Assembly (NCBI GenBank): GCA_964199315.1
Contig: OZ116699.1
Location: 29,946,001 to 30,010,000, forward strand
Origin: Orbicella franksi
Lineage: Eukaryota
DNA length: 64,000 nt
Direction: 5' to 3'
The notes under the pieces are model-generated. The model did no database searches and was not told the DNA's origin. It saw only the letters and a list, made by a program, of their open reading frames with translations. Of this stretch, positions 1-64,000 are shown one piece after another (position 1 is the stretch's first letter; the number at the start of each line of letters is the position of its first letter). Made by a program: the position numbers and the translations under genes.

Positions 1-222
1 AGGCTGATGGGGCAGAAAGTCTTGCGCACTCAGTCCGAGCATACCTTACTAACATGGATTTTTTCACAATTGTTTTAAACATCGAGCAAGTGCCGAACTT
101 AATAACGGAAATTTTGATCAAATTTTCCAACGTCGCAAGTTAGTTTTCATGAAAAATCGCTCTTCGAAAATCCCGAAATAAAGTTGTCGCGAAAGTTTTT
201 TAAAATCAGGTTTTAAGTCTTT

Positions 223-670
223 GGGCCTCCATGCCACAAACTAGACATTTAGTTGTCGACAACTAATTGTGTCCGTTGAAACATGACACACATTTTAGCA
301 TGCGTATTGTGTTTTGAGCATGAGTAGTGAACGTTAGTTCCCAAGCTCTCGCTGACTTGACTTAGTTGTCGATAACTAGCACTCCAACGTGTGGAATGTT
401 CGCATCGGACACAATTAGTTGTCGATAACAAATAACTAAATGTCTAGTCGTCTGAGGAGACCCTCTGAACCAATGATTCCCACTCACCGGAAAAATGGCT
501 TTAGTTGTCAACAACTACAGCAGTTTCTCTTTTCGAAAAGTGAAACTGCTTAGTTGTCGACAACTGAAAGTTTAGCGTTTAGTTGTCGACAAGTTACCTC
601 AAACACGACGTGTTTTAGTTGTCGATAACATTTAGCTGTCGACAACTAATCGTCTAGTGTGTTGAGGCCT
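223..670. mobile_element. MITE-like element with imperfect TIRs and an internal array of palindromic TTAGTTGTCGACAACTAA motifs
   Basis: Ends gggcctccatgccacaaactagac and gtctagtgtgttgaggcct are imperfect inverted repeats. About 9 copies of the 18-bp palindrome lie inside (perfect at 249-266). No coding capacity. Confidence 0.6.
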
Positions 671-860
671 TAATTATAACGAGGTACAGTCTGCGTCATC
701 CTCTCTTTATAACATTAATAAGTTTTAAAGAGAGGGAGCTCTCCTATCTTTTTGTAAACTTTTATAAAAGACCAGTTTACAGATATTTGCATAAGATTCG
801 AGGGCAACATTGAAGTGGGGCAATGTGGGGCTGGATACTCGAAGGTTTTGTTGAGCTCCT

Positions 861-1101
861 TATACGAGCTCAGTCACGGTATTTTGAGTTGTTTTGGCCA
901 CATACAAAATTACCTTTAAATAGTAGGAATCCTGAAGAAAAACAGTTTAGTAAGATAGAAAAATATCAAAGAGATAATGATAAACCATAAAGGAACAAGG
1001 ATGGCTAAGGATGGAGAAGATTAACACGGATTACAAACGACGAATTTGAAAAATTGGGGCTAAACTTTTCAATATGCGCAAACCGTGACGTGGCTCCTTT
1101 A
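861..1101. mobile_element. MITE whose right TIR contains the left duplication breakpoint
   Basis: tatacgagctcagtcacggt (861) is an imperfect inverted repeat of accgtgacgtggctccttta (1082-1101). Confidence 0.5.
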
Positions 1102-1127
1102 TATCATTATAAAAGACAAAACATTCC

Positions 1128-1246
1128 ATAGGCCATTTCCGAGTTACCACGTGCCTCTGTTTCAAAACGAGTCCTTGGGCAAAACCTTTCATATGAAAAT
1201 GACTTTGATTTGCATGAAAATAAACCTGTCTCAGAAATGGCCCATT
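1128..1246. mobile_element. Short MITE (ataggccattt...aaatggcccatt); duplicate at 23817-23935
   Basis: Terminal inverted repeats and non-coding interior. Confidence 0.55.
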
Positions 1247-1647
1247 GGAATGTCAAGAGAACTAAAACTATTTCTATTCATTATGTTTGCAGAAAAGACA
1301 TGTAAAATGCAGTTCATGAGTTAAAAGTTAGTCCTTCGTTTAACGAGCTGTTATAAAAACCCAACGATCGAAGAATTGTGCATTTTGTTTATCTGTATTC
1401 TATTTACAGCATTTGGTTTCCTTCACTAATTTTAGGAACTCGAGAACATTACAATATTTTACAGCTTGTGCTGATAGTTATTGCCTTCTATGTTTAGCAG
1501 TATTAAATCCGTTTTTCTTCTTGAAGAAAGTGTCGACTTCTGTGTCTGGATCATCATGTAAAATCTCTCTTGATTATTAATTCAAGAGCCCTAAAACTAT
1601 AGTGTGTTATTTTTGTTATTTTCACTGTCCTATATTTTCAGTCTGGT

Positions 1648-1936
1648 GGAGGCATGGTGGCCTCATGGTTAGTGCGCTCGTCTCGGGATCGAGCGGTCCG
1701 GGTTCGAGTCCTAGCCAGGGACATTGTGTTCTTGGGCAAGATAATTTACTCTAGCAGTGCTTCTCTCCATCCAGGTGAACAAATGGGTACCGGCGAATTT
1801 AATGCTGGGGGTAACCCTGCGATGGAGTGGCATCTCATCCAGGGGGGAGTAGAAAAACTCCTAGTCGTTTCATGCTACGAAAACCGGGATAAGCTCTAGC
1901 CTGATGGTCCACTTCCCTCGTTTGCAGACTTAACCT
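1648..1936 (+). mobile_element. tRNA-derived SINE (copy A)
   Basis: A-box-like tggcctcatggtta and B-box ggttcgagtcc, followed by a CORE-like segment cttgggcaag...aaatgggtacc. No cloverleaf or CCA end. Confidence 0.8.
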
Positions 1937-3459
1937 ATATTTCCGGTGTAGTGACTGAAAAAGGAAAAAGAACTATTTGCTTAGGACTCACACTACATGA
2001 TTTAAGAGATTCAGTCACGGGTATACGAGTAAGAACAATACAAACATAGCATAGGCAGCTCATAACACCGAAAAACGAGATGAGCAACCCAAAACTAGGT
2101 TAACCTGAGACAAAGGGGAAAACAAACATAGCCGGTCTTTAGAACTTGCATGGGCAGGGTACCATAAGCGTTGTTTAACAAATCCCCATGAACCACGAGA
2201 GTATTTTGTAGAACCCCTGGCTTGCTTAAGGTCAAAATAAAATTCAAAACAGTTCGTCCAGTAGACAAAGCCGGTTTGCCGTCAAAAGCATAACGTTCAA
2301 TGACTTTTTTTGTTTCAAAAGAGCTTAAATTTTACTAGATGGGGAAAGGACAAATTATGGGCACACCTCTAATTATCTGATTGTTCAGGTTTTTGATACA
2401 ACCTAAACTAAAAATAAACTTGTGGAATTGCAGGTTTCTAAAAGTCAATTTAAAATAAACAATTCTTCGAATCTGAACTTCTTTTTCGTAGATAATGAAT
2501 ATATTTATGTACTACACTAAAGACTCAACAAATGGCTGTACTGTGCTAATAGCTAACCTTGGTGAGTATTTATGATGTACTGTAGCTGTAAGTTCTAACT
2601 CATTAGGGCCTGTCAGTTTGTAATCGGCTTGCTTACAAGGATTTAAAGATTTTACTTTATATAGGTCTTCATCGGTTTTGTTCTCGACATGCAGTAGACG
2701 TTGTTTTAATTCCAGTGAAATGCCGACTTCATCCCTTGAATATTATCTCATTCAATTATAACGAAACGTTGCCTTAATCATTTCAGTTCAAATACGTTAT
2801 TCTTGGCATATAGAAACAACCACAAAAATGTTGTAGATATCGTGATATTTCAAAAGATATTCTCCATGCCTAAAGATTTATCTGAAATACTTTTCAGTCT
2901 TGCTGAAGTCTGACCAATGCGCTTGCCAATCAACGCACAAACTGAAATTCTAGACTTCCTGGATTGAGTTTCTTTATAACATTTAAGAGTTATTTAAAAT
3001 GCTTGCTGACTGTCCACGATTTCTCTGTTCACGGTTCTTACATTGTGGTGCACCACCAATTTCTCCGTTAGGTAGACTATTACAAAGACGACCAGTTAGC
3101 AAAACAATTTAATGGCCATCTTGGCAAATTGATCGCTTAAAGCTCTATCCCACAGCTAACAGTATAGAGGCTTGAGTACTACTCGTAAGAGCATAATCAA
3201 AATGACACAAGCACGCCTTCTGGTCCTGTAATTTCAGAGAGTACATCAACTTCATTTTAACTTTTCTAAAAAAATTCATCGATTGATTGATTGATTCCTC
3301 ACCAATCTACCTCATGCCAAATGGCACATGGTCTCATTCAGTTTAAATTTTCTTGTTTAATTTCATATTAGTGAATTTTGTATAGTCAGGAAGTCATCTC
3401 CTTACTTCGTTCCCCGAATGTAATTCAGTGCATGCCTTTATTACGAGTTATGTATGTAT

Positions 3460-4332
3460 GGTTCTCATATAATCGCCCAGATCGTTTCGATCGTCGCGAT
3501 CGTTTGCAACCGCCGAGTTAATCAGAGGCGATCCAAGCGATTGGGAGCGATAAAGGGATTTTCATATAATCGCCCCAATCGTCTGGTATGAGTAAAGCGC
3601 GCGGTCAAGGCCTAGGCCTGATGGAACACTCTTTCGTTTCTTCAAGTAACGTCATCTTCTCTCTGCCTTGGGGACATCCAAACCAAACTTTTCTTCTATA
3701 GCTTTCCAAGAGTTAAACCTAATATATTTATTTTAATTTGAAAGTGAAGAATGATCATTGCAGTAAATTTTCCAATTTAAGCAATTGGAAAGAAGAAGCC
3801 TGAAAAAACGGGATCCCGTTGAAGCCCTGATTTTTTCAGGCTTCTTCTTTCCAATTGCTTAAATTGGAACATTCACTGCGATGATCATTCTTCACTTTTA
3901 TCTACAACCGCAGTTCAAATATGAATTATTTCATATATACTTCACATCATACTTATTTTAATTTATATTCATTTGAATACTTGCCGTATATACTCTCGGA
4001 TTTTTGGACTTCTTCCATGAACAACCCCTGATTAAACTCTAATGTTTTAATGACCATGTTGGTTGTGAGGCCGTGTTGAGTCCTGGATAATACTGATGCA
4101 CCATGGGACAGTTTGGATCGCTTCGATCGTCTCCCGGTGAGAAAGTAGTTCTCATAAAATCGTTCACGATCGCTCCGGTCTGCGACCAATCGCCCGGATG
4201 AACACGGACGATCCCAGCGATCGCGATCGCCCTAATCGCTACCAGCATTAACAATTATCTGTGTGAGACCACTTTTTGAAGTGACAGCGGTGATTGAAAC
4301 GAACGGGGCCATAATATGAGAACCAGCCTTAA
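3460..4332. mobile_element. MITE/non-autonomous DNA transposon with GGTTCTCATAT TIRs and CGATCG-rich subtermini; duplicate at 26152-26800
   Basis: ggttctcatat (3460) and atatgagaaccagccttaa (4315-4332) are inverted repeats, with many gatcg motifs near both ends. Confidence 0.65.
3740..3952. mobile_element. 213-bp fold-back insertion with 12-bp target-site duplication, copy A only
   Basis: ttattttaattt flanks both sides (3728-3739, 3953-3964). Stem of about 68 bp (3741-3808 vs 3831-3898). Copy B near 26420 has the empty site. Confidence 0.75.
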
Positions 4333-4992
4333 GCGTTGTCCTACGTCGTTAGCCTTGCGGCATTCAGCTGGCACGTGCCAGTGTTGGACATTTACACAGA
4401 CTTGTTCTCTAGGACCTTGAGCTCATTGAATGTCGGCGAAGATTCTCAAGGTTTTAGTGAGTAAAAGTTAGAGAAGTCAGGGAGATTATGGAAACAAAAC
4501 AGAAATGTCATACTGGATCTTATTTAGGTGTTGCCGTAACATGTGTTAACTTCCGTGCTAGCATCTCTCGCGCTTTCCACATTCCGGGTAGGATAAAAAA
4601 AAAAAAACTAACTAGCACTACTCTAAAAAACAATGTCAGTTCACTGAAGAAAAGTTCACGCGCCATGCTTCAAGGTGGCCCAATCCTGAAATGTGATTAT
4701 TTTCTGCCAAATGATGGGTTTCTATTTTTTTTTATTTTTATTTTTTTGTCACAAAAATAGTTAAAGTTTTTGAAACGGTGGAAATGGTTAATTGAATTAT
4801 GTTCTGTCGGTCAACGTTTATTAAACGTCGTTTACTCGAATATTGTTTTAACGGGTTACTTGTGAAGTTCCACCGTACATTGAAAAAGAAAAACTGGATA
4901 TTATCGGAGTAGTGACAATAGCAAATAGTTATTATTGTTAGCGAGGAGAGAAAACGTTTCAGTGGATGATTCTGGTTTTCTTTCAGACTACA

Positions 4993-5068
4993 ATGGCGTC
5001 ACTACACTTCTTGCTGGCGCTGTTTCTACAGCTAGCCATTGCTGCTCTTTTCTTTCAACAGAGCAATG
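4993..5068 (+). CDS. Gene A signal-peptide exon
   Basis: [25 protein letters not shown], hydrophobic core, phase-1 donor gtaagt. Confidence 0.8.
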
Positions 5069-8000
5069 GTAAGTTCTCAAAAGATTCTAGATCCTTTCTG
5101 CAAAAGAACGAGAACAACAATGTTCAAGAATGGTTATTCAATCCAGGGTCCTTCTGGATACTAACCATGATGTTGAATGGGCCACCCTAGCTAAATAAAG
5201 GTTTTTCTCACTTACAGTTACCCAGTAAAACGAAAATAACGAATACGGTAGTTCATAAATAGCTGTGTCTCAATGGATAATGCTTATGGAAAAAAGTGAG
5301 TCACTCTTTTGCTTGCAGTATGATGTTCCGTCTACTCTCTTTATTGTTTTAATTAATAGTTACTCAAAAGAACTATTTCATACCATCCAACCGATCTAAT
5401 CGTTGGAAATAGATTCGAACTTAGATAAAGACTTTCAACATCAATTAACTTTATTTTAACAGGAGCCTTCTGTAGACGACCGGTTGATATCGCCTTTGCA
5501 ATAGATGCCTCGGGCAGTGTGGGAAGTTGGGGATATTACCAAGAAAAGACCTTTGTAAGCAATACCATTGACAGATTCGGAATCTCGCGCTCAGGCACGC
5601 ACGCCGCGGTCATAGTTTACAGCACGAGTGCGCAGGTCGCGATATCTCTCACTCAGTACACCAGCTACCCGAGATTCCACTCTGCCGTACAACGAATTCC
5701 TTACACTAGAGGACTGACAAGGATTGATTTAGCACTGAAAGTGGCAGCCGAACAAGTGTTTTCGGATGATGGCGGTGTACGGAGTAATGTACCCAAAATA
5801 CTGGTGCTGATGACGGACGGTTTTCAAACTCGTACCAGGGATTCCTTGCCGCTTGACAAGGCGGTGCTGCCTTTGAAAGCTCAAGGCGTGCAAGTGTATG
5901 CTTTGGCTATAGGAAAATACACCGAAGAATATGAATTGAGGTTGATCGTGGAGAAGTCATCACATATTTTTCGATCCAGCAAGTTTAGTGGTCTAAAGAG
6001 AGTGATAGGAAGATTGGCAGTAACCACATGTAGAAATGGTGAGTATGTACTGCAGTAAAAATCAAACCGTTCATGATTAATTTTCTGTCTTCTGACACGT
6101 GCGCAATTGAGATTAGTTACAAATTCATCATATGCTAGCTCGCGCTTCGTTTTTTTTTCTCAAACCGTTTACTTTTAACAAATTGTGTATATCGCTCCTT
6201 GTTTCTGGATCGTTGCCATCGTTCTTCCCGTACTTATTTAATTCAAATCTCAAATGCAAACGACCAAAAAAGTAAAATATTCCTATGTTAGTTAAATCAG
6301 TTTTAGTTACGACGAGATTAACGCCAATTTTTTTCTTCTAACTAACAGCTCTCCCTGTGGCATTTGCGATCTATCCACTGAACACGCAAACCCGGGGAAG
6401 GGACATCAGTGCACGAAGAGCCCCCACGGGGTATTTAAGTTCAGTAACCAGTGCAATGGGGCCGTATGGGAGACCTGGGGGATCTTTTTATCTACAAGGA
6501 ACACCCAACAGCTACATCGGCTTCCTTAATTCAGCTTCAGGAAAACTAGACACGTGGACGTCAATTTCTATATTTTTGTGGGTTTATCCCGAGGAAAAAC
6601 CCGGCCCGATCGTCAACTATCGAAAAAGCGGGCACGGTCTTGGTCTTTGGCTATCAGGCACGCGTGTGCTTGAGGGTCGTGTTTACGGTCGTCGAAATTA
6701 CTACAGAAGAAAACTGCACTTTACTCATTTCGTGCCAAGAAGATGGTATTATGTGGGTCTCATGTACGATAACACCCACCGATATGCAACCTTGTGGGTC
6801 AACGGACGGGTGGTAGGATGATTTCCATTGTACATATTTGAACAATGTATAAATATCATTAATAACTCCCTATTTAAACTATGGTTCATGTGCATGAGGT
6901 TACTGCTCCCAAACACATTTAAAACGATAGCTAGTGTTACAAAAACGCGCATTGCGCTTAATTTTCGTTCGCCGGAACTCCAGAGAACAGGCAGTTCCCG
7001 TATTTCTTAAGGCCAATTGCCTTCCAGTGTTATTCCTGTTTTTCCACCAGTTTTACTACTTGATGTATGATGCGTACAAAAAAGCCCCTGGCCAATAAAC
7101 CTGCTGAATCAATTCTTAAATTCAGTACAATACTTAACTAACTATAATACCAGATCATCCACGAATAAGTGCTTCTATATAAAATTTTCAAGAACAGAGA
7201 AAACGATAAATCCTTTAAAAGGATATCTTTTATGCATCAGATAAGCAAGTTTTACCCCAAACCTCGCTATTAAGGCGGGATATAACCTAAAATTCTGAAA
7301 GAAATTGGAAGTTTTGTTTTTCACGGAACTCGAATCTTAAGGTATTGAAGTTTTATTCAGTGACAAGTACGGTTACTGTAAGTTTAAAGCTCGTTTTCTC
7401 AAAACGAGTTATTTTCGCCTTCGAGAAAAGATATCGTGAGAAGGATTTATTCAATTGAGCTAAAATTTTCAGGATTTGTTGTTCTTAGTGCGTTCTGTGG
7501 GATAAGCATAGAACTTTTCCATGCAGTGCATTCTGTCGAAGTTATGTATTGACACGTGTGCTAGATTTTCTGTGAGATTTAACTGGTCATCACTTCGTGT
7601 ATTTTTAACTTAAAATCTCTATGCTTATCCCAGCAAGCTATTTGTCTTCTTTTATAAAATGTAAAAAATCATTCCTTTAGATCAGTTTTTGTAGGAGTGA
7701 TCTTTTCTCAAGGAAGCCCTGGCATTCGCCAGCAGATGGCAGATTTAATCAGCCGGTGTCATTAAAATTGTGTCCTAGACAAATTTAGAAAGCAGCAAAG
7801 ATGAAAAGAATATCCTCGTGAAAACAACACGATGGTACCTGAGGTTTGAGAAAATTTCTCGTAAACGAGGCTTGGTGGTGAAGTTTGAGCATGTGACGTA
7901 ATCATGCACAAGACTTATTCACTGGTAATTAAGCTTTAATTAAAACGTCATAATGAAACGAATTGAAAACAAGGAAAGCTAAAGTGGGGATTACATCCGG

Positions 8001-11000
8001 AGGGGCTTATAACCGGATGTATTTTTTGGTTTAGCGGTAGATGGGTTCATAAGCGAGGGCCTTATAAGTGGGGCGGGGGGGGGGGGGAGGGCTTATAGGC
8101 GACAGTTTACGGGGTTTATTAACAATAGGTTTAGAGACAGACAAAAATTACTTTACGAGATTATCTGAATACTAACTAGTAGCTCTGATTTTCAAAGAAT
8201 TCCAGCAAGTTTTGACATTTTCTTTTGCATTTATTTGATGTTTCAGGTTTTTCGCACAACAATGAGCCGAATACACCTGGCTACCCAGCATTCCATTCGA
8301 ATGGGTGCCGTGAGTGGTGTTAATCAGTACTTTAGAGGTCGGGTCACGTGCCTGCAAATATATGGAATGATGTTGACCTCCAATCAGATAGCGACCATAA
8401 AGAAGAAGTGTGCTGCTAGGGACCGTAAGTGGCTTAATGTAATCTCTATGCAATCAGTGTATTTTACAATTATTCCACGAGCGTGCGTTAGATAAGAGAT
8501 GGTTGATAGCCGACCAGGCGGGAAGCGTCGAGTTGGCTATAACCATCTCATATCCAACAAGAGTGAGTGGAATATTTTTTTTTTTATTAAAAACGCCCCT
8601 AAAATGTAGAACAAATTAAAATAAAAATAAAAGCGCCCCAAGGAATCACGCGTACGCTAACCATTTGTGTAGAGCAAGGTATAATGGCTCATATACCATG
8701 ATGGCTAAGCCAATGAAAACTCTTGAACTGCATTATCTAATGATCCAGTTTTTAATATAATAATGTATTGTTGAATTGCATTCCTTTGAATAACCATTTT
8801 CTCTTCCTCTTATATCACGACTTTTTTTTATTATTTCAGAGAAAGATCCTTGTCTTTCCAGCCCATGTAAAAATGGCGGAAGCTGTATCGTCGCTTCAAA
8901 AGATAAAACTGGTTATCGTTGTCGCTGTAAACCTGGTTATCGTGGGCATAGATGTGAAGGTAATAAATAAACAAACAAATAAATAAATAAATAAATAAAT
9001 AAATGAATAACTTTCAATTCGTTTTCTCTGTCACTTCTGGTTAAAGAAATTATCCTTGTGGTTGCTGAAAAAAAAGCAGCCTGCTAATTGCAATTGCAAG
9101 GATAGTATTAATCACTTTGAACTCTCTATCGGCTGTCCACTGCTTATTATGTGGCTTGTGTTTGTAGCCGATATAACGTGCGCTCTGAATGGCCAATTCT
9201 AGAGCATTTTTCTCCCGTGATGTCCACGAGCCGTTTACGGGTCTGCAAAAGCAAAGCAAAAACCGGGTCAGCGGTGCTCATGGCGGTCGGATGTGCTTTT
9301 ACGATCTCCTGCTACTTCACGTTATTTTGCCTGCTTTTACGAGCTTCAGCAACTGACTACAACTACTCTGGGAGTCCACTAACATCTGTGACTTCCAGCA
9401 TCTCTGTTGATCTACGAATTTTATCTGAACGACAATTTTGTGACGAATTATTGATACTTCCATCTGGACCATATGGCGGCGATCTTGCTTTGGAAGGACG
9501 GCTTCGACGAATTAGGTATTTTTCCATACGAATTGCTTACCATACGAATGGAATTACTACATTTAATTCATCTCCCTTTAAAATTATATGCAGCGGTGAT
9601 GTTGAAACTAATCCAGGCGACGAAACTGTCGTTAATTCGTCTTCCAATGCAATATCTTCAACCAGAAATCTTCGATATTTACTACTCAATGCCAGAAGTT
9701 TGAGAAACAAGGTTCTTGATTTGCAAGCCTTGTTGCTGGAGAATTTTTTTCCGGTCATAGCTATTACAGAAACATGGCTCGACGCTAGCTTCATGGACTT
9801 CGAATTGGGTCTGAATGATTACTCTATTCGTCGCAAGGACAGACAAGATCGTAGAGGTGGAGGTGTCTTACTAGCGATACATACAGACTTAATTTCGATA
9901 CGAAGAAGGGATCTGGAGATCGATGACAGAATTGAAACCGTAACGGTGGACATTTGTCAAAAATCAATGGACAACATCCTATTTGGAGTCTGCTATAGAC
10001 CACCTAGTGCTGATATGGAATATTCCCTCATATTACGTCAATGTCTGGAGAGAATTGAAATGACTAGATTTGCTACCTGCTATCTTGTGGGCGACTTCAA
10101 CTTCCCAAGCATTGACTGGTATGGTTTGACTCCCACCTCAATCGATGCATGTACTGTTGATTTTTGTGACGTGCTCAACGATCATTTTCTGGTTCAATGT
10201 AACTTCAATCCAACAAGAATGCTAAATGAAACTGATGGCAATATTCTTGATTTAAATCTGACCAAAATCCCTGATTTGGTTAGTAATGTTGAAGTACTGA
10301 CTGATCATTTTAACTCTGATCATTTTCCTGTCAGCTTTAGTATTAAAATTTTGTCTGGTCGCCCTCGTAAGACTATCCCAAGGAAGGTCTACAATTTTAA
10401 GAAGGCAAACTTTACTAAACTGAACGTAGGATTGTGCCTTCTTGGAAGAGGATGTGGACATTTGTACTGAAAGAGTCAACGATCTATTATTGACTGCTGC
10501 TGATATGTGCATTCCAACCTTTACTGTAAGAAAGAAAATTAATCCTCCATGGATCACCAAGGACATTCTCAATAAGATCAAAAAGAAAAAAAGGTTATGG
10601 CGAAAACTTAAAGCTCATCCATCAGAAGCCCTTAGCAGAAAGTTTAAAGAGTTACCAAGATCAGTCAAACAGCTTATAAGATCTGAGTATAAAAGGTATC
10701 TGCAGCACCTGTCCAGTCAACTGAAGGCAAACCCAAAACGATTTTGGAGCTACCATTCAATTAAGTCGAAATCAAAAAGGCTTCCTGAAGTAAACACTTA
10801 CAACGGAAGATCTGTGACGAAACCTCAACAACAAGCTAATTTATTCAATATTCACTTCCACTCAGTTTTTTGTAAACAGAGCACTCGGGTACCAGCTCCA
10901 AAACAGATTGACTTACAAGACTCAAGACTTGATGTCCTCACCAACCATGTGACACGTGGCACTAAAGAAGTTCAAAAATTGCTTAACCAACTTAATGCTA

Positions 11001-14000
11001 ATAATTCTTGTGGAGTTGATAAAATGCCTGCTCGCCTACTTAAAGAGACTGCTGTCACATCTGCAATTCCCCTGAGTGCACTGTTCAATTTATCATTCAA
11101 TCAGGGACGCCTACCTAAATTATGGAAATCAGCAAATATCACACCTATACATAAGGATGGTGATTGAGAGCCAGTAGAAAATTATAGAGGCATCTCACTC
11201 TTGACTATAATTGGAAAATGCCAGGAGAGAATAGTGTACCATGCTATTTATAATCAAGTTATCAGTTTTATACACGACTCTCATCATGGGTTCCTCACTG
11301 GTCGCTCTTGCACTACCCAACTACTCTTGGTACATCATGACTGGTTCAAGGCCTTGGATAGGAGTGGCCAGGTCGATGTAGTATTTATTGACTTTTCAAA
11401 GGCTTTTGATCTTGTCTGTCATGACATTCTCTTGACCAAACTTTATAAATATGGTGTTCGCGGAGTATTGCTTGATTGGTGCAGAGATTATCATGTTAAC
11501 AGATCGTCAACAGCGTGTAGTAGTGAAAGGAGAGGCTTCTGATTGGCTACCTGTAACCTCTGGTGTCCCACAAGGTTCTTTGTTGGGACCTTTATTTTTC
11601 ATAGTGTATATCAATGATTTACCTGGGGTAATTAGTAAGGGCAGTTCAATCGCTTTTTATGCTGATGACAGTAAAATGTACAGGGTTATTAATACTCAAG
11701 AAGATCTGTCTAATTTTCAGAGTGACATAGATAAAATATCAGAATGGTGTAAGAGGAATAAGATGATAATGAACACTAAGAAATGTAAGATCATGCACAT
11801 AACCAGGAAAAAATCACCTTTAGTTGGGGAATATTTTATTGAAGGTCGACCCTTAGAAAGTGTCAATGTGCACAAAGATTTTGGACTGTTTACTGCCAGT
11901 GATCTCTCATGGAATCAACATACAGATAAAATTACTGCTAGGGCTAATAGAGTGTTGGTGTTATTTGTCCTCCGTATTTGCGAATACACAACAACTGGCG
12001 ACGAGGATGGGATCCAGCTAAACAAGCACAAGCGGTAAACGGAAGTGGGCTCGTGAAATTCACGTGAGAAGTTTAACGACACGACAGAAAATGCCGGACG
12101 AAGCACCGAACACGAGTCAAACCATTGGCAAAGTGACGAAGTATGTTGTGGGGACGGATTGGGAGTCCTACACCGAACAGCTGGATTTTTGCTTCCTCGC
12201 AAATGGCGTTGGGGATGCCAAGACGAAGAAGGCTGTTCGTTTGACGAACCTTCCTGTGGAAACTTATCAATTGGCGAAGGACTTGGTGGCTCCCGCGCAG
12301 CTGAAGGATGAAGCCATTACGTACGATGTCATCGTGGAACGAATGAAGAAGCAACTTAAACCCGAAAGGTCAGCACTGGTCGCGAGGTATGAATTCGATA
12401 ACCGAGCCAGGAATTCCGGTGAGTCAGTTAGTCATTATGTAGCCACTTTGAAGCACTTGGCCACGGAATGCAAGTTTGGAGAAGCTGTGCGAACTGAGCG
12501 TCTCCGTGACCGGTTAGTCTCGGGTATTCGCGACCCGAAGATGATTACTGACTTGTTGAAAGTAAAACTCGCGGACCTTACTTTTGAACTTGCGGTTCAA
12601 AAGTGCCTAGCTATAGAGCAAGCTAATAAAGATGTTCAAGTGCTTCAGGGAGAACAAGGGCCAGACATTCCAGTCAATAAACTTGACACTGCCCAACCTA
12701 GGGAGGGACAGGCTCCACCCAAGTTGCCACAAAAGACACAGGGTTCCCGGGGTAAGGACACCAAGCCACCTAAACCTTGCTACCGTTGTACAGGGTCACA
12801 CAAATCGCAAAAGTGCCCCTTCATTAAGGAACGCTGCTTTCACTGTGGCATAATTGGACACACACAGCGAGCATGTAAGAAGAAACAAGCCACTCAACAA
12901 GTTACTGTCGCTGGAGTAAATGTTATGGAGGGTGCTGATTCAGAAGAAAGCGATGGGGAATATGGGGAACTTTACCATGTTTCTGACAGTAAGAATAGAA
13001 AGCCCATTTCTCTTGAAGTCTACCTCGAAGGTCGACCTGTGATCATGGAGCTGGATACAGGTTCTGCTGTGTCAGTTGTGAGTGAGGGGGTGTATAAGGA
13101 GTACCTGCGTCATGTTCCGTTAAAGGACACCCCTTTGAAGTTGCGTACGTACACGGGCGAGTCAGTAAAACCTATGAGGTTTTGCTATGTGACTGTGCAG
13201 TACAAAGGGCAATCTAAAGAGCTTCCAATTTACGTGATGAAGAACGAGGGACCCACCCTGTTTGGCAGAGAATGGCTGGAGTCCATTCAATTAGATTGGC
13301 CTTTACTTCAGTTAGAAACATCAGACACCAATCCAGCCCTGGAAGAAGTTTTGAACAAACATACAAGTGTTTTCTCGGACGGTCTAGGCAGGATGAAGAA
13401 AATTCAGGCGCGGGTCCAGCTAAAAGAGAGTGCTCGACCGCGATTCTGGAAAGCCCGCCCGGTAGCGTTAGCTCGTAAGCCAGCAGTGGAGGAGGCGTTG
13501 AGAGAGCTAGAGGCTGAAGGGGTTATTAAAAAGGTGACCACTAGTGAGTGGGCTGCTCCAATTGTGACCCCTGTGAAGAAGGATGGTAGTGTTAGGGTGT
13601 GCGGTGACTTCAAGGTGACAATCAATCCACAGTTGGATGTGGACGAATACCCTCTTCCACGCATCGATGATATTTATGCCAACCTTGGTGGGGGTACATT
13701 GTTCAGCGTTATTGACCTGCGTCATGCCTACCTGCAAATGGAGGTTGAGGAGCAATCCAGGCCATTCCTTACCATCAACACAACCCGCGGTTTGTACCAG
13801 TACCAACGTTTACCTTATGGCGTGGCTTCAGCACCAGCCATTTGGCAGCGGGCCATGGACCAGGTCTTAGAGGGTTTACCAGGGGTCTTCTGCTACCTGG
13901 ACGATATCATTGTGACCGGCAGTACTATGGAGGAACACCTTGAGCGGCTGGTTGCGGTGTTGAAGAGGCTGGAAGAGTATGGCTTGAAGGCAAACCGAGA

Positions 14001-17000
14001 AAAGTGCAAATTACTCAGAAGCTTTGTGGAGTATCTGGGACATGTCATCTCTGCTGAAGGACTGCACCAGTCTCCCAAGAAAGTCAAGGCCATCACCGAG
14101 ATGCCAACACCGCAGGATGTCACACAACTGCGCGCTTTCCTAGGCATGGTCCAGTATTATGCCAGGTTCTTACCAGACTTGGCTACCCATCTGGCTCCGC
14201 TGCATCGGCTGTTACAGAAAGAGGTGAAGTGGTCTTGGGGAGCTGAGGAAGAAGCTAGCTTCAGAGTGGTGAAAGAGATGCTTCTACAAGATAAGGTTCT
14301 CGTGCACTATGACCCTGACTTGCCACTAGTTCTGGCCACAGATAGCTCCTCTTATGGTCTTGGCGCTGTATTGTCACACCGTACTCCAGAGGGTGAGGAG
14401 CGGCCCATTGCCTATGCATCCCGTTCTCTGTCAGAAACAGAGAAGAAGTACTCGCAAATCGAGAAAGAGGCCTTATCCCTAGTCTGGGGTGTGAAGAAGT
14501 TCCAAACCTACTTAGAGGGTCGTCATTTTACCCTGGTTACAGACCATCAGCCCTTGAAGTACATAATGGATCCTGGGAAGGCCGTGCCAGTTACCGCAGC
14601 AGCAAGGATACAGCGTTGGTGTCTCTTCGTAGGCGCTTTTGCATACAGCATTGAGTTCCGAGGGACCAAACAGCATGCTAATTGTGATGGTCTATCCCGC
14701 CTTCCGCAACCACGGGCACCTGTTGACAAGCCAGATGAAGTGGAAATGTTCCATACGACTGTGGTCGAGGCCTTACCAGTCACCGAACAAGAGCTGAGAA
14801 TGCAGACTCGGAGAGACCCAGTACTTTCCCGTGTCCTAGAGCTCGTGCAGTGGGGATGGCAAGAAGCAGAAGTCCACCCAGAGCTAATCCCTTATGCTCA
14901 TCGTGCGAGTAAAATCACGATCCATCATGGGGTTCTGATGTGGGGTAGTAGAGTAGTCGTCCCAACCAAACTGAGAGAGAGAGTTTTGGAAACCCTACAT
15001 GAGGGTCACATCGGTATGGTCAAGATGAAAGGTCTGTCCCGGGGTTACGTTTGGTGGCCAAACATTGACAAGGACATCGAAGGAGCAGTCCGAAATTGCG
15101 AAGGATGTCAGGAGACAGCAAATAATCCAGCTCGTGCACCCCTGCATCGGTGGGAGTACCCTGCCCTTCCCTGGCAAAGACTGCATGTTGATTTTGCTGG
15201 GCCATTTCAGGGGAAGATGCTGATGGTGGCGATCCATGCACACAGCAAGTGGCCTAAGATTTTCGTGCTGGAGAACACCACTGCTGAGGAGGCCGTGAGT
15301 GTACTGCGTTCCCTGTTTGCCCGCATGGGACTTCCCGATCAGATTGTGTCTGACAACGGGCCCCAGTTCACATCAGAAACTTTCATGCAACCACTGATCT
15401 TAGCCCTGCACAACTCCTGTTAGGCCGAAATGTCAAGACAAGGTTGGACCTAATTAAGCCCGACATTCAAAGAGAGGTCAACAAAAAGTTGCTCCAGCCA
15501 AACAAAAGCACCTTGAAGAGTTTTGACCACAGCCAGAATGTTTGGGTCCGCAACTACCGTAGAGGTCCAAAATGGGTGCGGGGCACAGTCATTGGGCAAA
15601 CGGGTCCAGTCTTGTACACAGTCAAGGTAAATGACCAAACCTGGAAGCGCCATGTCGAGCAACTACGAGATCGCAACATCTGTCCATCTGCAACGGAAGT
15701 GGTGAATGATGGTGCTGTTCCTGAGGAGGTGGAGCATGGAGTGCCTGCTGTTGTGGGGTCCGAGTGGAAGGATGTGCCGCCCCTGGCTGTGACGCCCACT
15801 AGAGAGGGTCACCCCCCTGAGCCTGAAAGTCAGCGACCGATTCCAGAACCTGAGTTGATTGCTAACAGCACCGGTCGAGTTGTCAAAGCACCCACCAGAT
15901 TGAAAGACTATGTTTGTGACTAAGGAGAACTGTACTGTTGGGACTGTTTTTACAGTACCGACATTTTACCTGAGAGACTTTGTTATTTGTTCTTGAACTT
16001 TGTTTTATTTTTGTTTTGTTTTGTTTGTTAACATTGTTTAGTCTTAAAAGGGGAGGAAACTGTTAGGTTTTCCCGGTTGGGCTCCCTGTTTGTCACGTGA
16101 TCTGTTTTCCATATTTGGCCTCCCACGAGGTCCTCGCGTTCAGTTGAATAAAGAGTGTTCCGCCATCTTGGTTTAGTCTTTTATTTGTCCTCCCTATTTG
16201 CGAATACACAACAGTTGGGATTGGTTAAAAGAACTTGTGGAGATCTCAAGGACATTGATACTAAGAAAACACTATACTGTGGTCTTGTGAGACCTTTATT
16301 GGAATATTCATGCGAAACTTGGAACCCTCATACAAAACGTAACATTGATAAATTAGAGTCTGTTCAGCGAAGAGCCACCAGATGGATTACTAAGTCTGAT
16401 GATGATTACGGTCTTAGATTATCGAAGTTAAAATTGTTGTCTTTATTTAATAGGAGGTTTATTAGAGATACTACATTTTTGTTTAATGTAATTAATGAGC
16501 ATTATGATATAGATATCTCAGACAAGCTCATGTTTTGTAAGGACAGAAGCACAGGCCACAACTTAAGGGAAAATGACACACAGGATCTTATCCCAAATCT
16601 AAGTAGGACTAATGGTTTTAAATATAGTTTTTTTTTAACCGGATTGTTAATGAATGGAATAGTTTACCTAATCACATTAGAGAAGCAAATTGTATTGGAA
16701 CTTTTAAAAGGACTGTTTTAAGTTATCTTATGGATAATTAGAATATTTGTATATTTGTATTTGTATTTGTATTTGTATTTGTATATTTGTATATATATTT
16801 TAAATTTTGATAAGTGGGGACATCCCTAGTATGGTGCCATTGCGCTTTTGGTTGTCTCCTTCTCCACTGCTTTTTGTTTGTTTGTTTGTTTTTAGTTAGT
16901 TATCTTAATTTTTCATAATGTATTCGTATTGTATGGAGTAAATTGCAATAAATAAATAAACAAAAAGCCATATAATAAACAACTTGTTAACCTCGATCGA

Positions 17001-20000
17001 TTGTTCGGTAAAGATCTCAAACCTTGGCCTTGCCGTATTAACCTCGCCATTGTTTGGACAATAAGGCAAGGCGGTCTCACTCACGGCACGGTTAACAAGT
17101 AGTTATTAATATCGCCGTAATTTGCCCGTTCCTCGTTTGTTATTCTCTTTACTGTAAGGCAAAATTAAATTTGGATTGGCGTATTAAACTTAGTTTAATT
17201 AAGATTAATTAATCAGGCTATTTTACTATTGCTGGAGCTGGAGTTTAATGTTTAGGCGCATAAAAAACGAAAAAGACTGTCCAAGGTATATTACGAACCT
17301 ATTACCTAGAGATGCAGATAACAGGAGTGTCACCAGAGCTGACCGCTATGGAATGTGTAATTTGGTGTGTCCACGTTATAATAGGGAAACTGAAGGGAGG
17401 GGGAGTACTTTTCAAGTTCGTGGGTTTAAGCTTTGGAATGCGATTCACTCGATAAGAAAGACACCGTTGACACCTTTAAAACTGCTCTTAAAAAATACTT
17501 TTTAGCCTAGTTTCTACGCTACGTGTATAAATGTCTTTTCATCAGAGAATTCTGATGTATATACTTTCTCTCATTTCCTAGTATTTTACATTTTTAATTT
17601 ACTGTATTTGTCTTAGTATTATTATTACAGTAGAATCTCTATTAAGCGGCCCCCAATTAAGGGGCCAACTTTTATTTGGCGGCCAGCGGCCAAAGTCCCA
17701 GACAAATTGTCAGCTATACACTGTAATAAAAACATCTATTCAACGGCCACCTCTATTAAGCGGCCGCGGCCAGCTCTTGCCGTCCCAAGCGTGATTTTGT
17801 TTTCTTTTATACCTCTATTAAACGGCCAGGAAGATTTGAAGTTGGACGTTTTTAGCCAAATAAATCTAAAAGAATGACTGTGGAAAAGTAATTGTTTCTT
17901 TGGCTTTTGTTGACGTTATGGACCATATTATAACCATCATTGTTCTACTTTTTCTCCACTTGCATTTGTTTGTACATATATATTTGATAAAGTGAAAACT
18001 GGACCACGCCCAAAGTTGTTTTCGGGTGAACCTCTATTAAACGGCCACCTCTATTAAGCGGCCAGTTGTCTCGTCCCCGAGAGTGGCCGCTTAACAGAGG
18101 TTTGACTGTATTTGTAATTTAGATTGAGGGCCACTGGTTTATCAGTTTTTACTGTTGTGTGCTACCCTCAAAAAATAAAATTGTTACTTTACAGTAATAC
18201 CTACAACAAGACCAACGGGAAGACCTACCACTAGATTAACAGGTAACCATTCCTTATCTTTAATTTTCTTCTTTTATATGAAAGCAACAGGCTAGAATAG
18301 ATACAATGGAAACGAAAAAACCTGTTAAGGTAACGGACAACAGTTCTTCCAATAACCATGTGTTACTGTGGATAATAAGTACTGCTGCTCCTCGTGGTTC
18401 CGGGAGACGTTGAATGAATGACAAACCCGATACGTGTTATCGAACGTCAACTAACAAGTTGTCTCTTAAAAACACTAACATCAACACAAAAAGGAAAAGT
18501 AGGCAGTGGAAATTAATATACATTCTCAGAGTCAGGTACGATCTCTTTGAGTTGTCTTCTCATGGAATAAACTGATTTGGTTGCCTCATATTTCGTTTGA
18601 TTATATGATTAACACAATCCTTGTGACAGTAGATTTTTAGTGCGGAAACATCATGTTCTCTTTGTCTTTGTAAGGTTCACCTGCCCGAAAGATTTCAACT
18701 ACAACTGCAGGAAAGTCCACCACTCCATCTGGCACAGGACGAGTTACCACACCAGGAGTTATTACGAATATAGGTTGGTTACTTCAAAAATCAAACTTTG
18801 CATAAGTTGGATAAAAGCAATAGCATTAGGTTTAAGTTATGTGAATTTCGTCGTTTGACCAGCTCAAAGTCTTTACACCCTTTATTCATTTCTATGCAGA
18901 TCCTCTCACGTGTTTGTTTCTTTAAAATTTCTTATTTCCATGGAAAATTCAACGGCATACATATATCTTATGAATATACTTTAAAGATATTTTGACATCT
19001 TTATTGTATTTTACGAGTTCTTTATCTTTAACCATATATCGATCAGTGGTACATGTATGACTACATTAGAGTGTTGGTTGCTCTTGGGAATACAAGGCAA
19101 GAAAGTTTCCTGAAACAAAATCGGAAGAGGACTCTAACACCTTCTCTGAGGAGTGGGAAGATTAAATTCTATTTATATGCAGGCCATAGAAAGCCCATAC
19201 AGTATTTGAAGCCATGGTATTGTAAAATTGAGTATAATAAAAGTTAATTAGAAGTCAGTTAAAAGTTAAATCCTGTTTTCGTTTCAGACGGATTCAGAAT
19301 AGAAGTTGTGGAGTACATCAACCGATTCCGACGACTCCACGGCGCAGGCCCGCTTATCCTCTCGACTCGCATTTCCATAGCCGCTCAGAACTGGGCGCAA
19401 ACGTTGCTCAGTCGTGGCACCACGTCGATAGATCCGAACACGAGTTACGGCACGAATGTCTTCTCAAAGGTTGGTGCTCGAACGGGATTGGCTCAAACGT
19501 CTGTGGTCACATGGTACACTTCAGTGAAGCATTATGACTGGGCGAGACGACAGTTAAAAGTTCTCGCGTTGCCTTTCATTCACCTTATATGGCTCTCAAG
19601 TAACTTTGTAGGCGTTGGATTGACCAGGTCGCGAACTGCAAAGTTTTTTGTTGTGGTGTACTTTGACCCAATGCCGGGAAATAAACCACCATCTTTACTG
19701 AAAGACAACGTTCTACCATACACAGGTACATTCACAAAATAAGTCAAAGTAACTCTAGTAAAACGGACCTGAATGTCTCAAAGATGACTTTTTTTATCAT
19801 AGCTCTTGACATGTCTTGCGTATTATTCTTATCCTCTTACTTTTTTTTTATGTTCTGCTTAAGTTAAAGCGTTTTCAAGATTTACATTCCTTTAATTGAC
19901 TAGTCACTATGTAATCCTGTTAGTTAATTATATTCTTCAATTCCCTTTTATTAATTAGTCAACAAGACGTAATCGAGGACATTTTATAATGAGATTTGCT

Positions 20001-23000
20001 TTCTCTGATCTAACTACCTTACGTTTTGAATTTTTTTAGATGTGTTCATCCTGCTGCAGAATGGTGAGTCATTTTTTTATATTTCTTATGTTTTATATTT
20101 TCGTAATGCATCCGTAGAGTTGCTGAATGGCACCCGGCTTATTAATCGTTATTCTCCAACATGACATTTGGCAAAATTGTAATTATCTAGTCGCATTCGT
20201 CTTCTGTTCTATTCACAACATTTGTTTGATTATTTACAGTATCCTCATTTAGCACAGCACTGATGATAAATATTCTGACCCAGTGAATTATTTATTTTAT
20301 TTCATTTTCTCTGTAAATTAAATTAAATCAAATTAGCCTGGCTCTAGAGAGCGGTCTTCATATGAGTGTCCAATAGCGATTGGTTTTGCATCAACTACGC
20401 TACACGATTGGCTTAAAAAAAACTCGCGCCACTATGTCATCCAATCAAAAGTAAAACCAAAACCCATTGTGACTCGCTCGCACTCTTTTCCCCGCGTTTC
20501 ACGTCAGCTATATGAAATTACTTCGAGTTTTGATTGGTTAACTGTATTCTTGTCTGTGTCCTTTGAAATTGGTTTTGGTTTGACGACACTCAATTGTAAA
20601 CCGCTCTATATATACAAGACTGAGACGTTGTTTAACACTGTGCTGTTTATTTAATAGCCATAGTGTCTTGCAACCCTGGCTATACGAATGAAGACGGCAC
20701 TTGTTACAAGTATCACTCAGACACGCAGAATTGGGACGGAGCATTGTTCCAGAGCGCAAAGGAAAACGCTACCTTGATATCGTTTCACAAGACATCAGAG
20801 GAAACTTTCGTACAGAAACTGGTCCCTACAGGAAAAACAGGTTTAATTTGGACAGGCCTGAACGATCTGATTACTGAGGGAACTTATACTTGGTCTGACG
20901 GCACCAGCGTCGAATACACCAGCTGGAAAGTAAACGAACCAACTGGATCAAAAGAGGATTGTGTTTGCATTGAAATGTCCAGTTACGGCACCATGTCCGA
21001 TGCTCCATGTACTGAGCCTCATAATTACATTTCAAGGCAACCACTTGAAGGTGAGGGCTTCACTTTAAGATTATTGATAGTTTTTGACATTTTTTATAAT
21101 AGGAAAAAAGATATTTTCTTGTAGTGACCACTGTTCGTACGAAGTGGAATGCTATTTGATCGGACTGGGAAACGTGATCGTTTCCTTTTTTTCCCTTTTT
21201 AATTTTAAACTGCATACTCAAAAGAAAAAGATCTCAATGTTTACTAGTCGTTAAACATACCATGGGATGAAATCGCTTATGAATATAGTTTACAACCTGA
21301 TGATCCATCCTCGCCATTCCTAATATTAATACTTGCGAATAAACACGAAAACGATGACCAAGACAGATTTACAGCTAAGACAAGTATGAACTAAAGCAAT
21401 AATTTTCATTCACGAAAACGTTGTCTTCTTTTGAAAAAAAACATTTCAGGTCTCATAACATATCGAGTGAAACTTCAGCTGGTTTTCTTACTGTGGACAG
21501 ATGACTATAGCCAAACGACCACACTATCGTATATGGAGCTGAAACAAAAGATAGAAATACTGGTAGGCATATAGTGCCGTAAATGGATAATTGATTCCCT
21601 TTATATAACCGCAGCGTTACAAATTCCCTCAACATAATGTATTGAGTGTGCACCCCAAGACATTGTGGACCTTTTAGGGATAATGTAAACAAAAGACCAG
21701 CCAACTTCAGAAGTGGTATTCTTGAGCCCCGGGACCACCTCTTGACCACCTGGTCACTCCTCCTCCTGGTGCAGTTAATAAAATTTATCCCTAAGCCTGA
21801 GTACCTTACTAGCTAGGCTGACGCAATCATTATCTAACTCTGGTTCTCGTTACACGTAACCATAACTTTGTTGCATTTCTTTCGTTGCAATTGTATCTTA
21901 CAGGAAAAAAACAAAAAAACAAAAAAAACAATAGAAGAACAATAGCCAGGGCTTGATTGCTTGACCCATCGGCTTTATCATGATCATCATGCATCATACA
22001 ACATGAAGGGCTTCAAAGAACGTTCAAACTTTCTAGATGGACAATGTCGATATAATAGATATTTCCTATTTTTATGTTTATTATTTATCTTTTTTACAAT
22101 CTTCTTTTCAGCTGTTGGAAATTTTTAAAATCGACACTACTTTTGTATCGGGATACGTCGAAGAGTTCACGTAAGTAACAGTTCAAGCCGCAATATTACT
22201 GAATTGAATAATTTTCAAAGCGAATCTGTTCAATAATGGTGATGTTTATAAATAATATATTATTTCTTATTGGAAATTTAAAAAATAGTAAAAGTACGAA
22301 GCCATCCCCTCAAACGACAACCAAACCAACAAAGCCCGGAATAACGACACCTGGTTCCCAGACCACCACATCGTCTGTCTCCGTTGCAACTGGCAGACCA
22401 ACTGGCAAACCAACGACCAGACCAACACTGTTTTCACCAGGAACCACGCAGGCCACAACTCCGGCTTCAAAGCCAACTTCGAGTGGGACCTCTAAGTAGG
22501 TTGCTATTTAGTTTTTGTCAGCCAATTAAACGATTATTATGCTACAAATCGAAGGCTGCTCGAGTATGTACGATTTTGAATTGTCATTAGGTGTGCAAAC
22601 AACAGAACGACAAACCGACTGACCAACGAATAGACAGACGCGCAGGCTGAACGACAAACAGATGATACAGACAGCCTTCTTCATCAACTGCTTTATCTCT
22701 CGGTAATTTGTATTTGTCATGGTGAAATAATGGTGCCTTATAACTTGCCTTATAACTTGCCTTATGACACTCTCAGCGTGGTCGTCTAGCCAAATGGCAT
22801 TTCGGCAACTGAATGAGCAGGATCATATAATGATCAGTGATACGACTCAATTTGTCATCGAAATGTGAGATGCAAAACTAGCATAAATTGGAGACGTTTA
22901 CAATCCATATTCTCTCCCTACTTCACTACAAACTGTCTCAGTGGAAGTCATTGTTTCTTTAAAGCCCGCTACTGGTTAAGTATCTTTTTTGCTCGAATTC

Positions 23001-23777
23001 GCCAGTGTGAAGCCCACAGTAACGGTGTCAACCATTCTGAAGTTTGGTCCTGGTGTAGCTCCTGACCCAACTAAGCCACTTCAAGACCATTTGAGGAAGA
23101 ACCTTGGGCGACTTTCAGCTCCTTTAAATCAGAAATCGCTTATTCAGTCTGTTAGGATAGTGCATCCAGGTATGGATTTTACTTTACATTTTCTACATAG
23201 ATATCGTTACTGCAAAATGATAGGTTTTGCATTCGCGATCGTTGACGTGGTTCTCATTATTTCCTAAGATGTTTATGTAAACACGTTAACACAATGCCTT
23301 TCAGATCATGACTGTCTGTAATAGCGATTTAACTCTTGATCTACCAGAAGTGGGCGGCAAGGGAAGAGTTCAGTGAAGGCTTTCTATTTTGAGAAAGGGG
23401 ACCGGGATTTTTGACGACGCTATCAAAATAATTTTGCAGAAGCAGGTGTATTTTGCATATAAGAAAATGTCTTTCTTACTTTAAGTCTAAGGCAAGTGTT
23501 GTTCGTTGCAGGCGTTCCACCAGCCGTATTGGGAACTTGCACCTCAAGCTGCCTCACAACCTGCGTCGTGTCTTGCAACCCATTCTGTTGTAACTCTAAA
23601 AAAAAGTATTTGAATCGGATGGCTATACAACCACCAAGACCTGTACAGCTACCGTGTATCCCTAGTGCTGACAACATTTGTCCGCCTCAGATGAATCCCC
23701 CTGTAAAGGCAACGAAAGTAACAGATCCTCCACAGCATATAATTCATCTGCCACCTCCGCAGATGCAACCACCATGA
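4993..23777 (+). CDS. Gene A: secreted SP-VWA-LamG-EGF-CAP-CTLD-SEA-CRD protein, C-terminally truncated duplicate of gene B (~1039 aa, 14 exons)
   Basis: Exons 4993-5068, 5463-6038, 6349-6812, 8247-8424, 8840-8959, 18195-18242, 19288-19725, 20040-20063, 20664-21050, 21450-21562, 22112-22170, 22289-22495, 23006-23169, 23512-23777. All introns GT-AG with compatible phases; 3120 nt, no internal stop. Confidence 0.75.
5463..6038 (+). CDS. Gene A von Willebrand factor A domain exon
   Basis: [12 protein letters not shown] (MIDAS DxSxS), [23 protein letters not shown]; phase 1-1. Confidence 0.92.
6349..8424 (+). CDS. Gene A LamG/concanavalin-A-like (pentraxin-type) domain, exons 6349-6812 and 8247-8424
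   Basis: [54 protein letters not shown]. Confidence 0.8.
8467..8763. mobile_element. MITE (attattccacgagcg...gatccagtttttaata); duplicate near 31115-31410
   Basis: Intronic and non-coding, with internal inverted segments (gagatggttgatagcc / ggctataaccatctc). Confidence 0.5.
8840..8959 (+). CDS. Gene A EGF-like domain exon
   Basis: [38 protein letters not shown]; six-Cys EGF spacing, phase 1-1. This frame is not in the ORF track. Confidence 0.9.
9280..11958 (+). pseudogene. LINE ORF2, 5' part: apurinic endonuclease and reverse transcriptase
   Basis: APE motifs LNARSL, ITETWL, RGGGV, YRPPS, GDFN, SDH. RT motifs [40 protein letters not shown]. Frameshift near 10430, in-frame TGA at 11165, frameshift near 11497. 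Confidence 0.92.
11959..11993 (+). repeat. 5' LTR, internally deleted to 35 bp
   Basis: TGTTA fused to the last ~30 bp of the 3' LTR sequence (one mismatch). Confidence 0.85.
11996..12013 (+). promoter_or_regulatory. Primer-binding site complementary to the 3' end of tRNA-Ser
   Basis: TGGCGACGAGGATGGGAT is the reverse complement of ATCCCATCCTCGTCGCCA, the 3' end of eukaryotic tRNA-Ser(GCU) as I recall it; starts 2 nt after the LTR. Confidence 0.8.
12091..15423 (+). CDS. Gypsy gag-pol polyprotein (gag with two Zn knuckles, protease, RT, RNase H, integrase N-part)
   Basis: [78 protein letters not shown]. The frame breaks after FTSETFMQ. Confidence 0.93.
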   Translation: MPDEAPNTSQTIGKVTKYVVGTDWESYTEQLDFCFLANGVGDAKTKKAVRLTNLPVETYQLAKDLVAPAQLKDEAITYDVIVERMKKQLKPERSALVARYEFDNRARNSGESVSHYVATLKHLATECKFGEAVRTERLRDRLVSGIRDPKMITDLLKVKLADLTFELAVQKCLAIEQANKDVQVLQGEQGPDIPVNKLDTAQPREGQAPPKLPQKTQGSRGKDTKPPKPCYRCTGSHKSQKCPFIKERCFHCGIIGHTQRACKKKQATQQVTVAGVNVMEGADSEESDGEYGELYHVSDSKNRKPISLEVYLEGRPVIMELDTGSAVSVVSEGVYKEYLRHVPLKDTPLKLRTYTGESVKPMRFCYVTVQYKGQSKELPIYVMKNEGPTLFGREWLESIQLDWPLLQLETSDTNPALEEVLNKHTSVFSDGLGRMKKIQARVQLKESARPRFWKARPVALARKPAVEEALRELEAEGVIKKVTTSEWAAPIVTPVKKDGSVRVCGDFKVTINPQLDVDEYPLPRIDDIYANLGGGTLFSVIDLRHAYLQMEVEEQSRPFLTINTTRGLYQYQRLPYGVASAPAIWQRAMDQVLEGLPGVFCYLDDIIVTGSTMEEHLERLVAVLKRLEEYGLKANREKCKLLRSFVEYLGHVISAEGLHQSPKKVKAITEMPTPQDVTQLRAFLGMVQYYARFLPDLATHLAPLHRLLQKEVKWSWGAEEEASFRVVKEMLLQDKVLVHYDPDLPLVLATDSSSYGLGAVLSHRTPEGEERPIAYASRSLSETEKKYSQIEKEALSLVWGVKKFQTYLEGRHFTLVTDHQPLKYIMDPGKAVPVTAAARIQRWCLFVGAFAYSIEFRGTKQHANCDGLSRLPQPRAPVDKPDEVEMFHTTVVEALPVTEQELRMQTRRDPVLSRVLELVQWGWQEAEVHPELIPYAHRASKITIHHGVLMWGSRVVVPTKLRERVLETLHEGHIGMVKMKGLSRGYVWWPNIDKDIEGAVRNCEGCQETANNPARAPLHRWEYPALPWQRLHVDFAGPFQGKMLMVAIHAHSKWPKIFVLENTTAEEAVSVLRSLFARMGLPDQIVSDNGPQFTSETFMQPLILALHNSC
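15404..15923 (+). pseudogene. Integrase C-terminal remainder in a shifted frame
   Basis: [47 protein letters not shown]. The core segment carrying the third DDE residue is deleted near 15390. Confidence 0.85.
16046..16060 (+). promoter_or_regulatory. Polypurine tract
   Basis: aaaaggggaggaaac immediately before the 3' LTR. Confidence 0.8.
16061..16213 (+). repeat. 3' LTR, 153 bp
   Basis: TGTT...AACA termini, internal AATAAA, followed by the TSD. Confidence 0.9.
16219..16721 (+). pseudogene. LINE ORF2, 3' part resumed after the Gypsy insertion
   Basis: RANRVLG|LVKRTC is rejoined across the insertion; [27 protein letters not shown]. Confidence 0.9.
17248..18190 (+). mobile_element. 3' fragment of an L2/Crack-type LINE interrupted by a MITE; duplicate near 32187-33130
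   Basis: Remnant [21 protein letters not shown], then an AT-rich 3' UTR ending aataaaattgttact. Confidence 0.6.
17628..18108. mobile_element. Tc1/mariner-type MITE (TA-CAGT...ACTG-TA); duplicate at 32567-33047
   Basis: TA target duplication, CAGTAGAATCTCT / AGAGGTTTGACTG TIRs, repeated cctctattaa(g/a)cggcc motifs. Confidence 0.75.
19288..19725 (+). CDS. Gene A CAP/SCP (GAPR1-like) domain exon, degenerate
   Basis: [51 protein letters not shown]. Confidence 0.85.
20664..21050 (+). CDS. Gene A C-type lectin domain exon
   Basis: [35 protein letters not shown]; phase 1-1. Confidence 0.9.
21450..23169 (+). CDS. Gene A SEA-like domain split by a Ser/Thr-rich exon (exons 21450-21562, 22112-22170, 22289-22495, 23006-23169)
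   Basis: [46 protein letters not shown] [ST-rich insert] VTVSTILKF. Matches the SEA pattern and the exon sizes of gene C. Confidence 0.65.
23512..23777 (+). CDS. Gene A terminal exon: minicollagen-type CRD plus shortened Pro-rich segment
   Basis: [18 protein letters not shown] at 23538-23591. In-frame deletion relative to gene B. TGA at 23775-23777. Confidence 0.75.
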
Positions 23778-24336
23778 CGTGGCTCCTTTATATCATTATA
23801 AAAGACAAAACATTCCATAGGCCATTTCCGAGTTACCATGTACCTCTGTTTCAAAACGAGTCCTCGTGCAAAACCTTTCATATGAAAATGACTTTGATTT
23901 GCATGAAAATGAACCTGCCTCAGAAATGGCCTATTGGAATGTCAAGAGAACTAAAACTATTTCTATTCATTATGTTTGCAGAAAAGACATGTAAAATGCA
24001 GTTCATGGGTTAAAAGTTAGTCCGCCGTTTAACGAGCTGTTATAAAAACCCAACGATCGAAGAATTGTGCATTTTGTTTATCTGTATTCTATTTACAGCA
24101 TTTAGTTTCCTTCACTAATTTTAGGATCTCAAGAACATTACAATATTTTACAGCTTGTGCTGATAGTTATTGCCTTCTATGTTTAGCAGTATTAAATCCG
24201 TTTTTCTTCTTGAAGAAAGTGTCGACTTCTGTGTCTGGATCATCATGTAAAATCTCTCTTGATTATTAATTCAAGAGCCCTAAAACTATAGTGTGTTATT
24301 TTTGTTATTTTCACTGTCCTATATTTTCAGTCTGGT

Positions 24337-24630
24337 GGAGGCATGGTGGCCTCATGGTTAGTGCGCTCGTCTCCGGATCGAGTGGTCCGGGTTCGAGTCC
24401 TAGCCAGGGACATTGTGTTCTTGGGCAAGATAATTTACTCTAGCAGTGCTTCTCTCCATCCAGGTGAACAAATGGGTACCGGCGAATTTAATGCTGGGGG
24501 TAACCCTGCGATGGAGTGGCATCTCATCCAGGGGGGAGTAGAAAAACTCCTAGTCGTTTCATGCTACGAAAACAGGGATAAGCTCTGGCCTGATGGGCCA
24601 CTCGGCGCGTTTAATTTGCAGACTTAGCCT
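24337..24630 (+). mobile_element. tRNA-derived SINE (copy B)
   Basis: Duplicate of 1648-1936. Confidence 0.8.
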
Positions 24631-27497
24631 ATATTTCCGGTGTAGTGACTGAAAAAGGAAAAAGAACTATTTGGTTAGGACTCACACTACATGATTTAAG
24701 AGATTCAGTCACGGGTATACGAGTAAGAACAATACAAACATAGCATAGGCAGCTCACAACACCGAAAAACGAGATGAGCAACCCAAAACTAGGTTAACCT
24801 GAGACAAAAGGGAAAACAAACATAGCCGGTCTTTAGAACCTGCATGGGCAGGGTACCATAAGTGTTGTTTAACAAATCCCCATGAACCACGAGAGTATTT
24901 TGTAGAACCCCTGGCTTGCTTAAAGTCAAAATAAAATTCAAAACAGTTCGTCCAGTAGACAAAGCCGGTTTGCCGTCAAAAACATAACGTTCAATGACTT
25001 TTTTTTATTTCAAAAGAGCTTAAATCTTACTAGATCGAGAAAGGACAAATTATGGGCACACCTCTAATTATCTGATTGTTCAGTTTTTTGATAGACCCTA
25101 AACTAAAAATAAACTTGTGGAATTGCAGGTTTCTAAAAATCAATTTTAAATAAACAATTCTTCGAATCTGAACTTCTTTTCCGTAGATAATGAATATATT
25201 TATGTACTACAATAAAGACTCAACTAATGGCTGTACTGTGCTAATAGCTAACCTTGGTGAGTACTTATGATGTACTGTAGCTGTAAGTTCTAACTCATTA
25301 GGGCCTTTCCGTTTGCAATCGGCTTGCTTCACAGGATTTAAAGACTTTACTTTATATAGGTCTTCATCGGTTTTGTTCTCGACATGCAGTAGACGTTGTT
25401 TTAATTCCAGTGAAATGACTTCATCCCTTGAATATTATCTCATTCAATTATAACGAAACGTTGCCTTAATCATTTCAGTTCAAATACTTTATTCTTGGCA
25501 TATAGAAACAACCACAAAAATGTTGTAGATATTATGATATTTCAAAAGATATTCTCCATGCCTAAAAATTTATCTGAAATACTTTTCAGTCTTGCTGAAG
25601 TCTGACCAATGCGCTTGCCAATCAACGCACAAACTGAAATTCTAGACTTCCTGGATTGAGTTTCTTTATAACATTTAAGAGTTATTTAAAATGCTTGCTG
25701 ACTGTCCACGATTTCTCTGTTCACGGTTCTTACATTGTGGTGCACCACCAATTTCTCCGTTAGGTAGACTATTACAAAGACGACCAGTTAGCAAAACAAT
25801 TTAATGGCCATCTTGACAAATTGATCGCTTAAAGCTTCATCCCACAGCTAACAGTATAGAGGTTTGAGTACTACTTGTAAGAGTATAATCAAAATGACAC
25901 AAGCACGCCTTCTGGTCCTGTTATTTCAGAAAGTACATCAAGTTCATTTTAACTTTTCTAAAAAAATTCATCGATTGATTGATTGATTCCTCGCCAATCT
26001 ACCTCATGCCAAATGGCACATGGTCTCATTCAGTTTAAATTTTCTTGTTTAATTTCATATTAGTGAATTTTGTATAGTCAGGAAGTCATCTCCTTACTTC
26101 GTTCCCCGAATGCAATTCAGTGCATGCCTTCATTACGAGTTATGTATGTATGGTTCTCATATAATCGCCCAGATCGTTTCGATCGTCGCGATCGTTTGCA
26201 ACCGCCGAGTTAATCAGAGGCGATCCAAGCGATTGGGAGCAATAAAGGGATTTTCATATAATCGCCCCAATCGTCTGGTATGAGTAAAGCGCGCGGTCAA
26301 GGCCTGGGCCTGATGGAACACTCTTTCGTTTCTTCAAGTAACGTCATCTTCTCTCTGCCTTGGGGACATCCAAACCAAACTTTTCTCCTATAGCTTTTTA
26401 AGAGTTAAACCTAATATATTTATTTTAATTTATAGTCATTTGAATACTTGCTGTATATAATCTCGTATTTTTGAACTTGTTCCATGAACAATGCCTGATT
26501 AAACTCAAATGTTTTAATGACCATGTTGGTTGTGAGGCCGTGTTGAGACCTGGATAATACTGATGCACCATGGGACAGTTTGGATCGCTTCGATCGTCTC
26601 CCGGTGAGAAAGTAGTTCTCATAAAATCGTTCACGATCGCTCCGGTCTGCGACCAATCGCCCGGATAGAACACGGACGATCCAAGCGATCGCGATCGCTC
26701 TAATCGCTACCAGCATTAACAATCATCTGTGTAAGACCACTTTTTGAAGTGACAGCGGTGATTGAAACGATCGGGGCCATAATATGAGAACCAGCCTTAA
26801 GCGTTCTCCTACGTCGTTAGCCTTGCGGCATTCGGCTGGCACGTGTCAGTGTTGGACATTTACACAGACTTGTTCTCTAGGACCTTGAGCTCATTGAACA
26901 TCGGCGAAGATTCTCAAGGTTTTAGTGAGTAAAAATTAGAAAAGTCAGGGAGATTATGGAAAGAAAACAGAAATGAGACTCAGCAGTCGTTTTTCACAAC
27001 AGAAATGTAATACTGGATCTTATTTAGGTGCTGCCGTACCGTGTGTTAACTTCCGTTCTAGCATCTCTCGCGCTTTCCACATTCCGGGTAGGATAAAAAA
27101 AAAAAAAAAAAAACTAACTAGCACTACTCTAAAAAACAAGGTCAGTTCACTGAAGAAAAGTTCACGCGCCATGTTTCAAGGTGGCCCAATCCTGAAATGT
27201 GATTATTTTCTGCCAAATGATGGGTTTCTATTTTTTTTATTTTTTATTTTTTTTCACAAAAATAGTTAAAGTTTTTGAAACGGTGGAAATGGTTAATTGA
27301 ATTATGCTCTGTCGGCCAACGTTTATTAAACGTCGTTTACTCGAATATTGTTTTAACGGGTTACTTGTGAAGTTCCACCGTACATTGAAAAAGAAAAACT
27401 GGATATTATCGGAGTAGTGACAATAGCAAATAGTTATTATTGTTAGCGAGGAGAGAAAACGTTTCAGTGGATGATTCTGGTTTTCTTTCAGACTGCA

Positions 27498-30400
27498 ATG
27501 GCGTCACTACACTTCTTGCTGTTTCTGCAGCTAGCCATTGCTGCTCTTTTCTTTCAACAGAGCAATGGTAAGTTCTCAAAAGATTCTAGAACCTTTCTGC
27601 AAAAGAACGAGAACAACAATGTTCAAGAATGGTTATTCAACCCAGGGTCCTTCTGGATACCAACCATGATGTTGAATGGGCCACCCTAGCTAAATAAAGG
27701 TTTTTCTCACTTACAGTTACCCAGTAAAACGAAAATAACGAATACGGTAGTTCATAAATAGCTGTGTCTCAATGGATAATGCTTATGGAGAAAAGTGAGT
27801 CACTCTTTTGCTTGCAGTATGATGTTCAGTCTACTCTCCTTATTGTTTTAATTAATAGTTACTCAAAAGAACTATTTCATACCATCCAACCGATCTAATC
27901 GTTGAAAATAGATTCGAACTTAGATAAAGACTTTCAACATCAATTAACTTTATTTTAACAGGAGCCTTCTGTAGACGATCGGTTGATATTGCCTTTGCAA
28001 TAGATGCCTCGGGCAGTGTGGGAAGTTGGGGATATTACCAAGAAAAGACCTTTGTACGCAATACCATCGCCAGATTCGGAATCTCGCGCTCAGGCACGCA
28101 CGCCGCGGTCATAGTTTACAGCACGGGTGCGCAGGTCGCGATATCGCTCACTCAGTACACCAGCTACTCGAGATTCTACTATGCCGTACAACGAATTCCT
28201 TACACTAGAGGACTGACAAGGATTGATTTAGCACTGAAAGTGGCAGCCGAACAAGTGTTTTCGGAAGATGGCGGTGTACGGAGTAATGTACCCAAAATAC
28301 TGGTGCTGATGACGGACGGTTTTCAAACTCGTACCAGGGATTCCTTACCGCTTGACAAGGCGGTGCTGCCTTTGAAAGCTCAAGGCGTGCAAGTGTACGC
28401 TTTGGCTATAGGGCAATACACCAAAGAATATGAATTGAGGTTAATCGTGGAGAAGTCATCACATATTTTTCGATCCAGCAGGTTTAGTGGTCTAAAGAGA
28501 GTGATAGGAAGATTGGCAGTAACCACATGTAGAAATGGTGAGTATGTACTGCAGTAAAAATCAAACCGTTCATGATTAATTTTCTGTCTTCTGACACGTG
28601 CGCTATTGAGATTAGTTACAAATTCATCACATGCTAGCTCGCACTTCGTTTTTTTTTTCTCAAACCGTTTACTTTTAACAAATTGTTTATATCGCTCCTT
28701 GTTTCTGGATCGTTGCCATAGTTCTTCCCATACTTATTTAATTCAAATCTCAAATGCAAAAGACCAAAAAAGTAAAATATTCCTATGTTAGTTAAATCCG
28801 TTTTAGTTACGACGAGATTAACGCCAATTTTTTTTCTTCCAACTTACAGCTCTCCCTGTGGCATTTGCGATCTATCCACTGAACACGCAAACCCGGGGAA
28901 GGGACATCAGCGCACGAAGAGCCCCCACGGGGTATTTAAGTTCAGTAACCAGTGCAATGGGGCCGTATGGGAGACCTGGGGGATCTTTTTATCTACAAGG
29001 AACACCCAACAGCTACATCGACTTCCCTAATTCAGCTACAGGAAAACTTGACACGTGGACGTCAATTTCTATATTTTTATGGGTTTATCCCGAGGAAAAA
29101 CCCGGCCCGATCGTCAACTATCGAAAAAGCGGGCACGGTCTTGGTCTTTGGCTGTCAGGCACGCGTGTGCTTGAGGGTCGTGTTTACAGTCGTCGAAGTT
29201 ACTACAGAAGAAAACTGCACTTTACTCATTTCGTGCCAAGAAGATGGTATTATGTGGGTCTCATATACGATAACACCCACGGATATGCAACCTTGTGGGT
29301 CAACGGACGGGTGGTAGGATGATTTCCATTGTACATATTTGAACAATGTATAAATATCATTAATAACTCCCTATTTAAACTATGGTTCATGTGCATGAGG
29401 TTACTGCTCCCAAACACATTTAAAACGATAGCTAGTGTGACAAAAACGCGCATTGCGCTTAATTTTCTTCGCGAGAACACCAGAGAACAGGCAGTTCCCG
29501 TATTTCTTAAGGCCAATTGCCTTCCAGTGTTATTCTTGTTTTTCCACCAGTTTTACTACTTGATGTATGATGAGCACAAAAAAAGCCTGGATTAAATTAA
29601 ATTCAGTACAATGCATAACTAACTATAACACCAGATCATCCACGAATAAGCGCTTCTATGTAAAATTTTCAAGAACAGAGGAAACGATAAAATCCTTTAA
29701 AAGGATATCCTTTATGCATCAGATAAGCAAATTTTACCCCAAGCTTCGCTATTAAGGCGGGACGTAACCTAAAATTCTGAAAGAAATTCGAAGTTTTGTT
29801 ATTCACGGAACTCGAACCTTAAGGTATTGAAATATTATTTTGACAAGTACCGTTACTTTAAGTTTAAAGCTCGTTTTCTCAAAACGAGTTATTTTCGCCT
29901 TCGAGAAAAGATATCTTGAGAAGGATTTATTCAATTGAGCTAAAATTTTCAGGATTTGTTGTTCTTAGTGCGTTCTGTGGGATAAGCATAGAACTTTTCC
30001 ATGCAGTGCATTCTGTCGAAGTTATGTATTGAAACGTATGCTAGATTTTCTGTGAGATTTAACTGGTCATCACTTCGTGCATTTTTAACTTTTCAAAAAT
30101 CTCTATGCTTATCCCAGGAAGCTATTTGTTTTCTTTTATAAAATGTAAAAAATTATTCCTTTTGATCAGTTCTTGTAGGAGTTATCTTTTCTCAAGTAAG
30201 CCCTGGCATTCCTCAGCAGGTGGCAATATTAATCAGCGGGTGTCAGGTTACAATACAGTTATAGGGTACAGAAATACTTTTTCCATAATTTTTGGTCTTT
30301 AAGCTTTTTAAAAATGTATACTTTGCCATGGTTTGGAGTTAAATCTTAGCCGCGAGAAAGTGTTTAAAACATGGTGTTGTTTCAAGTCCCACCTTAAAAT

Positions 30401-33400
30401 GCAAATTAAAAATTGTGTCCTGGACAAATTCAGAAAGCAGCAAAGATGAAAAGAATACCCTCGTGAAAACAACGCAATGGTGCCTGAGGTTTGAGAAAAT
30501 TTCTCGTAAACGAGGCTTGGTGGTGAAGTTTAAGCATGTGACGTAATCGTGCATAAGACTTATTCACTGGTAATTAAGCTTTAATTAAAACGTCATAATA
30601 AAGCGAATTCAAAACAAGGAAAGCTAGAGTGGGGATTACATCCGGAGGGGCTTATAACCGGATGTATTTTTTGGTTTAGCGGTAGATGGGTTCATAAGCG
30701 GGGGCCTTATAAGTGGGGCGGGGGGGGGGGGGAAGGGCTTATAGGCGACAGTTTACGGAGTTTATTAACAATAGGTTTAGAGACAGACAAAAATTACTTT
30801 ACGAGATTATCTGAATACTAACTAGTAGCTCTGATTTTCAAAGAATTCCAGCAAGTTTTGACATTTTCTTTTGCATTTATTTGATGTTTCAGGTTTTTCG
30901 CACAAGAATGAGCCGAATACACCTGGCTACCCAGCATTCCATTCGAATGGGTGCCGTGAGTGGTGTTAATCAGTATTTTAGAGGTCGGGTCACGTGCCTG
31001 CAAATATATGGAATGATGTTGACCTCCAATCAGATAGCGACCATAAAGAAGAAGTGTGCTGCTAGGGACCGTAAGTGGCTTAATGTAATCTCTATGCAAT
31101 CAGTGTATTTAACAATTATTCCACGAGCGTGCGTTAGATAAGAGATGGTTGATAGCCGACGAGGCGGGAAGCATCGAGTTGGCTATAACCATCTCATATC
31201 CAACAAGAGTGAGTGGAATAATTTTTTTAATTAAAAACGCCCCTAAAATGTAGAAACAAATTAAAATAAAAATAAAAGCGCCCCAAGGAATCACGCGTAC
31301 GCTAACCATTTGTGTAGAGCAAGGTATAATGGCTCATATACCATGCTGGCTAAGCCATTGAAAACTCTTGAACTGCATTATCCAATGATCCAGTTTTTAA
31401 TATAATAATGTATTGTTAAATTGCATTCCTTTGAGTAACCATTTTCTCTTCCTCTTATATCAAGACTTTTTTTTGTATAATTTCAGAGAAAGATCCTTGT
31501 CTTTCCAGCCCATGTAAAAATGGCGGAAGCTGTATCGTCGCTTCAAAAGATAAAACTGGTTATCGTTGTCGCTGTAAACCTGGTTATCGTGGGCATAGAT
31601 GTGAAGGTAATAAATAAATAAATCAATGAATCAATCAATAAATAAATAAACAAATAAATTTTAATTCGTTTTCTCTGTCACTTCTGGTTAAAGAAATTAT
31701 CCTTGTGGCTGCTGAAAAAAAAGCAGCCTGCTAATTGCAATTGCAAGGATAGTATTAATCACTTTAAACTCTCTATCCGCTGTCCATTACTTATTATGTG
31801 GCTTGTGTTTGTAGCCGATATAACGTGCGCTCTGATTAGCCAATTCTAGAGCATTTTTCTCTCGTGATGTCCACGAGCCGATAACGGGCCTGCAAAAGCA
31901 AAGCAAAAAGCCATATAACAAACAACTTGTTAACCTCGATTGTTCGGTAAAGATCTCAATCCTTGGCCTTGCCGTATTGACCTCGCTATTGTTTGGGCAA
32001 TAAGGCAAGGCGGTCTCACTCACGGTACGGTTAACAAGTAGTTATTAATATCGCCGTAATTTGCCCGTTCCTCGTTTGTTATTCTCTTTACTGTAAGGCA
32101 AAATTAAATTTGGATTGGCGTATTAAACTTAGTTTAATTAAGATTAATTTATCAGGCTATTTTACTATTGCTGGAGCTGGAGTTTAATATTTAGGCGCAT
32201 AAAAAACGAAAAAGACTGTCCAAGGTATATTACGAACCTATTACCTAGAAATGCAGATAACAGGAGTGTCACCAGAGCTAACCGCTATGGAATGTGTAAT
32301 TTGGTGTGTCCACGTTATAATAGGGAAACTGAAGGGAGGGGGAGTACTTTTCAAGTTCGTGGGTTTAAGCTTTGGAATGCGATTCACTCGATAAGAAAGA
32401 CACCGTTGACGCCTTTAAAACTGCTCTTAAAAAATACTTTTTAGCCTAGTTTCTACGCTACGTGTATAAATGTCTTTTCATCAGAGAATTCTGATGTATA
32501 TACTTTCTCTCATTTTCTAGTATTTTACATTTTTAATTTGCTGTATTTGTCTTAGTATTATTATTACAATAGAATCTCTATTAAGCGCCCCCCTATTAAG
32601 GGGCTAACTTTTATTTGGCGGCCAGCGGCCAAAGTCCCAGACAAATTGTCAGCTATACACTGTAATAAAAACCTCTAGTCAACGGCCACCTCTATTAAGC
32701 GGGCGACCAGCTCTTGCCGTCCCAAGCGTGATTTTGTTTTCTTCTATACCTCTATTAAACGGCCAGGAAGATTTGAAGTAGGACATTTTTAGCCAGATAA
32801 ATCTAAAAGTATGACAATGTGGAAAAGTGATCGTTTCTTTGGCTTTTGTTGAAGTTATGGACCGTATTATAACCATCATTGTTCTACTTTTTCTCCACTT
32901 GCATTTGTTTGTACTTATATATTTGATAAAGTGAAAACTGAACCACGCCCAAAGTTGTTTTCGGGTGAACGTCTATTAAACGGCCACCTCTATTAAGCGG
33001 CCAGTTGTCTCGTCCCCGAGAGTGGCCGCTTAACAGAGGTTTGACTGTATTTGTAATTTAGATTGAGGGCCACTGGTTTATCAGTTTTTACTGTCGTGTG
33101 CTACCCTCAAAAAATAAAAATTGTTACTTTACAGGAATACCTACAACAAGACCAACGGGAAGACCTACCACTAGATTAACAGGTAACCATTCCTTATCTT
33201 TAATTTTCTTCTTTTATATGAAAGCAACAGGCTAGAATAGATACAATGGAAACGAAAAAACCTGTTAAGGTAACGGACAACAGTTCTTCCAATAACCATG
33301 TGTTACTGTGGATAATAAGTACTGCTGCTCCTCGTGGTTCCGGGAGACGTTGAATGAATGACAAACCCGATACGTGTTATCGAACGTCAACTAACAAGTT

Positions 33401-36400
33401 ATGTCTCTAAAAAACAGTAACATCAACACAAAAAGGAAAAGTAGGCAGTGGAAATTAATATACATTCTCAGAGTCAGGCACGATCTCTTTGAGTTGTCTT
33501 CTCATGGAATAAACTGATTTGGTTGCCTCATATTTCGTTTGATTGTATGATTAACACAATTCTTGTGACAGTAGATTTTTAGTGCGGAAACATCATGTTC
33601 TCTTTGTCTTTGTAAGGTCCAACTGTCCGAAGCGTTCCATCTACACCTGCAGGAAAGTCCACCACTCCATCTGGCACGGGACGAGTTACCACACCAAGAG
33701 TTATTACGAATATAGGTTGGTTACTTCAAAAATCAAACTTTGCATAAGTTGGATAAAAGCAATAGCATTAGGTTTAAGTTATGTGAATTTCGTCGTTTGA
33801 CCAGCTCAAAGTCTTGACACCCTTTATTCATTTCTCTCACGTGTTTGTTTCTTTAAAATTTCTTATTTCCATGGAAAATTCAACGGCATACATATATCTT
33901 ATGAATATACTTTAAAGATATTTTAACATCTTTATTGTATTTTACGAGTTCTTTATCTTTTAACCATATATCGATCAGTGGTACATGTATGACTACATTA
34001 GAGTGTTGGTTGCTCTTGGGAATACAAGGCAAGAAAGTTTCCTGAAACAAAATCGGAAGAGGACTCTAACACCTTCTCTGAGGAGTGGGAAGATTAAATT
34101 CTATTTATATGCAGGCCATAGAAAGCCGATACAGTATTTGAAGCCATGGTATTGTAAAATTGAGTATAATAAAAGTTAATTAGAAGTCAGTTAAAAGTTA
34201 AATCCTGTTTTCGTTTCAGACGGATTCAGAATAGAAGTTGTGGAGTACATCAACCGATTCCGACGACTCCACGGCGCAGGCCCGCTTATCCTCTCGACTC
34301 GCATTTCCATAGCCGCTCAGAACTGGGCGCAAACGTTGCTCAGTCGTGGCACCACGTCGATAGATCCGAACACGAGTTACGGCACGAATGTCTTCTCAAA
34401 GGTTGGTGCTCGAACGGGATTGGCTCAAACGTCTGTGGTCACATGGTACACTTCAGTGAAGCATTATGACTGGGCGAGACGACAGTTAAAAGTTCTCGCG
34501 TTGCCTTTCATTCACCTTATATGGCTCTCAAATAATTTTGTAGGCGTTGGATTGACCAGGTCGCCAACTGCAAAGTTTTTTGTTGTGGTGTACTTTGACC
34601 CAATGCCGGGAAATAAACCACCATCTTTACTGAAAGACAACGTTCTACCATACACAGGTACATTCACAAAATAAGTCAAAGTAACTCTAGTAAAACGGAC
34701 CTGAATGTCTCAAAGATGACTTTTTTTATCATAGCTCTTGACATGTCTTGCGTATTATTCTTATCCTCTTATTTTTTTTTTTGTTCTGCTTAAATTAAAG
34801 CGTTTTCAAGATTTACATTCCTTTAAGTGCTAGTCACTATGTAATCCTGTTAGTTAATTATATTCTTCAATTCCCTTTTATTAATTAGTCAACAAGACGT
34901 AATCGAGGACATTTTATAATGAGATTTGCTTTCTTTGATCTAACTACCTTACGTTTTGAATTTTTTTAGATGTGTTCATCCTGCTGCAGAGTGGTGAGTC
35001 ATTTTTTTATATTTCTTATATTTTATATTTTCGTAATGCATCCGTAGAGTTGCTGAATGGCACCTGGCTTAATAATCTTTATTCTCCAACATGAAATTTG
35101 GCAAAATTGTAATTATCTAGGCGCATTCGTCTTCTGTTCTATTCACAACATTTGTTTGATTATTTACAGTATCCTCATTTAGCACAGCACTGATGATAAA
35201 TATTCTGACCCAGTGAATTATTTATTTTATGTCATTTTCTCTGCAAATTAAATTAAATCAAATTAGCCTGGCTCTAGAGAGCGGTCTTCATATGAGTGTC
35301 CAATAGCGATTGGTTTTGCATCAACTACGCTACAAGATTGGCTTAAAAAAAAACTCGCGCCACTATGTCATCCAATCAAAAGTAAAACCAAAACCCATTG
35401 TGACTCGCTCGCACTCTTTTCCCCGCGTTTCACGTCAGCTATATGCAATTACTTCGAGTTTTGATTGGTTAACTGTATTCTTGTCTGTGTCCTTTGAAAT
35501 TGGTTTTGGTTTGACGACACTCAATTGTAAACCGCTCTATACATACAAGACTGAGACGTTGTTTAACACTGTGCTGTTTATTTAATAGCCATAGTGTCTT
35601 GCAACCCTGGCTATACGAATGAAGACGGCACTTGTTACAAGTATCACTCAGACAAGCAGAATTGGGACGGAGCATTGTTCCAGAGCGCAAAGGAAAACGC
35701 TACCTTGATATCGTTTCACAAGACATCAGAGGAAACTTTCGTACAGAAACTGGTCCCTACAGGAAAAACAGGTTTAATTTGGACAGGCCTGAACGATCTG
35801 ATTACTGAGGGAACTTATACTTGGTCTGACGGCACCAGCGTCGAATACACCAGCTGGAAAGTAAACGAACCAACTGGATCAAAAGAGGATTGTGTTTGCA
35901 TTGAAATGTCCAGTTACGGCACCATGTCCGATGCTCCATGTACTGAGCCTCATACTTACATTTCAAGGCAACCACTTGAAGGTGAGGGCTTCACTTCAAG
36001 ATTATTGATAATTTTTGAGATAGATTTTTTATAATAGGAACAAACATATTTTCTTGTAGTGACCACCGTTCGTACGAAGTGGAATGCTTTTTGATCGGAC
36101 TGGGAAACGTAATCGTTTCCTTTCTTTCCCTTTTTTTTAAACTGCATACACAAAAGAAAAAGATCTCAATGAATGAATGATATATGTTTGCCAGTCGTTA
36201 AACATATCATGGGATGAAATCGCTTATCCATATAGTTTACAACCTGATGATCCATCCTCGCCCTTCCTAAAATTAATACTTGCAAATAAACACGAAAGAT
36301 ACCAAGACAGATTTACAGCTAATAACAAAGACAAGACAAAAAGACAAGTATGAACTAAAGCAATAATTTTCATTCACGAAATCGTTGTCTTCGTTTGAAA

Positions 36401-39400
36401 AAACATTTCAGGTCTCATAACATACCGAGTGAAACTTCAGCTAGTTTCCTTACTATGGACAGATGACTATAGCCAAACGACCACACTATCGTATATGGAG
36501 CTGAAACAAAAGATAGAAACACTGGTAGGCATATAGTGCCGTAAATGAATAATTGATTCCCTTTACATAACCGCAGCTAGCTAGCGTTACAAATTACCTC
36601 AACATAATGTATTGCGCACCCCAAGACATTGTGGACCTTTTAGGGATAATGTAAACAAAAGACCAGCCAACTTCAGAAGTGGCATTCTTGAGACCCGGGA
36701 CGCCCCTCCCCCCCCCCCCCCCTCCCCTTGACCACCTGGTCACTCCGGCTCCTCCTCCTGGTGCAGTTAATAAAATTTATCCCTAAGCCTGAGTACCTTA
36801 CCAGCTAGGCTGACGCAATCATTATCTAGCTCTGGTTTTCGTTACACGTAACCATAACTTTGTTGCATTTCTTTCGTTGCAATTGTATCTTCCAAGAAAA
36901 AAAAAAAACAATACAAGAACAATAGCCAGGGCTTGATTGCTTGACCCATCGGCTTTATCATGATCATCATGCATCATACAACATGAAGGGCTGCAAAGAA
37001 CGTTCAAACTTTCTAGATGGACAGTGTCGATATAGCAAATATTTCCTATTTGTATGTATATTATTTATCTTTTTTACAATCTTCTTTTCAGCTGTTGGAA
37101 ATTTTTAAAATCGACACTACATTTGTATCGGGATACGTCGAAGAGTTCACGTAAGTAACAGTTCAAGCCGCAATATTACTGAATTGAATAATTTTCAAAG
37201 CGAATCTGTTCAATAATGGTGATGTTTACAAATAATATATTATTTCTTATTTGAAACTTAAAAAATAGTAAAAGTACGAAGCCATCCCCTCAAACATCAA
37301 CCAAACCAACAAAGCCCGGAATAACGACACTTGGTTCCCAGACCACCACATCGTCTGTCTCCGTTGCAACTGGCAGACCAACGACCAGACCAACACTGTT
37401 TTCACCAGGAACCACGCAGGCCACAACTCCGGCTTCAAAGCCAACTTCGAGTGGGACCTCCAAGTAGGTTGCTATTTAGTTTTTGTCAGCCAATTAAACG
37501 ATTATCATGCTACAAATTGAAGGCTGCTCAAGCATGTACGATTTTGTATTGTCATTAGGTGTGCAAACAACAGAACGACAAACCGACTGACCAACGAATA
37601 GACAGACGCGCAGGCTGAACGACAAACAGATGACATAGACAGCCTTCTTCATCAACTGCTTTATCTCTCGGTAATTTGTATTTGTCATGGTGAAATAATG
37701 GTGCCTTATAACTTGCCTTATAACTTGCTTTATGACACTCTCAGCGTGGTCGTCGAGCCAAATGGCATTTCGGCAACTGAATGAGCAGGATCATATAATG
37801 ATCAGTGATACGACTCAATTTGTCATCAAAATGTGAGATGCAAAACTAGCATAAATTGCAGACGTTTACAATCCATATTCTCTCCCTACTTCACTACAAA
37901 TTGTCTCAGTGGAAGTCATTGTTTCTTTAAAGACCGCTACTCGTTAAGTATCTTTTTTGCTCGAATTCGCCAGTGTGAAGCCCACAGTAACAGTGTCAAC
38001 CATTCTGAAGTTTGGTCCTGGTGTAGCTCCTGACCCAACTAAGCCACTTCAAGACCATTTGAGGAAGAACCTTGGGCGACTTTCAGCTCCTTTAAATCAA
38101 AAATCGCTTATTCAGTCTGTTAGGATAGTGCATCCAGGTATGGATTTTACTTTACATTTTCTACATAGATATTATTACTGTAAAATGATAGGTTTTGCAT
38201 TCGCGATCGTTGACGTGATTCTCATTATTTCCTAAGATGTTTATGTAAACACGTTAACACAAAGCCTTTGAGATCATGACTGTCTGTAATAGCGATTTAA
38301 CTCTTGATCTACCAGAAGTGGGCGGCAAGGAAGAGTTCAGTGAAGGCTCTCTATTTTGAGAAAGGTGACCGGGAGTTTTGGCGATGCTATCAAAATAATT
38401 TTGCAAAAGCAGGTGTATTTTGCATATATATAAGAAAATGTCTTTCTTACTTTAAGTCTAAGGCAAGTGTTGCTCGTTGCAGGCGTCCCACCAGCCGTCT
38501 TGGGAACTTGCACCTCAAGCTGCCTCACAACCTGCGTCGTGTCTTGCAACCCATTCTGTTGTAACTCAAAGATAGTCGCTGCCAATAACGTCCAATACAC
38601 CGGCATGCGACATGCAGTGATAGCCCAGGCAGCCCCTAAAGGATCGATTCTTCCTCGTTTGTTTAAGTACCCAATGAGCCCACAAGTTAACATGTTTGCT
38701 GCGCAAACTGTAGCTCCACAAGCCCGGCCTGTAGCTGTGCCAGTAACTCTGTCCGTGAGATGTGTTCCAACCCTACAGAGACCTTGTCCACCTGGAACTC
38801 AAGCTGCCCAAACGATACGGGGATCTTATAAAATGCCTCAGCCGGGAATTCCCCGGAGAATCTTTCAGCCGCAGCCACGTCCAGTACTTGTCCAGCCACT
38901 GGTGTTGCCTGGAGCTCCTGTTCTCACGCCAAAGTATTTGAATCGGATGGCTATACAACCACCAAGACCTGTACAGCTACCGTGTATCCCTAGTGCTTAC
39001 AACATTTGTCCGCCTCAGATGAATCCCCCTGTAAAGGCAACGAAAGTAACAGATCCTCCACAGCATATAATTCATCTGCCACCTCCGCAGATGCAACCGC
39101 CATGTATTCCTAGCCTTTACAATCCTTGTCCACCTCTCATGAGTCCCCCTGTTAAATATAAGACGACAAAAGTAACAGACCCACCACAACATATAATTCA
39201 TATGCCACCTCCGCAGATGCAACCACCATGTATTCCTAGCCTTTACAATCCTTGTCCACCTCTCATGAGTCCCCCTGTTAAATATAAGACGACAAAAGTA
39301 ACAGACCCACCACAACATATAATTCATCTGCCACCTCCGCAGATGCAACCACCATGTATTCCTAGCCTTTACAATCCTTGTCCACCTCTCATGAGTCCCC

Positions 39401-41067
39401 CTGTTAAATATAAGACGACAAAAGTAACAGACCCACCACAACATATAATTCATCTGCCACCTCCTCAGATGCAACCACCATGTATTTCTGGCGCTTACAA
39501 TCCCTGTCCACCTCTCATGAGTCCCCGTGTTAAATATAAGACGAGAAAGATAACAGATCCACCACAGCATATAATTCATCTGCCACCTCTTCAGACGCAG
39601 CCACCATGTATTCCTAGTGCTTACGAGCCTTGTCCACCAGCGATAAATCCTCCTACCCAGACTACAAAAGTAGTGGACCCACCACAACACGTAATACATC
39701 TGCCACCCGCACCACCCGCACCTCCACCACCTTCATCAAATTTCTTTCCCATGCCATTATCTGTTCCTGTACTGTGCATTCCTCGCCCTTTCTATCCTTG
39801 CCCGCCAACGGCTGGAGCAAGAAAGCTTTCGAAACCCTCGCATATGAAAGGGAAGTCTCGAGCTGTCATGCCTAAACCAATTGTAGGTTCCTATCCAGTT
39901 CCTTATGGAAAACAACCATATTGGCAGCCTCCAGTTGCATTATATACCCCGTTTGCCCCACCAGTGATGCCTCTTTCCCTATTGCAGCGACCAGCGCAAT
40001 ACACACCAAATATGTATGGCTATCGTACTCCGTTTCAAGGGTATCGCCCTCCTGTATGGCCACAGGTTATGAGAAGGCCCCTGGTGATGTCCCCTTGGGT
40101 TCCAATGCCTCAGCGCCAGTATCCTCCTGTCATGAAACCAGTTCTAGATGACAAGCCAAAACAGAAACCACCTAGACCTATTCCAGCCAAAGGGCCCATT
40201 TCTCTAAAAGGCTCTATTTTAGTGTATCCGAAGCCAGTACCAGCTATTCCTCCTTCTCCTCCGGCTGCGGGTCCATGTATTCCTACTATAAATAATCCCT
40301 GTCTTCCCTCTCGTCCGTATCCTATGGGACAAAACACTTTCTCCATGATGAAACCCTGCATCCCTTCCGTAGCGAATCCCTGTCTTCCAAACACAGGAAA
40401 CATACCAACAAAGCCCCCAACAAAACCAGACGAGAGTGAGGCAAAACCTATCCTGTTAACAAGGCCACTGCAGGTGCAAGGGAGTGTATATTTCAATTTT
40501 CGCCCACCTCCTCAAGGATCAGCTGCCCCTTCCTCCGCCCCAGTGCCATGTGTTCCAACTGCGACTACGCCGTGTTCACCATTAATGCCACCACGTCAAC
40601 CTTTTATGCCACCAAGCTACGTTGCCTCGAAGGTCCTAAATCCTTTCTCTAACCTAATGACTCCCAAAGTACCTCAGCCAGCTATTGGGGGTGTTGTTCC
40701 TGCCCTTGTCAACCCGAATGTACCAAAGATTCCTCCTGCAGCTCCACATTCAATTATTGTTCAGCTTCCTGAAATTTCCCTTCAGGCAGCCCCAGCATCG
40801 TCTCTTCCACGGCCTTTCATTCCTCCCCAGCCGTATACACCAGTCTTTCCAAGCAATTGCCCCGTGTCATGTACTCACTTTCCAGGTGTTTTCTGTCCAC
40901 CATATTGCGCAAGTTACTGTTGTAAAAACAGAGGTGGAAACCGAAAGAATACTAAGAAGAAAACAGAAAAGAAAAAGAAGGAAGTTAAAAAAGGAGGAAA
41001 GGGGACAAAAAAGAAAACTAAAAAGCAAAAGAGCATTTTGAAAGTGAAGAAAACTAAAAAGGGGTAA
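27498..41067 (+). CDS. Gene B: full-length secreted NOWA-like protein SP-VWA-LamG-EGF-CAP-CTLD-SEA-CRD-Pro-rich-CRD-Lys tail (~1806 aa, 14 exons)
   Basis: Exons 27498-27567, 27962-28537, 28850-29313, 30893-31070, 31487-31606, 33135-33182, 34220-34657, 34970-34993, 35595-35981, 36412-36524, 37092-37150, 37269-37463, 37974-38137, 38483-41067. GT-AG with compatible phases, 5421 nt open. Confidence 0.8.
27962..28537 (+). CDS. Gene B VWA domain exon
   Basis: Intact DASGS/T/DG MIDAS motif. Confidence 0.92.
28850..31070 (+). CDS. Gene B LamG/ConA-like domain (exons 28850-29313, 30893-31070)
   Basis: Paralogous to the gene A exons. Confidence 0.8.
31487..31606 (+). CDS. Gene B EGF exon
   Basis: Identical by eye to 8840-8959. 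Confidence 0.9.
34220..34657 (+). CDS. Gene B CAP/SCP domain exon
   Basis: As in gene A, two amino-acid differences. Confidence 0.85.
35595..35981 (+). CDS. Gene B C-type lectin exon
   Basis: As in gene A, two amino-acid differences. Confidence 0.9.
38483..41067 (+). CDS. Gene B terminal exon: N-CRD, Pro-rich region with 11 C-x7-C motifs, variant C-CRD, Lys-rich tail
   Basis: 860-codon open frame; [18 protein letters not shown] (38509-38562), [22 protein letters not shown] (40858-40923). Confidence 0.9.
38981..39720 (+). repeat. Coding tandem repeat, 126-bp (42-aa) period, about 6 units
   Basis: catgtatt recurs at 39101, 39227, 39353, 39479, 39605; unit [42 protein letters not shown]. Confidence 0.95.
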
Positions 41068-44000
41068 TTTTGATTTTATTTGTTAGTAAGTCGGTACATA
41101 GTTAGTAGAGGTCGGTATAATCATTGTTTTCCAGCGGAACTAACTGAATCTATTAATGCAACAAACACACACCAGCGACAGAAGCCTCACCTGAATTCCT
41201 ACAGAGGAAAATTCTTGACATTCCTCTCAGTCTCACATATGGAGAGAGAAACAAACAGCCACCGCAACTCGGGCATTTCTTCTCTAAGCATGTAAAATTA
41301 TGATATGTTTTGAAAAAACAGGATTCGTTTGTAGAACGATTTAACCAGTATCAAATCTAGCTCGACATGAGGGGCTAGCTATTAGAATAGTTTAATAAAT
41401 AGACATTAAAATTATTCAAGGTATCGTCCTTTTGTCGTCATTTTTACAGCTAATACTTACTGAGTAAGCTAAAACGTTCTCGAGGCGTAGTATATTCTGT
41501 TTTATATAGAAATACATTTACATTTTTATCGCTGATTTATGTTATACATCTTAGTGCTCTTGGTGCTGAAATTCATTTAAGAAAAGCATCCGTTCAAGAA
41601 ATGCATGGAAAAATAAAAGACAGAGTAGTCTTCAATTAGAGTCTTAATGAAAGTTAGGGAACAAAATGAAATAATAACCTGGCGTAGATGAATACCTCAA
41701 TAGCACGAGAAAAGTACGGAATAGACAGATATATCTTCAGTTGTAAAGTACGTGTTAAATTCCTGACTGAGTTAGAAATGGTGTGAGTAAACTAATATAG
41801 AATACCATGGTGCTGTGAAAAGATTACTGAAGGACTATAGCGATAATCCAAAAAAATCAGTTCCCTTATTGTAGTTAAATATAAATAAATCCATGCAATT
41901 CAACGCCGAATTTGTCTGTTTTGTCATTTAAAGATTCGTCTGTCGAGTCAATAAAACAAATCTCAAACTAACGTCAATACATTCAATTGATGTTAAGAAG
42001 ATTTCCCACATAATTTTGAACAAATAGAACCCATTTGATTACAGGCGAGTGATAAAATTTGGTCCAAGGCCAATAGTGCTCGGCATCAAATTCATAGTGC
42101 ACAAAAATGATCCCTTTTTAATTGTTCAATTACTGAGAGAAACTGGAATAACTGTGACCACGATCTAAACTTTACGCAGATATTTCGTTTTCCAATCCTT
42201 GGAGATACTTGTCTGTAAGAGTTCCAAGATACATAGTTCCATCTCTCAGATAGAGCAAACCAAGTTCGAAGTGAAAGCCAGTGGAAATATGCTAGTTTGT
42301 TCACAGTCTATTATGCAATTAACCTGATCTGTTACGGCCTTACAACAATCATTCTAGGCAATACGGCGCGGCGTGTAATTCTGGGTTGAAAAGTATCTCC
42401 TATCACTCGTTCCCATTTTTCCTGGTATGTCTACCCAGTCCCCATTTGGTTTGGCGTGACGTGAGGTGACAAGAGATGTGCACTGAGCTAGCAAATCAAA
42501 CAGTAAGTAAACGGGACGTTTTGGGATTCACAAGCAATTAAATGGTGTTTTTTAATTCATATACCAGTGACCACATACAGTGTACGTAATCCTAGTCTAT
42601 AGTTGTTAGCGCTTTCATCAGTTGTAACTGATTTGCACATATTTTAGGCACAATCTTTTTGTGTGAAAAATATCTTATTCTCGTGAATTTACCCAACCGG
42701 CGTTTGTTTTAAACAAAGTAGACGTTTTGGGGGAACATCCTCATAGGATTGTTATGAAATGGCGTTAAAAAACAACCTGTTAAACTTCTTTCATCTAAGG
42801 CTGAAAACAATTCCAGAAAGTTGTAAGCTCGATGTACTCTACTCATCAAATTACTTATTTTACTATTTCGATAATAAAACAGCATGCGCCAATATCCTAC
42901 AGACTACAAGTTTGTTGGAAAGCTATACTTCCTTTTCCAGTATTTTTTCATACCATAGAATTGTTCCAAAAACACCATAAATTTTAATGACATAAGGAAG
43001 CCCATTTCCTCGAGCCTTCACCGAATTCGGTTGTCTGCAAAAATAAACTTGTGACGTTAGTGCAGTAATATTCAACAGCAAACATACATTTCTTCTAAAT
43101 ACATCCATTTATACACATACTTTTATGAGAAAAGAGACAAACTTGTTCCTAAAATTGAACTAAAACGCCGACATTTTTTGTTCATTGTTTCTCCAACCTT
43201 GGACGAAATCCCATCAACAGCCAGATGGCGTCATGTTTGATTCGCTATTTTCAGCAACCTGGTGTTTTACCATGTTTTGACAAAAGAACAACAAAACAAA
43301 TGGACAATCTATCGTTTCTGTTGGCCAGCCAATTGAAAACATTGAGTGACTTATGATTGAAAATATTTAAACCTTTGGGATTGAATCACTACAATCAGAC
43401 TAGGAGGTAGTTCTAAGTGAGCCATGTCTGGAGGGTTCTAGCCAAGACCAAAGGACTTCATATATTTGGCTCCGAAAACTGCCTTATTAGATACAGGTAA
43501 GAGAAATTCATCGCTTTGACCGATTTATTAACAAAGGTCGGTCGTATTTGCAGCCCGATTTAACGGTAGCGTTAAATCGATTAATGATGGCATTCTGATA
43601 GAGGTAAAACATTGAGTAGCGTCGTCGGTCTTTGAGTGAAAAGTGTTCGATGTATGGGGTAAAAATGTCATCCTAGACAATGTGAAAAATTTTACTTTAT
43701 CTCCAGTTTTGTTTCTTTTTGGAATTTCTAGTTCAGACGCAAATTTGATATTTTGCGGATTAACCTATATTCTGCTCTTTATCCCCGTGGCTTAAATACG
43801 TAAGCCCTTCTTTAAACATTTCGGTATTGAAACATCATTGAAAACAGATGGAGATAAAGACTGAATTAAGAATTGAATTACGTTATTTTGGACTTCGCTT
43901 CAAGTCTTACGTTAAATCGTTATTTTAACTTGTGACCGTCCATGAGTAATGGAGCAAAGAGTGTTTTTTTTAAATCTTGTTCACACCATGAAGTGATCGT

Positions 44001-45335
44001 TTATATATCAAAGGAAAACAATTTACGAAAGGACGAAGTAGAAATGTCATCAGCCTGTAAACAAGAAAATGGATCTTTCGTTAAGGTCGCATGTAAATGT
44101 GATAGATGGGGTGGAAAAGAAAACACTTGTTACAGCTGATTAATTTCAAAACTTTGCATCGTTTTTGCCAGTGTTTTAGCTTTGTTTCTTGTAATTTACA
44201 CGTTTGTGGCAACATAAGTCTTCAGTCGATATTGTTATGAATTTAGCATTCCGTCGTGATATGGTAATTTAACTACATGAGATAATATATGTTATCTTTC
44301 AAATGATTGGCATGTCTTGACTTTTTCCGAGATCCTGAAACATGCCAACTCCTTTGAAATTTATTTTAACCTGTCCTTTCCTTGGAACAAAAAAAATCCA
44401 AATTTCCCCTGTAACACTGCAGGGTTTAATTGCTTCAAAAAAGAGGCCTAGGAGAATACCTGATGTTACACCCACCTGTCATGTTTATAGATTGTATGTT
44501 ATTATATGAAATGATCCGTGCAATATGTAATACTAAGTGACTGGTTTGTTCATCGTAGGGACGACGCTCTTTGATCAGCAAGGGAAACTCGAGATTGAGG
44601 TGAGGGAGAATCAATTGTCGAACAATGAATAGCGAGTTTAACTTAACCTTTGGCTTTTTTTCAGAGTGAATCTTTCATATCAAATATTTCATGTGAGTAG
44701 TTAAAAGAGAAAACCTCAAAAGTCACACGTCTTTCCCAGAAGTCTTGCCATCTGTCTAGAGAAATATAAGCAACTTATATATTGTTGTGATGGACTTTTC
44801 ATGTAAAGATTGTGTATTGTTAAGGTCTTAATTTTTCTTATGACTAAATCAAACTAGCTGTCATATAGGACAGAGCTGAGTGTTTGCTAGAGTCGACTTA
44901 TTCTACATGAAAGAGTATTCTGGTATGCCTGGATGTGTGAATCAGCAAAGTAGCATTCCTTTGAGTTCCCCAATTGAGACAAATACTGTAACTTCTCCGT
45001 ACTCCGTTCATCAGCGTTACTATTGAAGGGTACAAAAAAATCCATTCCATATATTCTCTAAAGAACCTTGCCTAAACTTCCATTTTTCAGTCTATCCCGC
45101 AATATATTCTACAGAAAAAAAAGCTCTTATTATATAATAGAATATATCCTTGTCGTACTGCCTAAAAATACCGCAACTGTAAGTTAGCTTGTGTAATGCT
45201 CTATTTCTTTATGTGTTGGAAGATTTCTGCTACATTCATGTTAAACGACATGTTAACTGATACAAAGACGTAACGTTGCTCACTTTTACTTTGTATCCTT
45301 CGTTGCTACAGGTTTGGAAAGCCTAGCCGACTGAT

Positions 45336-48300
45336 ATGAGGGGATTCTTAGCAATTTTTCTACTAACGTTTGGTCTCCTCGTAAGAGCTAGAGGTGAGAT
45401 CCCTTACGTTGTGGGATAGATTAAACAAACAATATATAAATGTTGAATTTTAGTTAGATTTCTGAGTCACTATTGTTGTAGATGCAATATAACGTGGCGT
45501 ATTATGAAATAAGATGGACTGCCGTGTATCATCACCTCTTGTCAACAGACTATGTTCTATCATGTCAAGCCCCTTTCTAGTCGCTCAGTTAGCAGTCACT
45601 TTGATTATGTCGGACTAGCCATACTTAACTGAACAGAGGTGCTCATAATAAAAGCATGTTTTTCTTAAGGTCAACTGGTGGCTTTTTTCCCTGACTGAAT
45701 TATTAAAAAACCTTTTTTTCCCAAAGCATTATTACACAAACTAAGCGGATTTAATTCCGTGTTAACTGACATATTTGTGTATCGAGAGAGCTAAAGACAT
45801 CATTCTGCCGTTAAGTTCTTTAATTGAGGTTGCCGTGTTACAGATTGGCAAGCTCTTTTATCAGGAGTAAAATGGAAAATAATTAAACACCATCACTGGA
45901 AATTTTCCTAAATAGACACATTTTGAGATTTTGAGATTTCATTAAAACCAAATTACGCGAATTAAACCAGCTAGTCCTACAAAAAACTACTAAATGAAAA
46001 GACTTGTTGTATTAGCTAATGGTAATATATTTAATGTCTCTCTTTTTCATCTGATAACTTTAGAACATGACAGGTTTTCTCCAACAAGATCCAGTCTCAA
46101 TGACGGTTTGTGCTCAGATTTGATCTTTATATTAAAAATAAGTTCTACCCCCTTGTAAGGCCTAAAATGTCAGTTCAGTCCATGGGAAAAGGAACCCTTT
46201 CACAGCAAAACCCAATTAATACCTGCCGAAGAATGACGAATTTTGGAAATAATTTTAGTTGTTAGAAATTATACTATTCTAATCAGAAGTTTATTTAAAA
46301 ATAAAGTACAATTCTCTCTTTCAATCAATAGACCAATCAGGGTGGCACATGTAAAGTTCTAAACTAAAATTCTTTAAGATAACTAAGTATAATAACGTTT
46401 GATCAATAACTATAACAGCCACTACTTACTTAAGAGATTTAAAGATTTCAGAATAATAATAAGTTAAGCCCTTTGGATTTTTTCCCGAAATATTAAGAAA
46501 TAACTCATAGGAGTCTATTGTATAGCTAACAAGGGTTAAACTCAGATATCAACACATCTCATACACACTGACTCTCTTTGTGGCGTGCGCTAGTCGAATA
46601 GCGGGCTTAGTTACCGATCGTTACCGTTGCTAGATGTCTCTATAGTGTACCAGTCGTGACAGTGCGTTCGTCGATTATTTGTAATCATTTCTGCATGAAC
46701 AGAAAACGTGTTAGAATCGTATGTTATATCTGACTTACACTATCAGGTTTACCAGCTTAACGGCATCCAGCATGGTGTAGGCATGTTTTCACAAATAACA
46801 CTGACCAATGGCAATGATTTAATTGCAGCATTTACTGATAGCAGTGACGAGTCGGCTGCACCATCATCGTTTTCTGATTCCGCATCACGACATAACAACA
46901 ACAACAACAACAACAACGACTGGCTTACTGACGATGATGACGATGATGAGGATGACGTCATGGACGAAAGTCAACTAAACGTGCAACCAGCAGCTAAAGC
47001 GGCAGCAGCGAAAACGGCAGGCAAGCCAAAGGTAGCTGTGGTTCCACTCAGTACTGGTAAGTTACTGGCCTGTCTCCGAGTGAAATCAATATCACGCTGT
47101 TTTAATAAGTGTCTTATCTGCTGTCCTACTGTTAATTTCTCTTATTTGTTTTCTGACCAAATTGATGACATAAATCTTTAACTGAAAGCTACCTTTTGTC
47201 TAAGTTTCCACTTGCATGTACAGATGTTAACACTTATTACTAAACATAATTTTCATTCCATCTCGTCCATCTCATATTTCTCCTCAGCGCAAATAGCGAG
47301 CAAACTGCTCTACGGGCTAAATGGTTTGCGTCGCAGCTTTGGAGCAGGGCCTGTAATTTGGTCGCCAACCCTCGATATTGGAGCTAAGGCCGCTAATGAC
47401 GCAATGCAAAAGGCAGGTGTAGTCAAGAAAGATCCCAACATCAAACACGGAACCCTGCAGTGTATAAAACTAACAAGTTCAGACAAAGTGGTTGCAGAAT
47501 GTTTATCGTTTTGGGGGCGGCAAATGCAGGATTATGATTGGTCAAAACCAGCAATCAAGGAAAACAACAGATTTTTTGTCACAGCCGTTTACAAGGCAGC
47601 GACACATGCTGGTGTTTCGGTCAAGAAAGGACCTTCGGGAAGATTCTTTTGTACTCTGCTGCTAGATCCTGCCCCTGATGCATCTAAGTTGAAGGACAAT
47701 GTGAAATCATACACTGGTAAGAGTGTTTTTAATGTTCCTCAGAATTTTCAGTAGGCCTAGTAAGTACCTAGTCACTTTGAGTCACAAGCCTTCCAATGTT
47801 TTTAAAGGACATCATATAAAATTGCCTTTTGCACCTTTCATTTTCCGAGAAACAAACCACAAGACTTTGTATTTTCCACTCCCGAAAGTTATTGGTGGGA
47901 TATGCACTTGACGGACTATGAGTATGTTTGTAGATGGCACGTTTAATTTTCCAAACTTTAAAGAAGTATTCAATCGCTTTCAACAGTTGGTTACTAAATA
48001 TATCTTCATATTTCTGTCGCTGATCGTTGATCATGCAACCTCTTCTGCCTGGTCCTGTTGAATCATCAAAGGGAATTTATAATTTCATAATTTCTGCAAC
48101 TAGTCAATTATCTTTTTACTGCAATGCAGTTGTTTCGACTTACTTTGATCCCTCTTTGTTTCAGATCTTTTCACTAGTGTTCCTGGAGGTAAAATATTTT
48201 TGTTGTTTACCGTTTTATCGCTAAAATAGTTATGCTTAATCCTTTTAGCCCCAATGTAAGCTTCATTTCAATATATGAAGATAAGCTTTCAATTACGTAG

Positions 48301-51300
48301 TGACCATGCTTACATTAGCTGAAGCATGGTTTGACTGATCTTTTACCAGTTGAGAGATATAGCTCTGATAAGATAAGAGGCAGCGCTTTCATTGTTATAG
48401 CCGCCATGTGAATGAAAAGTGCTTACTTTGTGCAAGCATAATTCTTCCTGATTTTGCAAGTTTTCACCCTTTTTTGCTATTTCTTCGTAGCTAAATGTTC
48501 GACTGGATTTACCGAATTCGGAGGATCCTGCTACAAACTTCACAAAGACAAACAAACCTGGATGAATGCAAACGCAGAATGTATCAAGGAATCTGCATTT
48601 CTGCCGCCAATCGGGAGTACAACGGAAAACGAATTTTTTAAACAGGGGCTCTTGAAAGGCGAGAAAGGTTTCAGCTGGCTCGGTTTCAATGACCGCCTTT
48701 CAGAGAGCATGTATATGTCAGTTGAGGGATCACAAATCCGCTTCATGGACTGGGTTAACGGTCAGCCTACCGGCAAAAATGAAAACTGTATAGGGTTCAA
48801 TAAAGACGCTAAATACGGAACGATGGCAGACTATCCATGTACCACAGCCAGCACATATGTGTGCAAAAAGCCCTTGGAAGGTAAGTAGGAGTTTCATTCA
48901 AAGTAACAGACGACTTGAGTGGTAAAGTCACGAGACGTAAATTTTCCATAAACTAGAATCAAGACTCCCAGATTTGTTGAAGAGAGCAGTGTTCCAAAAT
49001 TTTGCCTATAATTTGACCGTGCTTGAGTAATCTTTTGCCACCGTAAAAAAGGATGATGTTTCATATATTCACTTTTATATGATTTCATTTTAGTCATGAA
49101 ATTGGGAGCAATTGAGTAATTGGAATTTGCTTGTTCATTTTAGGTGACATAACCTATCTCCTCAAGATTGTAATAGAATCCATGCTGTGGTTGGACGATT
49201 TGAGCAATCCTGGCTCCCTCGCTTCACAGCAGCTTTCCAAAAAGCTCCAACAGGCGGTATGCATAAAACGTTTCCTTGTCCAGAAAATGTTTGCTATTAA
49301 CAGTGATTGAATAGACTAGCTTTTAGAAAAAGCAAAACTTGATGTACCTGGATCAATTTTAAGTTTAATAACAGAAAAATAGATAAATGAAGTTAATGAG
49401 TGCATGTCAGTTTAACAGAATTAACCAAAAGCGACAAAGGTTGTGCAACTTGGGTTCCAAAATGATCAGTCTCAATAAGAAAGCAGCGATGTTGTATAAT
49501 CATTGATAATGGATCATTTGCTTCCCCTTTGATGTGTAGATCAAAGAAATTTACACGAAGGCGGGAGTCAAAAACCTTAAGGCTGTCACTATCACCTCCG
49601 TTAGGTAAGTTAGAGCAAATTCCTTCAAACTAACAGCATTTAATTTGTTATAATTTGTAAGTTGGACAGATATTCTGCTGTTACAATGACGTCAGTCATT
49701 TTATCATCCCTGTCATCATAGGCCAAGTTAAATCCTGATGCTTTCTTTGAATGGATAATTCCTTAGTGATGGACATCGTGGTAATTCACGAATATGTGAT
49801 AAATACTCACAACTATGTGAAAAATATTTTCTCTGAGGATACTTACTGAATAAAATAATGTCATCCCTTTCAGCAATGGTTTACCACCACAGCCAGCACA
49901 AGCATACCCAGCATACAACTATCTGGGCAAGCGTCAGGTGACTGCCATCAGAGTCACCCCCGCACCTACCACGCCACCCAAACCCAAACCCTCAGCTGGA
50001 GCCGCGAGCAAACCTACTGTCAAACCCACACCTCCCAAAGTTCCAACAACAAAGTAAGGAGTGACGTCTTTCGATTTGATGATATTACAGTGCATTTCAT
50101 TACTTAGTTAGTGTAAAGGCTCGCAGTAAAGAATAAACGCATGGTTTCCATTACAAAGGTGTAATTTAGCTGCCAAAATGTCCTTCTTAAATGCTTTTTG
50201 TAGGATTTTTTGCAGGGCACAGTACTAACTTATGTATTGATCATTTTGTCATCGGAAGAAAGTAATTTATGTCTGAAACGAAATATGACTTGTCTCTTTA
50301 ACTTGTGCTCCAAATGAAAACACTATCATATATTTTCAGGCCAAAGAAGAAGGTTACTGTCAAACTTTCATTGACGTTCGGACCAAGCGGCATTCTACCT
50401 GACCCAACCGCACCTCTTCAGGATTATCTTCGTGCCAACGCCAACAAACTACCAGCGCCATTGAACGAACAAGTTAAACTGCTTTCCATTAGCATTGCTC
50501 CTCCAGGTATATAAAAACGTTAATTTTTCGGTAATTATACTTTTCTCTGACAACGCTCAACTTCGTCGCTTGTTGTAGTTCCATCATAAATCTTAACGTA
50601 AGCAAAAGGTGAGGTCTAACTTTTCAGTTATGTAGGTCATTTTGTACGATTTCCATTCGTTCCGACGCATGACAACAGAGTAAACAGTACAAATCTAAAT
50701 GTTTGCGTTTATGATTTTAGGTTCAGCGTCCTGCCCTCCTATCTGCTCCACCTCATGCGTGTCAAGCTGTGCACCGAGTTGTTGTTTCAGACCGGCGCCT
50801 GCCCCAGCTCCATACGTACCACCCCAGCCATGTGTCCCCACTCCATATAATCCATGTCCGCCTAAACCAGCACCAACACAGCCAGCGCCGACACAACCGA
50901 AGGTCCCAGCCAAACGACCCGCGGCAAAATGTACACCGACTCCATCAACACCGTGTCTACCACCAGTGCCTTATCCTTACCCACCGCCAGCATTTCCTCA
51001 GTACCCGGCTCCACCGTGTGTTCCAACTGTAATGAACAACTTTTGCAGGAACCTAGTCGCCAAGCCGCTTGTAGCAAACGGAGGAGGGTTCTTTGCTCCA
51101 AAGCCTGTCGTGAATCCTGCCGGCATTACTTACAGATATCCACTTCAACCGGCATACAGGCGTATCATGCCTAGGTTGGTATCTTCAAGGCCGGTTTCTC
51201 GCGCTGTGTTGCCTGTTCCACAGGCAGGGGGTTATAGGCAGTGTGTTCCTAGTCCTTCAAACCCATGCTCTCCAATAATGATGCCTCCTCCTCCACCTCC

Positions 51301-52177
51301 GCCTCAGCCTATGATGATACCTCAGTTTCCTATGCCTCAGGTAAGCAATCGATTTGCTCCATTGTGTTGCATGCCAAAACGTCCATGTTATAGCGGTACG
51401 AAACACCACAAAAATCAAATACAGCTAGTAAGCAAAGGACAGCAAGAGTTCCGAGCGGCCTTTTATGAGATTCAAAAGCGGGAATTTATAACAAGGATGA
51501 AGAGAATTCGATAAAAATGCTTGAAGAAAAGAGCAAATGCAATAAATTCACTGACTAACAAGTGGTTCTTTACGCAAAACCCTTCTGTGACGAGGTGAGG
51601 ATGAGGAGAGGTGGAAGGAGACAGGGAGGGCTTATACATATGGGTATTGACAGACCTATTCCAGCGTTTATAATCTGTGGGCATTTGTATATATGTAATT
51701 TATTATGTAAGTTAGACATAGAGCGCTTTCAGATAAAAGTAAATTTATGATATCTGATTTGTAACCAATCCTGACTTAAAGCGTTGTTCGATTCGTTCCA
51801 ATTTTAATCGCAATTCTTTTTTCTCTTTCTTTCCACAGATGGCACCGCCCTGCATTCCAAATATTTCCCCGAACTGTCCCCCAAAACCTCCACCGAAGAA
51901 GCCGGCAGCTAAAGCGGTGAAACCAGCCAAACCTTTACGCATAATGGGCTGTACTTATCCACCATGCAGCGTAATGATGCTACCTCCACCACCTCCACCA
52001 CCACCTCCTCCGATGCCAATGCCCATGCCAATGCCCATGCCAATGCCCATGCCTTGTACCCCGACTCCTTTCAACGCCTGTCCACCTCTTTCCCCTCCAA
52101 AAGCAGGCAAGACTAAGTCTAAAAGCACTGCTCCCAAACCGTGCGCTCCAGTACCTACACCCGGATGTGTACCACAA

Positions 52178-52210
<33 letters not shown>

Positions 52211-52531
52211 CCAATGCCAATGCCCATGCCAATGCCAATGCCTGTGCCGCCAATGCCCATGCCGATGCCTTGTGGGCCTCCACCGGCAAAGCCATGTGTC
52301 AAACCAACCAAGCCGCCACCGCCCAAGCCAATGTTAATCAAGCTCCCCGCCATACAGATCCAGGTTCCTCAGCAGCCAGCACCCCCCATGGTCCCACCCA
52401 TGATGCCACCTATGCCTCCTTGCCCTCCAATGTGTGTAGCACCTACCCCTGTTTGTCCGCCAGCGTGCCCCAAACCGTGTTGCAAGAGGGCAAGGCTGGG
52501 AAGGTCCGTACAGTCTTCCAAAAGGGAATAA
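45336..52531 (+). CDS. Gene C: secreted NOWA-like protein SP-acidic-CAP-CTLD-SEA-CRD-Pro/Met-rich-CRD (~988 aa, 11 exons)
   Basis: Exons 45336-45393, 46829-47056, 47288-47716, 48165-48188, 48491-48880, 49144-49256, 49540-49604, 49874-50053, 50340-50506, 50721-51340, 51839-52531. 2967 nt open; signal MRGFLAIFLLTFGLLVRARA. Exon phases parallel gene B. Confidence 0.8.
46894..46956 (+). repeat. Coding (AAC)8 poly-Asn and Asp-rich run in gene C exon 2
   Basis: HNNNNNNNNDWLTDDDDDDEDD. Confidence 0.9.
47288..47716 (+). CDS. Gene C CAP/SCP domain exon (highly degenerate)
   Basis: LNGLRRSFGAGPVIWSPTL..FW..QMQDYDWSKP..FFVTAVYKAATHAGV..LKDNVKSYT; homologous to gene [10 protein letters not shown]. Confidence 0.75.
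48491..48880 (+). CDS. Gene C C-type lectin exon
   Basis: CSTGF..GSCYKL..TW..A..EC..SWLGFND..MDWVNGQP..ENC..C..YVCK. Confidence 0.92.
50721..52531 (+). CDS. Gene C terminal exons: N-CRD, Pro-rich C-x7-C region, (MP)n tracts, variant C-CRD
   Basis: CPPICSTSCVSSCAPSCC (50732-50785); CPPMCVAPTPVCPPACPKPCC-KR (52421-52489); phase-0 intron 51341-51838. Confidence 0.88.
52013..52270 (+). repeat. Coding hexanucleotide repeats (ATGCCM)n encoding (Met-Pro)7 and (Met-Pro)11+3
   Basis: Read directly at 52013-52054 and 52178-52270. Confidence 0.95.
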
Positions 52532-55500
52532 TTGACTTTTCGTATCAACGCTTTCCAATTAATCGCCAACATGCTGTAATTAGCAGTGTAAGTTGACTAC
52601 TGAGGAGCTAGTCTGTATATATAGCTTGAAGTGCAGTATTTTGCAATTTTTTAGCCAGATGTGGTTTGCAATTTGTCACCTGGTATTCGCGTGTTTTAAA
52701 CGCGATATATTAAACAATAACAATAAACTGCACGTTTATAAACTAATGTTAGACGCATAAGCCAAGATAAAACATTTCTTTTTCTCCAAACCACAGCTTA
52801 TTAATCGTATTTCGGTTCTGCATTCCAAGTCAGTGATGAGATCCATGAATCCGACCTTTTCCGTGCATTGGTTTAATCTCTTTCTGTTCCGTCTGGCGGC
52901 AGGAGTTCGATAGGAGTCTCTTATCGTTTCTTTCTTAGAAAGAAAAAAGATAATGTAGGGTATTGAAGTTAGAGTTAGGTTGACAAGTGCATATGTATAT
53001 TTTATTTTGGCTTGAATTTTATTGTAAATTAAACTATTTGGTTCTTAAGTGATTAAATTGAGATTTTATTTACGAGGGTTCTAGATCCTAGGACAAGGTG
53101 ATCGTTTTCTGTGATCACGCGTACATAAAATATTCAATAAAGCAGTGGAATAAGTTATGTTCAGTTGTGTCATTCTGAAAACCTGTCACGCATCATGTTT
53201 ACCACGTCCGGTGATGTGCGGCACAAAGGAACTTAACCCTTTAATAAACCCACACAGCCTCCACCCCCGTCCATGCTGATCCCAACTCTTTCAATCTGTC
53301 CCTGGTACGGTCTAAATTCTTCACTTTCCTCTCCATTGCCTGCCTTCTAGTTTTTTCTTTCTCTTCTCTATTTCCACCAACATTGAGGATTCTACTTTCG
53401 GAGAGCTCTACTGGTGAAAATTTAAGGTAGAGGTTCCTCTAATTATATGAAGGCAAATGACGTTTGTTATAAAGAGGTCGAAAAGTCTGACTCTCTGCTT
53501 TCTCTTTGGGCACTTCCTGGCTGGTAAAACTCGATTAACGAAGGTGTATACGCTTATACATAAAACCAAAAGAAAACAACAACAAACAACAAAAGTCGAT
53601 GACAGATTTCATTATTGACTCCTTAAACCAAAATAAAGTAATCTCGCTGTCGTGAAACAAAAAACAACTCTAATAATCAATAGGAAACAGTTTGCATCAA
53701 GTTGTTACTCGCGCCAGTCATGTCCGAGTAGCTCAAGCTGAACTTACTGAAACACACTTCAATTACTGCAAAAAAGAACAAAAAAACAAAAAAACAGAAT
53801 TCGAGAGCACTCTATCGACTTCTCATTTACTCCTCTTTCTCTTCATTAAATGTAGAAGCAAAAGATACTACGCAATACTTAGTAACTAGCGTCCACTGCG
53901 AAGGCTTGTTTGTACGAAAAATAAAGTGCTGAAAACAAAGATGGTCGCCACCACTACGGGTTGATGTTATCGACAAGTAGTTACAGGTCGACCCAAAACT
54001 AAAAGATTGACAAATTCGTCGGTATAAAAAATTGCTGGGATTGTAATGAGGACGACAAAAGTAGGTTTTCTCTTTTAAAACATTTTTTCCTGAGGAGGAT
54101 TGTTTTATTGTCGGTGACCCCTGACCTAATTTTTCTAACTTTTGTCATCGATGACTTGCATCACACACTGTTGGCTCTGTTGCCATGGATAAGTTTTCTA
54201 GGTCGAACAATCAAAACAGCTTAATAATTAAGATAACAATTTTTCTCTAGTCTTTCGAGCCCCTTCAAAATTAAAGAGGAAGATAGAGGTAAACAAATCT
54301 CGGAATATGAGAGAATACCTTACCGGACCACGCTTAAACTTCATTTCCTCTCATTGCGGCAAATTTTGATCGTTATAATCGGGAGGTTGGTTATATCTCT
54401 TGTTTTCCCGCCTTTGTCAGGACATTTCCGTATGTATTAGAAGCAACTTCCACAATTTTCAGGTTCAACCGTGCGTGCTTTTTGTTTGTTCTTGTTTCTC
54501 TTTTTCGGTCAACGCTTAATTCGTTTTGTCAGTCAAATATACAAAACTTTTAGTTTAGCTTACCTTTATCCTTTCTTTTAACAGAAAACCTTTTTTCTCT
54601 GATTTAGTACTTAAGCCTTCGCAGCTGCATACTGTGACTGAGGCATTGATGTGAGTGGGCGTGGTAATAGAATGAAATAATCCCTTTGTCCTATAGATCG
54701 GAAGTAAGAACCAACCTCTCGGCAATTCGTATGTTAATTAAGTTTCGACCTCAATTATTGCCCACGCGCTCGGGTGAAAATCCATTTATCTGGACGGAAA
54801 TTTAAACACTATTTGAGATCTCCATTTACTTCCCTGATTGCCTCATTTTTGAGATTGTATTGTCAAACATGAATAGTGTGTGGTGATTATCTCGCAAGCT
54901 ACAAGCTGCTGTAATAAACACGTTGTAAAAAAAAAAGGTTTATCGGCTGAATAACAGGCTATGGAAATTTAAAGAGATCTTGCGTTCTGCAGGATGTGAT
55001 AATTGCCTATACCTTTAAATGTGGATGATTGAACGTGTTTCTTGCGTTTCCTTTGAGTGTAGTTGATATATCACTTTTACTTTTTTTTTCAATCAGGATT
55101 TGCAAGAAATGAAATCAGATTCATTGAAAATACCGTTCCTTTTATTACCTATAGTGCCTTTCTCCAATCTTGAATAAATTCAAATTGTAGCTTTCAGGCG
55201 TAACTGAAACTAAAAGTTTGTCCGGCCACCTGTTGCCTCACTCTTTCTTTTGTGTATTCTTAAGCCGCGTTTCCTTTAGAATCCCATATTTTTATCAATT
55301 TCTTAAATCACTGTAAAAATATAGTAACTGTTCGCTGTTTATGCTCTAGTTTTTTTTTCTGTGATGTGCTGTAAATCCCCAATAAATGTTCCTACTCCAA
55401 TTTTCCTGATAGTTTCCGCTCGAACACAAAGTAACGTTTTCTGACTCATCCTATTAACATCAAAGATAAAAGAGCTGACGTCACCCTAACTACGCCGCGT

Positions 55501-55784
55501 GTTTCATTAAGTTCACTTTCAAGTAACCAATTTCTTTTTCTCCGTACAAAAAGAAGCTTATCAAAGCTTTTTGTCCGTGGGTGGAGCTCAATTTTCCACG
55601 AACACTTTTAATTTCCGGGTTTCCGCGTTACTCGATCTTATTGTCAAGCTCCTCTGAAATTACTGGGCTAATGTGTGATATCACAAGAAAGAAATACTTC
55701 ATTATTGTTCCACCAGTTGGCATAAAAACCTAGTGATAATCATTGTGCTTCAGTAACACACTAGGTACGCGCCGTCGAAGGAAC

Positions 55785-64000: not shown

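Follow-up and report, generated by a model that had tools for sequence, protein, structure and literature searches.

Hydra NOWA, the nematocyst outer wall antigen, was reportedly described by Engel et al. in 2002. The protein was long regarded as medusozoan- or Hydra-specific (PMC3627010, PMC4195985). Garg et al. (2023) have since recast it as a factor of the capsule matrix and the late tube that makes the tubule invaginate, no longer as an outer-wall antigen (PMC10014300). It forms CRD-linked oligomers presenting lectin domains (PMC10014300). CPP-1, a polyproline protein flanked by CRDs, is in turn a capsule-wall protein (PMC6910907). In the sea anemone Nematostella, NOWA-like genes (NVE17236) were published as cnidocyte-specific in 2018 (PMC6161364), and nematocyte/spirocyte-specific expression of the paralogs NvNOWA-1 to -4 followed in 2025 (PMC12549020). 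Three of the four NvNOWA genes and an NvNOWA-related gene have near-consecutive numbers (NV2.10388-10392), and NV2.15872 also belongs to the set (PMC12549020). An earlier note on the DNA analyzed here had proposed a possibly undescribed anthozoan family of cnidocyst-wall (or spirocyst/adhesive) scaffold proteins. The novelty does not hold, as Nematostella NOWA-like genes were already in print and the cnidocyte data on NvNOWA-1 to -4 characterize the family in part; the wall-scaffold view of NOWA is outdated since the Hydra protein was redefined. We found no published account of the architecture of the anthozoan genes named NOWA, a naming that is itself recent, and no description of a SEA hinge or of a CRD-Pro-CRD tail in the searched literature.

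The window, i.e., the whole 64 kb stretch of coral DNA under analysis, has no N gaps and carries three genes on the + strand, here called A, B, and C (Table 1). Each spliced model is a clean uninterrupted ORF with canonical GT-AG introns, and its N-terminus, as read from the gene model, is hydrophobic and signal-peptide-like. The order of domains common to the three is CAP, C-type lectin (CTLD), SEA, and a minicollagen-type C-x3-C-x3-C-x3-C-x3-CC domain. Genes A and B have in addition a VWA-LamG-EGF cassette bounded by phase-1 introns, with VWA and LamG recognized by Pfam on the window exons. Pfam matched none of the ORFs on either side of the cluster. The cluster of CAP/C-type lectin/SEA/CRD genes is real, as shown by the intact ORFs, the Pfam matches, and the six-frame CRD scan, and the succession of CAP, CTLD, and minicollagen-type CRD is indeed the NOWA layout according to Pfam, regex, and PDB matches. 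The 11 to 14 exons announced in the earlier note fit A and B (14 each) but not C, which has 10. To speak of three genes is too strong, because A is a recent duplicate missing the C-terminal CRD. We consider it likely that B and C are old paralogs and A a recent truncated duplicate, and that they encode hexacorallian NOWA-like secreted modular proteins, which would act in the cnidocyst in the way proposed below.

Table 1. Positions in the window of the three genes, their exons and domains, and the duplicated segments.
Feature	Position	Strand	Details
Duplication copy 1	1082..23776	+	carries gene A; self-blastn
Gene A	4993..23777	+	14 exons, 1066 aa; mapped from gene B exons
Gene A exons 1-7	4993-5068, 5463-6038, 6349-6812, 8247-8424, 8840-8959, 18195-18242, 18675-18773	+	
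Gene A exons 8-14	19288-19725, 20658-21050, 21450-21562, 22112-22170, 22289-22495, 23006-23169, 23512-23777	+	
Retrotransposon nest	9262..16958	+	7.7 kb, intron 5 of gene A; missing from copy 2; self-blastn
Gene A N-CRD	23538..23591	+	canonical C-x3-C-x3-C-x3-C-x3-CC; regex
Duplication copy 2	23771..39104	+	carries 5' part of gene B; self-blastn
Gene B, full length	27498..41067	+	14 exons, 1833 aa; junction enumeration, clean ORF
Gene B signal peptide exon	27498-27567	+	
Gene B VWA exon	27962-28537	+	
Gene B LamG exons	28850-29313, 30893-31070	+	
Gene B EGF exon	31487-31606	+	
Gene B Thr/Pro linker exons	33135-33182, 33617-33715	+	
Gene B CAP exon	34220-34657	+	
Gene B CTLD exon	35589-35981	+	
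Gene B SEA exons	36412-36524, 37092-37150, 37974-38137	+	
Gene B mucin-like insert exon	37269-37463	+	
Gene B tail exon	38483-41067	+	
Gene B N-CRD	38509..38562	+	canonical; regex, phmmer
Gene B tandem repeat	39043..39638	+	TRF: 4.7 copies of 126-nt (42-aa) unit, 94% matches
Gene B C-CRD	40858..40923	+	second loop enlarged to 7 residues
Gene C	45336..52531	+	10 exons, 1009 aa
Gene C signal peptide exon	45336-45393	+	
Gene C acidic region exon	46829-47056	+	
Gene C CAP exon	47288-47716	+	
Gene C CTLD exon	48491-48880	+	
Gene C SEA exons	49144-49256, 49540-49604, 50340-50506	+	
Gene C mucin-like insert exon	49874-50053	+	with GKR site
Gene C tail exons	50721-51427, 51839-52531	+	CRD, Pro-rich tail, CRD
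Gene C N-CRD	50732..50785	+	canonical; regex, phmmer
Gene C C-CRD	52421..52483	+	second loop enlarged to 6 residues
Pfam CAP matches	19308-19739, 34240-34674, 47212-47751	+	genes A, B, C
Pfam Lectin_C matches	20663-21121, 35594-36034, 48454-48885	+	directly downstream of CAP in A, B, C

Gene A lies in a tandem segmental duplication whose copies are ~97% identical. By self-blastn, positions 1082-9262 plus 16958-23600 match 23771-38570 at 95.5-97%, and 23603-23776 matches 38931-39104 at 98.9%. The two copies meet with a 6 bp overlap (23771-23776), and the right breakpoint of the second is inside the Pro-rich last exon of gene B. The junction cuts gene A and creates its stop codon, the TGA at 23775-23777. 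Upstream of this point, A encodes a signal peptide, VWA, LamG, EGF, Thr/Pro linkers, CAP, CTLD, SEA with the mucin insert, and one N-CRD followed by a Pro-rich tail of 61 aa. One might thus argue that only two genes are real, A being a dead pseudogene, or the A/B pair an assembly artefact in which an uncollapsed haplotype stands in tandem. Gene A loses its native 3' end at the junction, including the C-CRD and the 3'UTR, and has an in-frame deletion of 360 nt relative to B. One of its introns holds the retrotransposon nest, in which a LINE-type endonuclease/RT element is split by a Ty3/Gypsy-type pol ORF (12064-15923); Pfam recognizes Exo_endo_phos_2 and RVT_1 in the nest, and RVT_1, RNaseH, and integrase in the 1119-aa ORF. 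At 0.47, the dN/dS of A against B leaves a neutral A and a constrained B indistinguishable. However, the exon mapping shows that A retains an intact ORF over its full 1066 aa, all its AG/GT sites (26 of 26), and only in-frame indels, together with ~3.9 kb of duplicated upstream sequence, and its exons diverge from those of B less than the non-coding sequence does (2.13%, with 64 exon mismatches, versus 3.11%, p=0.004). The assembly of the window is gapless, and the clean overlap inside an exon, the nest found in one copy, and the 3% difference between copies fit a real aged duplication better than a haplotype collapse. We hold the two-gene reading to be unlikely, though by no means far-fetched, and retain A as a truncated duplicate, which may be decaying or neofunctionalising.

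The nearest named proteins are from the scleractinian Montipora, which supports a coral origin of the window. The exon chain of gene B is colinear with XP_068712220.1 and XP_068743568.1, and the NCBI models of the Montipora orthologs join VWA through C-CRD in one mRNA. These two models suggest that the exons 37269-37463 and 33135-33182/33617-33715 may undergo alternative splicing. Colinear homology with the Montipora and Nematostella members spans CAP, CTLD, SEA, and N-CRD, and blastp of the head region among family members gave E-values from 1e-28 to 0. An alignment of these members (A1) has 57 invariant columns, including every CRD cysteine. The Nematostella proteins sharing the architecture are XP_032226184.2 and XP_048578328.1. 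The proposal of an anthozoan family is therefore borne out, as Montipora and Nematostella proteins carry the whole architecture and, judging from the sequences, the coral genes are relatives of the sea-anemone family already named NOWA. A paralog with CAP-CTLD-SEA-CRD-CRD occurs as one uninterrupted ORF in contigs of ~2.2 kb from at least 14 sequencing runs, and these contigs are presumably spliced transcripts. The Logan contig L007, with a gene-B-type tail, was considered as a cDNA and set aside: from its ORF layout alone it appears genomic, since its upstream ORF is 92 aa long, just like the intron-retaining ORF of the window, and it gives no splice evidence. The exons of gene C are kept in a locus of another species (L001) at 45-80% amino acid identity, and the tandem order of B then C is kept even where, in another species, the tail of B has just 53% identity. 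Hydra NOWA was not among the 150 matches of a HMMER search with the CAP-CTLD-SEA-CRD segment of an ortholog, three of which had CRDs and most of which were multi-CTLD receptors and multi-CAP GLIPR-like proteins. A profile search with A1 returned generic CTLD proteins only, again without Hydra NOWA. A literature search by accession found no link between the recovered Nematostella NCBI proteins and NVE or NV2 identifiers.

The SEA domain, put forward earlier as an addition to the NOWA layout, is found by Pfam below the threshold on the window exons and above it on orthologs. On the first exon of the SEA in B and in C, it is the sole family matched, with 20.6 and 16.8 bits (E-values of 5e-4 and 7.6e-3), under the gathering score of 26.4 bits of PF01390 because these exons encode only 37 aa. 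The Montipora orthologs and the Nematostella homolog pass it (30.6, 31.8, and 28.5-31.3 bits). The C-terminal half of the domain was not recognized by Pfam. In all three genes, the SEA is split at the beta2-beta3 hairpin by a mucin-like exon, which in the lineage of gene C and Nematostella carries a convertase-type site, GKR[QE]xT, common to Nematostella and two scleractinian loci. AlphaFold gave for the SEA region a low-confidence model (pLDDT 52.8) of beta-alpha-beta-beta-alpha-beta topology, with only weak ferredoxin-like matches in Foldseek and the SEA of MUC16 at rank 10; model and matches are consistent with a SEA. The sugar/Ca2+ triad of the CTLD is degenerate (EPT...MSD in B, QPT...MAD in C), which makes glycan binding uncertain.

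The CRD pattern has five occurrences in the six frames of the window, none of them outside the last exons of these genes: one in A, and two each in B and C on either side of a collagen-free Pro-rich rod. The expected replacement of the CRD octad by a CRD, a Pro-rich spacer, and a CRD is thus present in full form in B and C, with one CRD in A. When the N-CRDs were compared with the PDB by phmmer, the Hydra NOWA CRD (2hm3-2hm6) ranked first, followed for gene C by the minicollagen CRDs 1sop, 1sp7, and 2oq9. All six cysteines are aligned, with E-values of 0.011-1 for queries of 31-33 aa. Along the rods of B and C, C-x7-C units are repeated. The tail of gene B has eleven such units of the CIP/CVP type (13 regex matches, of which two are inside the C-CRD) versus 0.9 expected by shuffling, and every 42-aa unit of its tandem repeat carries one Pro-flanked C-x7-C motif. 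Its C-CRD precedes a Lys-rich C-terminus of 47 aa. The identification of these proteins as minicollagens was rejected because the tails lack Gly-X-Y triplets: none has a run of at least four, and glycine makes up 2.6-3.4% of the residues.

We propose that cnidocytes would make the A, B, and C proteins, by analogy with their relatives, and secrete them into the post-Golgi vesicle of the cnidocyst. There, disulfide reshuffling would link the CRDs at the ends, and possibly also the C-x7-C units, to the minicollagen polymer of capsule or tubule, with the Pro-rich segment as a stiff spacer and gene A anchored at one end only. The CAP-CTLD head, to which A and B add VWA and LamG, might then be displayed for matrix or glycan binding, a role modelled on the one suggested for NOWA during tubule invagination in Hydra. 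These could also be general secreted proteins of the extracellular matrix, mucus, adhesion, or coral skeletal organic matrix, made outside cnidocytes, whose CRD-like motifs are ordinary disulfide knots. VWA, LamG, EGF, CTLD, SEA, and mucin-like segments all belong to the usual modules of the matrisome, and the Nematostella NOWAs have been classed as 'matrisome-associated, ECM-affiliated' (PMC12549020). Yet the six-cysteine pattern is found nowhere else in the 64 kb, and in the PDB it matches the CRDs of NOWA and minicollagens only. CPP-1, cnidoin, and minicollagen, all of them capsule proteins, are built on a CRD-spacer-CRD succession (PMC6910907), and expression of the Nematostella NOWA and NOWA-like genes is specific to cnidocytes (PMC6161364, PMC12549020). 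The presence of the family in the non-calcifying Nematostella further argues against a skeleton-specific role. A matrix function outside the cnidocyst seems to us decidedly improbable. CAP domains also raise the question of CRISP-like venom proteins, chiefly toxic rather than structural, since Nematostella nematocysts release CAP-domain proteins (PMC3627010). But the latter are short and single-domain (PMC3627010), whereas here the CAP is embedded in proteins of 1000-1800 aa that also have long Pro-rich rods and CRDs for cross-linking, and we give the venom reading almost no weight.

The locus supplies exact exon-level models of the anthozoan version of NOWA. This version differs by its SEA-mucin hinge, by its CPP-1-like tail with conserved C-x7-C units, and by N-terminal cassettes that are interchangeable between phase-1 introns (VWA-LamG-EGF here, PLAT elsewhere), and its remodelling by tandem duplication continues. 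The models provide constructs and antibody or probe targets for the study of wall and tubule assembly in coral spirocysts and nematocysts, and of exon shuffling as a source of cnidocyst diversity.

How does this architecture compare with known systems? The vertebrate CLEC18 proteins are secreted lectins with CAP, EGF, and CTLD. Hence, the pairing of CAP and CTLD in one secreted protein is not unique to NOWA. CLEC18 clusters were the nearest ones in the ESM Atlas to the compact family member P0101, with a weak score of 0.80 that is a lead only; unlike the coral proteins, CLEC18 lacks CRDs, a SEA, and a Pro-rich rod. The Nematostella protein XP_032226184.2 resembles gene C in its signal peptide, acidic region, CAP, CTLD, and SEA with a GKR-bearing insert, and its tail has the same layout, with a canonical N-CRD, a C-x7-C rod, and a C-CRD whose second loop has 7 residues. 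Head identity to the Nematostella proteins is however ~32%, and both XP_032226184.2 and XP_048578328.1 lack the VWA-LamG-EGF cassette, one having PLAT instead. The two were matched by architecture and may correspond to published NvNOWAs.

Hydra NOWA is likewise secreted, with CAP/SCP, CTLD, and then C-terminal minicollagen-type CRDs, and the coral CRDs align with 2hm3-2hm6 on six of six cysteines. This likeness is one of domain order and CRD matches. In contrast with Hydra NOWA, the coral proteins do not have eight consecutive CRDs: those of B and C are two, separated by a Pro-rich rod of 440-830 aa. They also have a SEA with a mucin-like insert between CTLD and CRD, an N-terminal VWA-LamG-EGF cassette in A and B, and a degenerate sugar-binding triad.

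The tail instead follows the plan of Hydra CPP-1, cnidoin, and minicollagens, in which a Pro-rich spacer without globular domain lies between two CRDs, the spacer of CPP-1 being a polyproline (PMC6910907). It differs from them in being fused to a large lectin-type head, in a far longer spacer with 7-11 internal C-x7-C units, in the lack of Gly-X-Y triplets, and in the enlarged second loop of the C-CRD. A more daring reading, to which we give as a whole a rather low probability, is that hexacorallian NOWA-like proteins fuse the lectin head of NOWA to a CPP-1-type rod through a cleavable SEA-mucin link, that a dedicated mucin exon has replaced the SEA cleavage hairpin, and that the C-x7-C units are a new class of internal cross-links. 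If so, the SEA halves would hold head and rod together non-covalently after cleavage, as a force-sensitive link within the wall or tubule of the cnidocyst, and hexacorallians would unite in one protein what Hydra splits between a lectin head (NOWA) and a CRD-polyPro-CRD wall rod (CPP-1).

With a GC content of about 0.39 the window is AT-rich; it contains no N runs, and its gene structure is eukaryotic. Exon junctions were obtained by enumerating GT/AG sites and keeping those that were in frame and matched annotated Montipora proteins. The spliced ORFs of genes A (4993-23777), B (27498-41067), and C (45336-52531) each encode CAP, CTLD, and SEA domains followed by a minicollagen-type six-Cys domain (CRD). 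This bears out the tandem cluster of three NOWA-like genes that the earlier note had read from the sequence; its range of 11-14 exons fits A and B (14 each) but not C (10). No Pfam family matched the long Pro-rich ORFs.

Domain matches and Pro-rich ORFs in the window
Feature	Coordinates	Strand	Source or remark
CAP	19308-19739, 34240-34674, 47212-47751	+	Pfam
Lectin_C	20663-21121, 35594-36034, 48454-48885	+	Pfam
VWA	5519-6055, 28018-28557	+	Pfam
Laminin_G_3	6357-6818, 28858-29322	+	Pfam
Long Pro-rich ORFs	38467-41067, 50699-51514, 51839-52531		six-Cys motif at start or end

The exons of gene B form one 1833-aa ORF in which every splice site is canonical. In order, it encodes a signal-peptide-like N-terminus, VWA, LamG (two exons), EGF, two Thr/Pro mini-exons, CAP, and CTLD. 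The SEA domain occupies three exons, with a mucin-like exon of 195 nt between the second and third, and the last exon of the gene has 2585 nt. Gene C (1009-aa ORF) encodes a signal peptide, an acidic region, CAP, CTLD, SEA with the same three-plus-one exon split, and a two-exon tail. Module boundaries are in phase 1 throughout and the SEA intron phases (1-0, 0-2, 2-2 at the insert, and 2-1) are the same in B and C, which is the pattern expected from exon shuffling and common descent.

The Pfam SEA match spans only profile positions 2-76, and exceeds the gathering score of 26.4 bits in the full-length orthologs of Montipora foliosa (30.6) and M. capricornis (31.8) and in the Nematostella homolog (28.5-31.3). 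The first SEA exon (37 aa) of B (E 5e-4) and that of C (7.6e-3) likewise matched SEA and no other family. AlphaFold returned the SEA-expected order beta-alpha-beta-beta-alpha-beta for an insert-free Montipora segment, at a pLDDT of just 52.8, and Foldseek matches to this model were weak, with the MUC16 SEA ranked 10. The mucin exon of B and C lies at the hairpin point where PLAT-type paralogs read G-S-S-[LD]-V, which resembles the SEA autoproteolysis motif. Within this insert, a dibasic GKR[QE]xT site is common to gene C (exon 49874-50053), its ortholog at L001, a locus of another species (23558-23707), and Nematostella XP_032226184.2, and is absent from gene B. A convertase may cleave at this site, parting head (CAP-CTLD) from tail.

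Matches to the gene B tail in ENA and Logan assemblies were single-exon ORF calls with 44-86% identity. At L001, whose tail is 53% identical, CAP, CTLD, and the tail exon are ordered as in B, and a second gene about 5 kb downstream encodes a signal peptide, an acidic exon, CAP, CTLD, SEA, and a GKR-bearing mucin exon. Since the B-then-C order recurs there, the pair is old and conserved. Between B and C (43250-45411), several intergenic blocks show nucleotide-level conservation with L001 16577-18785; as this holds in all frames, they are non-coding, and possibly serve as upstream regulatory elements of gene C. The named relatives XP_068712220.1 (M. foliosa, 1691 aa) and XP_068743568.1 (M. capricornis, 1719 aa), both "uncharacterized protein", match gene B colinearly, from VWA through the Lys-rich end, and differ from each other in the inclusion of mucin and linker exons. 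When the CAP-to-CRD segment of the Montipora ortholog was searched against the whole library with HMMER, only 3 of 150 matches had CRDs, the rest being mostly multi-CTLD or multi-CAP proteins.

Nematostella XP_032226184.2, misnamed "proline-rich extensin-like protein EPR1", consists of a signal peptide, acidic region, CAP, CTLD, SEA, and GKRE-bearing insert, then a first CRD (N-CRD), a Pro-rich rod with C-x7-C units, and a second CRD (C-CRD) with a second loop of 7 residues. Its head and those of B and C share about 32-35% identity. From the common acidic N-terminal region and GKR[QE]xT site we infer that it is the ortholog of gene C. Nematostella XP_048578328.1 reads PLAT, mucin, CAP, CTLD, CRD, Q/P spacer, CRD, and a 550-aa cluster including Montipora XP_068742639.1 reads PLAT, LamG, EGF, mucin, CAP, CTLD, SEA, CRD, Q/P spacer, CRD. 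The 550-aa form is one uninterrupted ORF on contigs of about 2.2 kb in at least 14 runs, presumably from a spliced mRNA that joins CAP/CTLD to the CRDs in this paralog.

Self-alignment revealed a tandem segmental duplication in which 1082-9262 plus 16958-23600 matches 23771-38570 (95.5-97% identity), with a further block, 23603-23776, matching 38931-39104 (98.9%). The boundaries are 1082/23771 on the left and 23776/39104 on the right, the latter within the Pro-rich last exon, with an overlap of 6 bp. Copy 1, which carries gene A, has an insertion of 7.7 kb (9262-16958) made of a LINE-type endonuclease/RT element broken by a Ty3/Gypsy-type pol ORF. The gag-pol ORF nested in the LINE-type element (inside 9151-16721) is long and intact (12064-15923, 1119 aa, with RT, RNase H, and integrase); no flanking direct repeats of at least 60 nt were found within 9000-17200. 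Gene A retains an intact 1066-aa ORF, all splice sites, and about 3.9 kb of upstream sequence. Its indels are only in-frame, including a deletion of 360 nt relative to B, and its TGA stop (23775-23777) arises exactly at the duplication junction, with loss of the C-CRD, most of the rod, and the native 3'UTR. Over 1060 codons, A and B differ by dS 0.037 and dN 0.017 (dN/dS 0.47), and exons are less divergent than non-coding sequence (2.13% vs 3.11%, Fisher p=0.004). Divergence falls to only 0.5-0.7% in the CAP exon and its flanks. Non-coding sequence around this exon (33771-34770) shows 0.5% vs about 3% elsewhere, suggesting that local gene conversion may have occurred between the duplicates.

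A six-frame regex found five CRDs in the window, all within the last exons of A, B, and C: the three N-CRDs are canonical, and the C-CRDs of B and C have enlarged second loops (7 and 6 residues). In phmmer searches of 177,635 PDB sequences, the top match of the N-CRDs was the Hydra NOWA CRD (2hm3-2hm6), with six of six Cys aligned; E-values were just 0.011-1 because the queries had only 31-33 aa. Minicollagen CRDs (2oq9, 1sop, 1sp7) came next for gene C. The inter-CRD tails contain 24-33% Pro and no Gly-X-Y runs. Their recurring unit is a Pro-flanked C-x7-C of type C-[IV]-P-x4-P-C, matched 13 times in gene B (0.9 expected from shuffling), 8 in gene C (1.6 expected), 13 in the Montipora ortholog, 19 in P0009 (a relative's sequence), and 6 in the Nematostella homolog, counts that include one or two chance matches per C-CRD. 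In gene B these units lie in a tandem repeat of 126 nt x 4.7 copies. Past its C-CRD, gene B ends in 47 aa (40924-41067) with 25 Lys/Arg (22/54 in the similar Montipora tail), which could bind a polyanionic capsule matrix. The last exon of gene C contains coding, microsatellite-like (Met-Pro)n repeats whose periods are 6 and 12 nt (52013-52269).

Judging from their sequences, A, B, and C belong, as coral members, to a NOWA-like family of hexacorallians. A 2012 paper deemed NOWA specific to medusozoans (PMC3627010) and a 2014 paper considered it restricted to Hydra (PMC4195985), and "NOWA" transcripts in coral transcriptome papers rest solely on BLAST annotation (PMC4320547, PMC7430897). A 2025 listing has NvNOWA-1 to -4 and NvNOWA-related, four with consecutive gene numbers (NV2.10388-10392), and paralog expression differs between nematocytes and spirocytes (PMC12549020). 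The observation in the earlier note stands and its interpretation is partly supported; as the family was already named in Nematostella, the finding is less new than that note supposed. Our literature search found no published description of the SEA domain, CRD-Pro-CRD tail, or N-terminal cassettes. The architecture at exon level, together with its variants, is a useful addition of moderate interest.

The products most plausibly work in the cnidocyst as scaffold or matrix proteins anchored by disulfides. A stiff Pro-rich rod would be fastened by the CRDs into the network of minicollagens, and the CAP-CTLD head, to which A and B add VWA and LamG, would be presented for binding. Hydra NOWA, with CAP, CTLD, and eight CRDs in sequence, was redefined in 2023 as a factor of the capsule matrix and late tube, whose CRD-linked oligomers offer lectin domains to tubule chondroitin and drive invagination (PMC10014300). 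The CTLD triad is degenerate in B and C, which calls for caution about such a lectin "zipper". CPP-1 is a capsule-wall protein built as CRD-polyproline-CRD (PMC6910907). In architecture, the coral proteins lack the CRD octad, one of the defining features of Hydra NOWA, and instead join a head like that of NOWA to a tail like that of CPP-1.

Follow-up and report, generated by a model that had tools for sequence, protein, structure and literature searches.

The join of a tandem duplication forms the stop codon of a transcribed, shortened NOWA-like gene copy in the coral Orbicella franksi

A NOWA-like gene of Orbicella franksi has been copied in tandem within the window studied here, a stretch of 64,000 nucleotides of contig OZ116699.1, and the join between the two copies forms the stop codon of the upstream copy, gene A. 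Gene A has an open reading frame, is transcribed and spliced over exons 9-13 and across the join, and has diverged at a different rate from its full-length neighbor, gene B. The reading that we favor as a whole, with confidence modestly better than even, is that gene A encodes a constrained and working secreted capsule protein with a single cysteine-rich domain (CRD). Here, we describe the structure of the duplication, the content, transcription and divergence of gene A, and the explanations that compete with this reading.

The join between the two copies creates the gene A stop codon

Self-BLAST of the window revealed a direct tandem repeat in which positions 1082-23776 (copy A) match 23771-39104 (copy B) at 95.5-97% identity. 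The copies are adjacent, in the same orientation and collinear, as in a partial tandem duplicate, and align in three blocks: A 1082-9262 with B 23771-31909, A 16958-23600 with B 31900-38570, and A 23603-23776 with B 38931-39104, the last at 98.9% identity. Past 39104, gene B runs on into the native remainder of its last exon. The features of the duplication are as follows (a slash marks a breakpoint).

1082..23776, + strand: copy A of the duplicated unit, consisting of the upstream region and the truncated gene A (self-BLAST collinearity)
23777..39104, + strand: copy B of the duplicated unit, consisting of the upstream region and gene B as far as the last-exon breakpoint (self-BLAST)
1076..1091, + strand: original left breakpoint flank, AAACCGTG/ACGTGGCT (the aligned segment from 1082 matches 23771 onward)
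39095..39110, + strand: right breakpoint in gene B (CCA TGT ATT), where the first C-x7-C repeat unit of B ends (sequence, self-BLAST)
23775..23777, + strand: join-made TGA stop of gene A (sequence; carried by RNA contig 23600-23823 of run X25)

The join lies at 23776/23777. At 39095-39110 gene B reads CAACCGCCATG/TATTCC, encoding Pro-Pro-Cys-Ile, and gene A around the join reads ...CAG ATG CAA CCA CCA TGA CGTGGCTCC..., with TGA at 23775-23777. Comparison of B (CCA TGT), the old left flank (GTG/ACGTGG) and A (CCA TGA/CGTGG) shows that TG (23775-23776), the only letters shared, is a microhomology common to both parents, and that the A at 23777 derives from the old left flank. The switch after the shared TG thus converts TGT to TGA, which confirms the proposal of the sequence-only reading that the duplication junction itself makes the stop of gene A. 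An immediate stop at a junction is expected by coincidence in about 3 of 64 cases, and it is a fact of the sequence that carries no statistical signal. The distance from the start of the unit to the ATG is 3,911 nt in A (1082 to 4993), in agreement with the 3.9 kb of upstream sequence that had been assigned to the unit, and 3,721 nt in B. The join was found once in its own assembly, with no alternative haplotig there, and an exact-pattern search for it in JGI metagenome contigs returned 0 matches.

Gene A is an open, shortened copy with a single CRD

The exon model of gene A and the features in and around it are listed below.

4993..23777, + strand: gene A CDS, 13 coding exons, 1025 aa (open model, GT-AG sites, RNA joints, outgroup boundaries)
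4993-5068, 5463-6038, 6349-6812, 8247-8424, 8840-8959, + strand: gene A exons 1-5 (exon model)
19288-19725, 20040-20063, 20658-21050, 21450-21562, + strand: gene A exons 6-9 (exon model)
22112-22170, 22289-22495, 23006-23169, 23512-23777, + strand: gene A exons 10-13 (exon model)
23512..23777, + strand: gene A last exon, with N-type CRD, 360-nt deletion site (23600/23603), C-x7-C loop CIPSADNIC, and stop (sequence, translation)
9263..16957, + strand: 7.7-kb retrotransposon-derived insertion in intron 5, in A only (self-BLAST, ORFs)
23817..23936, no strand assigned: high-copy dispersed repeat, 40 nt downstream of the gene A stop (summed contig depth)

The coding sequence is open, with no frameshift or internal stop in 3,075 nt and with 24 of 24 splice sites intact, all of the GT-AG type. 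The 13-exon model is supported by splice joints in RNA and by the orthologue at outgroup locus L009, in which the same exon boundaries give an open CDS of 1800 aa. The earlier statement that all exons are open with intact splice sites therefore stands, but its count of 14 does not, the model having 13 coding exons.

Gene A retains the signal peptide, the VWA, LamG-like, EGF, CAP, C-type lectin and SEA-like/mucin parts, one NOWA-type CRD and one C-x7-C loop. Missing from it are the remaining repeats, the CRD at the C-terminus and the Lys tail. Sequence and translation thus bear out the short paralog, with one CRD and one loop, that had been described. Within its last exon, a 360-nt in-frame deletion (-120 aa) is derived, since both outgroups (L009 and L010) have the 360 nt. 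The insertion in intron 5 contains APE endonuclease and reverse transcriptase (RT) ORFs followed by a 1119-aa RT-RNaseH-integrase ORF. Its 3' end is A-rich, and its target duplication is short and of the CAAAAA type; a search of the insertion for an LTR pair found none. Neither the deletion nor the insertion had been reported in the sequence-only reading.

No canonical AATAAA occurs within 1.1 kb of the gene A stop, the nearest signal being ATTAAA at 24191. The dispersed repeat at 23817..23936 has a summed contig depth, over all copies, of 1742 (run X2), 816 (X11) and 286 (X25), and many loose contig ends fall at 23817; this repeat hides the 3' end of the A transcript and breaks short-read contigs. 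Since the terminal exon contains the stop, A mRNA is no obvious target of nonsense-mediated decay. A search with the A-type last-exon ORF of a protein database, built ORF by ORF and without this species, gave one weak match of unrelated length, a result with no bearing on orthologues.

Gene B identifies the family, and the retained CRD is predicted to be N-class

Gene B supplies the parental organization with which gene A can be compared.

27498..41067, + strand: gene B, full-length parent-type copy, 1792 aa (exon model, Pfam, translation)
38483-41067, + strand: gene B last exon, with N-CRD, C-x7-C repeats, expanded-loop C-CRD and Lys-rich tail (translation)
38979..39707, + strand: array of 126-nt (42-aa) repeats in the B last exon, each with a Pro-flanked C-x7-C (sequence, self-BLAST)

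Pfam searches with the B counterparts of the A exons identified VWA, Laminin_G_3, EGF, CAP (E = 1.6e-12 on the B exon, from which the copy in A differs by 2 aa) and Lectin_C (E = 3.7e-15); SEA was represented by a weak, sub-threshold match in exon 9 (E = 0.014). Searches with the B last exon and VWA exon found relatives that are at most 93% identical. Gene A has one CRD and gene B two, in place of the C-terminal array of eight CRDs of the NOWA family, and we therefore refer to both as NOWA-like rather than NOWA. No Gly-X-Y run of the kind that forms the minicollagen helix occurs in the translation of A or of B.

The CRD of gene A has the Cys pattern C-x3-C-x3-C-x3-C-x3-CC, and the solved structure that it matches best is the NOWA CRD 2HM3 (E = 0.012), with six of six Cys aligned. 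N-CRDs are monovalent, and Val/Ile4 and Pro14 switch the domain to the C-CRD fold (PMC4863159). In the alignment to 2HM3, position 4 of the A CRD is Ser and position 14 is Asn, so that it is without these switch residues; by the residue rule of the same study, it is predicted to belong to the N-class, the monovalent type.

Gene A is spliced, and its transcription crosses the join

In polyA RNA-seq run X25, from an independent study, a 224-nt contig (23600-23823) crosses the join with one mismatch, extending 177 nt to its left and 47 nt to its right. Such a contig requires reads with junction 31-mers, because the parent sequences share just TG. Read depth in this run was 0 in most intron bins and 1-7 in exon bins, a pattern that speaks against DNA carry-over. 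Spliced joints with GT..AG ends were present in RNA at 21562>22112, 22170>22289 and 23169>23512. The A-type contigs had the A state at 3 of 3 A-specific SNPs (21481, 21486 and 21493), contained the 12 nt found only in A (22397-22408) and agreed with A at position 23132. Copy A is thus transcribed and spliced over exons 9-13 and across the join, in keeping with the suggestion that it is potentially expressed. The A-type RNA, from assembled contigs of one run, covers exons 9-13, all of which lie downstream of the intron-5 retrotransposon; the contigs carry no expression level or 3' end, and A/B mosaics among them are possible.

Raw polyA reads of a second run, X22, included zero on any exon, whether A-type or B-type. 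This run is uninformative, and its silence probably reflects a sample without developing stinging cells. Other RNA runs were considered as further carriers of the junction (word shares of 0.52-0.58) and were dropped, since B together with transcribed parent flank already yields about 0.50; RNA evidence for the join was counted from X25 only. Among the DNA contigs listed for X2 or X11, none crosses the join, because contigs break at the shared repeat and the high-copy element. These DNA contigs were not used as proof of the join: they have A-specific features (the 12-nt insert), yet about half of their differences from A are B-like, and they may represent mosaic contigs or ancestral alleles.

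Together, the X25 contig over the join and the spliced A-type exon contigs make misassembly and silence both unlikely. The sequence-only reading had staked its case on reads spanning the junction and on a copy A neither untranscribed nor burdened with loss-of-function alleles; the independent X25 contig crosses the join, A is spliced, and exons 8-13 are clean in three other data sets, with no frameshift, stop or indel variants.

The two copies have diverged at unequal rates

Changes in A and B were polarized with the two outgroup loci, L009 and L010, which stand at the same distance from A as from B (about 85%) and both carry the full last exon. The ancestral state is thus the full form, and A, with its stop at residue 1025, is the truncated member, as in a partial duplicate. 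Between A and B, dN/dS is 0.36. The A lineage has accumulated 19 nonsynonymous and 12 synonymous changes, a ratio of about 0.5 (binomial p = 0.049 against neutrality) that rests on few counts with some sites polymorphic, and the B lineage 8 and 12, respectively. A relative-rate test on the nonsynonymous counts, 19 versus 8, gave a chi-square of 4.5 (our own calculation). Many of the differences between A and B are B-like in other samples, so that some "A-lineage" changes are young or polymorphic. Constraint on A appears relaxed yet still detectable, its ratio being only marginally below 1 and higher than that of B; the faster rate of A fits decay as well as a new role.

The indels provide a second measure. 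All three coding indels (3 of 3) are in frame, and the non-coding alignment contains 36 frameshift-type indels in 11.6 kb. Under neutrality, the chance of zero frameshifts in A is 0.009-0.055.

Alternative explanations

Gene A could be real and transcribed but functionless, a young partial duplicate drifting toward a pseudogene, with an open frame that reflects nothing but its youth (about 3-4% divergence from B). We regard this as a serious possibility, though we would not expect it to prove correct. It would account for the excess of nonsynonymous changes in A over B at equal synonymous counts, for a ratio barely under the neutral one, for the 7.7-kb retrotransposon in intron 5, for the loss of 120 aa and for the lack of a canonical polyA signal near the stop. 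Many reference-A alleles are also not common to other samples, and partial duplicates are common among young duplicates, many of them dead ends (PMC3449122). What it explains less well is the absence of frameshifts and stops from the coding sequence when non-coding sequence of the same age has so many frameshift-type indels, the restriction of coding indels to multiples of three, the full set of intact splice sites, and the correct splicing of A transcripts.

Two further explanations concern the layout of the locus rather than the fate of the gene. False duplications occur in heterozygous marine invertebrate assemblies, and the tandem arrangement might be an artifact in which two haplotypes of one gene were placed side by side; the roughly 96% similarity of the copies and the lack of a bridging DNA contig among those listed would agree with this. 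We consider an artifact extremely improbable, given that the window is gap-free, that the join, which an RNA-seq contig from a different study also contains, shows a clean microhomology of 2 nt in the middle of an exon, that a 7.7-kb insertion, a 360-nt deletion and 3-4% substitutions set A apart from B, and that A-type and B-type contigs occur together in single runs. The A exons might instead be used chiefly as additional 5' exons of an A-B fusion transcript made by read-through, with the short protein a minor by-product. The genes lie on the same strand, 3.7 kb apart, with no strong polyA signal after the A stop, and by the exon model the end of A exon 12 and the start of B exon 2 are both in phase 1 and could be spliced in frame. 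However, the sole joint seen from the A exon 12 donor, 23169>23512, leads to the last exon of A itself, no loose end falls at 23169 among the rows listed, and the RNA contig continues through the stop into the flank, so that this explanation is very unlikely.

Discussion

The reading that we favor, in which gene A encodes a working protein, begins with a lineage-specific tandem duplication of about 22.7 kb of a NOWA-like nematocyst gene. The copied stretch starts 3.9 kb before the start codon and breaks off within the last exon, where the first C-x7-C repeat unit ends, and its ends were presumably joined through the TG microhomology by non-homologous repair or by a replication error. As this join happens to read TGA, the upstream copy ends cleanly, with no foreign tail, and keeps the promoter region, the signal peptide, all globular modules, one predicted N-class CRD and one C-x7-C loop. 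After the duplication, A lost 120 aa in frame and gained the intron-5 retrotransposon. We infer that A may still function as a secreted capsule protein with a single handle for disulfide exchange, and that it may decorate or end the minicollagen/CRD network, with bridging left to B, which has two CRDs and several more C-x7-C loops.

The sequence-only reading had suggested a monovalent, chain-capping role. Single N-CRD fusion proteins fail to polymerize and inhibit C-CRD polymers in vitro (PMC4863159), which is a precedent for that idea. By analogy, A might be a selectively kept natural chain terminator, a large lectin/VWA cargo whose one monovalent N-class CRD would, as disulfides reshuffle, compete with B and other bivalent wall proteins and so tune the density or porosity of the capsule wall polymer in this coral lineage; we consider this specific role unlikely.

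Gene A is a well-documented young case in which the breakpoint by itself defined a new and shorter protein without recruiting a tail, and in which that copy is expressed with its frame intact. It is evolutionarily ordinary, a clean example of a partial gene duplicate, because partial duplicates are common among young duplicates. The pair is also a natural experiment on CRD valency, presenting the same cargo with one N-class CRD (A) or with two CRDs and further C-x7-C loops (B), and it would permit a direct test of whether, as the in vitro rule has it, the capsule network is capped or loosened by proteins with a single N-CRD.

The closest known relative in organization is Hydra NOWA (nematocyst outer wall antigen; CRD structures 2HM3-2HM6), in which, as in A and B, CAP/SCP and C-type lectin domains are followed by minicollagen-type CRDs. 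The eight CRDs at the end of NOWA compare with two in B and one in A; A and B differ further in their extra VWA, LamG-like, EGF and SEA-like/mucin modules and Pro-rich C-x7-C repeats, and are putative capsule proteins known here from sequence. The minicollagens share with A and B the CRD pattern C-x3-C-x3-C-x3-C-x3-CC at the start of a Pro-rich region, and with B a second CRD at the end, but are built on a Gly-X-Y collagen helix that is in neither A nor B. In its arrangement of globular cargo with one N-class CRD, A resembles the GFP-N-CRD fusion of Tursch et al. 2016 (PMC4863159), which did not polymerize in vitro and inhibited the growth of C-CRD polymers in a dose-dependent manner; the fusion is an artificial in vitro construct, and A adds a C-x7-C loop and many other Cys-containing modules. 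As a duplicate, A resembles the partial young gene duplicates reviewed in PMC3449122 and EXOV in Arabidopsis (PMC8824575): it arose as a DNA-level tandem with an intragenic breakpoint, has a shortened parental ORF, evolves faster than its parent and is expressed. It differs from them in that the join itself gives the stop, with no flank recruited, and in belonging to a cnidarian-specific gene family.

Tandem duplication and origin of the gene A stop codon

The window (29,946,001-30,010,000 of contig 2 in a 497-Mb coral assembly) contains no gaps. Self-BLAST revealed a direct tandem repeat, 95.5-97% identical overall, between an upstream, shortened duplicate (copy A) and its full-length, parent-type neighbour (copy B).

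Repeat blocks found by self-BLAST of the window
A 1082-9262 = B 23771-31909, direct, repeat block 1
A 16958-23600 = B 31900-38570, direct, repeat block 2
A 23603-23776 = B 38931-39104, direct, repeat block 3, 98.9% identity

At the end of copy A the forward strand reads CCG CAG ATG CAA CCA CCA TGA CGTGGCTCC, the TGA lying at 23775-23777 across the join (23776/23777). At the equivalent position gene B reads CAACCGCCATG followed by TATTCC (Pro-Pro-Cys-Ile), and the original left flank (1076-1091) reads AAACCGTG followed by ACGTGGCT. Together, these readings place the switch after a common TG, converting TGT (Cys) to TGA, and thus confirm the proposal of the sequence-only reading that the junction itself creates the stop codon of gene A. 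The same reading had placed 3.9 kb upstream of the ATG within the duplicated unit, and the measured start indeed lies 3,911 nt before the ATG of A. The origin of copy A is best explained by a tandem duplication that was non-homologous and microhomology-mediated. The chance of an immediate stop at such a join is about 3 in 64, a coincidence that provides a clean C-terminus within the terminal exon of A.

Gene structure and domain architecture

Reading frames and splice consensus yielded 13 coding exons, one fewer than the 14 previously counted for A. For three introns the splice is seen directly in RNA, with GT..AG at the intron ends (21562>22112, 22170>22289 and 23169>23512), and the same exon boundaries on L009, an outgroup contig from another coral, give one open coding sequence of 1800 aa in which all sites are GT-AG. 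Under this model the coding sequence of gene A (3,078 nt; 1025 aa and a stop) is open throughout, that of gene B encodes 1792 aa, and all acceptors and donors are intact in both copies, as had been claimed for A. Gene A retains all globular modules, the first cysteine-rich domain (CRD) and one C-x7-C loop (CIPSADNIC), but stops short of the other C-x7-C loops as well as of the C-terminal CRD and Lys tail; in this respect the A and B translations match the earlier description.

Pfam searches of exon open reading frames identified VWA (E = 5e-34), Lectin_C (E = 3.7e-15), CAP/SCP (E = 1.6e-12), EGF and Laminin_G_3 (E = 1e-5), the last scoring 26.2 bits, slightly below its gathering score of 27.6 bits; a SEA match on one exon was sub-threshold. 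The last exon of B (38483-41067) is an open stretch of 861 aa comprising, from N- to C-terminus, an N-type CRD, a spacer of 120 aa, a set of 126-nt repeats in which every unit has a C-x7-C between Pro, an expanded-loop CRD and a Lys-rich tail. A Gly-X-Y helix is absent from the A/B architecture. The predicted architecture is NOWA-like, combining CAP, C-type lectin and minicollagen-type CRDs. Both NOWA proper and minicollagen were rejected as assignments: NOWA, unlike the A/B genes, has eight CRDs, and minicollagen was discarded for want of the Gly-X-Y helix. A third paralogue, gene C (~47.2-52.5 kb; 47212-52531), has a CAP exon and a C-type lectin exon, together with an N-type CRD (CPPICSTSCVSSCAPSCC) and C-x7-C loops, as well as Met-Pro repeats and a C-terminal CRD with an expanded loop. 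With gene C beside A and B, the locus constitutes a small tandem family of NOWA-like genes.

Changes in copy A since the duplication

Directly after its CRD, A carries an in-frame deletion of 360 nt (120 aa); these nucleotides are present in both outgroups, and the deletion is therefore derived. Intron 5 of A alone harbors a 7.7-kb retrotransposon-derived insert (9263-16957, same strand as gene A) that encodes, in order, an APE endonuclease with reverse transcriptase (RT) and an open 1119-aa RT-RNaseH-integrase. Its tail is A-rich and is accompanied by a short target duplication, and a search of the insert for paired LTRs gave none. The insert could provide a promoter or polyA site within gene A.

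Smaller differences were also observed. At the signal peptide (5013) an in-frame Leu-Ala is present in A and in the outgroup and missing from B, and the mucin exon (22397-22408) has three GRPT/GKPT units in L009, two in A and one in B, likewise in frame. Upstream of gene A, a 158-nt palindromic element (3741-3898; 89% match to its own reverse complement) sits inside a ~220-nt stretch missing from copy B.

Transcription of copy A and reality of the join

Reads and contigs of coded sequencing runs were placed on 20620-24330 at a likeness of at least 97%. Polyadenylated RNA from a different study (run X25, coded organism A) gave a 224-nt contig over 23600-23823, with 177 nt to the left and 47 nt to the right of the join and one mismatch. 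As the two parent sequences have only TG in common, an assembler with k = 31 needs join-carrying reads to build this contig. The join is present once in the species' own assembly, which contains no alternative haplotig for the locus. A second polyA run, X22, yielded no raw reads for A or B, and the DNA runs X2 and X11 no join-bridging contig among the contigs listed; given the X25 contig, an assembly artefact is very unlikely. Other RNA runs were rejected as holders of the join, their word shares of 0.52-0.58 standing against ~0.50 from B and the parent flank alone.

Depth in X25 was 0 in most intron bins and 1-7 in exon bins, making DNA carry-over unlikely; one contig continues past an exon for 62 nt of intron sequence, a sign that some of the RNA may be unspliced. 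The copy-specific SNPs that had been proposed as a check were found: A-type contigs carry 3/3 SNPs (21481, 21486 and 21493) and the A-only 12 nt at 22397-22408, and the A allele at 23132 is spliced to the last exon. Since X25 also contains a B-type contig, both copies are expressed in this sample. A-type RNA covers exons 9-13, all downstream of the intron-5 transposon. Copy A is intact and transcribed, at minimum in its 3' half. A high-copy repeat (23817-23936) hides the 3' end of the transcript, and the closest polyA-like signal after the stop is ATTAAA at 24191.

This repeat is one of three short dispersed repeats (with 24337-24600 and 20345-20612), each having at least tens of copies in the genome at 78-91% identity; it lies 40 nt from the join and is plentiful in RNA libraries (depth 286). 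The donor of A exon 12 (23169) and the acceptor of B exon 2 (27962) are both phase 1, and a read-through splice between them could give an in-frame protein with doubled modules, although the splice joints listed include none of this kind.

Selection and possible function

Copies A and B differ at 27 synonymous and 31 nonsynonymous positions, with a dS of 0.038, near the intron divergence of 0.028-0.042, and a dN/dS of 0.36. L009 and L010, ENA contigs from more distant corals, are ~85% identical to A and likewise to B, and the duplication accordingly postdates their split. Polarised with these outgroups, the nonsynonymous to synonymous changes number 19:12 in the A lineage (ratio ~0.5; departure from neutrality, p = 0.049) and 8:12 in the B lineage (~0.21; p = 0.0006). 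The two ratios compare at p = 0.16 by Fisher's test, and a relative-rate test of the nonsynonymous changes (19 vs 8) gives a chi-square of 4.5 by our arithmetic. Many A-versus-B differences are B-like in other samples; either some of the changes assigned to the A lineage are recent or still polymorphic, or the contigs are mosaic. DNA contigs of X2 and X11 over 22079-23204 carry A-only features and are B-like at about half of the reference A/B difference sites; ancestral alleles, A/B gene conversion or mosaic contigs could account for this mixture.

The main rival to a capping role, and one we entertain with some doubt, is that A is expressed but slowly decaying. Many partial duplicates are dead ends (PMC3449122), and the ratio of the A lineage lies closer to neutrality than that of B. 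The three coding indels (6, 12 and 360 nt) are all in frame, against 36 frameshift-type indels in 11.6 kb of aligned non-coding sequence, and the probability of zero frameshifts in A under neutrality is 0.009-0.055. Segregating loss-of-function alleles of A had been named as a refutation; no stop or indel variants were seen in exons 8-13 in three other data sets. We lean towards A being a still working, single-handle capsule protein.

All six Cys of the A CRD align with the solved NOWA CRD 2HM3 (E = 0.012), and positions 4 and 14 are Ser and Asn, whereas the switch to the C-CRD fold takes Val/Ile at 4 and Pro at 14 (PMC4863159). The same study reports that N-CRDs form single intermolecular links, and that GFP fused to a single N-CRD fails to polymerise while inhibiting C-CRD polymers dose-dependently. 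With this precedent, it is a reasonable hypothesis that A would act as a monovalent capping or network-modifying subunit, and the truncated duplicate may help studies of nematocyst wall assembly. Among 290 young C. elegans duplicate pairs 21% are partial (43% in an outgroup-checked subset), as are 76% of Drosophila duplications segregating as copy-number variants (PMC3449122); as a partial gene duplicate, A is a case of an already known type.

Follow-up and report, generated by a model that had tools for sequence, protein, structure and literature searches.

A probable single stony-coral gene joining a VWA-LamG-EGF cassette to a NOWA-like core

The window, the whole stretch of 64,000 nucleotides that was analysed, carries three related genes on the forward strand, designated A, B and C.

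4993-23777, + strand: gene A, tandem duplicate of gene B (95.5%), with the same 14 upstream exons
27498-41067, + strand: gene B
45336-52531, + strand: gene C, older paralogue; splice-site model up to its CTLD (C-type lectin domain), with SEA, mucin and Cys/Pro-rich tail as open stretches only

The 15 exons of gene B, all with canonical AG/GT sites, join into a single ORF of 1841 aa in which the only stop is the terminal one.

27498-27567, + strand: exon 1, start codon and 24-aa signal peptide, phase 0 to 1; ATG, hydrophobic core and GTAAGT donor
27962-28537, + strand: exon 2, VWA domain with MIDAS residues, phase 1-1; Pfam PF00092, E 4.9e-34
28850-29313, + strand: exon 3, LamG_3/ConA-like (pentraxin-like) domain part 1, phase 1-0; Pfam PF13385, E 9.9e-06
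30893-31070, + strand: exon 4, LamG_3 part 2, phase 0-1; omega 0.20
31487-31606, + strand: exon 5, EGF domain, phase 1-1; Pfam PF00008, E 2.7e-08
33135-33182, + strand: exon 6, Pro/Thr/Gly-rich linker PT1, lacking ATG, phase 1-1; splice-site positions conserved
33617-33715, + strand: exon 7, second Pro/Thr linker PT1b, phase 1-1; tblastn matches in L010 and L004
34220-34657, + strand: exon 8, cysteine-free CAP/SCP domain, phase 1-1; Pfam PF00188, E 1.6e-12
34970-34993, + strand: exon 9, 24-nt microexon, phase 1-1; residues found in both RefSeq models
35589-35981, + strand: exon 10, CTLD, phase 1-1; Pfam PF00059, E 3.7e-15
36412-36524, + strand: exon 11, SEA part 1, phase 1-0; splice sites kept in five loci
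37092-37150, + strand: exon 12, SEA part 2, phase 0-2; tblastx conservation in L005, L007 and L010
37269-37463, + strand: exon 13, mucin-like Ser/Thr/Pro exon within SEA, phase 2-2
37974-38137, + strand: exon 14, SEA part 3, phase 2-1; 74-83% identity in orthologous loci
38483-41067, + strand: exon 15, 861-aa tail with 24% Pro, Lys-rich end and stop; orthologous single-exon ORFs 44-86% identical

The encoded protein has the order signal, VWA, LamG_3, EGF, two Pro/Thr linkers, CAP, microexon, CTLD, SEA with mucin insert and Pro-rich tail. Domains were called with Pfam on stop-free stretches of gene B, and contiguous domains were scored in the orthologues P0183 and P0184. Ten of the 14 introns are in phase 1 (binomial P of about 0.004 against an expectation of one-third). 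The initial annotation had described the VWA, EGF, PT-linker, CAP, microexon and CTLD exons as 1-1 and the LamG pair as 1-0-1, and all of its phases and coordinates proved correct. Its exon list is extended here by the second linker, also 1-1, and by the four SEA/mucin exons, none of which is 1-1.

Purifying selection acts on the exons of the N-terminal cassette (VWA, LamG and EGF), with omega values of 0.08-0.20 at dS of about 1. The boundaries of the VWA exon are kept in four loci and its omega against L010 is 0.19. As read from the sequence, the MIDAS residues are present in gene B (D-A-S-G-S, the Thr of G-L-T-R-I-D and the Asp of M-T-D-G). All of them are kept in L010; two Montipora RefSeq models, which start within VWA, show only the Thr and Asp. 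The intact MIDAS claimed earlier is borne out by these DxSxS, T and D residues in gene B and its orthologues, and metal binding by the domain is predicted. The two LamG_3 pieces of gene B, scored singly, reach 26.2 and 13.8 bits and fall below the cut-off of 27.6 bits, whereas the contiguous domain in the orthologues exceeds it with 39.4 (P0183) and 36.8 bits, placing it in PF13385. Omega of the first LamG_3 exon is 0.17, and the domain has 429 relatives at E <= 0.001. The donor phase of the EGF exon is kept in five loci.

The PT1 linker exon measures 48, 60, 72, 129 and 144 nt in five loci, each length being a multiple of three, and the linker translation from L007 is identical to the RefSeq Montipora linker. 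The match of PT1b in L010 has 70% identity (E 3.6e-10). PT1b is included in the M. foliosa model and missing from the M. capricornis model, and is probably a cassette exon.

Downstream of the linkers, the CAP domain scores 48.7 bits against a cut-off of 21.1 bits, and its exon is 76-86% identical in orthologous loci. The CTLD (Lectin_C), positioned after CAP and the microexon, scores 57 bits against 22.6 bits, with 70-78% identity of its exon. The SEA domain of gene B is split by the mucin exon; its assignment to PF01390 comes through the orthologues, which score 30.6 bits (P0183) and 27.6 bits (P0184) against a cut-off of 26.4. No canonical G/SVVV cleavage motif is visible in the SEA sequence of gene B. 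Direct joining of the mucin exon to the CTLD exon or to the first SEA exon was ruled out, as the phases clash; an additional exon was therefore sought, and was found by tblastx at 37092-37150. The mucin exon is included in the M. capricornis model and skipped in that of M. foliosa.

The Pro-rich tail bears a minicollagen-type Cys-rich domain at each end. The one at its start (residues 990-1007) has the canonical spacing C-x3-C-x3-C-x3-C-x3-CC, and in the C-terminal one (residues 1773-1794) the second loop is expanded to seven residues. The two domains are about 765 residues apart. The tail has 12 C-x7-C matches: 11 pairs between the two domains, in Pro-rich context, and a last one within the C-terminal Cys-rich domain. 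Gly-X-Y runs of four or more triplets are absent from all 1841 residues.

Comparison with orthologous coral loci, proposed as a check in the initial annotation, showed that exon order, strand and phases are the same as in gene B at L004, L007-L009, L010 and L005+L011. The contigs for P0002 and P0005, at 1-2 kb, are too short for gene order. L010 assembles into one ORF of 1731 aa, in which the CTLD exon start as modelled probably hides a microexon. At the Montipora-type locus L007, the domain exons are about 63-76% identical to those of gene B. Two RefSeq proteins, XP_068712220.1 (Montipora foliosa) and XP_068743568.1 (Montipora capricornis), contain VWA, LamG_3, EGF, CAP, Lectin_C and SEA; both are automatic predictions named "uncharacterized protein". 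They are orthologous to gene B and match its architecture exon by exon, from VWA through to the C-terminal Cys-rich domain, and both splice EGF, linker and CAP just as in the gene B model. They differ from it in that one skips PT1b and the other the mucin exon, and in a truncated N-terminus: they lack the signal exon, and the full N-terminus of gene B is thus unconfirmed by them.

One rival reading places two adjacent genes here: a VWA-LamG-EGF gene stopping behind the EGF exon, then an independent CAP-CTLD-SEA-Cys-rich gene with a promoter of its own, in which case the phase match would be coincidental. In favour of this, the sequence directly beyond the EGF donor of both A and B contains an in-frame stop, three codons on, and three overlapping AATAAA motifs. 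At L011, moreover, a partial upstream copy ends LamG2-EGF-linker about 50 nt before the signal exon of the next copy, which shows that DNA can carry the cassette as a unit by itself. The AATAAA run is, however, found in copies A and B only and is missing from L004, L005, L007 and L010. Although the domains downstream are all extracellular, the interval between EGF and CAP yielded, in five loci, no signal-like ATG exon that has a phase-1 donor and is conserved; candidates for such an exon number zero in L010 and L005 and are few, weak and unshared between loci elsewhere. In the compared coral loci the signal-peptide exon occurs only 5' of VWA, with homologous 70-nt exons in L004, L007 and L010. 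There is no Met from the EGF exon of gene B to the end of its CAP exon, the latter having none until near its 3' end. Both ATG-less linker exons are conserved, with length changes in frame, and the RefSeq models of two Montipora species fuse both parts. The scenario named in the initial annotation as contrary to its own reading, with transcripts ending after EGF and CAP using its own start, finds no support in these data, the start exon being absent and the poly(A) signals unconserved. We consider two genes highly improbable.

The same stop and AATAAA run make a short isoform possible, in which intronic polyadenylation after EGF would give, in this species, an additional secreted VWA-LamG-EGF protein from the one gene. 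The presence of both features in A as well as B speaks for such a second product; against it, the run is not kept in other loci, and AATAAA is frequent by chance in AT-rich introns. This outcome appears distinctly unlikely. The interval 27498-41067 is very likely one stony-coral gene, which would encode a secreted mosaic of 1841 residues with a NOWA-like core and a VWA-LamG-EGF cassette. The reading as one gene and one predicted protein is strongly backed by comparative genomics and by two independent RefSeq models. The earlier claim of a single protein of about 1800 aa, in which the VWA-LamG-EGF exons are joined to the CAP-CTLD-Cys-rich core, agrees with the ORF, the coral loci and these models alike.

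Database matches close to gene B are ORF calls on genomic contigs. With the CAP exon or the last exon as homology query, only intron-flanked ORF calls were retrieved and no junction-spanning transcript fragments. When the first LamG exon was compared with 1.84 billion cluster representatives, the close matches were short genomic ORF calls, with no long annotated protein among them. This search did not retrieve the Montipora RefSeq proteins; another search did. Exact-sequence look-up of these two proteins retrieved no locus. In Atlas searches no cluster matched the full domain string of gene B. The string had earlier been described as unrecognised; it is indeed absent from named proteins, but was already present in RefSeq as the uncharacterized models.

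Gene A retains an intact ORF of 1074 aa, truncated in the last exon, and nested LINE and LTR elements (9262-16958) lie within its EGF-to-linker intron. Between A and B, dN/dS is 0.49 (cassette) and 0.30 (core), values that rest on too few changes to be informative. The exons of gene C are signal (45336-45393), acidic (46829-47056, phase 1-1), CAP (47288-47716) and a 24-nt microexon (48165-48188), followed by the CTLD. The single acidic phase 1-1 exon reported earlier between signal and CAP is confirmed with splice sites. Up to the CTLD, genes C and B are about 33% identical and alike in core exon structure; blastn of gene B against gene C gave no match, and their kinship is seen at the protein level only.

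In gene B the cassette would sit in the phase-1 intron between the signal and CAP exons, the slot taken in gene C by the acidic exon. Its most likely source is exon shuffling, or else the fusion of an upstream gene, at a time when these coral lineages had not yet separated. The initial annotation had proposed phase-1 shuffling of a swappable head. The common core exon structure of B and C and the promiscuity of this type of LamG fit this proposal. Symmetric phase-1 exons are normal in animal extracellular proteins, and gene fusion would lead to the same outcome; exon shuffling as the origin is inferred. In the fusion alternative, a VWA-LamG-EGF gene with its own signal would have lost its 3' end and a NOWA-like gene its first exon, leaving exon 1 of B derived from the VWA gene. 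Consistent with this, the signal exons of B and C are dissimilar (70 and 58 nt), and the locus readily undergoes tandem duplication whose breakpoints fall within genes. But signal peptides diverge quickly, hence the dissimilarity carries little weight, and no free-standing VWA-LamG-EGF gene that could have been the donor of the cassette was found among 150 LamG relatives. Fusion is a plausible though somewhat unlikely origin. More speculatively still, tandem NOWA-like paralogues may use the post-signal phase-1 intron as a docking slot for heads, a metal-dependent, adhesive VWA-LamG-EGF head in B and an acidic one in C, on a common cross-linking tail; with alternative splicing of the PT1b and mucin exons, cnidocyst types or capsule layers could thereby differ in surface chemistry.

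The CAP-CTLD-Cys-rich part is a putative coral counterpart of NOWA-type cnidocyst proteins. Once secreted into the cnidocyst vesicle, the gene B protein would become cross-linked to minicollagens and to itself through disulfide exchange at its terminal Cys-rich domains, and binding to glycans and proteins would be contributed by the lectin, VWA, LamG and EGF domains. The labels "adhesive" and "disulfide-polymerising" are suggested by domain identity. The product might instead be a protein of the extracellular matrix in general, of mucus or of the skeletal matrix that carries minicollagen-like Cys-rich motifs. General matrix and mucus proteins typically contain VWA, LamG, EGF, SEA and mucin modules, and vertebrate CLEC18 pairs CAP with a C-type lectin domain and has no cnidocyst role. 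Against this, minicollagen and NOWA proteins are characterised by the pattern C-x3-C-x3-C-x3-C-x3-CC bounding a Pro-rich region; the Cys-rich pattern recurs in genes A and C, and in Nematostella, too, NOWA genes apparently lie in a run. A role outside the cnidocyst is considered unlikely.

A small set of cross-linking proteins, specific to cnidarians, provides the building material of cnidocysts. Within one 64-kb stretch the locus holds three NOWA-like scaffold paralogues whose N-terminal modules differ at one intron position, together with a recent duplication that truncated one copy and linker exons that change length in frame. With it, the idea that modules are swapped on a common polymerising core can be tested, and gene B supplies the 5'-truncated RefSeq models with a name and a complete N-terminus. 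Phase-1 exon shuffling of extracellular modules is a textbook mechanism, and the locus therefore adds a case study rather than a new principle. Conserved in other corals and already present, unnamed, in RefSeq, gene B is a tidy but unsurprising case of domain shuffling.

Among known systems, vertebrate CLEC18 resembles gene B in combining CAP and C-type lectin in one secreted protein and is the nearest named Atlas cluster to the core (0.80, a lead only). It lacks minicollagen Cys-rich domains, SEA and VWA/LamG, and the combination carries no sign of common descent. Minicollagens share with the gene B tail the N- and C-terminal Cys-rich domains of the same spacing around a Pro-rich region; gene B, in contrast, is without Gly-X-Y repeats, and its far longer tail is joined to about 980 residues of globular domains. 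In Hydra NOWA, an SCP/CAP domain stands ahead of the C-type lectin. Nematostella has four NOWAs with expression specific to cnidocyte type (PMC12549020), and three of these, together with a NOWA-related gene, bear consecutive numbers (NV2.10388-10392; PMC12549020), which suggests that they are neighbours. Compared here as a family and by gene number, NOWA-1 to NOWA-4 and NOWA-related form a Cnidaria-specific lectin family of several paralogues, in part apparently neighbouring like A, B and C. Hydra NOWA (nematocyst outer wall antigen, Engel et al. 2002) is a C-type lectin with eight tandem minicollagen Cys-rich domains that forms disulfide-linked oligomers (PMC10014300). Like gene B, it is secreted and carries a C-type lectin domain with minicollagen-type Cys-rich domains on the C-terminal side. 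Gene B shows the NOWA-type features of CAP, CTLD after CAP and minicollagen-type Cys-rich domains, but has two of the latter in place of the tandem array of eight. Hydra NOWA is without VWA, LamG, EGF and SEA, whereas gene B adds the cassette, the linkers and the SEA domain with its mucin insert.

Gene B (27498-41067, + strand), the second of the window's three related genes, lies in AT-rich, gap-free animal DNA with a G+C content of ~39%. Pfam matches to VWA, Laminin_G_3 (in two pieces), EGF, CAP and Lectin_C were obtained in its stop-free stretches on the + strand. Fifteen exons bounded by AG/GT could be joined into a single ORF of 1841 aa.

Exons of gene B (window coordinates, strand, exon, phase)
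27498-27567, +, signal exon, phase 0 to 1
27962-28537, +, VWA exon, phase 1-1
28850-29313, +, LamG part 1 exon, phase 1-0
30893-31070, +, LamG part 2 exon, phase 0-1
31487-31606, +, EGF exon, phase 1-1
33135-33182, +, linker (Pro/Thr) PT1 exon, phase 1-1
33617-33715, +, linker PT1b exon, phase 1-1
34220-34657, +, CAP exon, phase 1-1
34970-34993, +, microexon (24 nt), phase 1-1
35589-35981, +, CTLD exon, phase 1-1
36412-36524, +, SEA part 1 exon, phase 1-0
37092-37150, +, SEA part 2 exon, phase 0-2
37269-37463, +, mucin-like exon, phase 2-2
37974-38137, +, SEA part 3 exon, phase 2-1
38483-41067, +, last exon, phase 1 to stop

When the exons were assembled with AG/GT boundaries, all coordinates and phases proposed for gene B in the initial annotation proved correct; PT1b and the four SEA/mucin exons, the latter not phase 1-1, were added to that model. 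Phase 1 is found at 10 of the 14 introns (P ~0.004 against an expectation of one-third), a bias usual in animal genes that encode modular extracellular proteins. The MIDAS of the VWA domain, described earlier as intact, retains DxSxS, Thr and Asp. The CAP domain (34220-34657) is entirely cysteine-free, an unusual state for a family named for cysteine-rich secretory proteins. The tail encoded by the last exon is 24% Pro, starts with a canonical minicollagen-type Cys-rich domain and contains 12 C-x7-C matches, the final one within the C-terminal Cys-rich domain. The second Cys-rich domain has an expanded loop, the end is Lys-rich, and no Gly-X-Y repeats were seen in the tail. A pyrimidine run followed by CAG, resembling a strong acceptor, is located 6-7 nt 5′ of the start codon both here (27480-27500) and in the related coral locus L011 (1680-1702), a sign that an untranslated exon may precede it in both species.

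All close database matches to single gene B exons proved to be ORFs called on genomic contigs and extending into the introns. Gene B was compared with related coral loci taken from longer contigs: L004, L005/L006 (extended upstream as L011), L007-L009 and L010. The VWA, LamG1, LamG2, EGF, linker, CAP and CTLD exons follow in identical order and strand in these loci, and the SEA exons and tail are also collinear as far as the fetched stretches extend. The exons share 62-86% protein identity with those of gene B, and the splice sites at the conserved junctions yield the same phases. Omega between gene B and L010 is 0.19 for VWA, 0.17 for LamG1, 0.20 for LamG2 and 0.08 for EGF at a synonymous divergence of ~1, and the exons of this VWA-LamG-EGF cassette thus behave as constrained coding sequence. 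From the L010 exons a single ORF of 1731 aa could be built.

In gene B, L004, L007 and L010, VWA is preceded by a signal exon of 70 nt that is homologous among them and has a phase-1 donor. No conserved ATG plus hydrophobic exon with a phase-1 donor was found between EGF and CAP in gene B or the related loci; a few weak candidates in that interval, not shared between loci, are seen in B, L004 and L007, and none in L010 or L005. The gene B protein is Met-free from the EGF exon until close to the 3′ end of the CAP exon. The first linker exon, with conserved acceptor and donor, measures 48, 60, 72, 129 or 144 nt, lengths that are all divisible by three, and in each case reads open in the phase-1 frame. 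The second measures 90-102 nt, with 70% identity in the comparison of B with L010. In L011, the signal exon is 69 nt rather than 70 and would be out of phase with the VWA exon. A partial upstream copy in the same locus (200-1770; LamG2, EGF and a linker exon) stops ~50 nt short of the next full copy's signal exon, and its end is a duplication breakpoint just 3′ of the linker exon.

When an orthologous tail ORF of greater length served as query, two automatic RefSeq models were retrieved, each named "uncharacterized protein": XP_068712220.1 (Montipora foliosa, 1691 aa) and XP_068743568.1 (M. capricornis, 1719 aa). VWA, Laminin_G_3, EGF, CAP, Lectin_C and SEA occur in the two proteins, and alignment to the gene B model gave identical junctions, the microexon and the path from EGF through the linker to CAP among them. 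The linker translation of L007 equals theirs. The models start within VWA and omit the signal exon, although L007 has both a signal exon and an intact exon for VWA. The second linker exon is skipped in the M. capricornis model and the mucin exon in that of M. foliosa; the two have symmetric phases (1-1 and 2-2), so they could plausibly be alternatively spliced cassettes.

The EGF donor in genes B and A is followed by GTAATAAATAAATAAA (31607-31625 and 8960-8978 respectively), which places an in-frame stop three codons past the donor, together with three AATAAA poly(A) signals that overlap. Such an arrangement would suit two separate genes, one stopping after EGF and the other with its own start at CAP, as the initial annotation had envisaged for the failure of its ~1800-aa single protein. 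However, the stop and triple signal are confined to A and B, being absent from four other coral loci, and a conserved start exon was not found; two genes are thus very improbable. The orthologous loci and the RefSeq models agree with one gene, and from the sequence comparisons the cassette and the CAP-CTLD-Cys-rich core very probably belong to a single gene. A minor short isoform ending after the EGF exon may exist in O. franksi.

Gene A (4993-23777) is a segmental/tandem duplicate of B, 95.5% identical. Its 14 upstream exons are all open and intact, and its ORF of 1074 aa stops at a TGA (23775-23777) where the likeness to B ends; compared with B, the tail has an in-frame deletion and keeps only the first Cys-rich domain. 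The product could be a chain terminator, or the gene could be on its way to decay. The EGF-to-linker intron, 7.7 kb shorter in B, holds nested LINE and LTR elements in A (9262-16958); at 9151-16721, a non-LTR retrotransposon with endonuclease and reverse-transcriptase ORFs is split by a Ty3/gypsy-like LTR element with a gag-pol ORF of 1119 aa. Between the copies of PT1b (18675-18773 in A, 33617-33715 in B), 10 changes are nonsynonymous and 1 is synonymous, with clustering at the 5′ end, and the CAP and CTLD exons differ by 2-3 changes each; this pattern suggests relaxed or diversifying evolution of the linker. Gene C (from 45336), in which no DNA similarity to B was found, is an old paralogue with ~33% protein identity. 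Its core exons are as in B (CAP, 24-nt microexon and CTLD, each 1-1), and the single acidic phase 1-1 exon (46829-47056) reported between its signal exon (45336-45393) and CAP exon was recovered. At 62001-64000 the GC skew is strongly negative, as it is in the tail exons of B and C with their high Pro content, a hint that another Pro-rich coding exon may lie on the + strand where the window ends.

B and C differ at one position, the phase-1 intron after the signal exon, and Hydra NOWA as described is without the cassette (PMC10014300). Among 29 long relatives, the LamG type of gene B has many partners, for example EGF, CTLD, F5/8-C, PAN, WSC and VWA; CAP is not among the 25 commonest of the 49 partner families. 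These exon patterns fit a mobile module set gained by phase-1 exon shuffling, as first proposed, before the sampled corals diverged. The phases and the shared slot in B and C agree with that proposal, but a search of LamG relatives yielded no donor gene, and the outcome of a fusion with an upstream gene would look no different. The domain string, earlier unrecognised, is indeed absent from named proteins but already present in RefSeq as unnamed models. It was absent from large Atlas clusters, and a literature search found no paper describing it.

Gene B resembles the cnidocyst lectin NOWA of Hydra, in which an SCP/CAP domain precedes the lectin domain, in having CAP, CTLD and Cys-rich domains, and it lies in a tandem gene cluster. 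On the strength of these features, the best reading is that its product probably has a structural role in the cnidocyst, cross-linked via the Cys-rich domains. Hydra NOWA, which is a C-type lectin carrying eight C-terminal minicollagen Cys-rich domains, assembles into disulfide-linked oligomers and is currently assigned to tubule invagination (PMC10014300). Nematostella has four NOWAs whose expression differs among cnidocyte types; NOWA-2, -3, -4 and "NOWA-related" carry consecutive gene numbers (NV2.10388-10392), and vWFA proteins specific to cnidocytes are known as well (PMC12549020). Unlike Hydra NOWA, gene B is without a tandem array of Cys-rich domains, and unlike minicollagens it is without collagen repeats; it is thus best regarded as a NOWA-like variant, strictly a member of neither family.

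Follow-up and report, generated by a model that had tools for sequence, protein, structure and literature searches.

Proline-flanked cysteine pairs between the CRDs of two NOWA-like genes of the coral Orbicella franksi: candidate disulfide linking points along the chain

Introduction

A pressure of about 150 bar prevails inside stinging capsules, whose proteins are stitched together by disulfide exchange. To our knowledge, the only stitching module recognised so far is the six-cysteine CRD, which has been studied nearly exclusively in Hydra. A locus of the coral Orbicella franksi raises the question of what small, regularly built cysteine pairs contribute to proteins that carry just two CRDs. 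The window analysed here comprises 64,000 nt of the forward strand of contig OZ116699.1 (assembly GCA_964199315.1, positions 29,946,001-30,010,000) and contains two tandem genes, B and C, of this kind. An earlier note on this DNA had described the pairs, and regarded them as selected units that stand where minicollagens have their collagen helix.

Results

RNA reads joined the exons of gene C into one spliced transcript in the order CAP domain, C-type lectin, linker, N-CRD, proline-rich region with cysteine pairs and C-CRD, with an open frame of at least 970 aa (CAP-CTLD-linker-CRD...CRD). The exons are as follows.

47288..47716, + strand: CAP/SCP exon (Pfam CAP, E 2.6e-5; RNA splice joints)
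48491..48880, + strand: C-type lectin exon (Pfam Lectin_C, E 1.7e-12; RNA joints)
49144..50506, + strand: four linker exons, 49144-49256, 49540-49604, 49874-50053 and 50340-50506 (GT..AG joints in RNA; open frame)
50721..51340, + strand: exon 9 with the N-CRD, three C-x7-C and one C-x8-C (RNA splicing, open frame, motif scan)
51839..52531, + strand: exon 10 with four C-x7-C, one C-x4-C, the C-CRD and the stop (joint 51340|51839 in 8 raw reads and in contigs)

The linker exons include a Pro/Thr-rich stretch, and exon 10 also holds poly-Pro and (PM)n runs. Because the splice 51340|51839 was seen in RNA, the CC...C in the ORF tail past 51340 is intronic. A minor splice (51172/4|51839), which was present in a single low-depth contig and shifts the frame by 166 nt, was taken as noise.

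Gene B shows a parallel order of domains.

34240..34674, + strand: ORF with the CAP/SCP domain exon (Pfam CAP, E 1.4e-12), tentatively assigned via the order parallel to gene C
35594..36034, + strand: ORF with the C-type lectin exon (Pfam Lectin_C, E 2.8e-15)
37957..38235, + strand: ORF with the last pre-CRD linker exon (53% identity to gene C exon 50340-50506)
38482..41067, + strand: large last exon with the N-CRD, Pro-rich interior, 11 C-x7-C, C-CRD, Lys-rich tail and stop (open frame; 20 homologues; polyA RNA contigs)

The large exon, which was found in polyA RNA contigs of several studies, is preceded by a splice acceptor (..gttgcag|GC) at about 38481. The joint between linker and CRD is supported by P0033, a spliced product from a relative, in which ..IVHPG runs straight into VPPAVLGTC... 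From this product and the parallel gene order we infer that the CAP and lectin domains of gene B reside on the same polypeptide as its CRDs. A truncated copy from a segmental duplication, gene A, was also detected in the window.

23496..23777, + strand: gene A remnant with the N-CRD, one unit (23652-23687) and the start of a second unit, after which the frame ends

The CRDs of genes B and C were located as follows.

38509..38562, + strand: gene B N-CRD, CX3CX3CX3CX3CC (motif scan)
40858..40923, + strand: gene B C-CRD, C-x3-C-x7-C-x3-C-x3-CC with expanded loop (pattern invariant in homologues)
50732-50785, + strand: gene C N-CRD, CPPICSTSCVSSCAPSCC (exon 9)
52421-52483, + strand: gene C C-CRD, CPPMCVAPTPVCPPACPKPCC (exon 10)

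Both N-CRDs have the canonical pattern CX3CX3CX3CX3CC. In the C-CRDs, one loop departs from this pattern and is lengthened to x7 in B and to x6 in C; they embed C-x7-C-PP and C-x6-C-PP, respectively. Each protein has only these two CRDs, and the Pro-rich stretch of 380-770 residues between them contains 8-11 two-cysteine units of the consensus P-C-[IV]-P-[ST]-x-[YF]-N-P-C-P-P. The individual units are listed below.

38758..38793, + strand: B unit 1 (position kept in all distant homologues)
38980..39639, + strand: B units 2-7, each followed by a common short stretch (overlapping a 126-bp tandem array; copy number varies among relatives)
39772..39807, + strand: B unit 8, followed by a conserved basic block (Cys, Pro and basic block invariant in 19 homologues)
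40273..40308, + strand: B unit 9 (motif scan)
40354..40389, + strand: B unit 10 (motif scan)
40546..40581, + strand: B unit 11 (motif scan)
50828-50863, + strand: gene C C-x7-C, PCVPTPYNPCPP (exon 9)
50927-50962, + strand: gene C C-x7-C, KCTPTPSTPCLP (exon 9)
51014-51052, + strand: gene C C-x8-C, PCVPTVMNNFCRN (exon 9)
51239-51274, + strand: gene C C-x7-C, QCVPSPSNPCSP (exon 9)
51848-51883, + strand: gene C C-x7-C, PCIPNISPNCPP (exon 10)
51947-51973, + strand: gene C C-x4-C, GCTYPPC (exon 10)
52052-52087, + strand: gene C C-x7-C, PCTPTPFNACPP (exon 10)
52139-52174, + strand: gene C C-x7-C, PCAPVPTPGCVP (exon 10)
52268-52303, + strand: gene C C-x7-C, PCGPPPAKPCVK (exon 10)

The 11 C-x7-C units of gene B account for all 22 interior cysteines, and gene C has seven C-x7-C, one C-x8-C and one C-x4-C. 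These counts and the example peptides agree with the earlier note, from which only the C-x4-C pair was absent. In the tails of both proteins, every cysteine outside the CRDs belongs to a Pro-flanked pair. The interiors contain 26% (B) and 37% (C) proline and are interrupted by 18-22 cysteines; a P10 run occurs in gene C only. About five of the B units stem from a tandem array (39043-39638) that is young and consists of 4.7 copies of 126 bp with 94% identity.

Comparison with 20,000 residue shuffles of each gene's interior excluded chance, since the observed counts were never reached: shuffled sequences contained on average 0.49 (B) and 0.58 (C) C-x7-C units, with a maximum of 5 in either case, against 11 and 7 observed. 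An equal frequency in shuffled sequence, which the earlier note had named as evidence against its claim, was not observed. For the Pro-flanked form C.P.{5}C[PLSV]P, 10 (B) and 6 (C) occurrences contrasted with shuffle means of 0.02 and 0.05, and after collapsing the tandem array of gene B 7 units were still counted against 0.26 expected (maximum 3). Throughout this genome, a strict DNA pattern gave clean matches in genes B and C only. The motif does not belong to an already defined family as far as Pfam is concerned: no family was found at E <= 1 for the large exon of gene B and both Pro-rich exons of gene C, nor did any family match the last linker exons. A published description of the motif was not found in the literature.

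Related corals keep the motif while the remaining sequence drifts. In the gene-B family (20 homologues), all 212 of 212 short cysteine gaps measure exactly 7, interior cysteines are invariably paired and even in number, and the I/V, P, S/T and N positions of the unit are conserved besides the cysteines. Two B sites keep their positions without exception at identities as low as 33-37%, and the number of units varies from 3 to 17. A third lineage (L068, P0035-37) was recognised because the pre-CRD exon, both CRDs and the Lys tail are shared; each of its three members, with identities of 49-55%, carries exactly four x7 pairs. Genes B and C themselves are scarcely alignable outside the motif (best BLASTP E 0.054). 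These observations bear out the proposal that the motif is under selection. The conserved spacing claimed in the same note is strict in the B lineage, but does not extend to the gene-C orthologues, where the spacing differs (x4, x6, x7, x8) at two of the four sites in exon 9. There the pairs persist; retention of a pair despite the shift of one cysteine is expected if each cysteine requires its neighbour as partner. In the B lineage, the unvarying x7 spacing and the conserved loop residues suggest that geometry or recognition imposes a constraint in addition to pairing, which is unexplained by the model favoured below.

A HMMER profile search (alignment A1) against 1.84 billion cluster representatives gave 9 matches, 8 of which were relatives or fragments; P0034, a bacterial repeat protein without the cysteine motif, was rejected as a spurious match. 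This B-family profile missed both the gene-C family and the L068 lineage, so that the spread of the motif is not delimitable by sequence search. A degenerate DNA pattern yielded 120 loci in JGI metagenomes, nearly all of them lone chance matches in bacteria; the only informative ones were L018, L032, L118 and L132 (B or C orthologues) and L068, the new lineage. A feature search of the ESM Atlas with gene B gave no usable match.

AlphaFold2 models of B (19 sequences, mean pLDDT 34) and of exon 9 of C (10 sequences, mean pLDDT 48) showed no usable fold. In the B model, an isolated beta-bridge connected loop positions +3 and +6 in 8 of the 11 loops, all of low pLDDT (block means < 50). This result was not reproduced in the gene C model (exon 9), which contained no loop beta-bridges.

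Discussion

In common with minicollagens, both proteins have N- and C-terminal CRDs of the CX3CX3CX3CX3CC type, Pro-rich flanking sequence and, following the CC, a basic C-terminus. The centre of a minicollagen is a collagen triple helix of 12-16 Gly-X-Y repeats. In contrast, B and C are 5-10 times longer, possess globular N-terminal domains and an expanded C-CRD loop, and were rejected as members of this family, because their longest (G-x-y)n runs are 2 (B) and 1 (C) at glycine contents of 3.6% and 2.5%. Of the idea that the interior replaces the minicollagen helix, the CRD-X-CRD topology stands; the proteins themselves are no minicollagens, with Gly-X-Y runs of at most 2 and, in gene C, splicing to CAP and lectin exons. 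The latter makes gene C NOWA-like. The architecture of NOWA, in which CAP/SCP and C-type lectin domains precede a Cys-rich C-terminal region containing CRDs of the minicollagen type, is shared, and by analogy B and C would be expected to be disulfide-linked structural proteins of the cnidocyst. Tandem paralogues may be a further likeness, for which, among NvNOWA-1 to -4 of Nematostella, the near-adjacent gene numbers of NvNOWA-2/-3 (NV2.10392, NV2.10388) are suggestive only. Hydra NOWA, which oligomerises via its CRDs, ends in 8 canonical six-cysteine CRDs (PMC10014300), whereas the tails of B and C consist of two CRDs and two-cysteine units, with an extra linker region ahead of the first CRD.

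For the interior, CPP-1 and Cnidoin, which the tail of gene C resembles, are nearer analogues than minicollagens. CPP-1 (cnidarian proline-rich protein 1) of Hydra, which disulfides integrate into the capsule wall (PMC6910907), likewise combines a non-CRD N-terminal domain with a CRD, a proline-rich rod and a second CRD. However, it is much shorter, lacks CAP and lectin domains, and its rod is a single unbroken poly-Pro run without interior cysteines, whereas the interiors of B and C are cysteine-interrupted. Hydra Cnidoin has a CRD-flanked disordered interior with many regularly spaced C-x6-C pairs (GCGGQMQGC), whose cysteines, as its authors suggested, may contribute covalent cross-links (PMC4321713). 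It differs by its Gly/Gln/Met-rich, silk-like interior, by x6 pairs without Pro flanks and by the absence of CAP and lectin domains, and has no sequence similarity to B and C; its silk-like repeat QMQGCGQQxP is absent between the CRDs of B and C, where proline dominates the composition.

Genes B and C, as we propose, form a tandem pair of paralogues whose product in the coral stinging capsule is a structural protein of NOWA-like type, an explanation to which, taken as a whole, we assign about an even chance. Judged solely by domain architecture, the products of both genes, whose expression is documented by bulk RNA, would be located in the nematocyst. The units probably give these proteins many extra disulfide linking points. 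CRD proteins enter the capsule by disulfide reshuffling and are released by reducing agents (PMC4863159, PMC6910907). On passage through the secretory pathway, each pair would close into a 9-residue ring by a bond between its own cysteines, which would leave no free thiol on the long, otherwise unfolded Pro-rich chain. During maturation of capsule or tubule, the loops would join the disulfide reshuffling known for CRDs and open to form intermolecular bridges, so that each molecule would be tied at 5 to 17 points lengthwise and not just at its two ends. Tandem duplication, which changes the number of units fast, would tune the cross-link density. The complete sequence of a loop in transit followed by a distributed cross-link is, in our estimate, as apt to be right as wrong. 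As the bridges C1-C17 and C9-C18 of the C-CRD fold are known (PMC4863159), the third is C5-C13 by elimination, and since this is a C-x7-C ring, such a ring is feasible. Mapping of the unit to one CRD register (C1-C9, C5-C13 or C9-C17) was discarded as ambiguous, because CRD tetrads are internally repetitive and C-x-P-S occurs in several registers. The even, paired cysteines and the retention of pairs under drift make a minimal disulfide loop or distributed cross-linking unit, as put forward in the earlier note, plausible.

Pairing and even parity would fit equally well to permanent intrachain loops, in which a stable local disulfide stiffens or kinks the chain or blocks proteases, while cross-linking is achieved by the terminal CRDs alone. 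A defined small structure of this kind would be in keeping with the strict x7 spacing and the loop residues conserved in the B lineage, and with the low-confidence beta-bridges of the B model. However, the gene C model is devoid of loop structure, networks formed by disulfide reshuffling are known from this protein class (PMC4863159), and the fast change in copy number reads more easily as valency tuning. We regard permanent loops as rather unlikely. Our doubts are greater for an in-register ladder, in which parallel chains are bridged Cys-to-Cys from the outset. Antibody hinges with their Pro-flanked CPPC / CPRC repeats offer an analogy, and both the Pro-flanked cysteines in a Pro-rich, probably extended chain and the conserved short hydrophobic segments, which could align chains, would be compatible with it. 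A ladder requires neither pairs nor an even number of cysteines, yet both are invariant, and it leaves pair retention after the shift of one cysteine unexplained.

The units might alternatively be relics of a CRD array of the Hydra NOWA type, with two of six cysteines left, which have no role of their own and are kept only since an unpaired cysteine is harmful. Their first tetrad C-[IV]-P-[ST] resembles CIPSC and CAPSC in the CRDs of Hydra Cnidoin and CPP-1, CAPSC also occurs in the N-CRD of gene C, and in Hydra NOWA eight CRDs occupy the corresponding place (PMC10014300). Relics should vanish pairwise; instead, the sites are invariant across distant lineages, new copies were amplified and kept, non-cysteine positions are conserved as well, and no 3- or 4-Cys intermediates were found among about 35 homologues, so that we consider decay improbable. 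Hardly credible is an artefact of Pro/Cys-rich composition or a metal-binding site, for which nothing speaks except that composition (26-37% Pro): the shuffles, the conservation across lineages and the clean matches of the strict DNA pattern in B and C alone all stand against it. A pair of thiols at a distance of 8 residues that lacks His or additional Cys in its vicinity would moreover be an unusual metal site.

A more far-reaching version of the cross-linking model, which we put forward tentatively and consider doubtful, is that the 12-residue unit P-C-[IV]-P-[ST]-x4-P-C-P-P is an autonomous redox-switchable cross-linker that replaced the eight-CRD array of Hydra NOWA in corals, possibly in all anthozoans, and whose copy number determines how densely particular types of cnidocyst are cross-linked and how they behave mechanically. 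The motif, which sits in poorly characterised anthozoan NOWA-like proteins, would be a second, far smaller stitching module, placed along the chain rather than at its ends. If true, this would provide a sequence signature to find such proteins in other cnidarians and a simple, testable peptide for redox-controlled cross-linking, relevant to existing CRD-based biomaterials, and it would explain how coral polymers are built with just two CRDs per molecule.

Paired cysteines between the CRDs of genes B and C

The tails of the three NOWA-like gene copies in this stony-coral window contain minicollagen-type cysteine-rich domains (CRDs; N-CRD and C-CRD for the first and second) and are encoded as follows.

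23496-23777, gene A: truncated copy retaining the N-CRD and one unit, i.e. a Pro-flanked cysteine pair
38482-41067, + strand, gene B: one long CRD exon with N-CRD, interior, C-CRD and Lys-rich tail
39043-39638, gene B: tandem array, 126-bp (42-aa) period, 4.7 copies, 94% identity
50721-51340 and 51839-52531, gene C: two CRD exons sharing the stretch from N-CRD to C-CRD

The N-CRD of gene B is a canonical minicollagen-type domain; its C-CRD has one expanded loop and precedes the Lys-rich tail. All 22 cysteines of the 765-residue interior (26% Pro) form 11 pairs with a gap of exactly seven residues (units 1-11), about five of which derive from the young tandem array. The interior of gene C holds seven C-x7-C pairs, one C-x8-C (PCVPTVMNNFC) and one C-x4-C (GCTYPPC). 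These counts confirmed the recurrent motif described in the earlier note, which had overlooked only the C-x4-C pair.

Shuffling the residues of each interior 20,000 times yielded C-x7-C on average 0.49 times for gene B (maximum 5, observed 11) and 0.58 times for gene C (maximum 5, observed 7). With the array collapsed, as a control for recent tandem duplication, seven pairs of gene B compared with a mean of 0.26 and a maximum of 3. Requiring Pro flanks (C.P.{5}C[PLSV]P) left 10 occurrences in B and six in C against means of 0.02 and 0.05. The motif is therefore not equally frequent in shuffled Pro/Cys-rich sequence, a possibility raised in the earlier note.

Between the units of the array a segment of 15 residues is conserved (39043-39638; also homologues P0009 and P0011), and other short hydrophobic blocks of the B-family spacer persist down to 33% identity, so that this spacer is not featureless polyproline. 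A basic block adjoining a cysteine pair is conserved across lineages (B, 39772-39870; C, 51160-51230 and 52088-52140), with 20 residues in B and distant homologues and RPVSRAVLPVP and KAGKTKSKSTAPKP in C; it may serve to bind glycosaminoglycans or as a processing site. Extended (Pro-Met)n dipeptide stretches, together with a P10 run, lie at 51978-52057 and 52170-52273 in exon 10 of gene C; the methionine richness is reminiscent of Hydra Cnidoin.

Gene structure and relation to NOWA

Both genes have CAP/SCP and C-type lectin domain ORFs upstream of the Cys-rich exon (Pfam), and no Pfam model covers the Pro-rich Cys-pair region. In public polyA RNA data, canonical GT..AG joints link ten exons of gene C; most are carried by one 2.2-kb RNA contig and all are backed by raw-read joints. 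Joined together, the ten give an uninterrupted frame of 970 codons or more, and a further upstream exon ends at 46104. The two CRD exons are preceded by these exons, all placed by RNA joints.

46828-47056, exon 1 of the ten
47288-47716, CAP exon (also Pfam)
48165-48188, exon
48491-48880, lectin exon (also Pfam)
49144-49256, exon
49540-49604, exon
49874-50053, exon
50340-50506, exon

A poly-Asn run and an acidic stretch (NNNNNNNNDWLTDDDDDDEDD) at 46828-47056, ahead of the CAP domain, may represent a propeptide. An alternative donor near 51174 (51172-51839), seen in a single low-depth RNA contig, removes 166 nt; as the frame is shifted, this is probably splicing noise.

The CRD exon of gene B is present in polyA RNA assemblies from several studies, and in P0033, the spliced product of a relative, the pre-CRD exon runs straight into the CRD exon. 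We assign the upstream CAP and lectin exons to gene B by inference, since its gene order runs parallel to that of gene C. The contig of the distant homologue P0019 (L012, 7249-21704) shows a lectin exon and a CRD exon followed by another CAP and lectin; this shared order indicates that the tandem B-then-C arrangement predates the divergence of these species.

Genes B and C have the architecture of NOWA, namely CAP, C-type lectin and CRDs (PMC10014300), but the tails differ: eight canonical CRDs in Hydra NOWA, two CRDs and a long Pro-rich Cys-pair spacer in the coral genes. In design, the tail comes closest to Hydra CPP-1, with CRD, poly-Pro and CRD but without interior cysteines (PMC6910907), and Hydra Cnidoin, with CRD-flanked C-x6-C pairs in a silk-like repeat (PMC4321713). 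The suggestion that the motif occupies the place of the collagen helix of minicollagens holds for the topology, but the lack of a Gly-X-Y run rules out that B and C are minicollagens. Knowledge of anthozoan NOWAs is limited to annotations; four NvNOWAs show paralogue expression specific to cnidocyte type (PMC12549020), and NOWA transcripts were found in Acropora and Galaxea. We found no literature description of anthozoan NOWA tails and no paper combining CX7C with nematocyst.

In the neighbourhood, a segment of roughly 15-22 kb has been duplicated in tandem, with a vWA-domain ORF, the ORF next to it and the exons for CAP, lectin, linker and CRD (5519-6821 / 28018-29322; 19308-21124 / 34240-36034; 22865-23777 / 37833-38760), which explains the truncated gene A beside gene B. 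As Nematostella vWFA proteins are reported to be cnidocyte-specific (PMC12549020), the vWA gene may be functionally part of the same cluster. The duplicated blocks are separated by mobile elements (9151-16721).

9151-12038 and 16155-16721, non-LTR-type endonuclease and reverse-transcriptase ORFs
12064-15423, LTR-retrotransposon gag-pol ORF (1119 aa) interrupting the non-LTR ORFs; GC-rich island (about 0.50)

Conservation of the pairs across lineages

A word-indexed search returned 20 homologues of gene B at 33-86% identity. Interior cysteines of this family are paired without exception, and of 212 short gaps (4-12 residues) all but one are exactly seven; the exception, an x12, lies where the ORF of P0019 extends at its N-terminus. 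The consensus from 166 distinct instances is P(80%)-C-[IV](93%)-P(94%)-[ST](78%)-x-[YF]-N(57%)-P(74%)-C-P(66%)-P(92%). Units 1 and 8, the latter directly followed by the basic 20-residue block, occupy an invariant position throughout, P0019 and P0020, the most distant members, included. The number of units per protein varies between 5 and 17, owing to the 42-aa array and the triplication of a block of roughly 400 aa (P0009, P0011). The uniform spacing supports the proposed selection on the motif.

A degenerate DNA pattern scan of metagenomes revealed a third lineage (locus L068 with P0035-37) sharing the pre-CRD exon (..ILKFGPKVAADPTTPLQD..), N-CRD, C-CRD (x3-x6-x3-x3-CC) and Lys-rich tail. 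Its interior, otherwise unalignable, has exactly four x7 pairs in all three members, which are mutually 49-55% identical. Among the gene C orthologues P0021-29, spacing at the exon 9 sites was as follows.

Site 1: x7, invariant
Site 2: x7 or x6
Site 3: x8, invariant
Site 4: x7, x8 or x4; one Cys moved, its partner stays

The spacing, described earlier as conserved, is thus strict in the B and L068 lineages, where x7 is the sole spacing, but drifts at sites 2 and 4 of gene C; the universally conserved feature is a close cysteine pair with Pro flanks, with x7 strongly preferred. Outside the motif B and C are barely alignable, as had been noted: the best BLASTP matches are the units themselves (E 0.054), beside one collinear patch of 67 residues around unit 8 (48% identity, E 2.4). 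Searching 1.84 billion cluster representatives with the B-family profile brought up just 8 real clusters, none of them from the C family. Within the genome, the strict DNA motif pattern has no clean match beyond genes B and C. Six further hits fall in low-complexity repeats of the CCCTGCCCC type, and the reversed pattern, used as a control, yielded about as many. The pre-CRD exon is confined to genes A, B and C.

Relation of the unit to the CRD and possible function

The first tetrad of the unit, C-[IV]-P-[ST], resembles CRD tetrads (CIPSC in Cnidoin, CAPSC in CPP-1), and within the coral C-CRDs themselves lies C-x7-C-PP (B) or C-x6-C-PP (C). These similarities make it plausible that unit and CRD share an origin; the strings are too short and repetitive to fix a register or compute a significance. 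Two bridges of the C-CRD have been published, C1-C17 and C9-C18 (PMC4863159), so that C5-C13 is left as the third; this C-x7-C ring shows that rings of such size are sterically feasible in this protein class.

CRD proteins carry intramolecular disulfides in transit; disulfide exchange then fixes them in the polymer of the capsule or tubule (PMC4863159, PMC6910907, PMC10014300). We give an even chance to a two-step use of the pairs, in which both cysteines of each would first bond to each other and the closed pairs would later serve as additional exchange sites. Only such self-closing explains both why the number of cysteines is strictly even and why a pair persists when one of its members shifts.

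Closed pairs might also be permanent loops merely stiffening the chain, which we consider unlikely. An in-register interchain ladder, as in antibody hinges, appears less probable still, since parity and pair retention point to closure within each pair. Decayed CRD relics, kept just to avoid odd thiols, would be compatible with the similar tetrads, yet we regard this as rather improbable, and chance, which the shuffling results speak against, or metal binding as very improbable. AlphaFold2 models, of low confidence for both genes, do not separate these alternatives: in B, a one-residue beta-bridge joins loop positions +3 to +6 in 8 of 11 loops and local pLDDT peaks (about 40-47) coincide with units, and the C model has nothing comparable.

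The strict x7 and the conserved I/V, P, S/T and N positions in two lineages are not accounted for by simple pairing, which points to a further constraint of geometry or recognition. Candidates are a defined turn, prolyl hydroxylation and recognition by a cnidocyte-specific disulfide isomerase, such enzymes having been reported (PMC6161364).

The expressed NOWA-like proteins contain a conserved, always-paired, Pro-flanked cysteine motif with fast copy-number change, a new, undescribed repeat inside a known kind of protein, the CRD-flanked structural proteins expected in cnidocysts. If closed pairs act as additional exchange sites, the molecule would become multivalent along its length.
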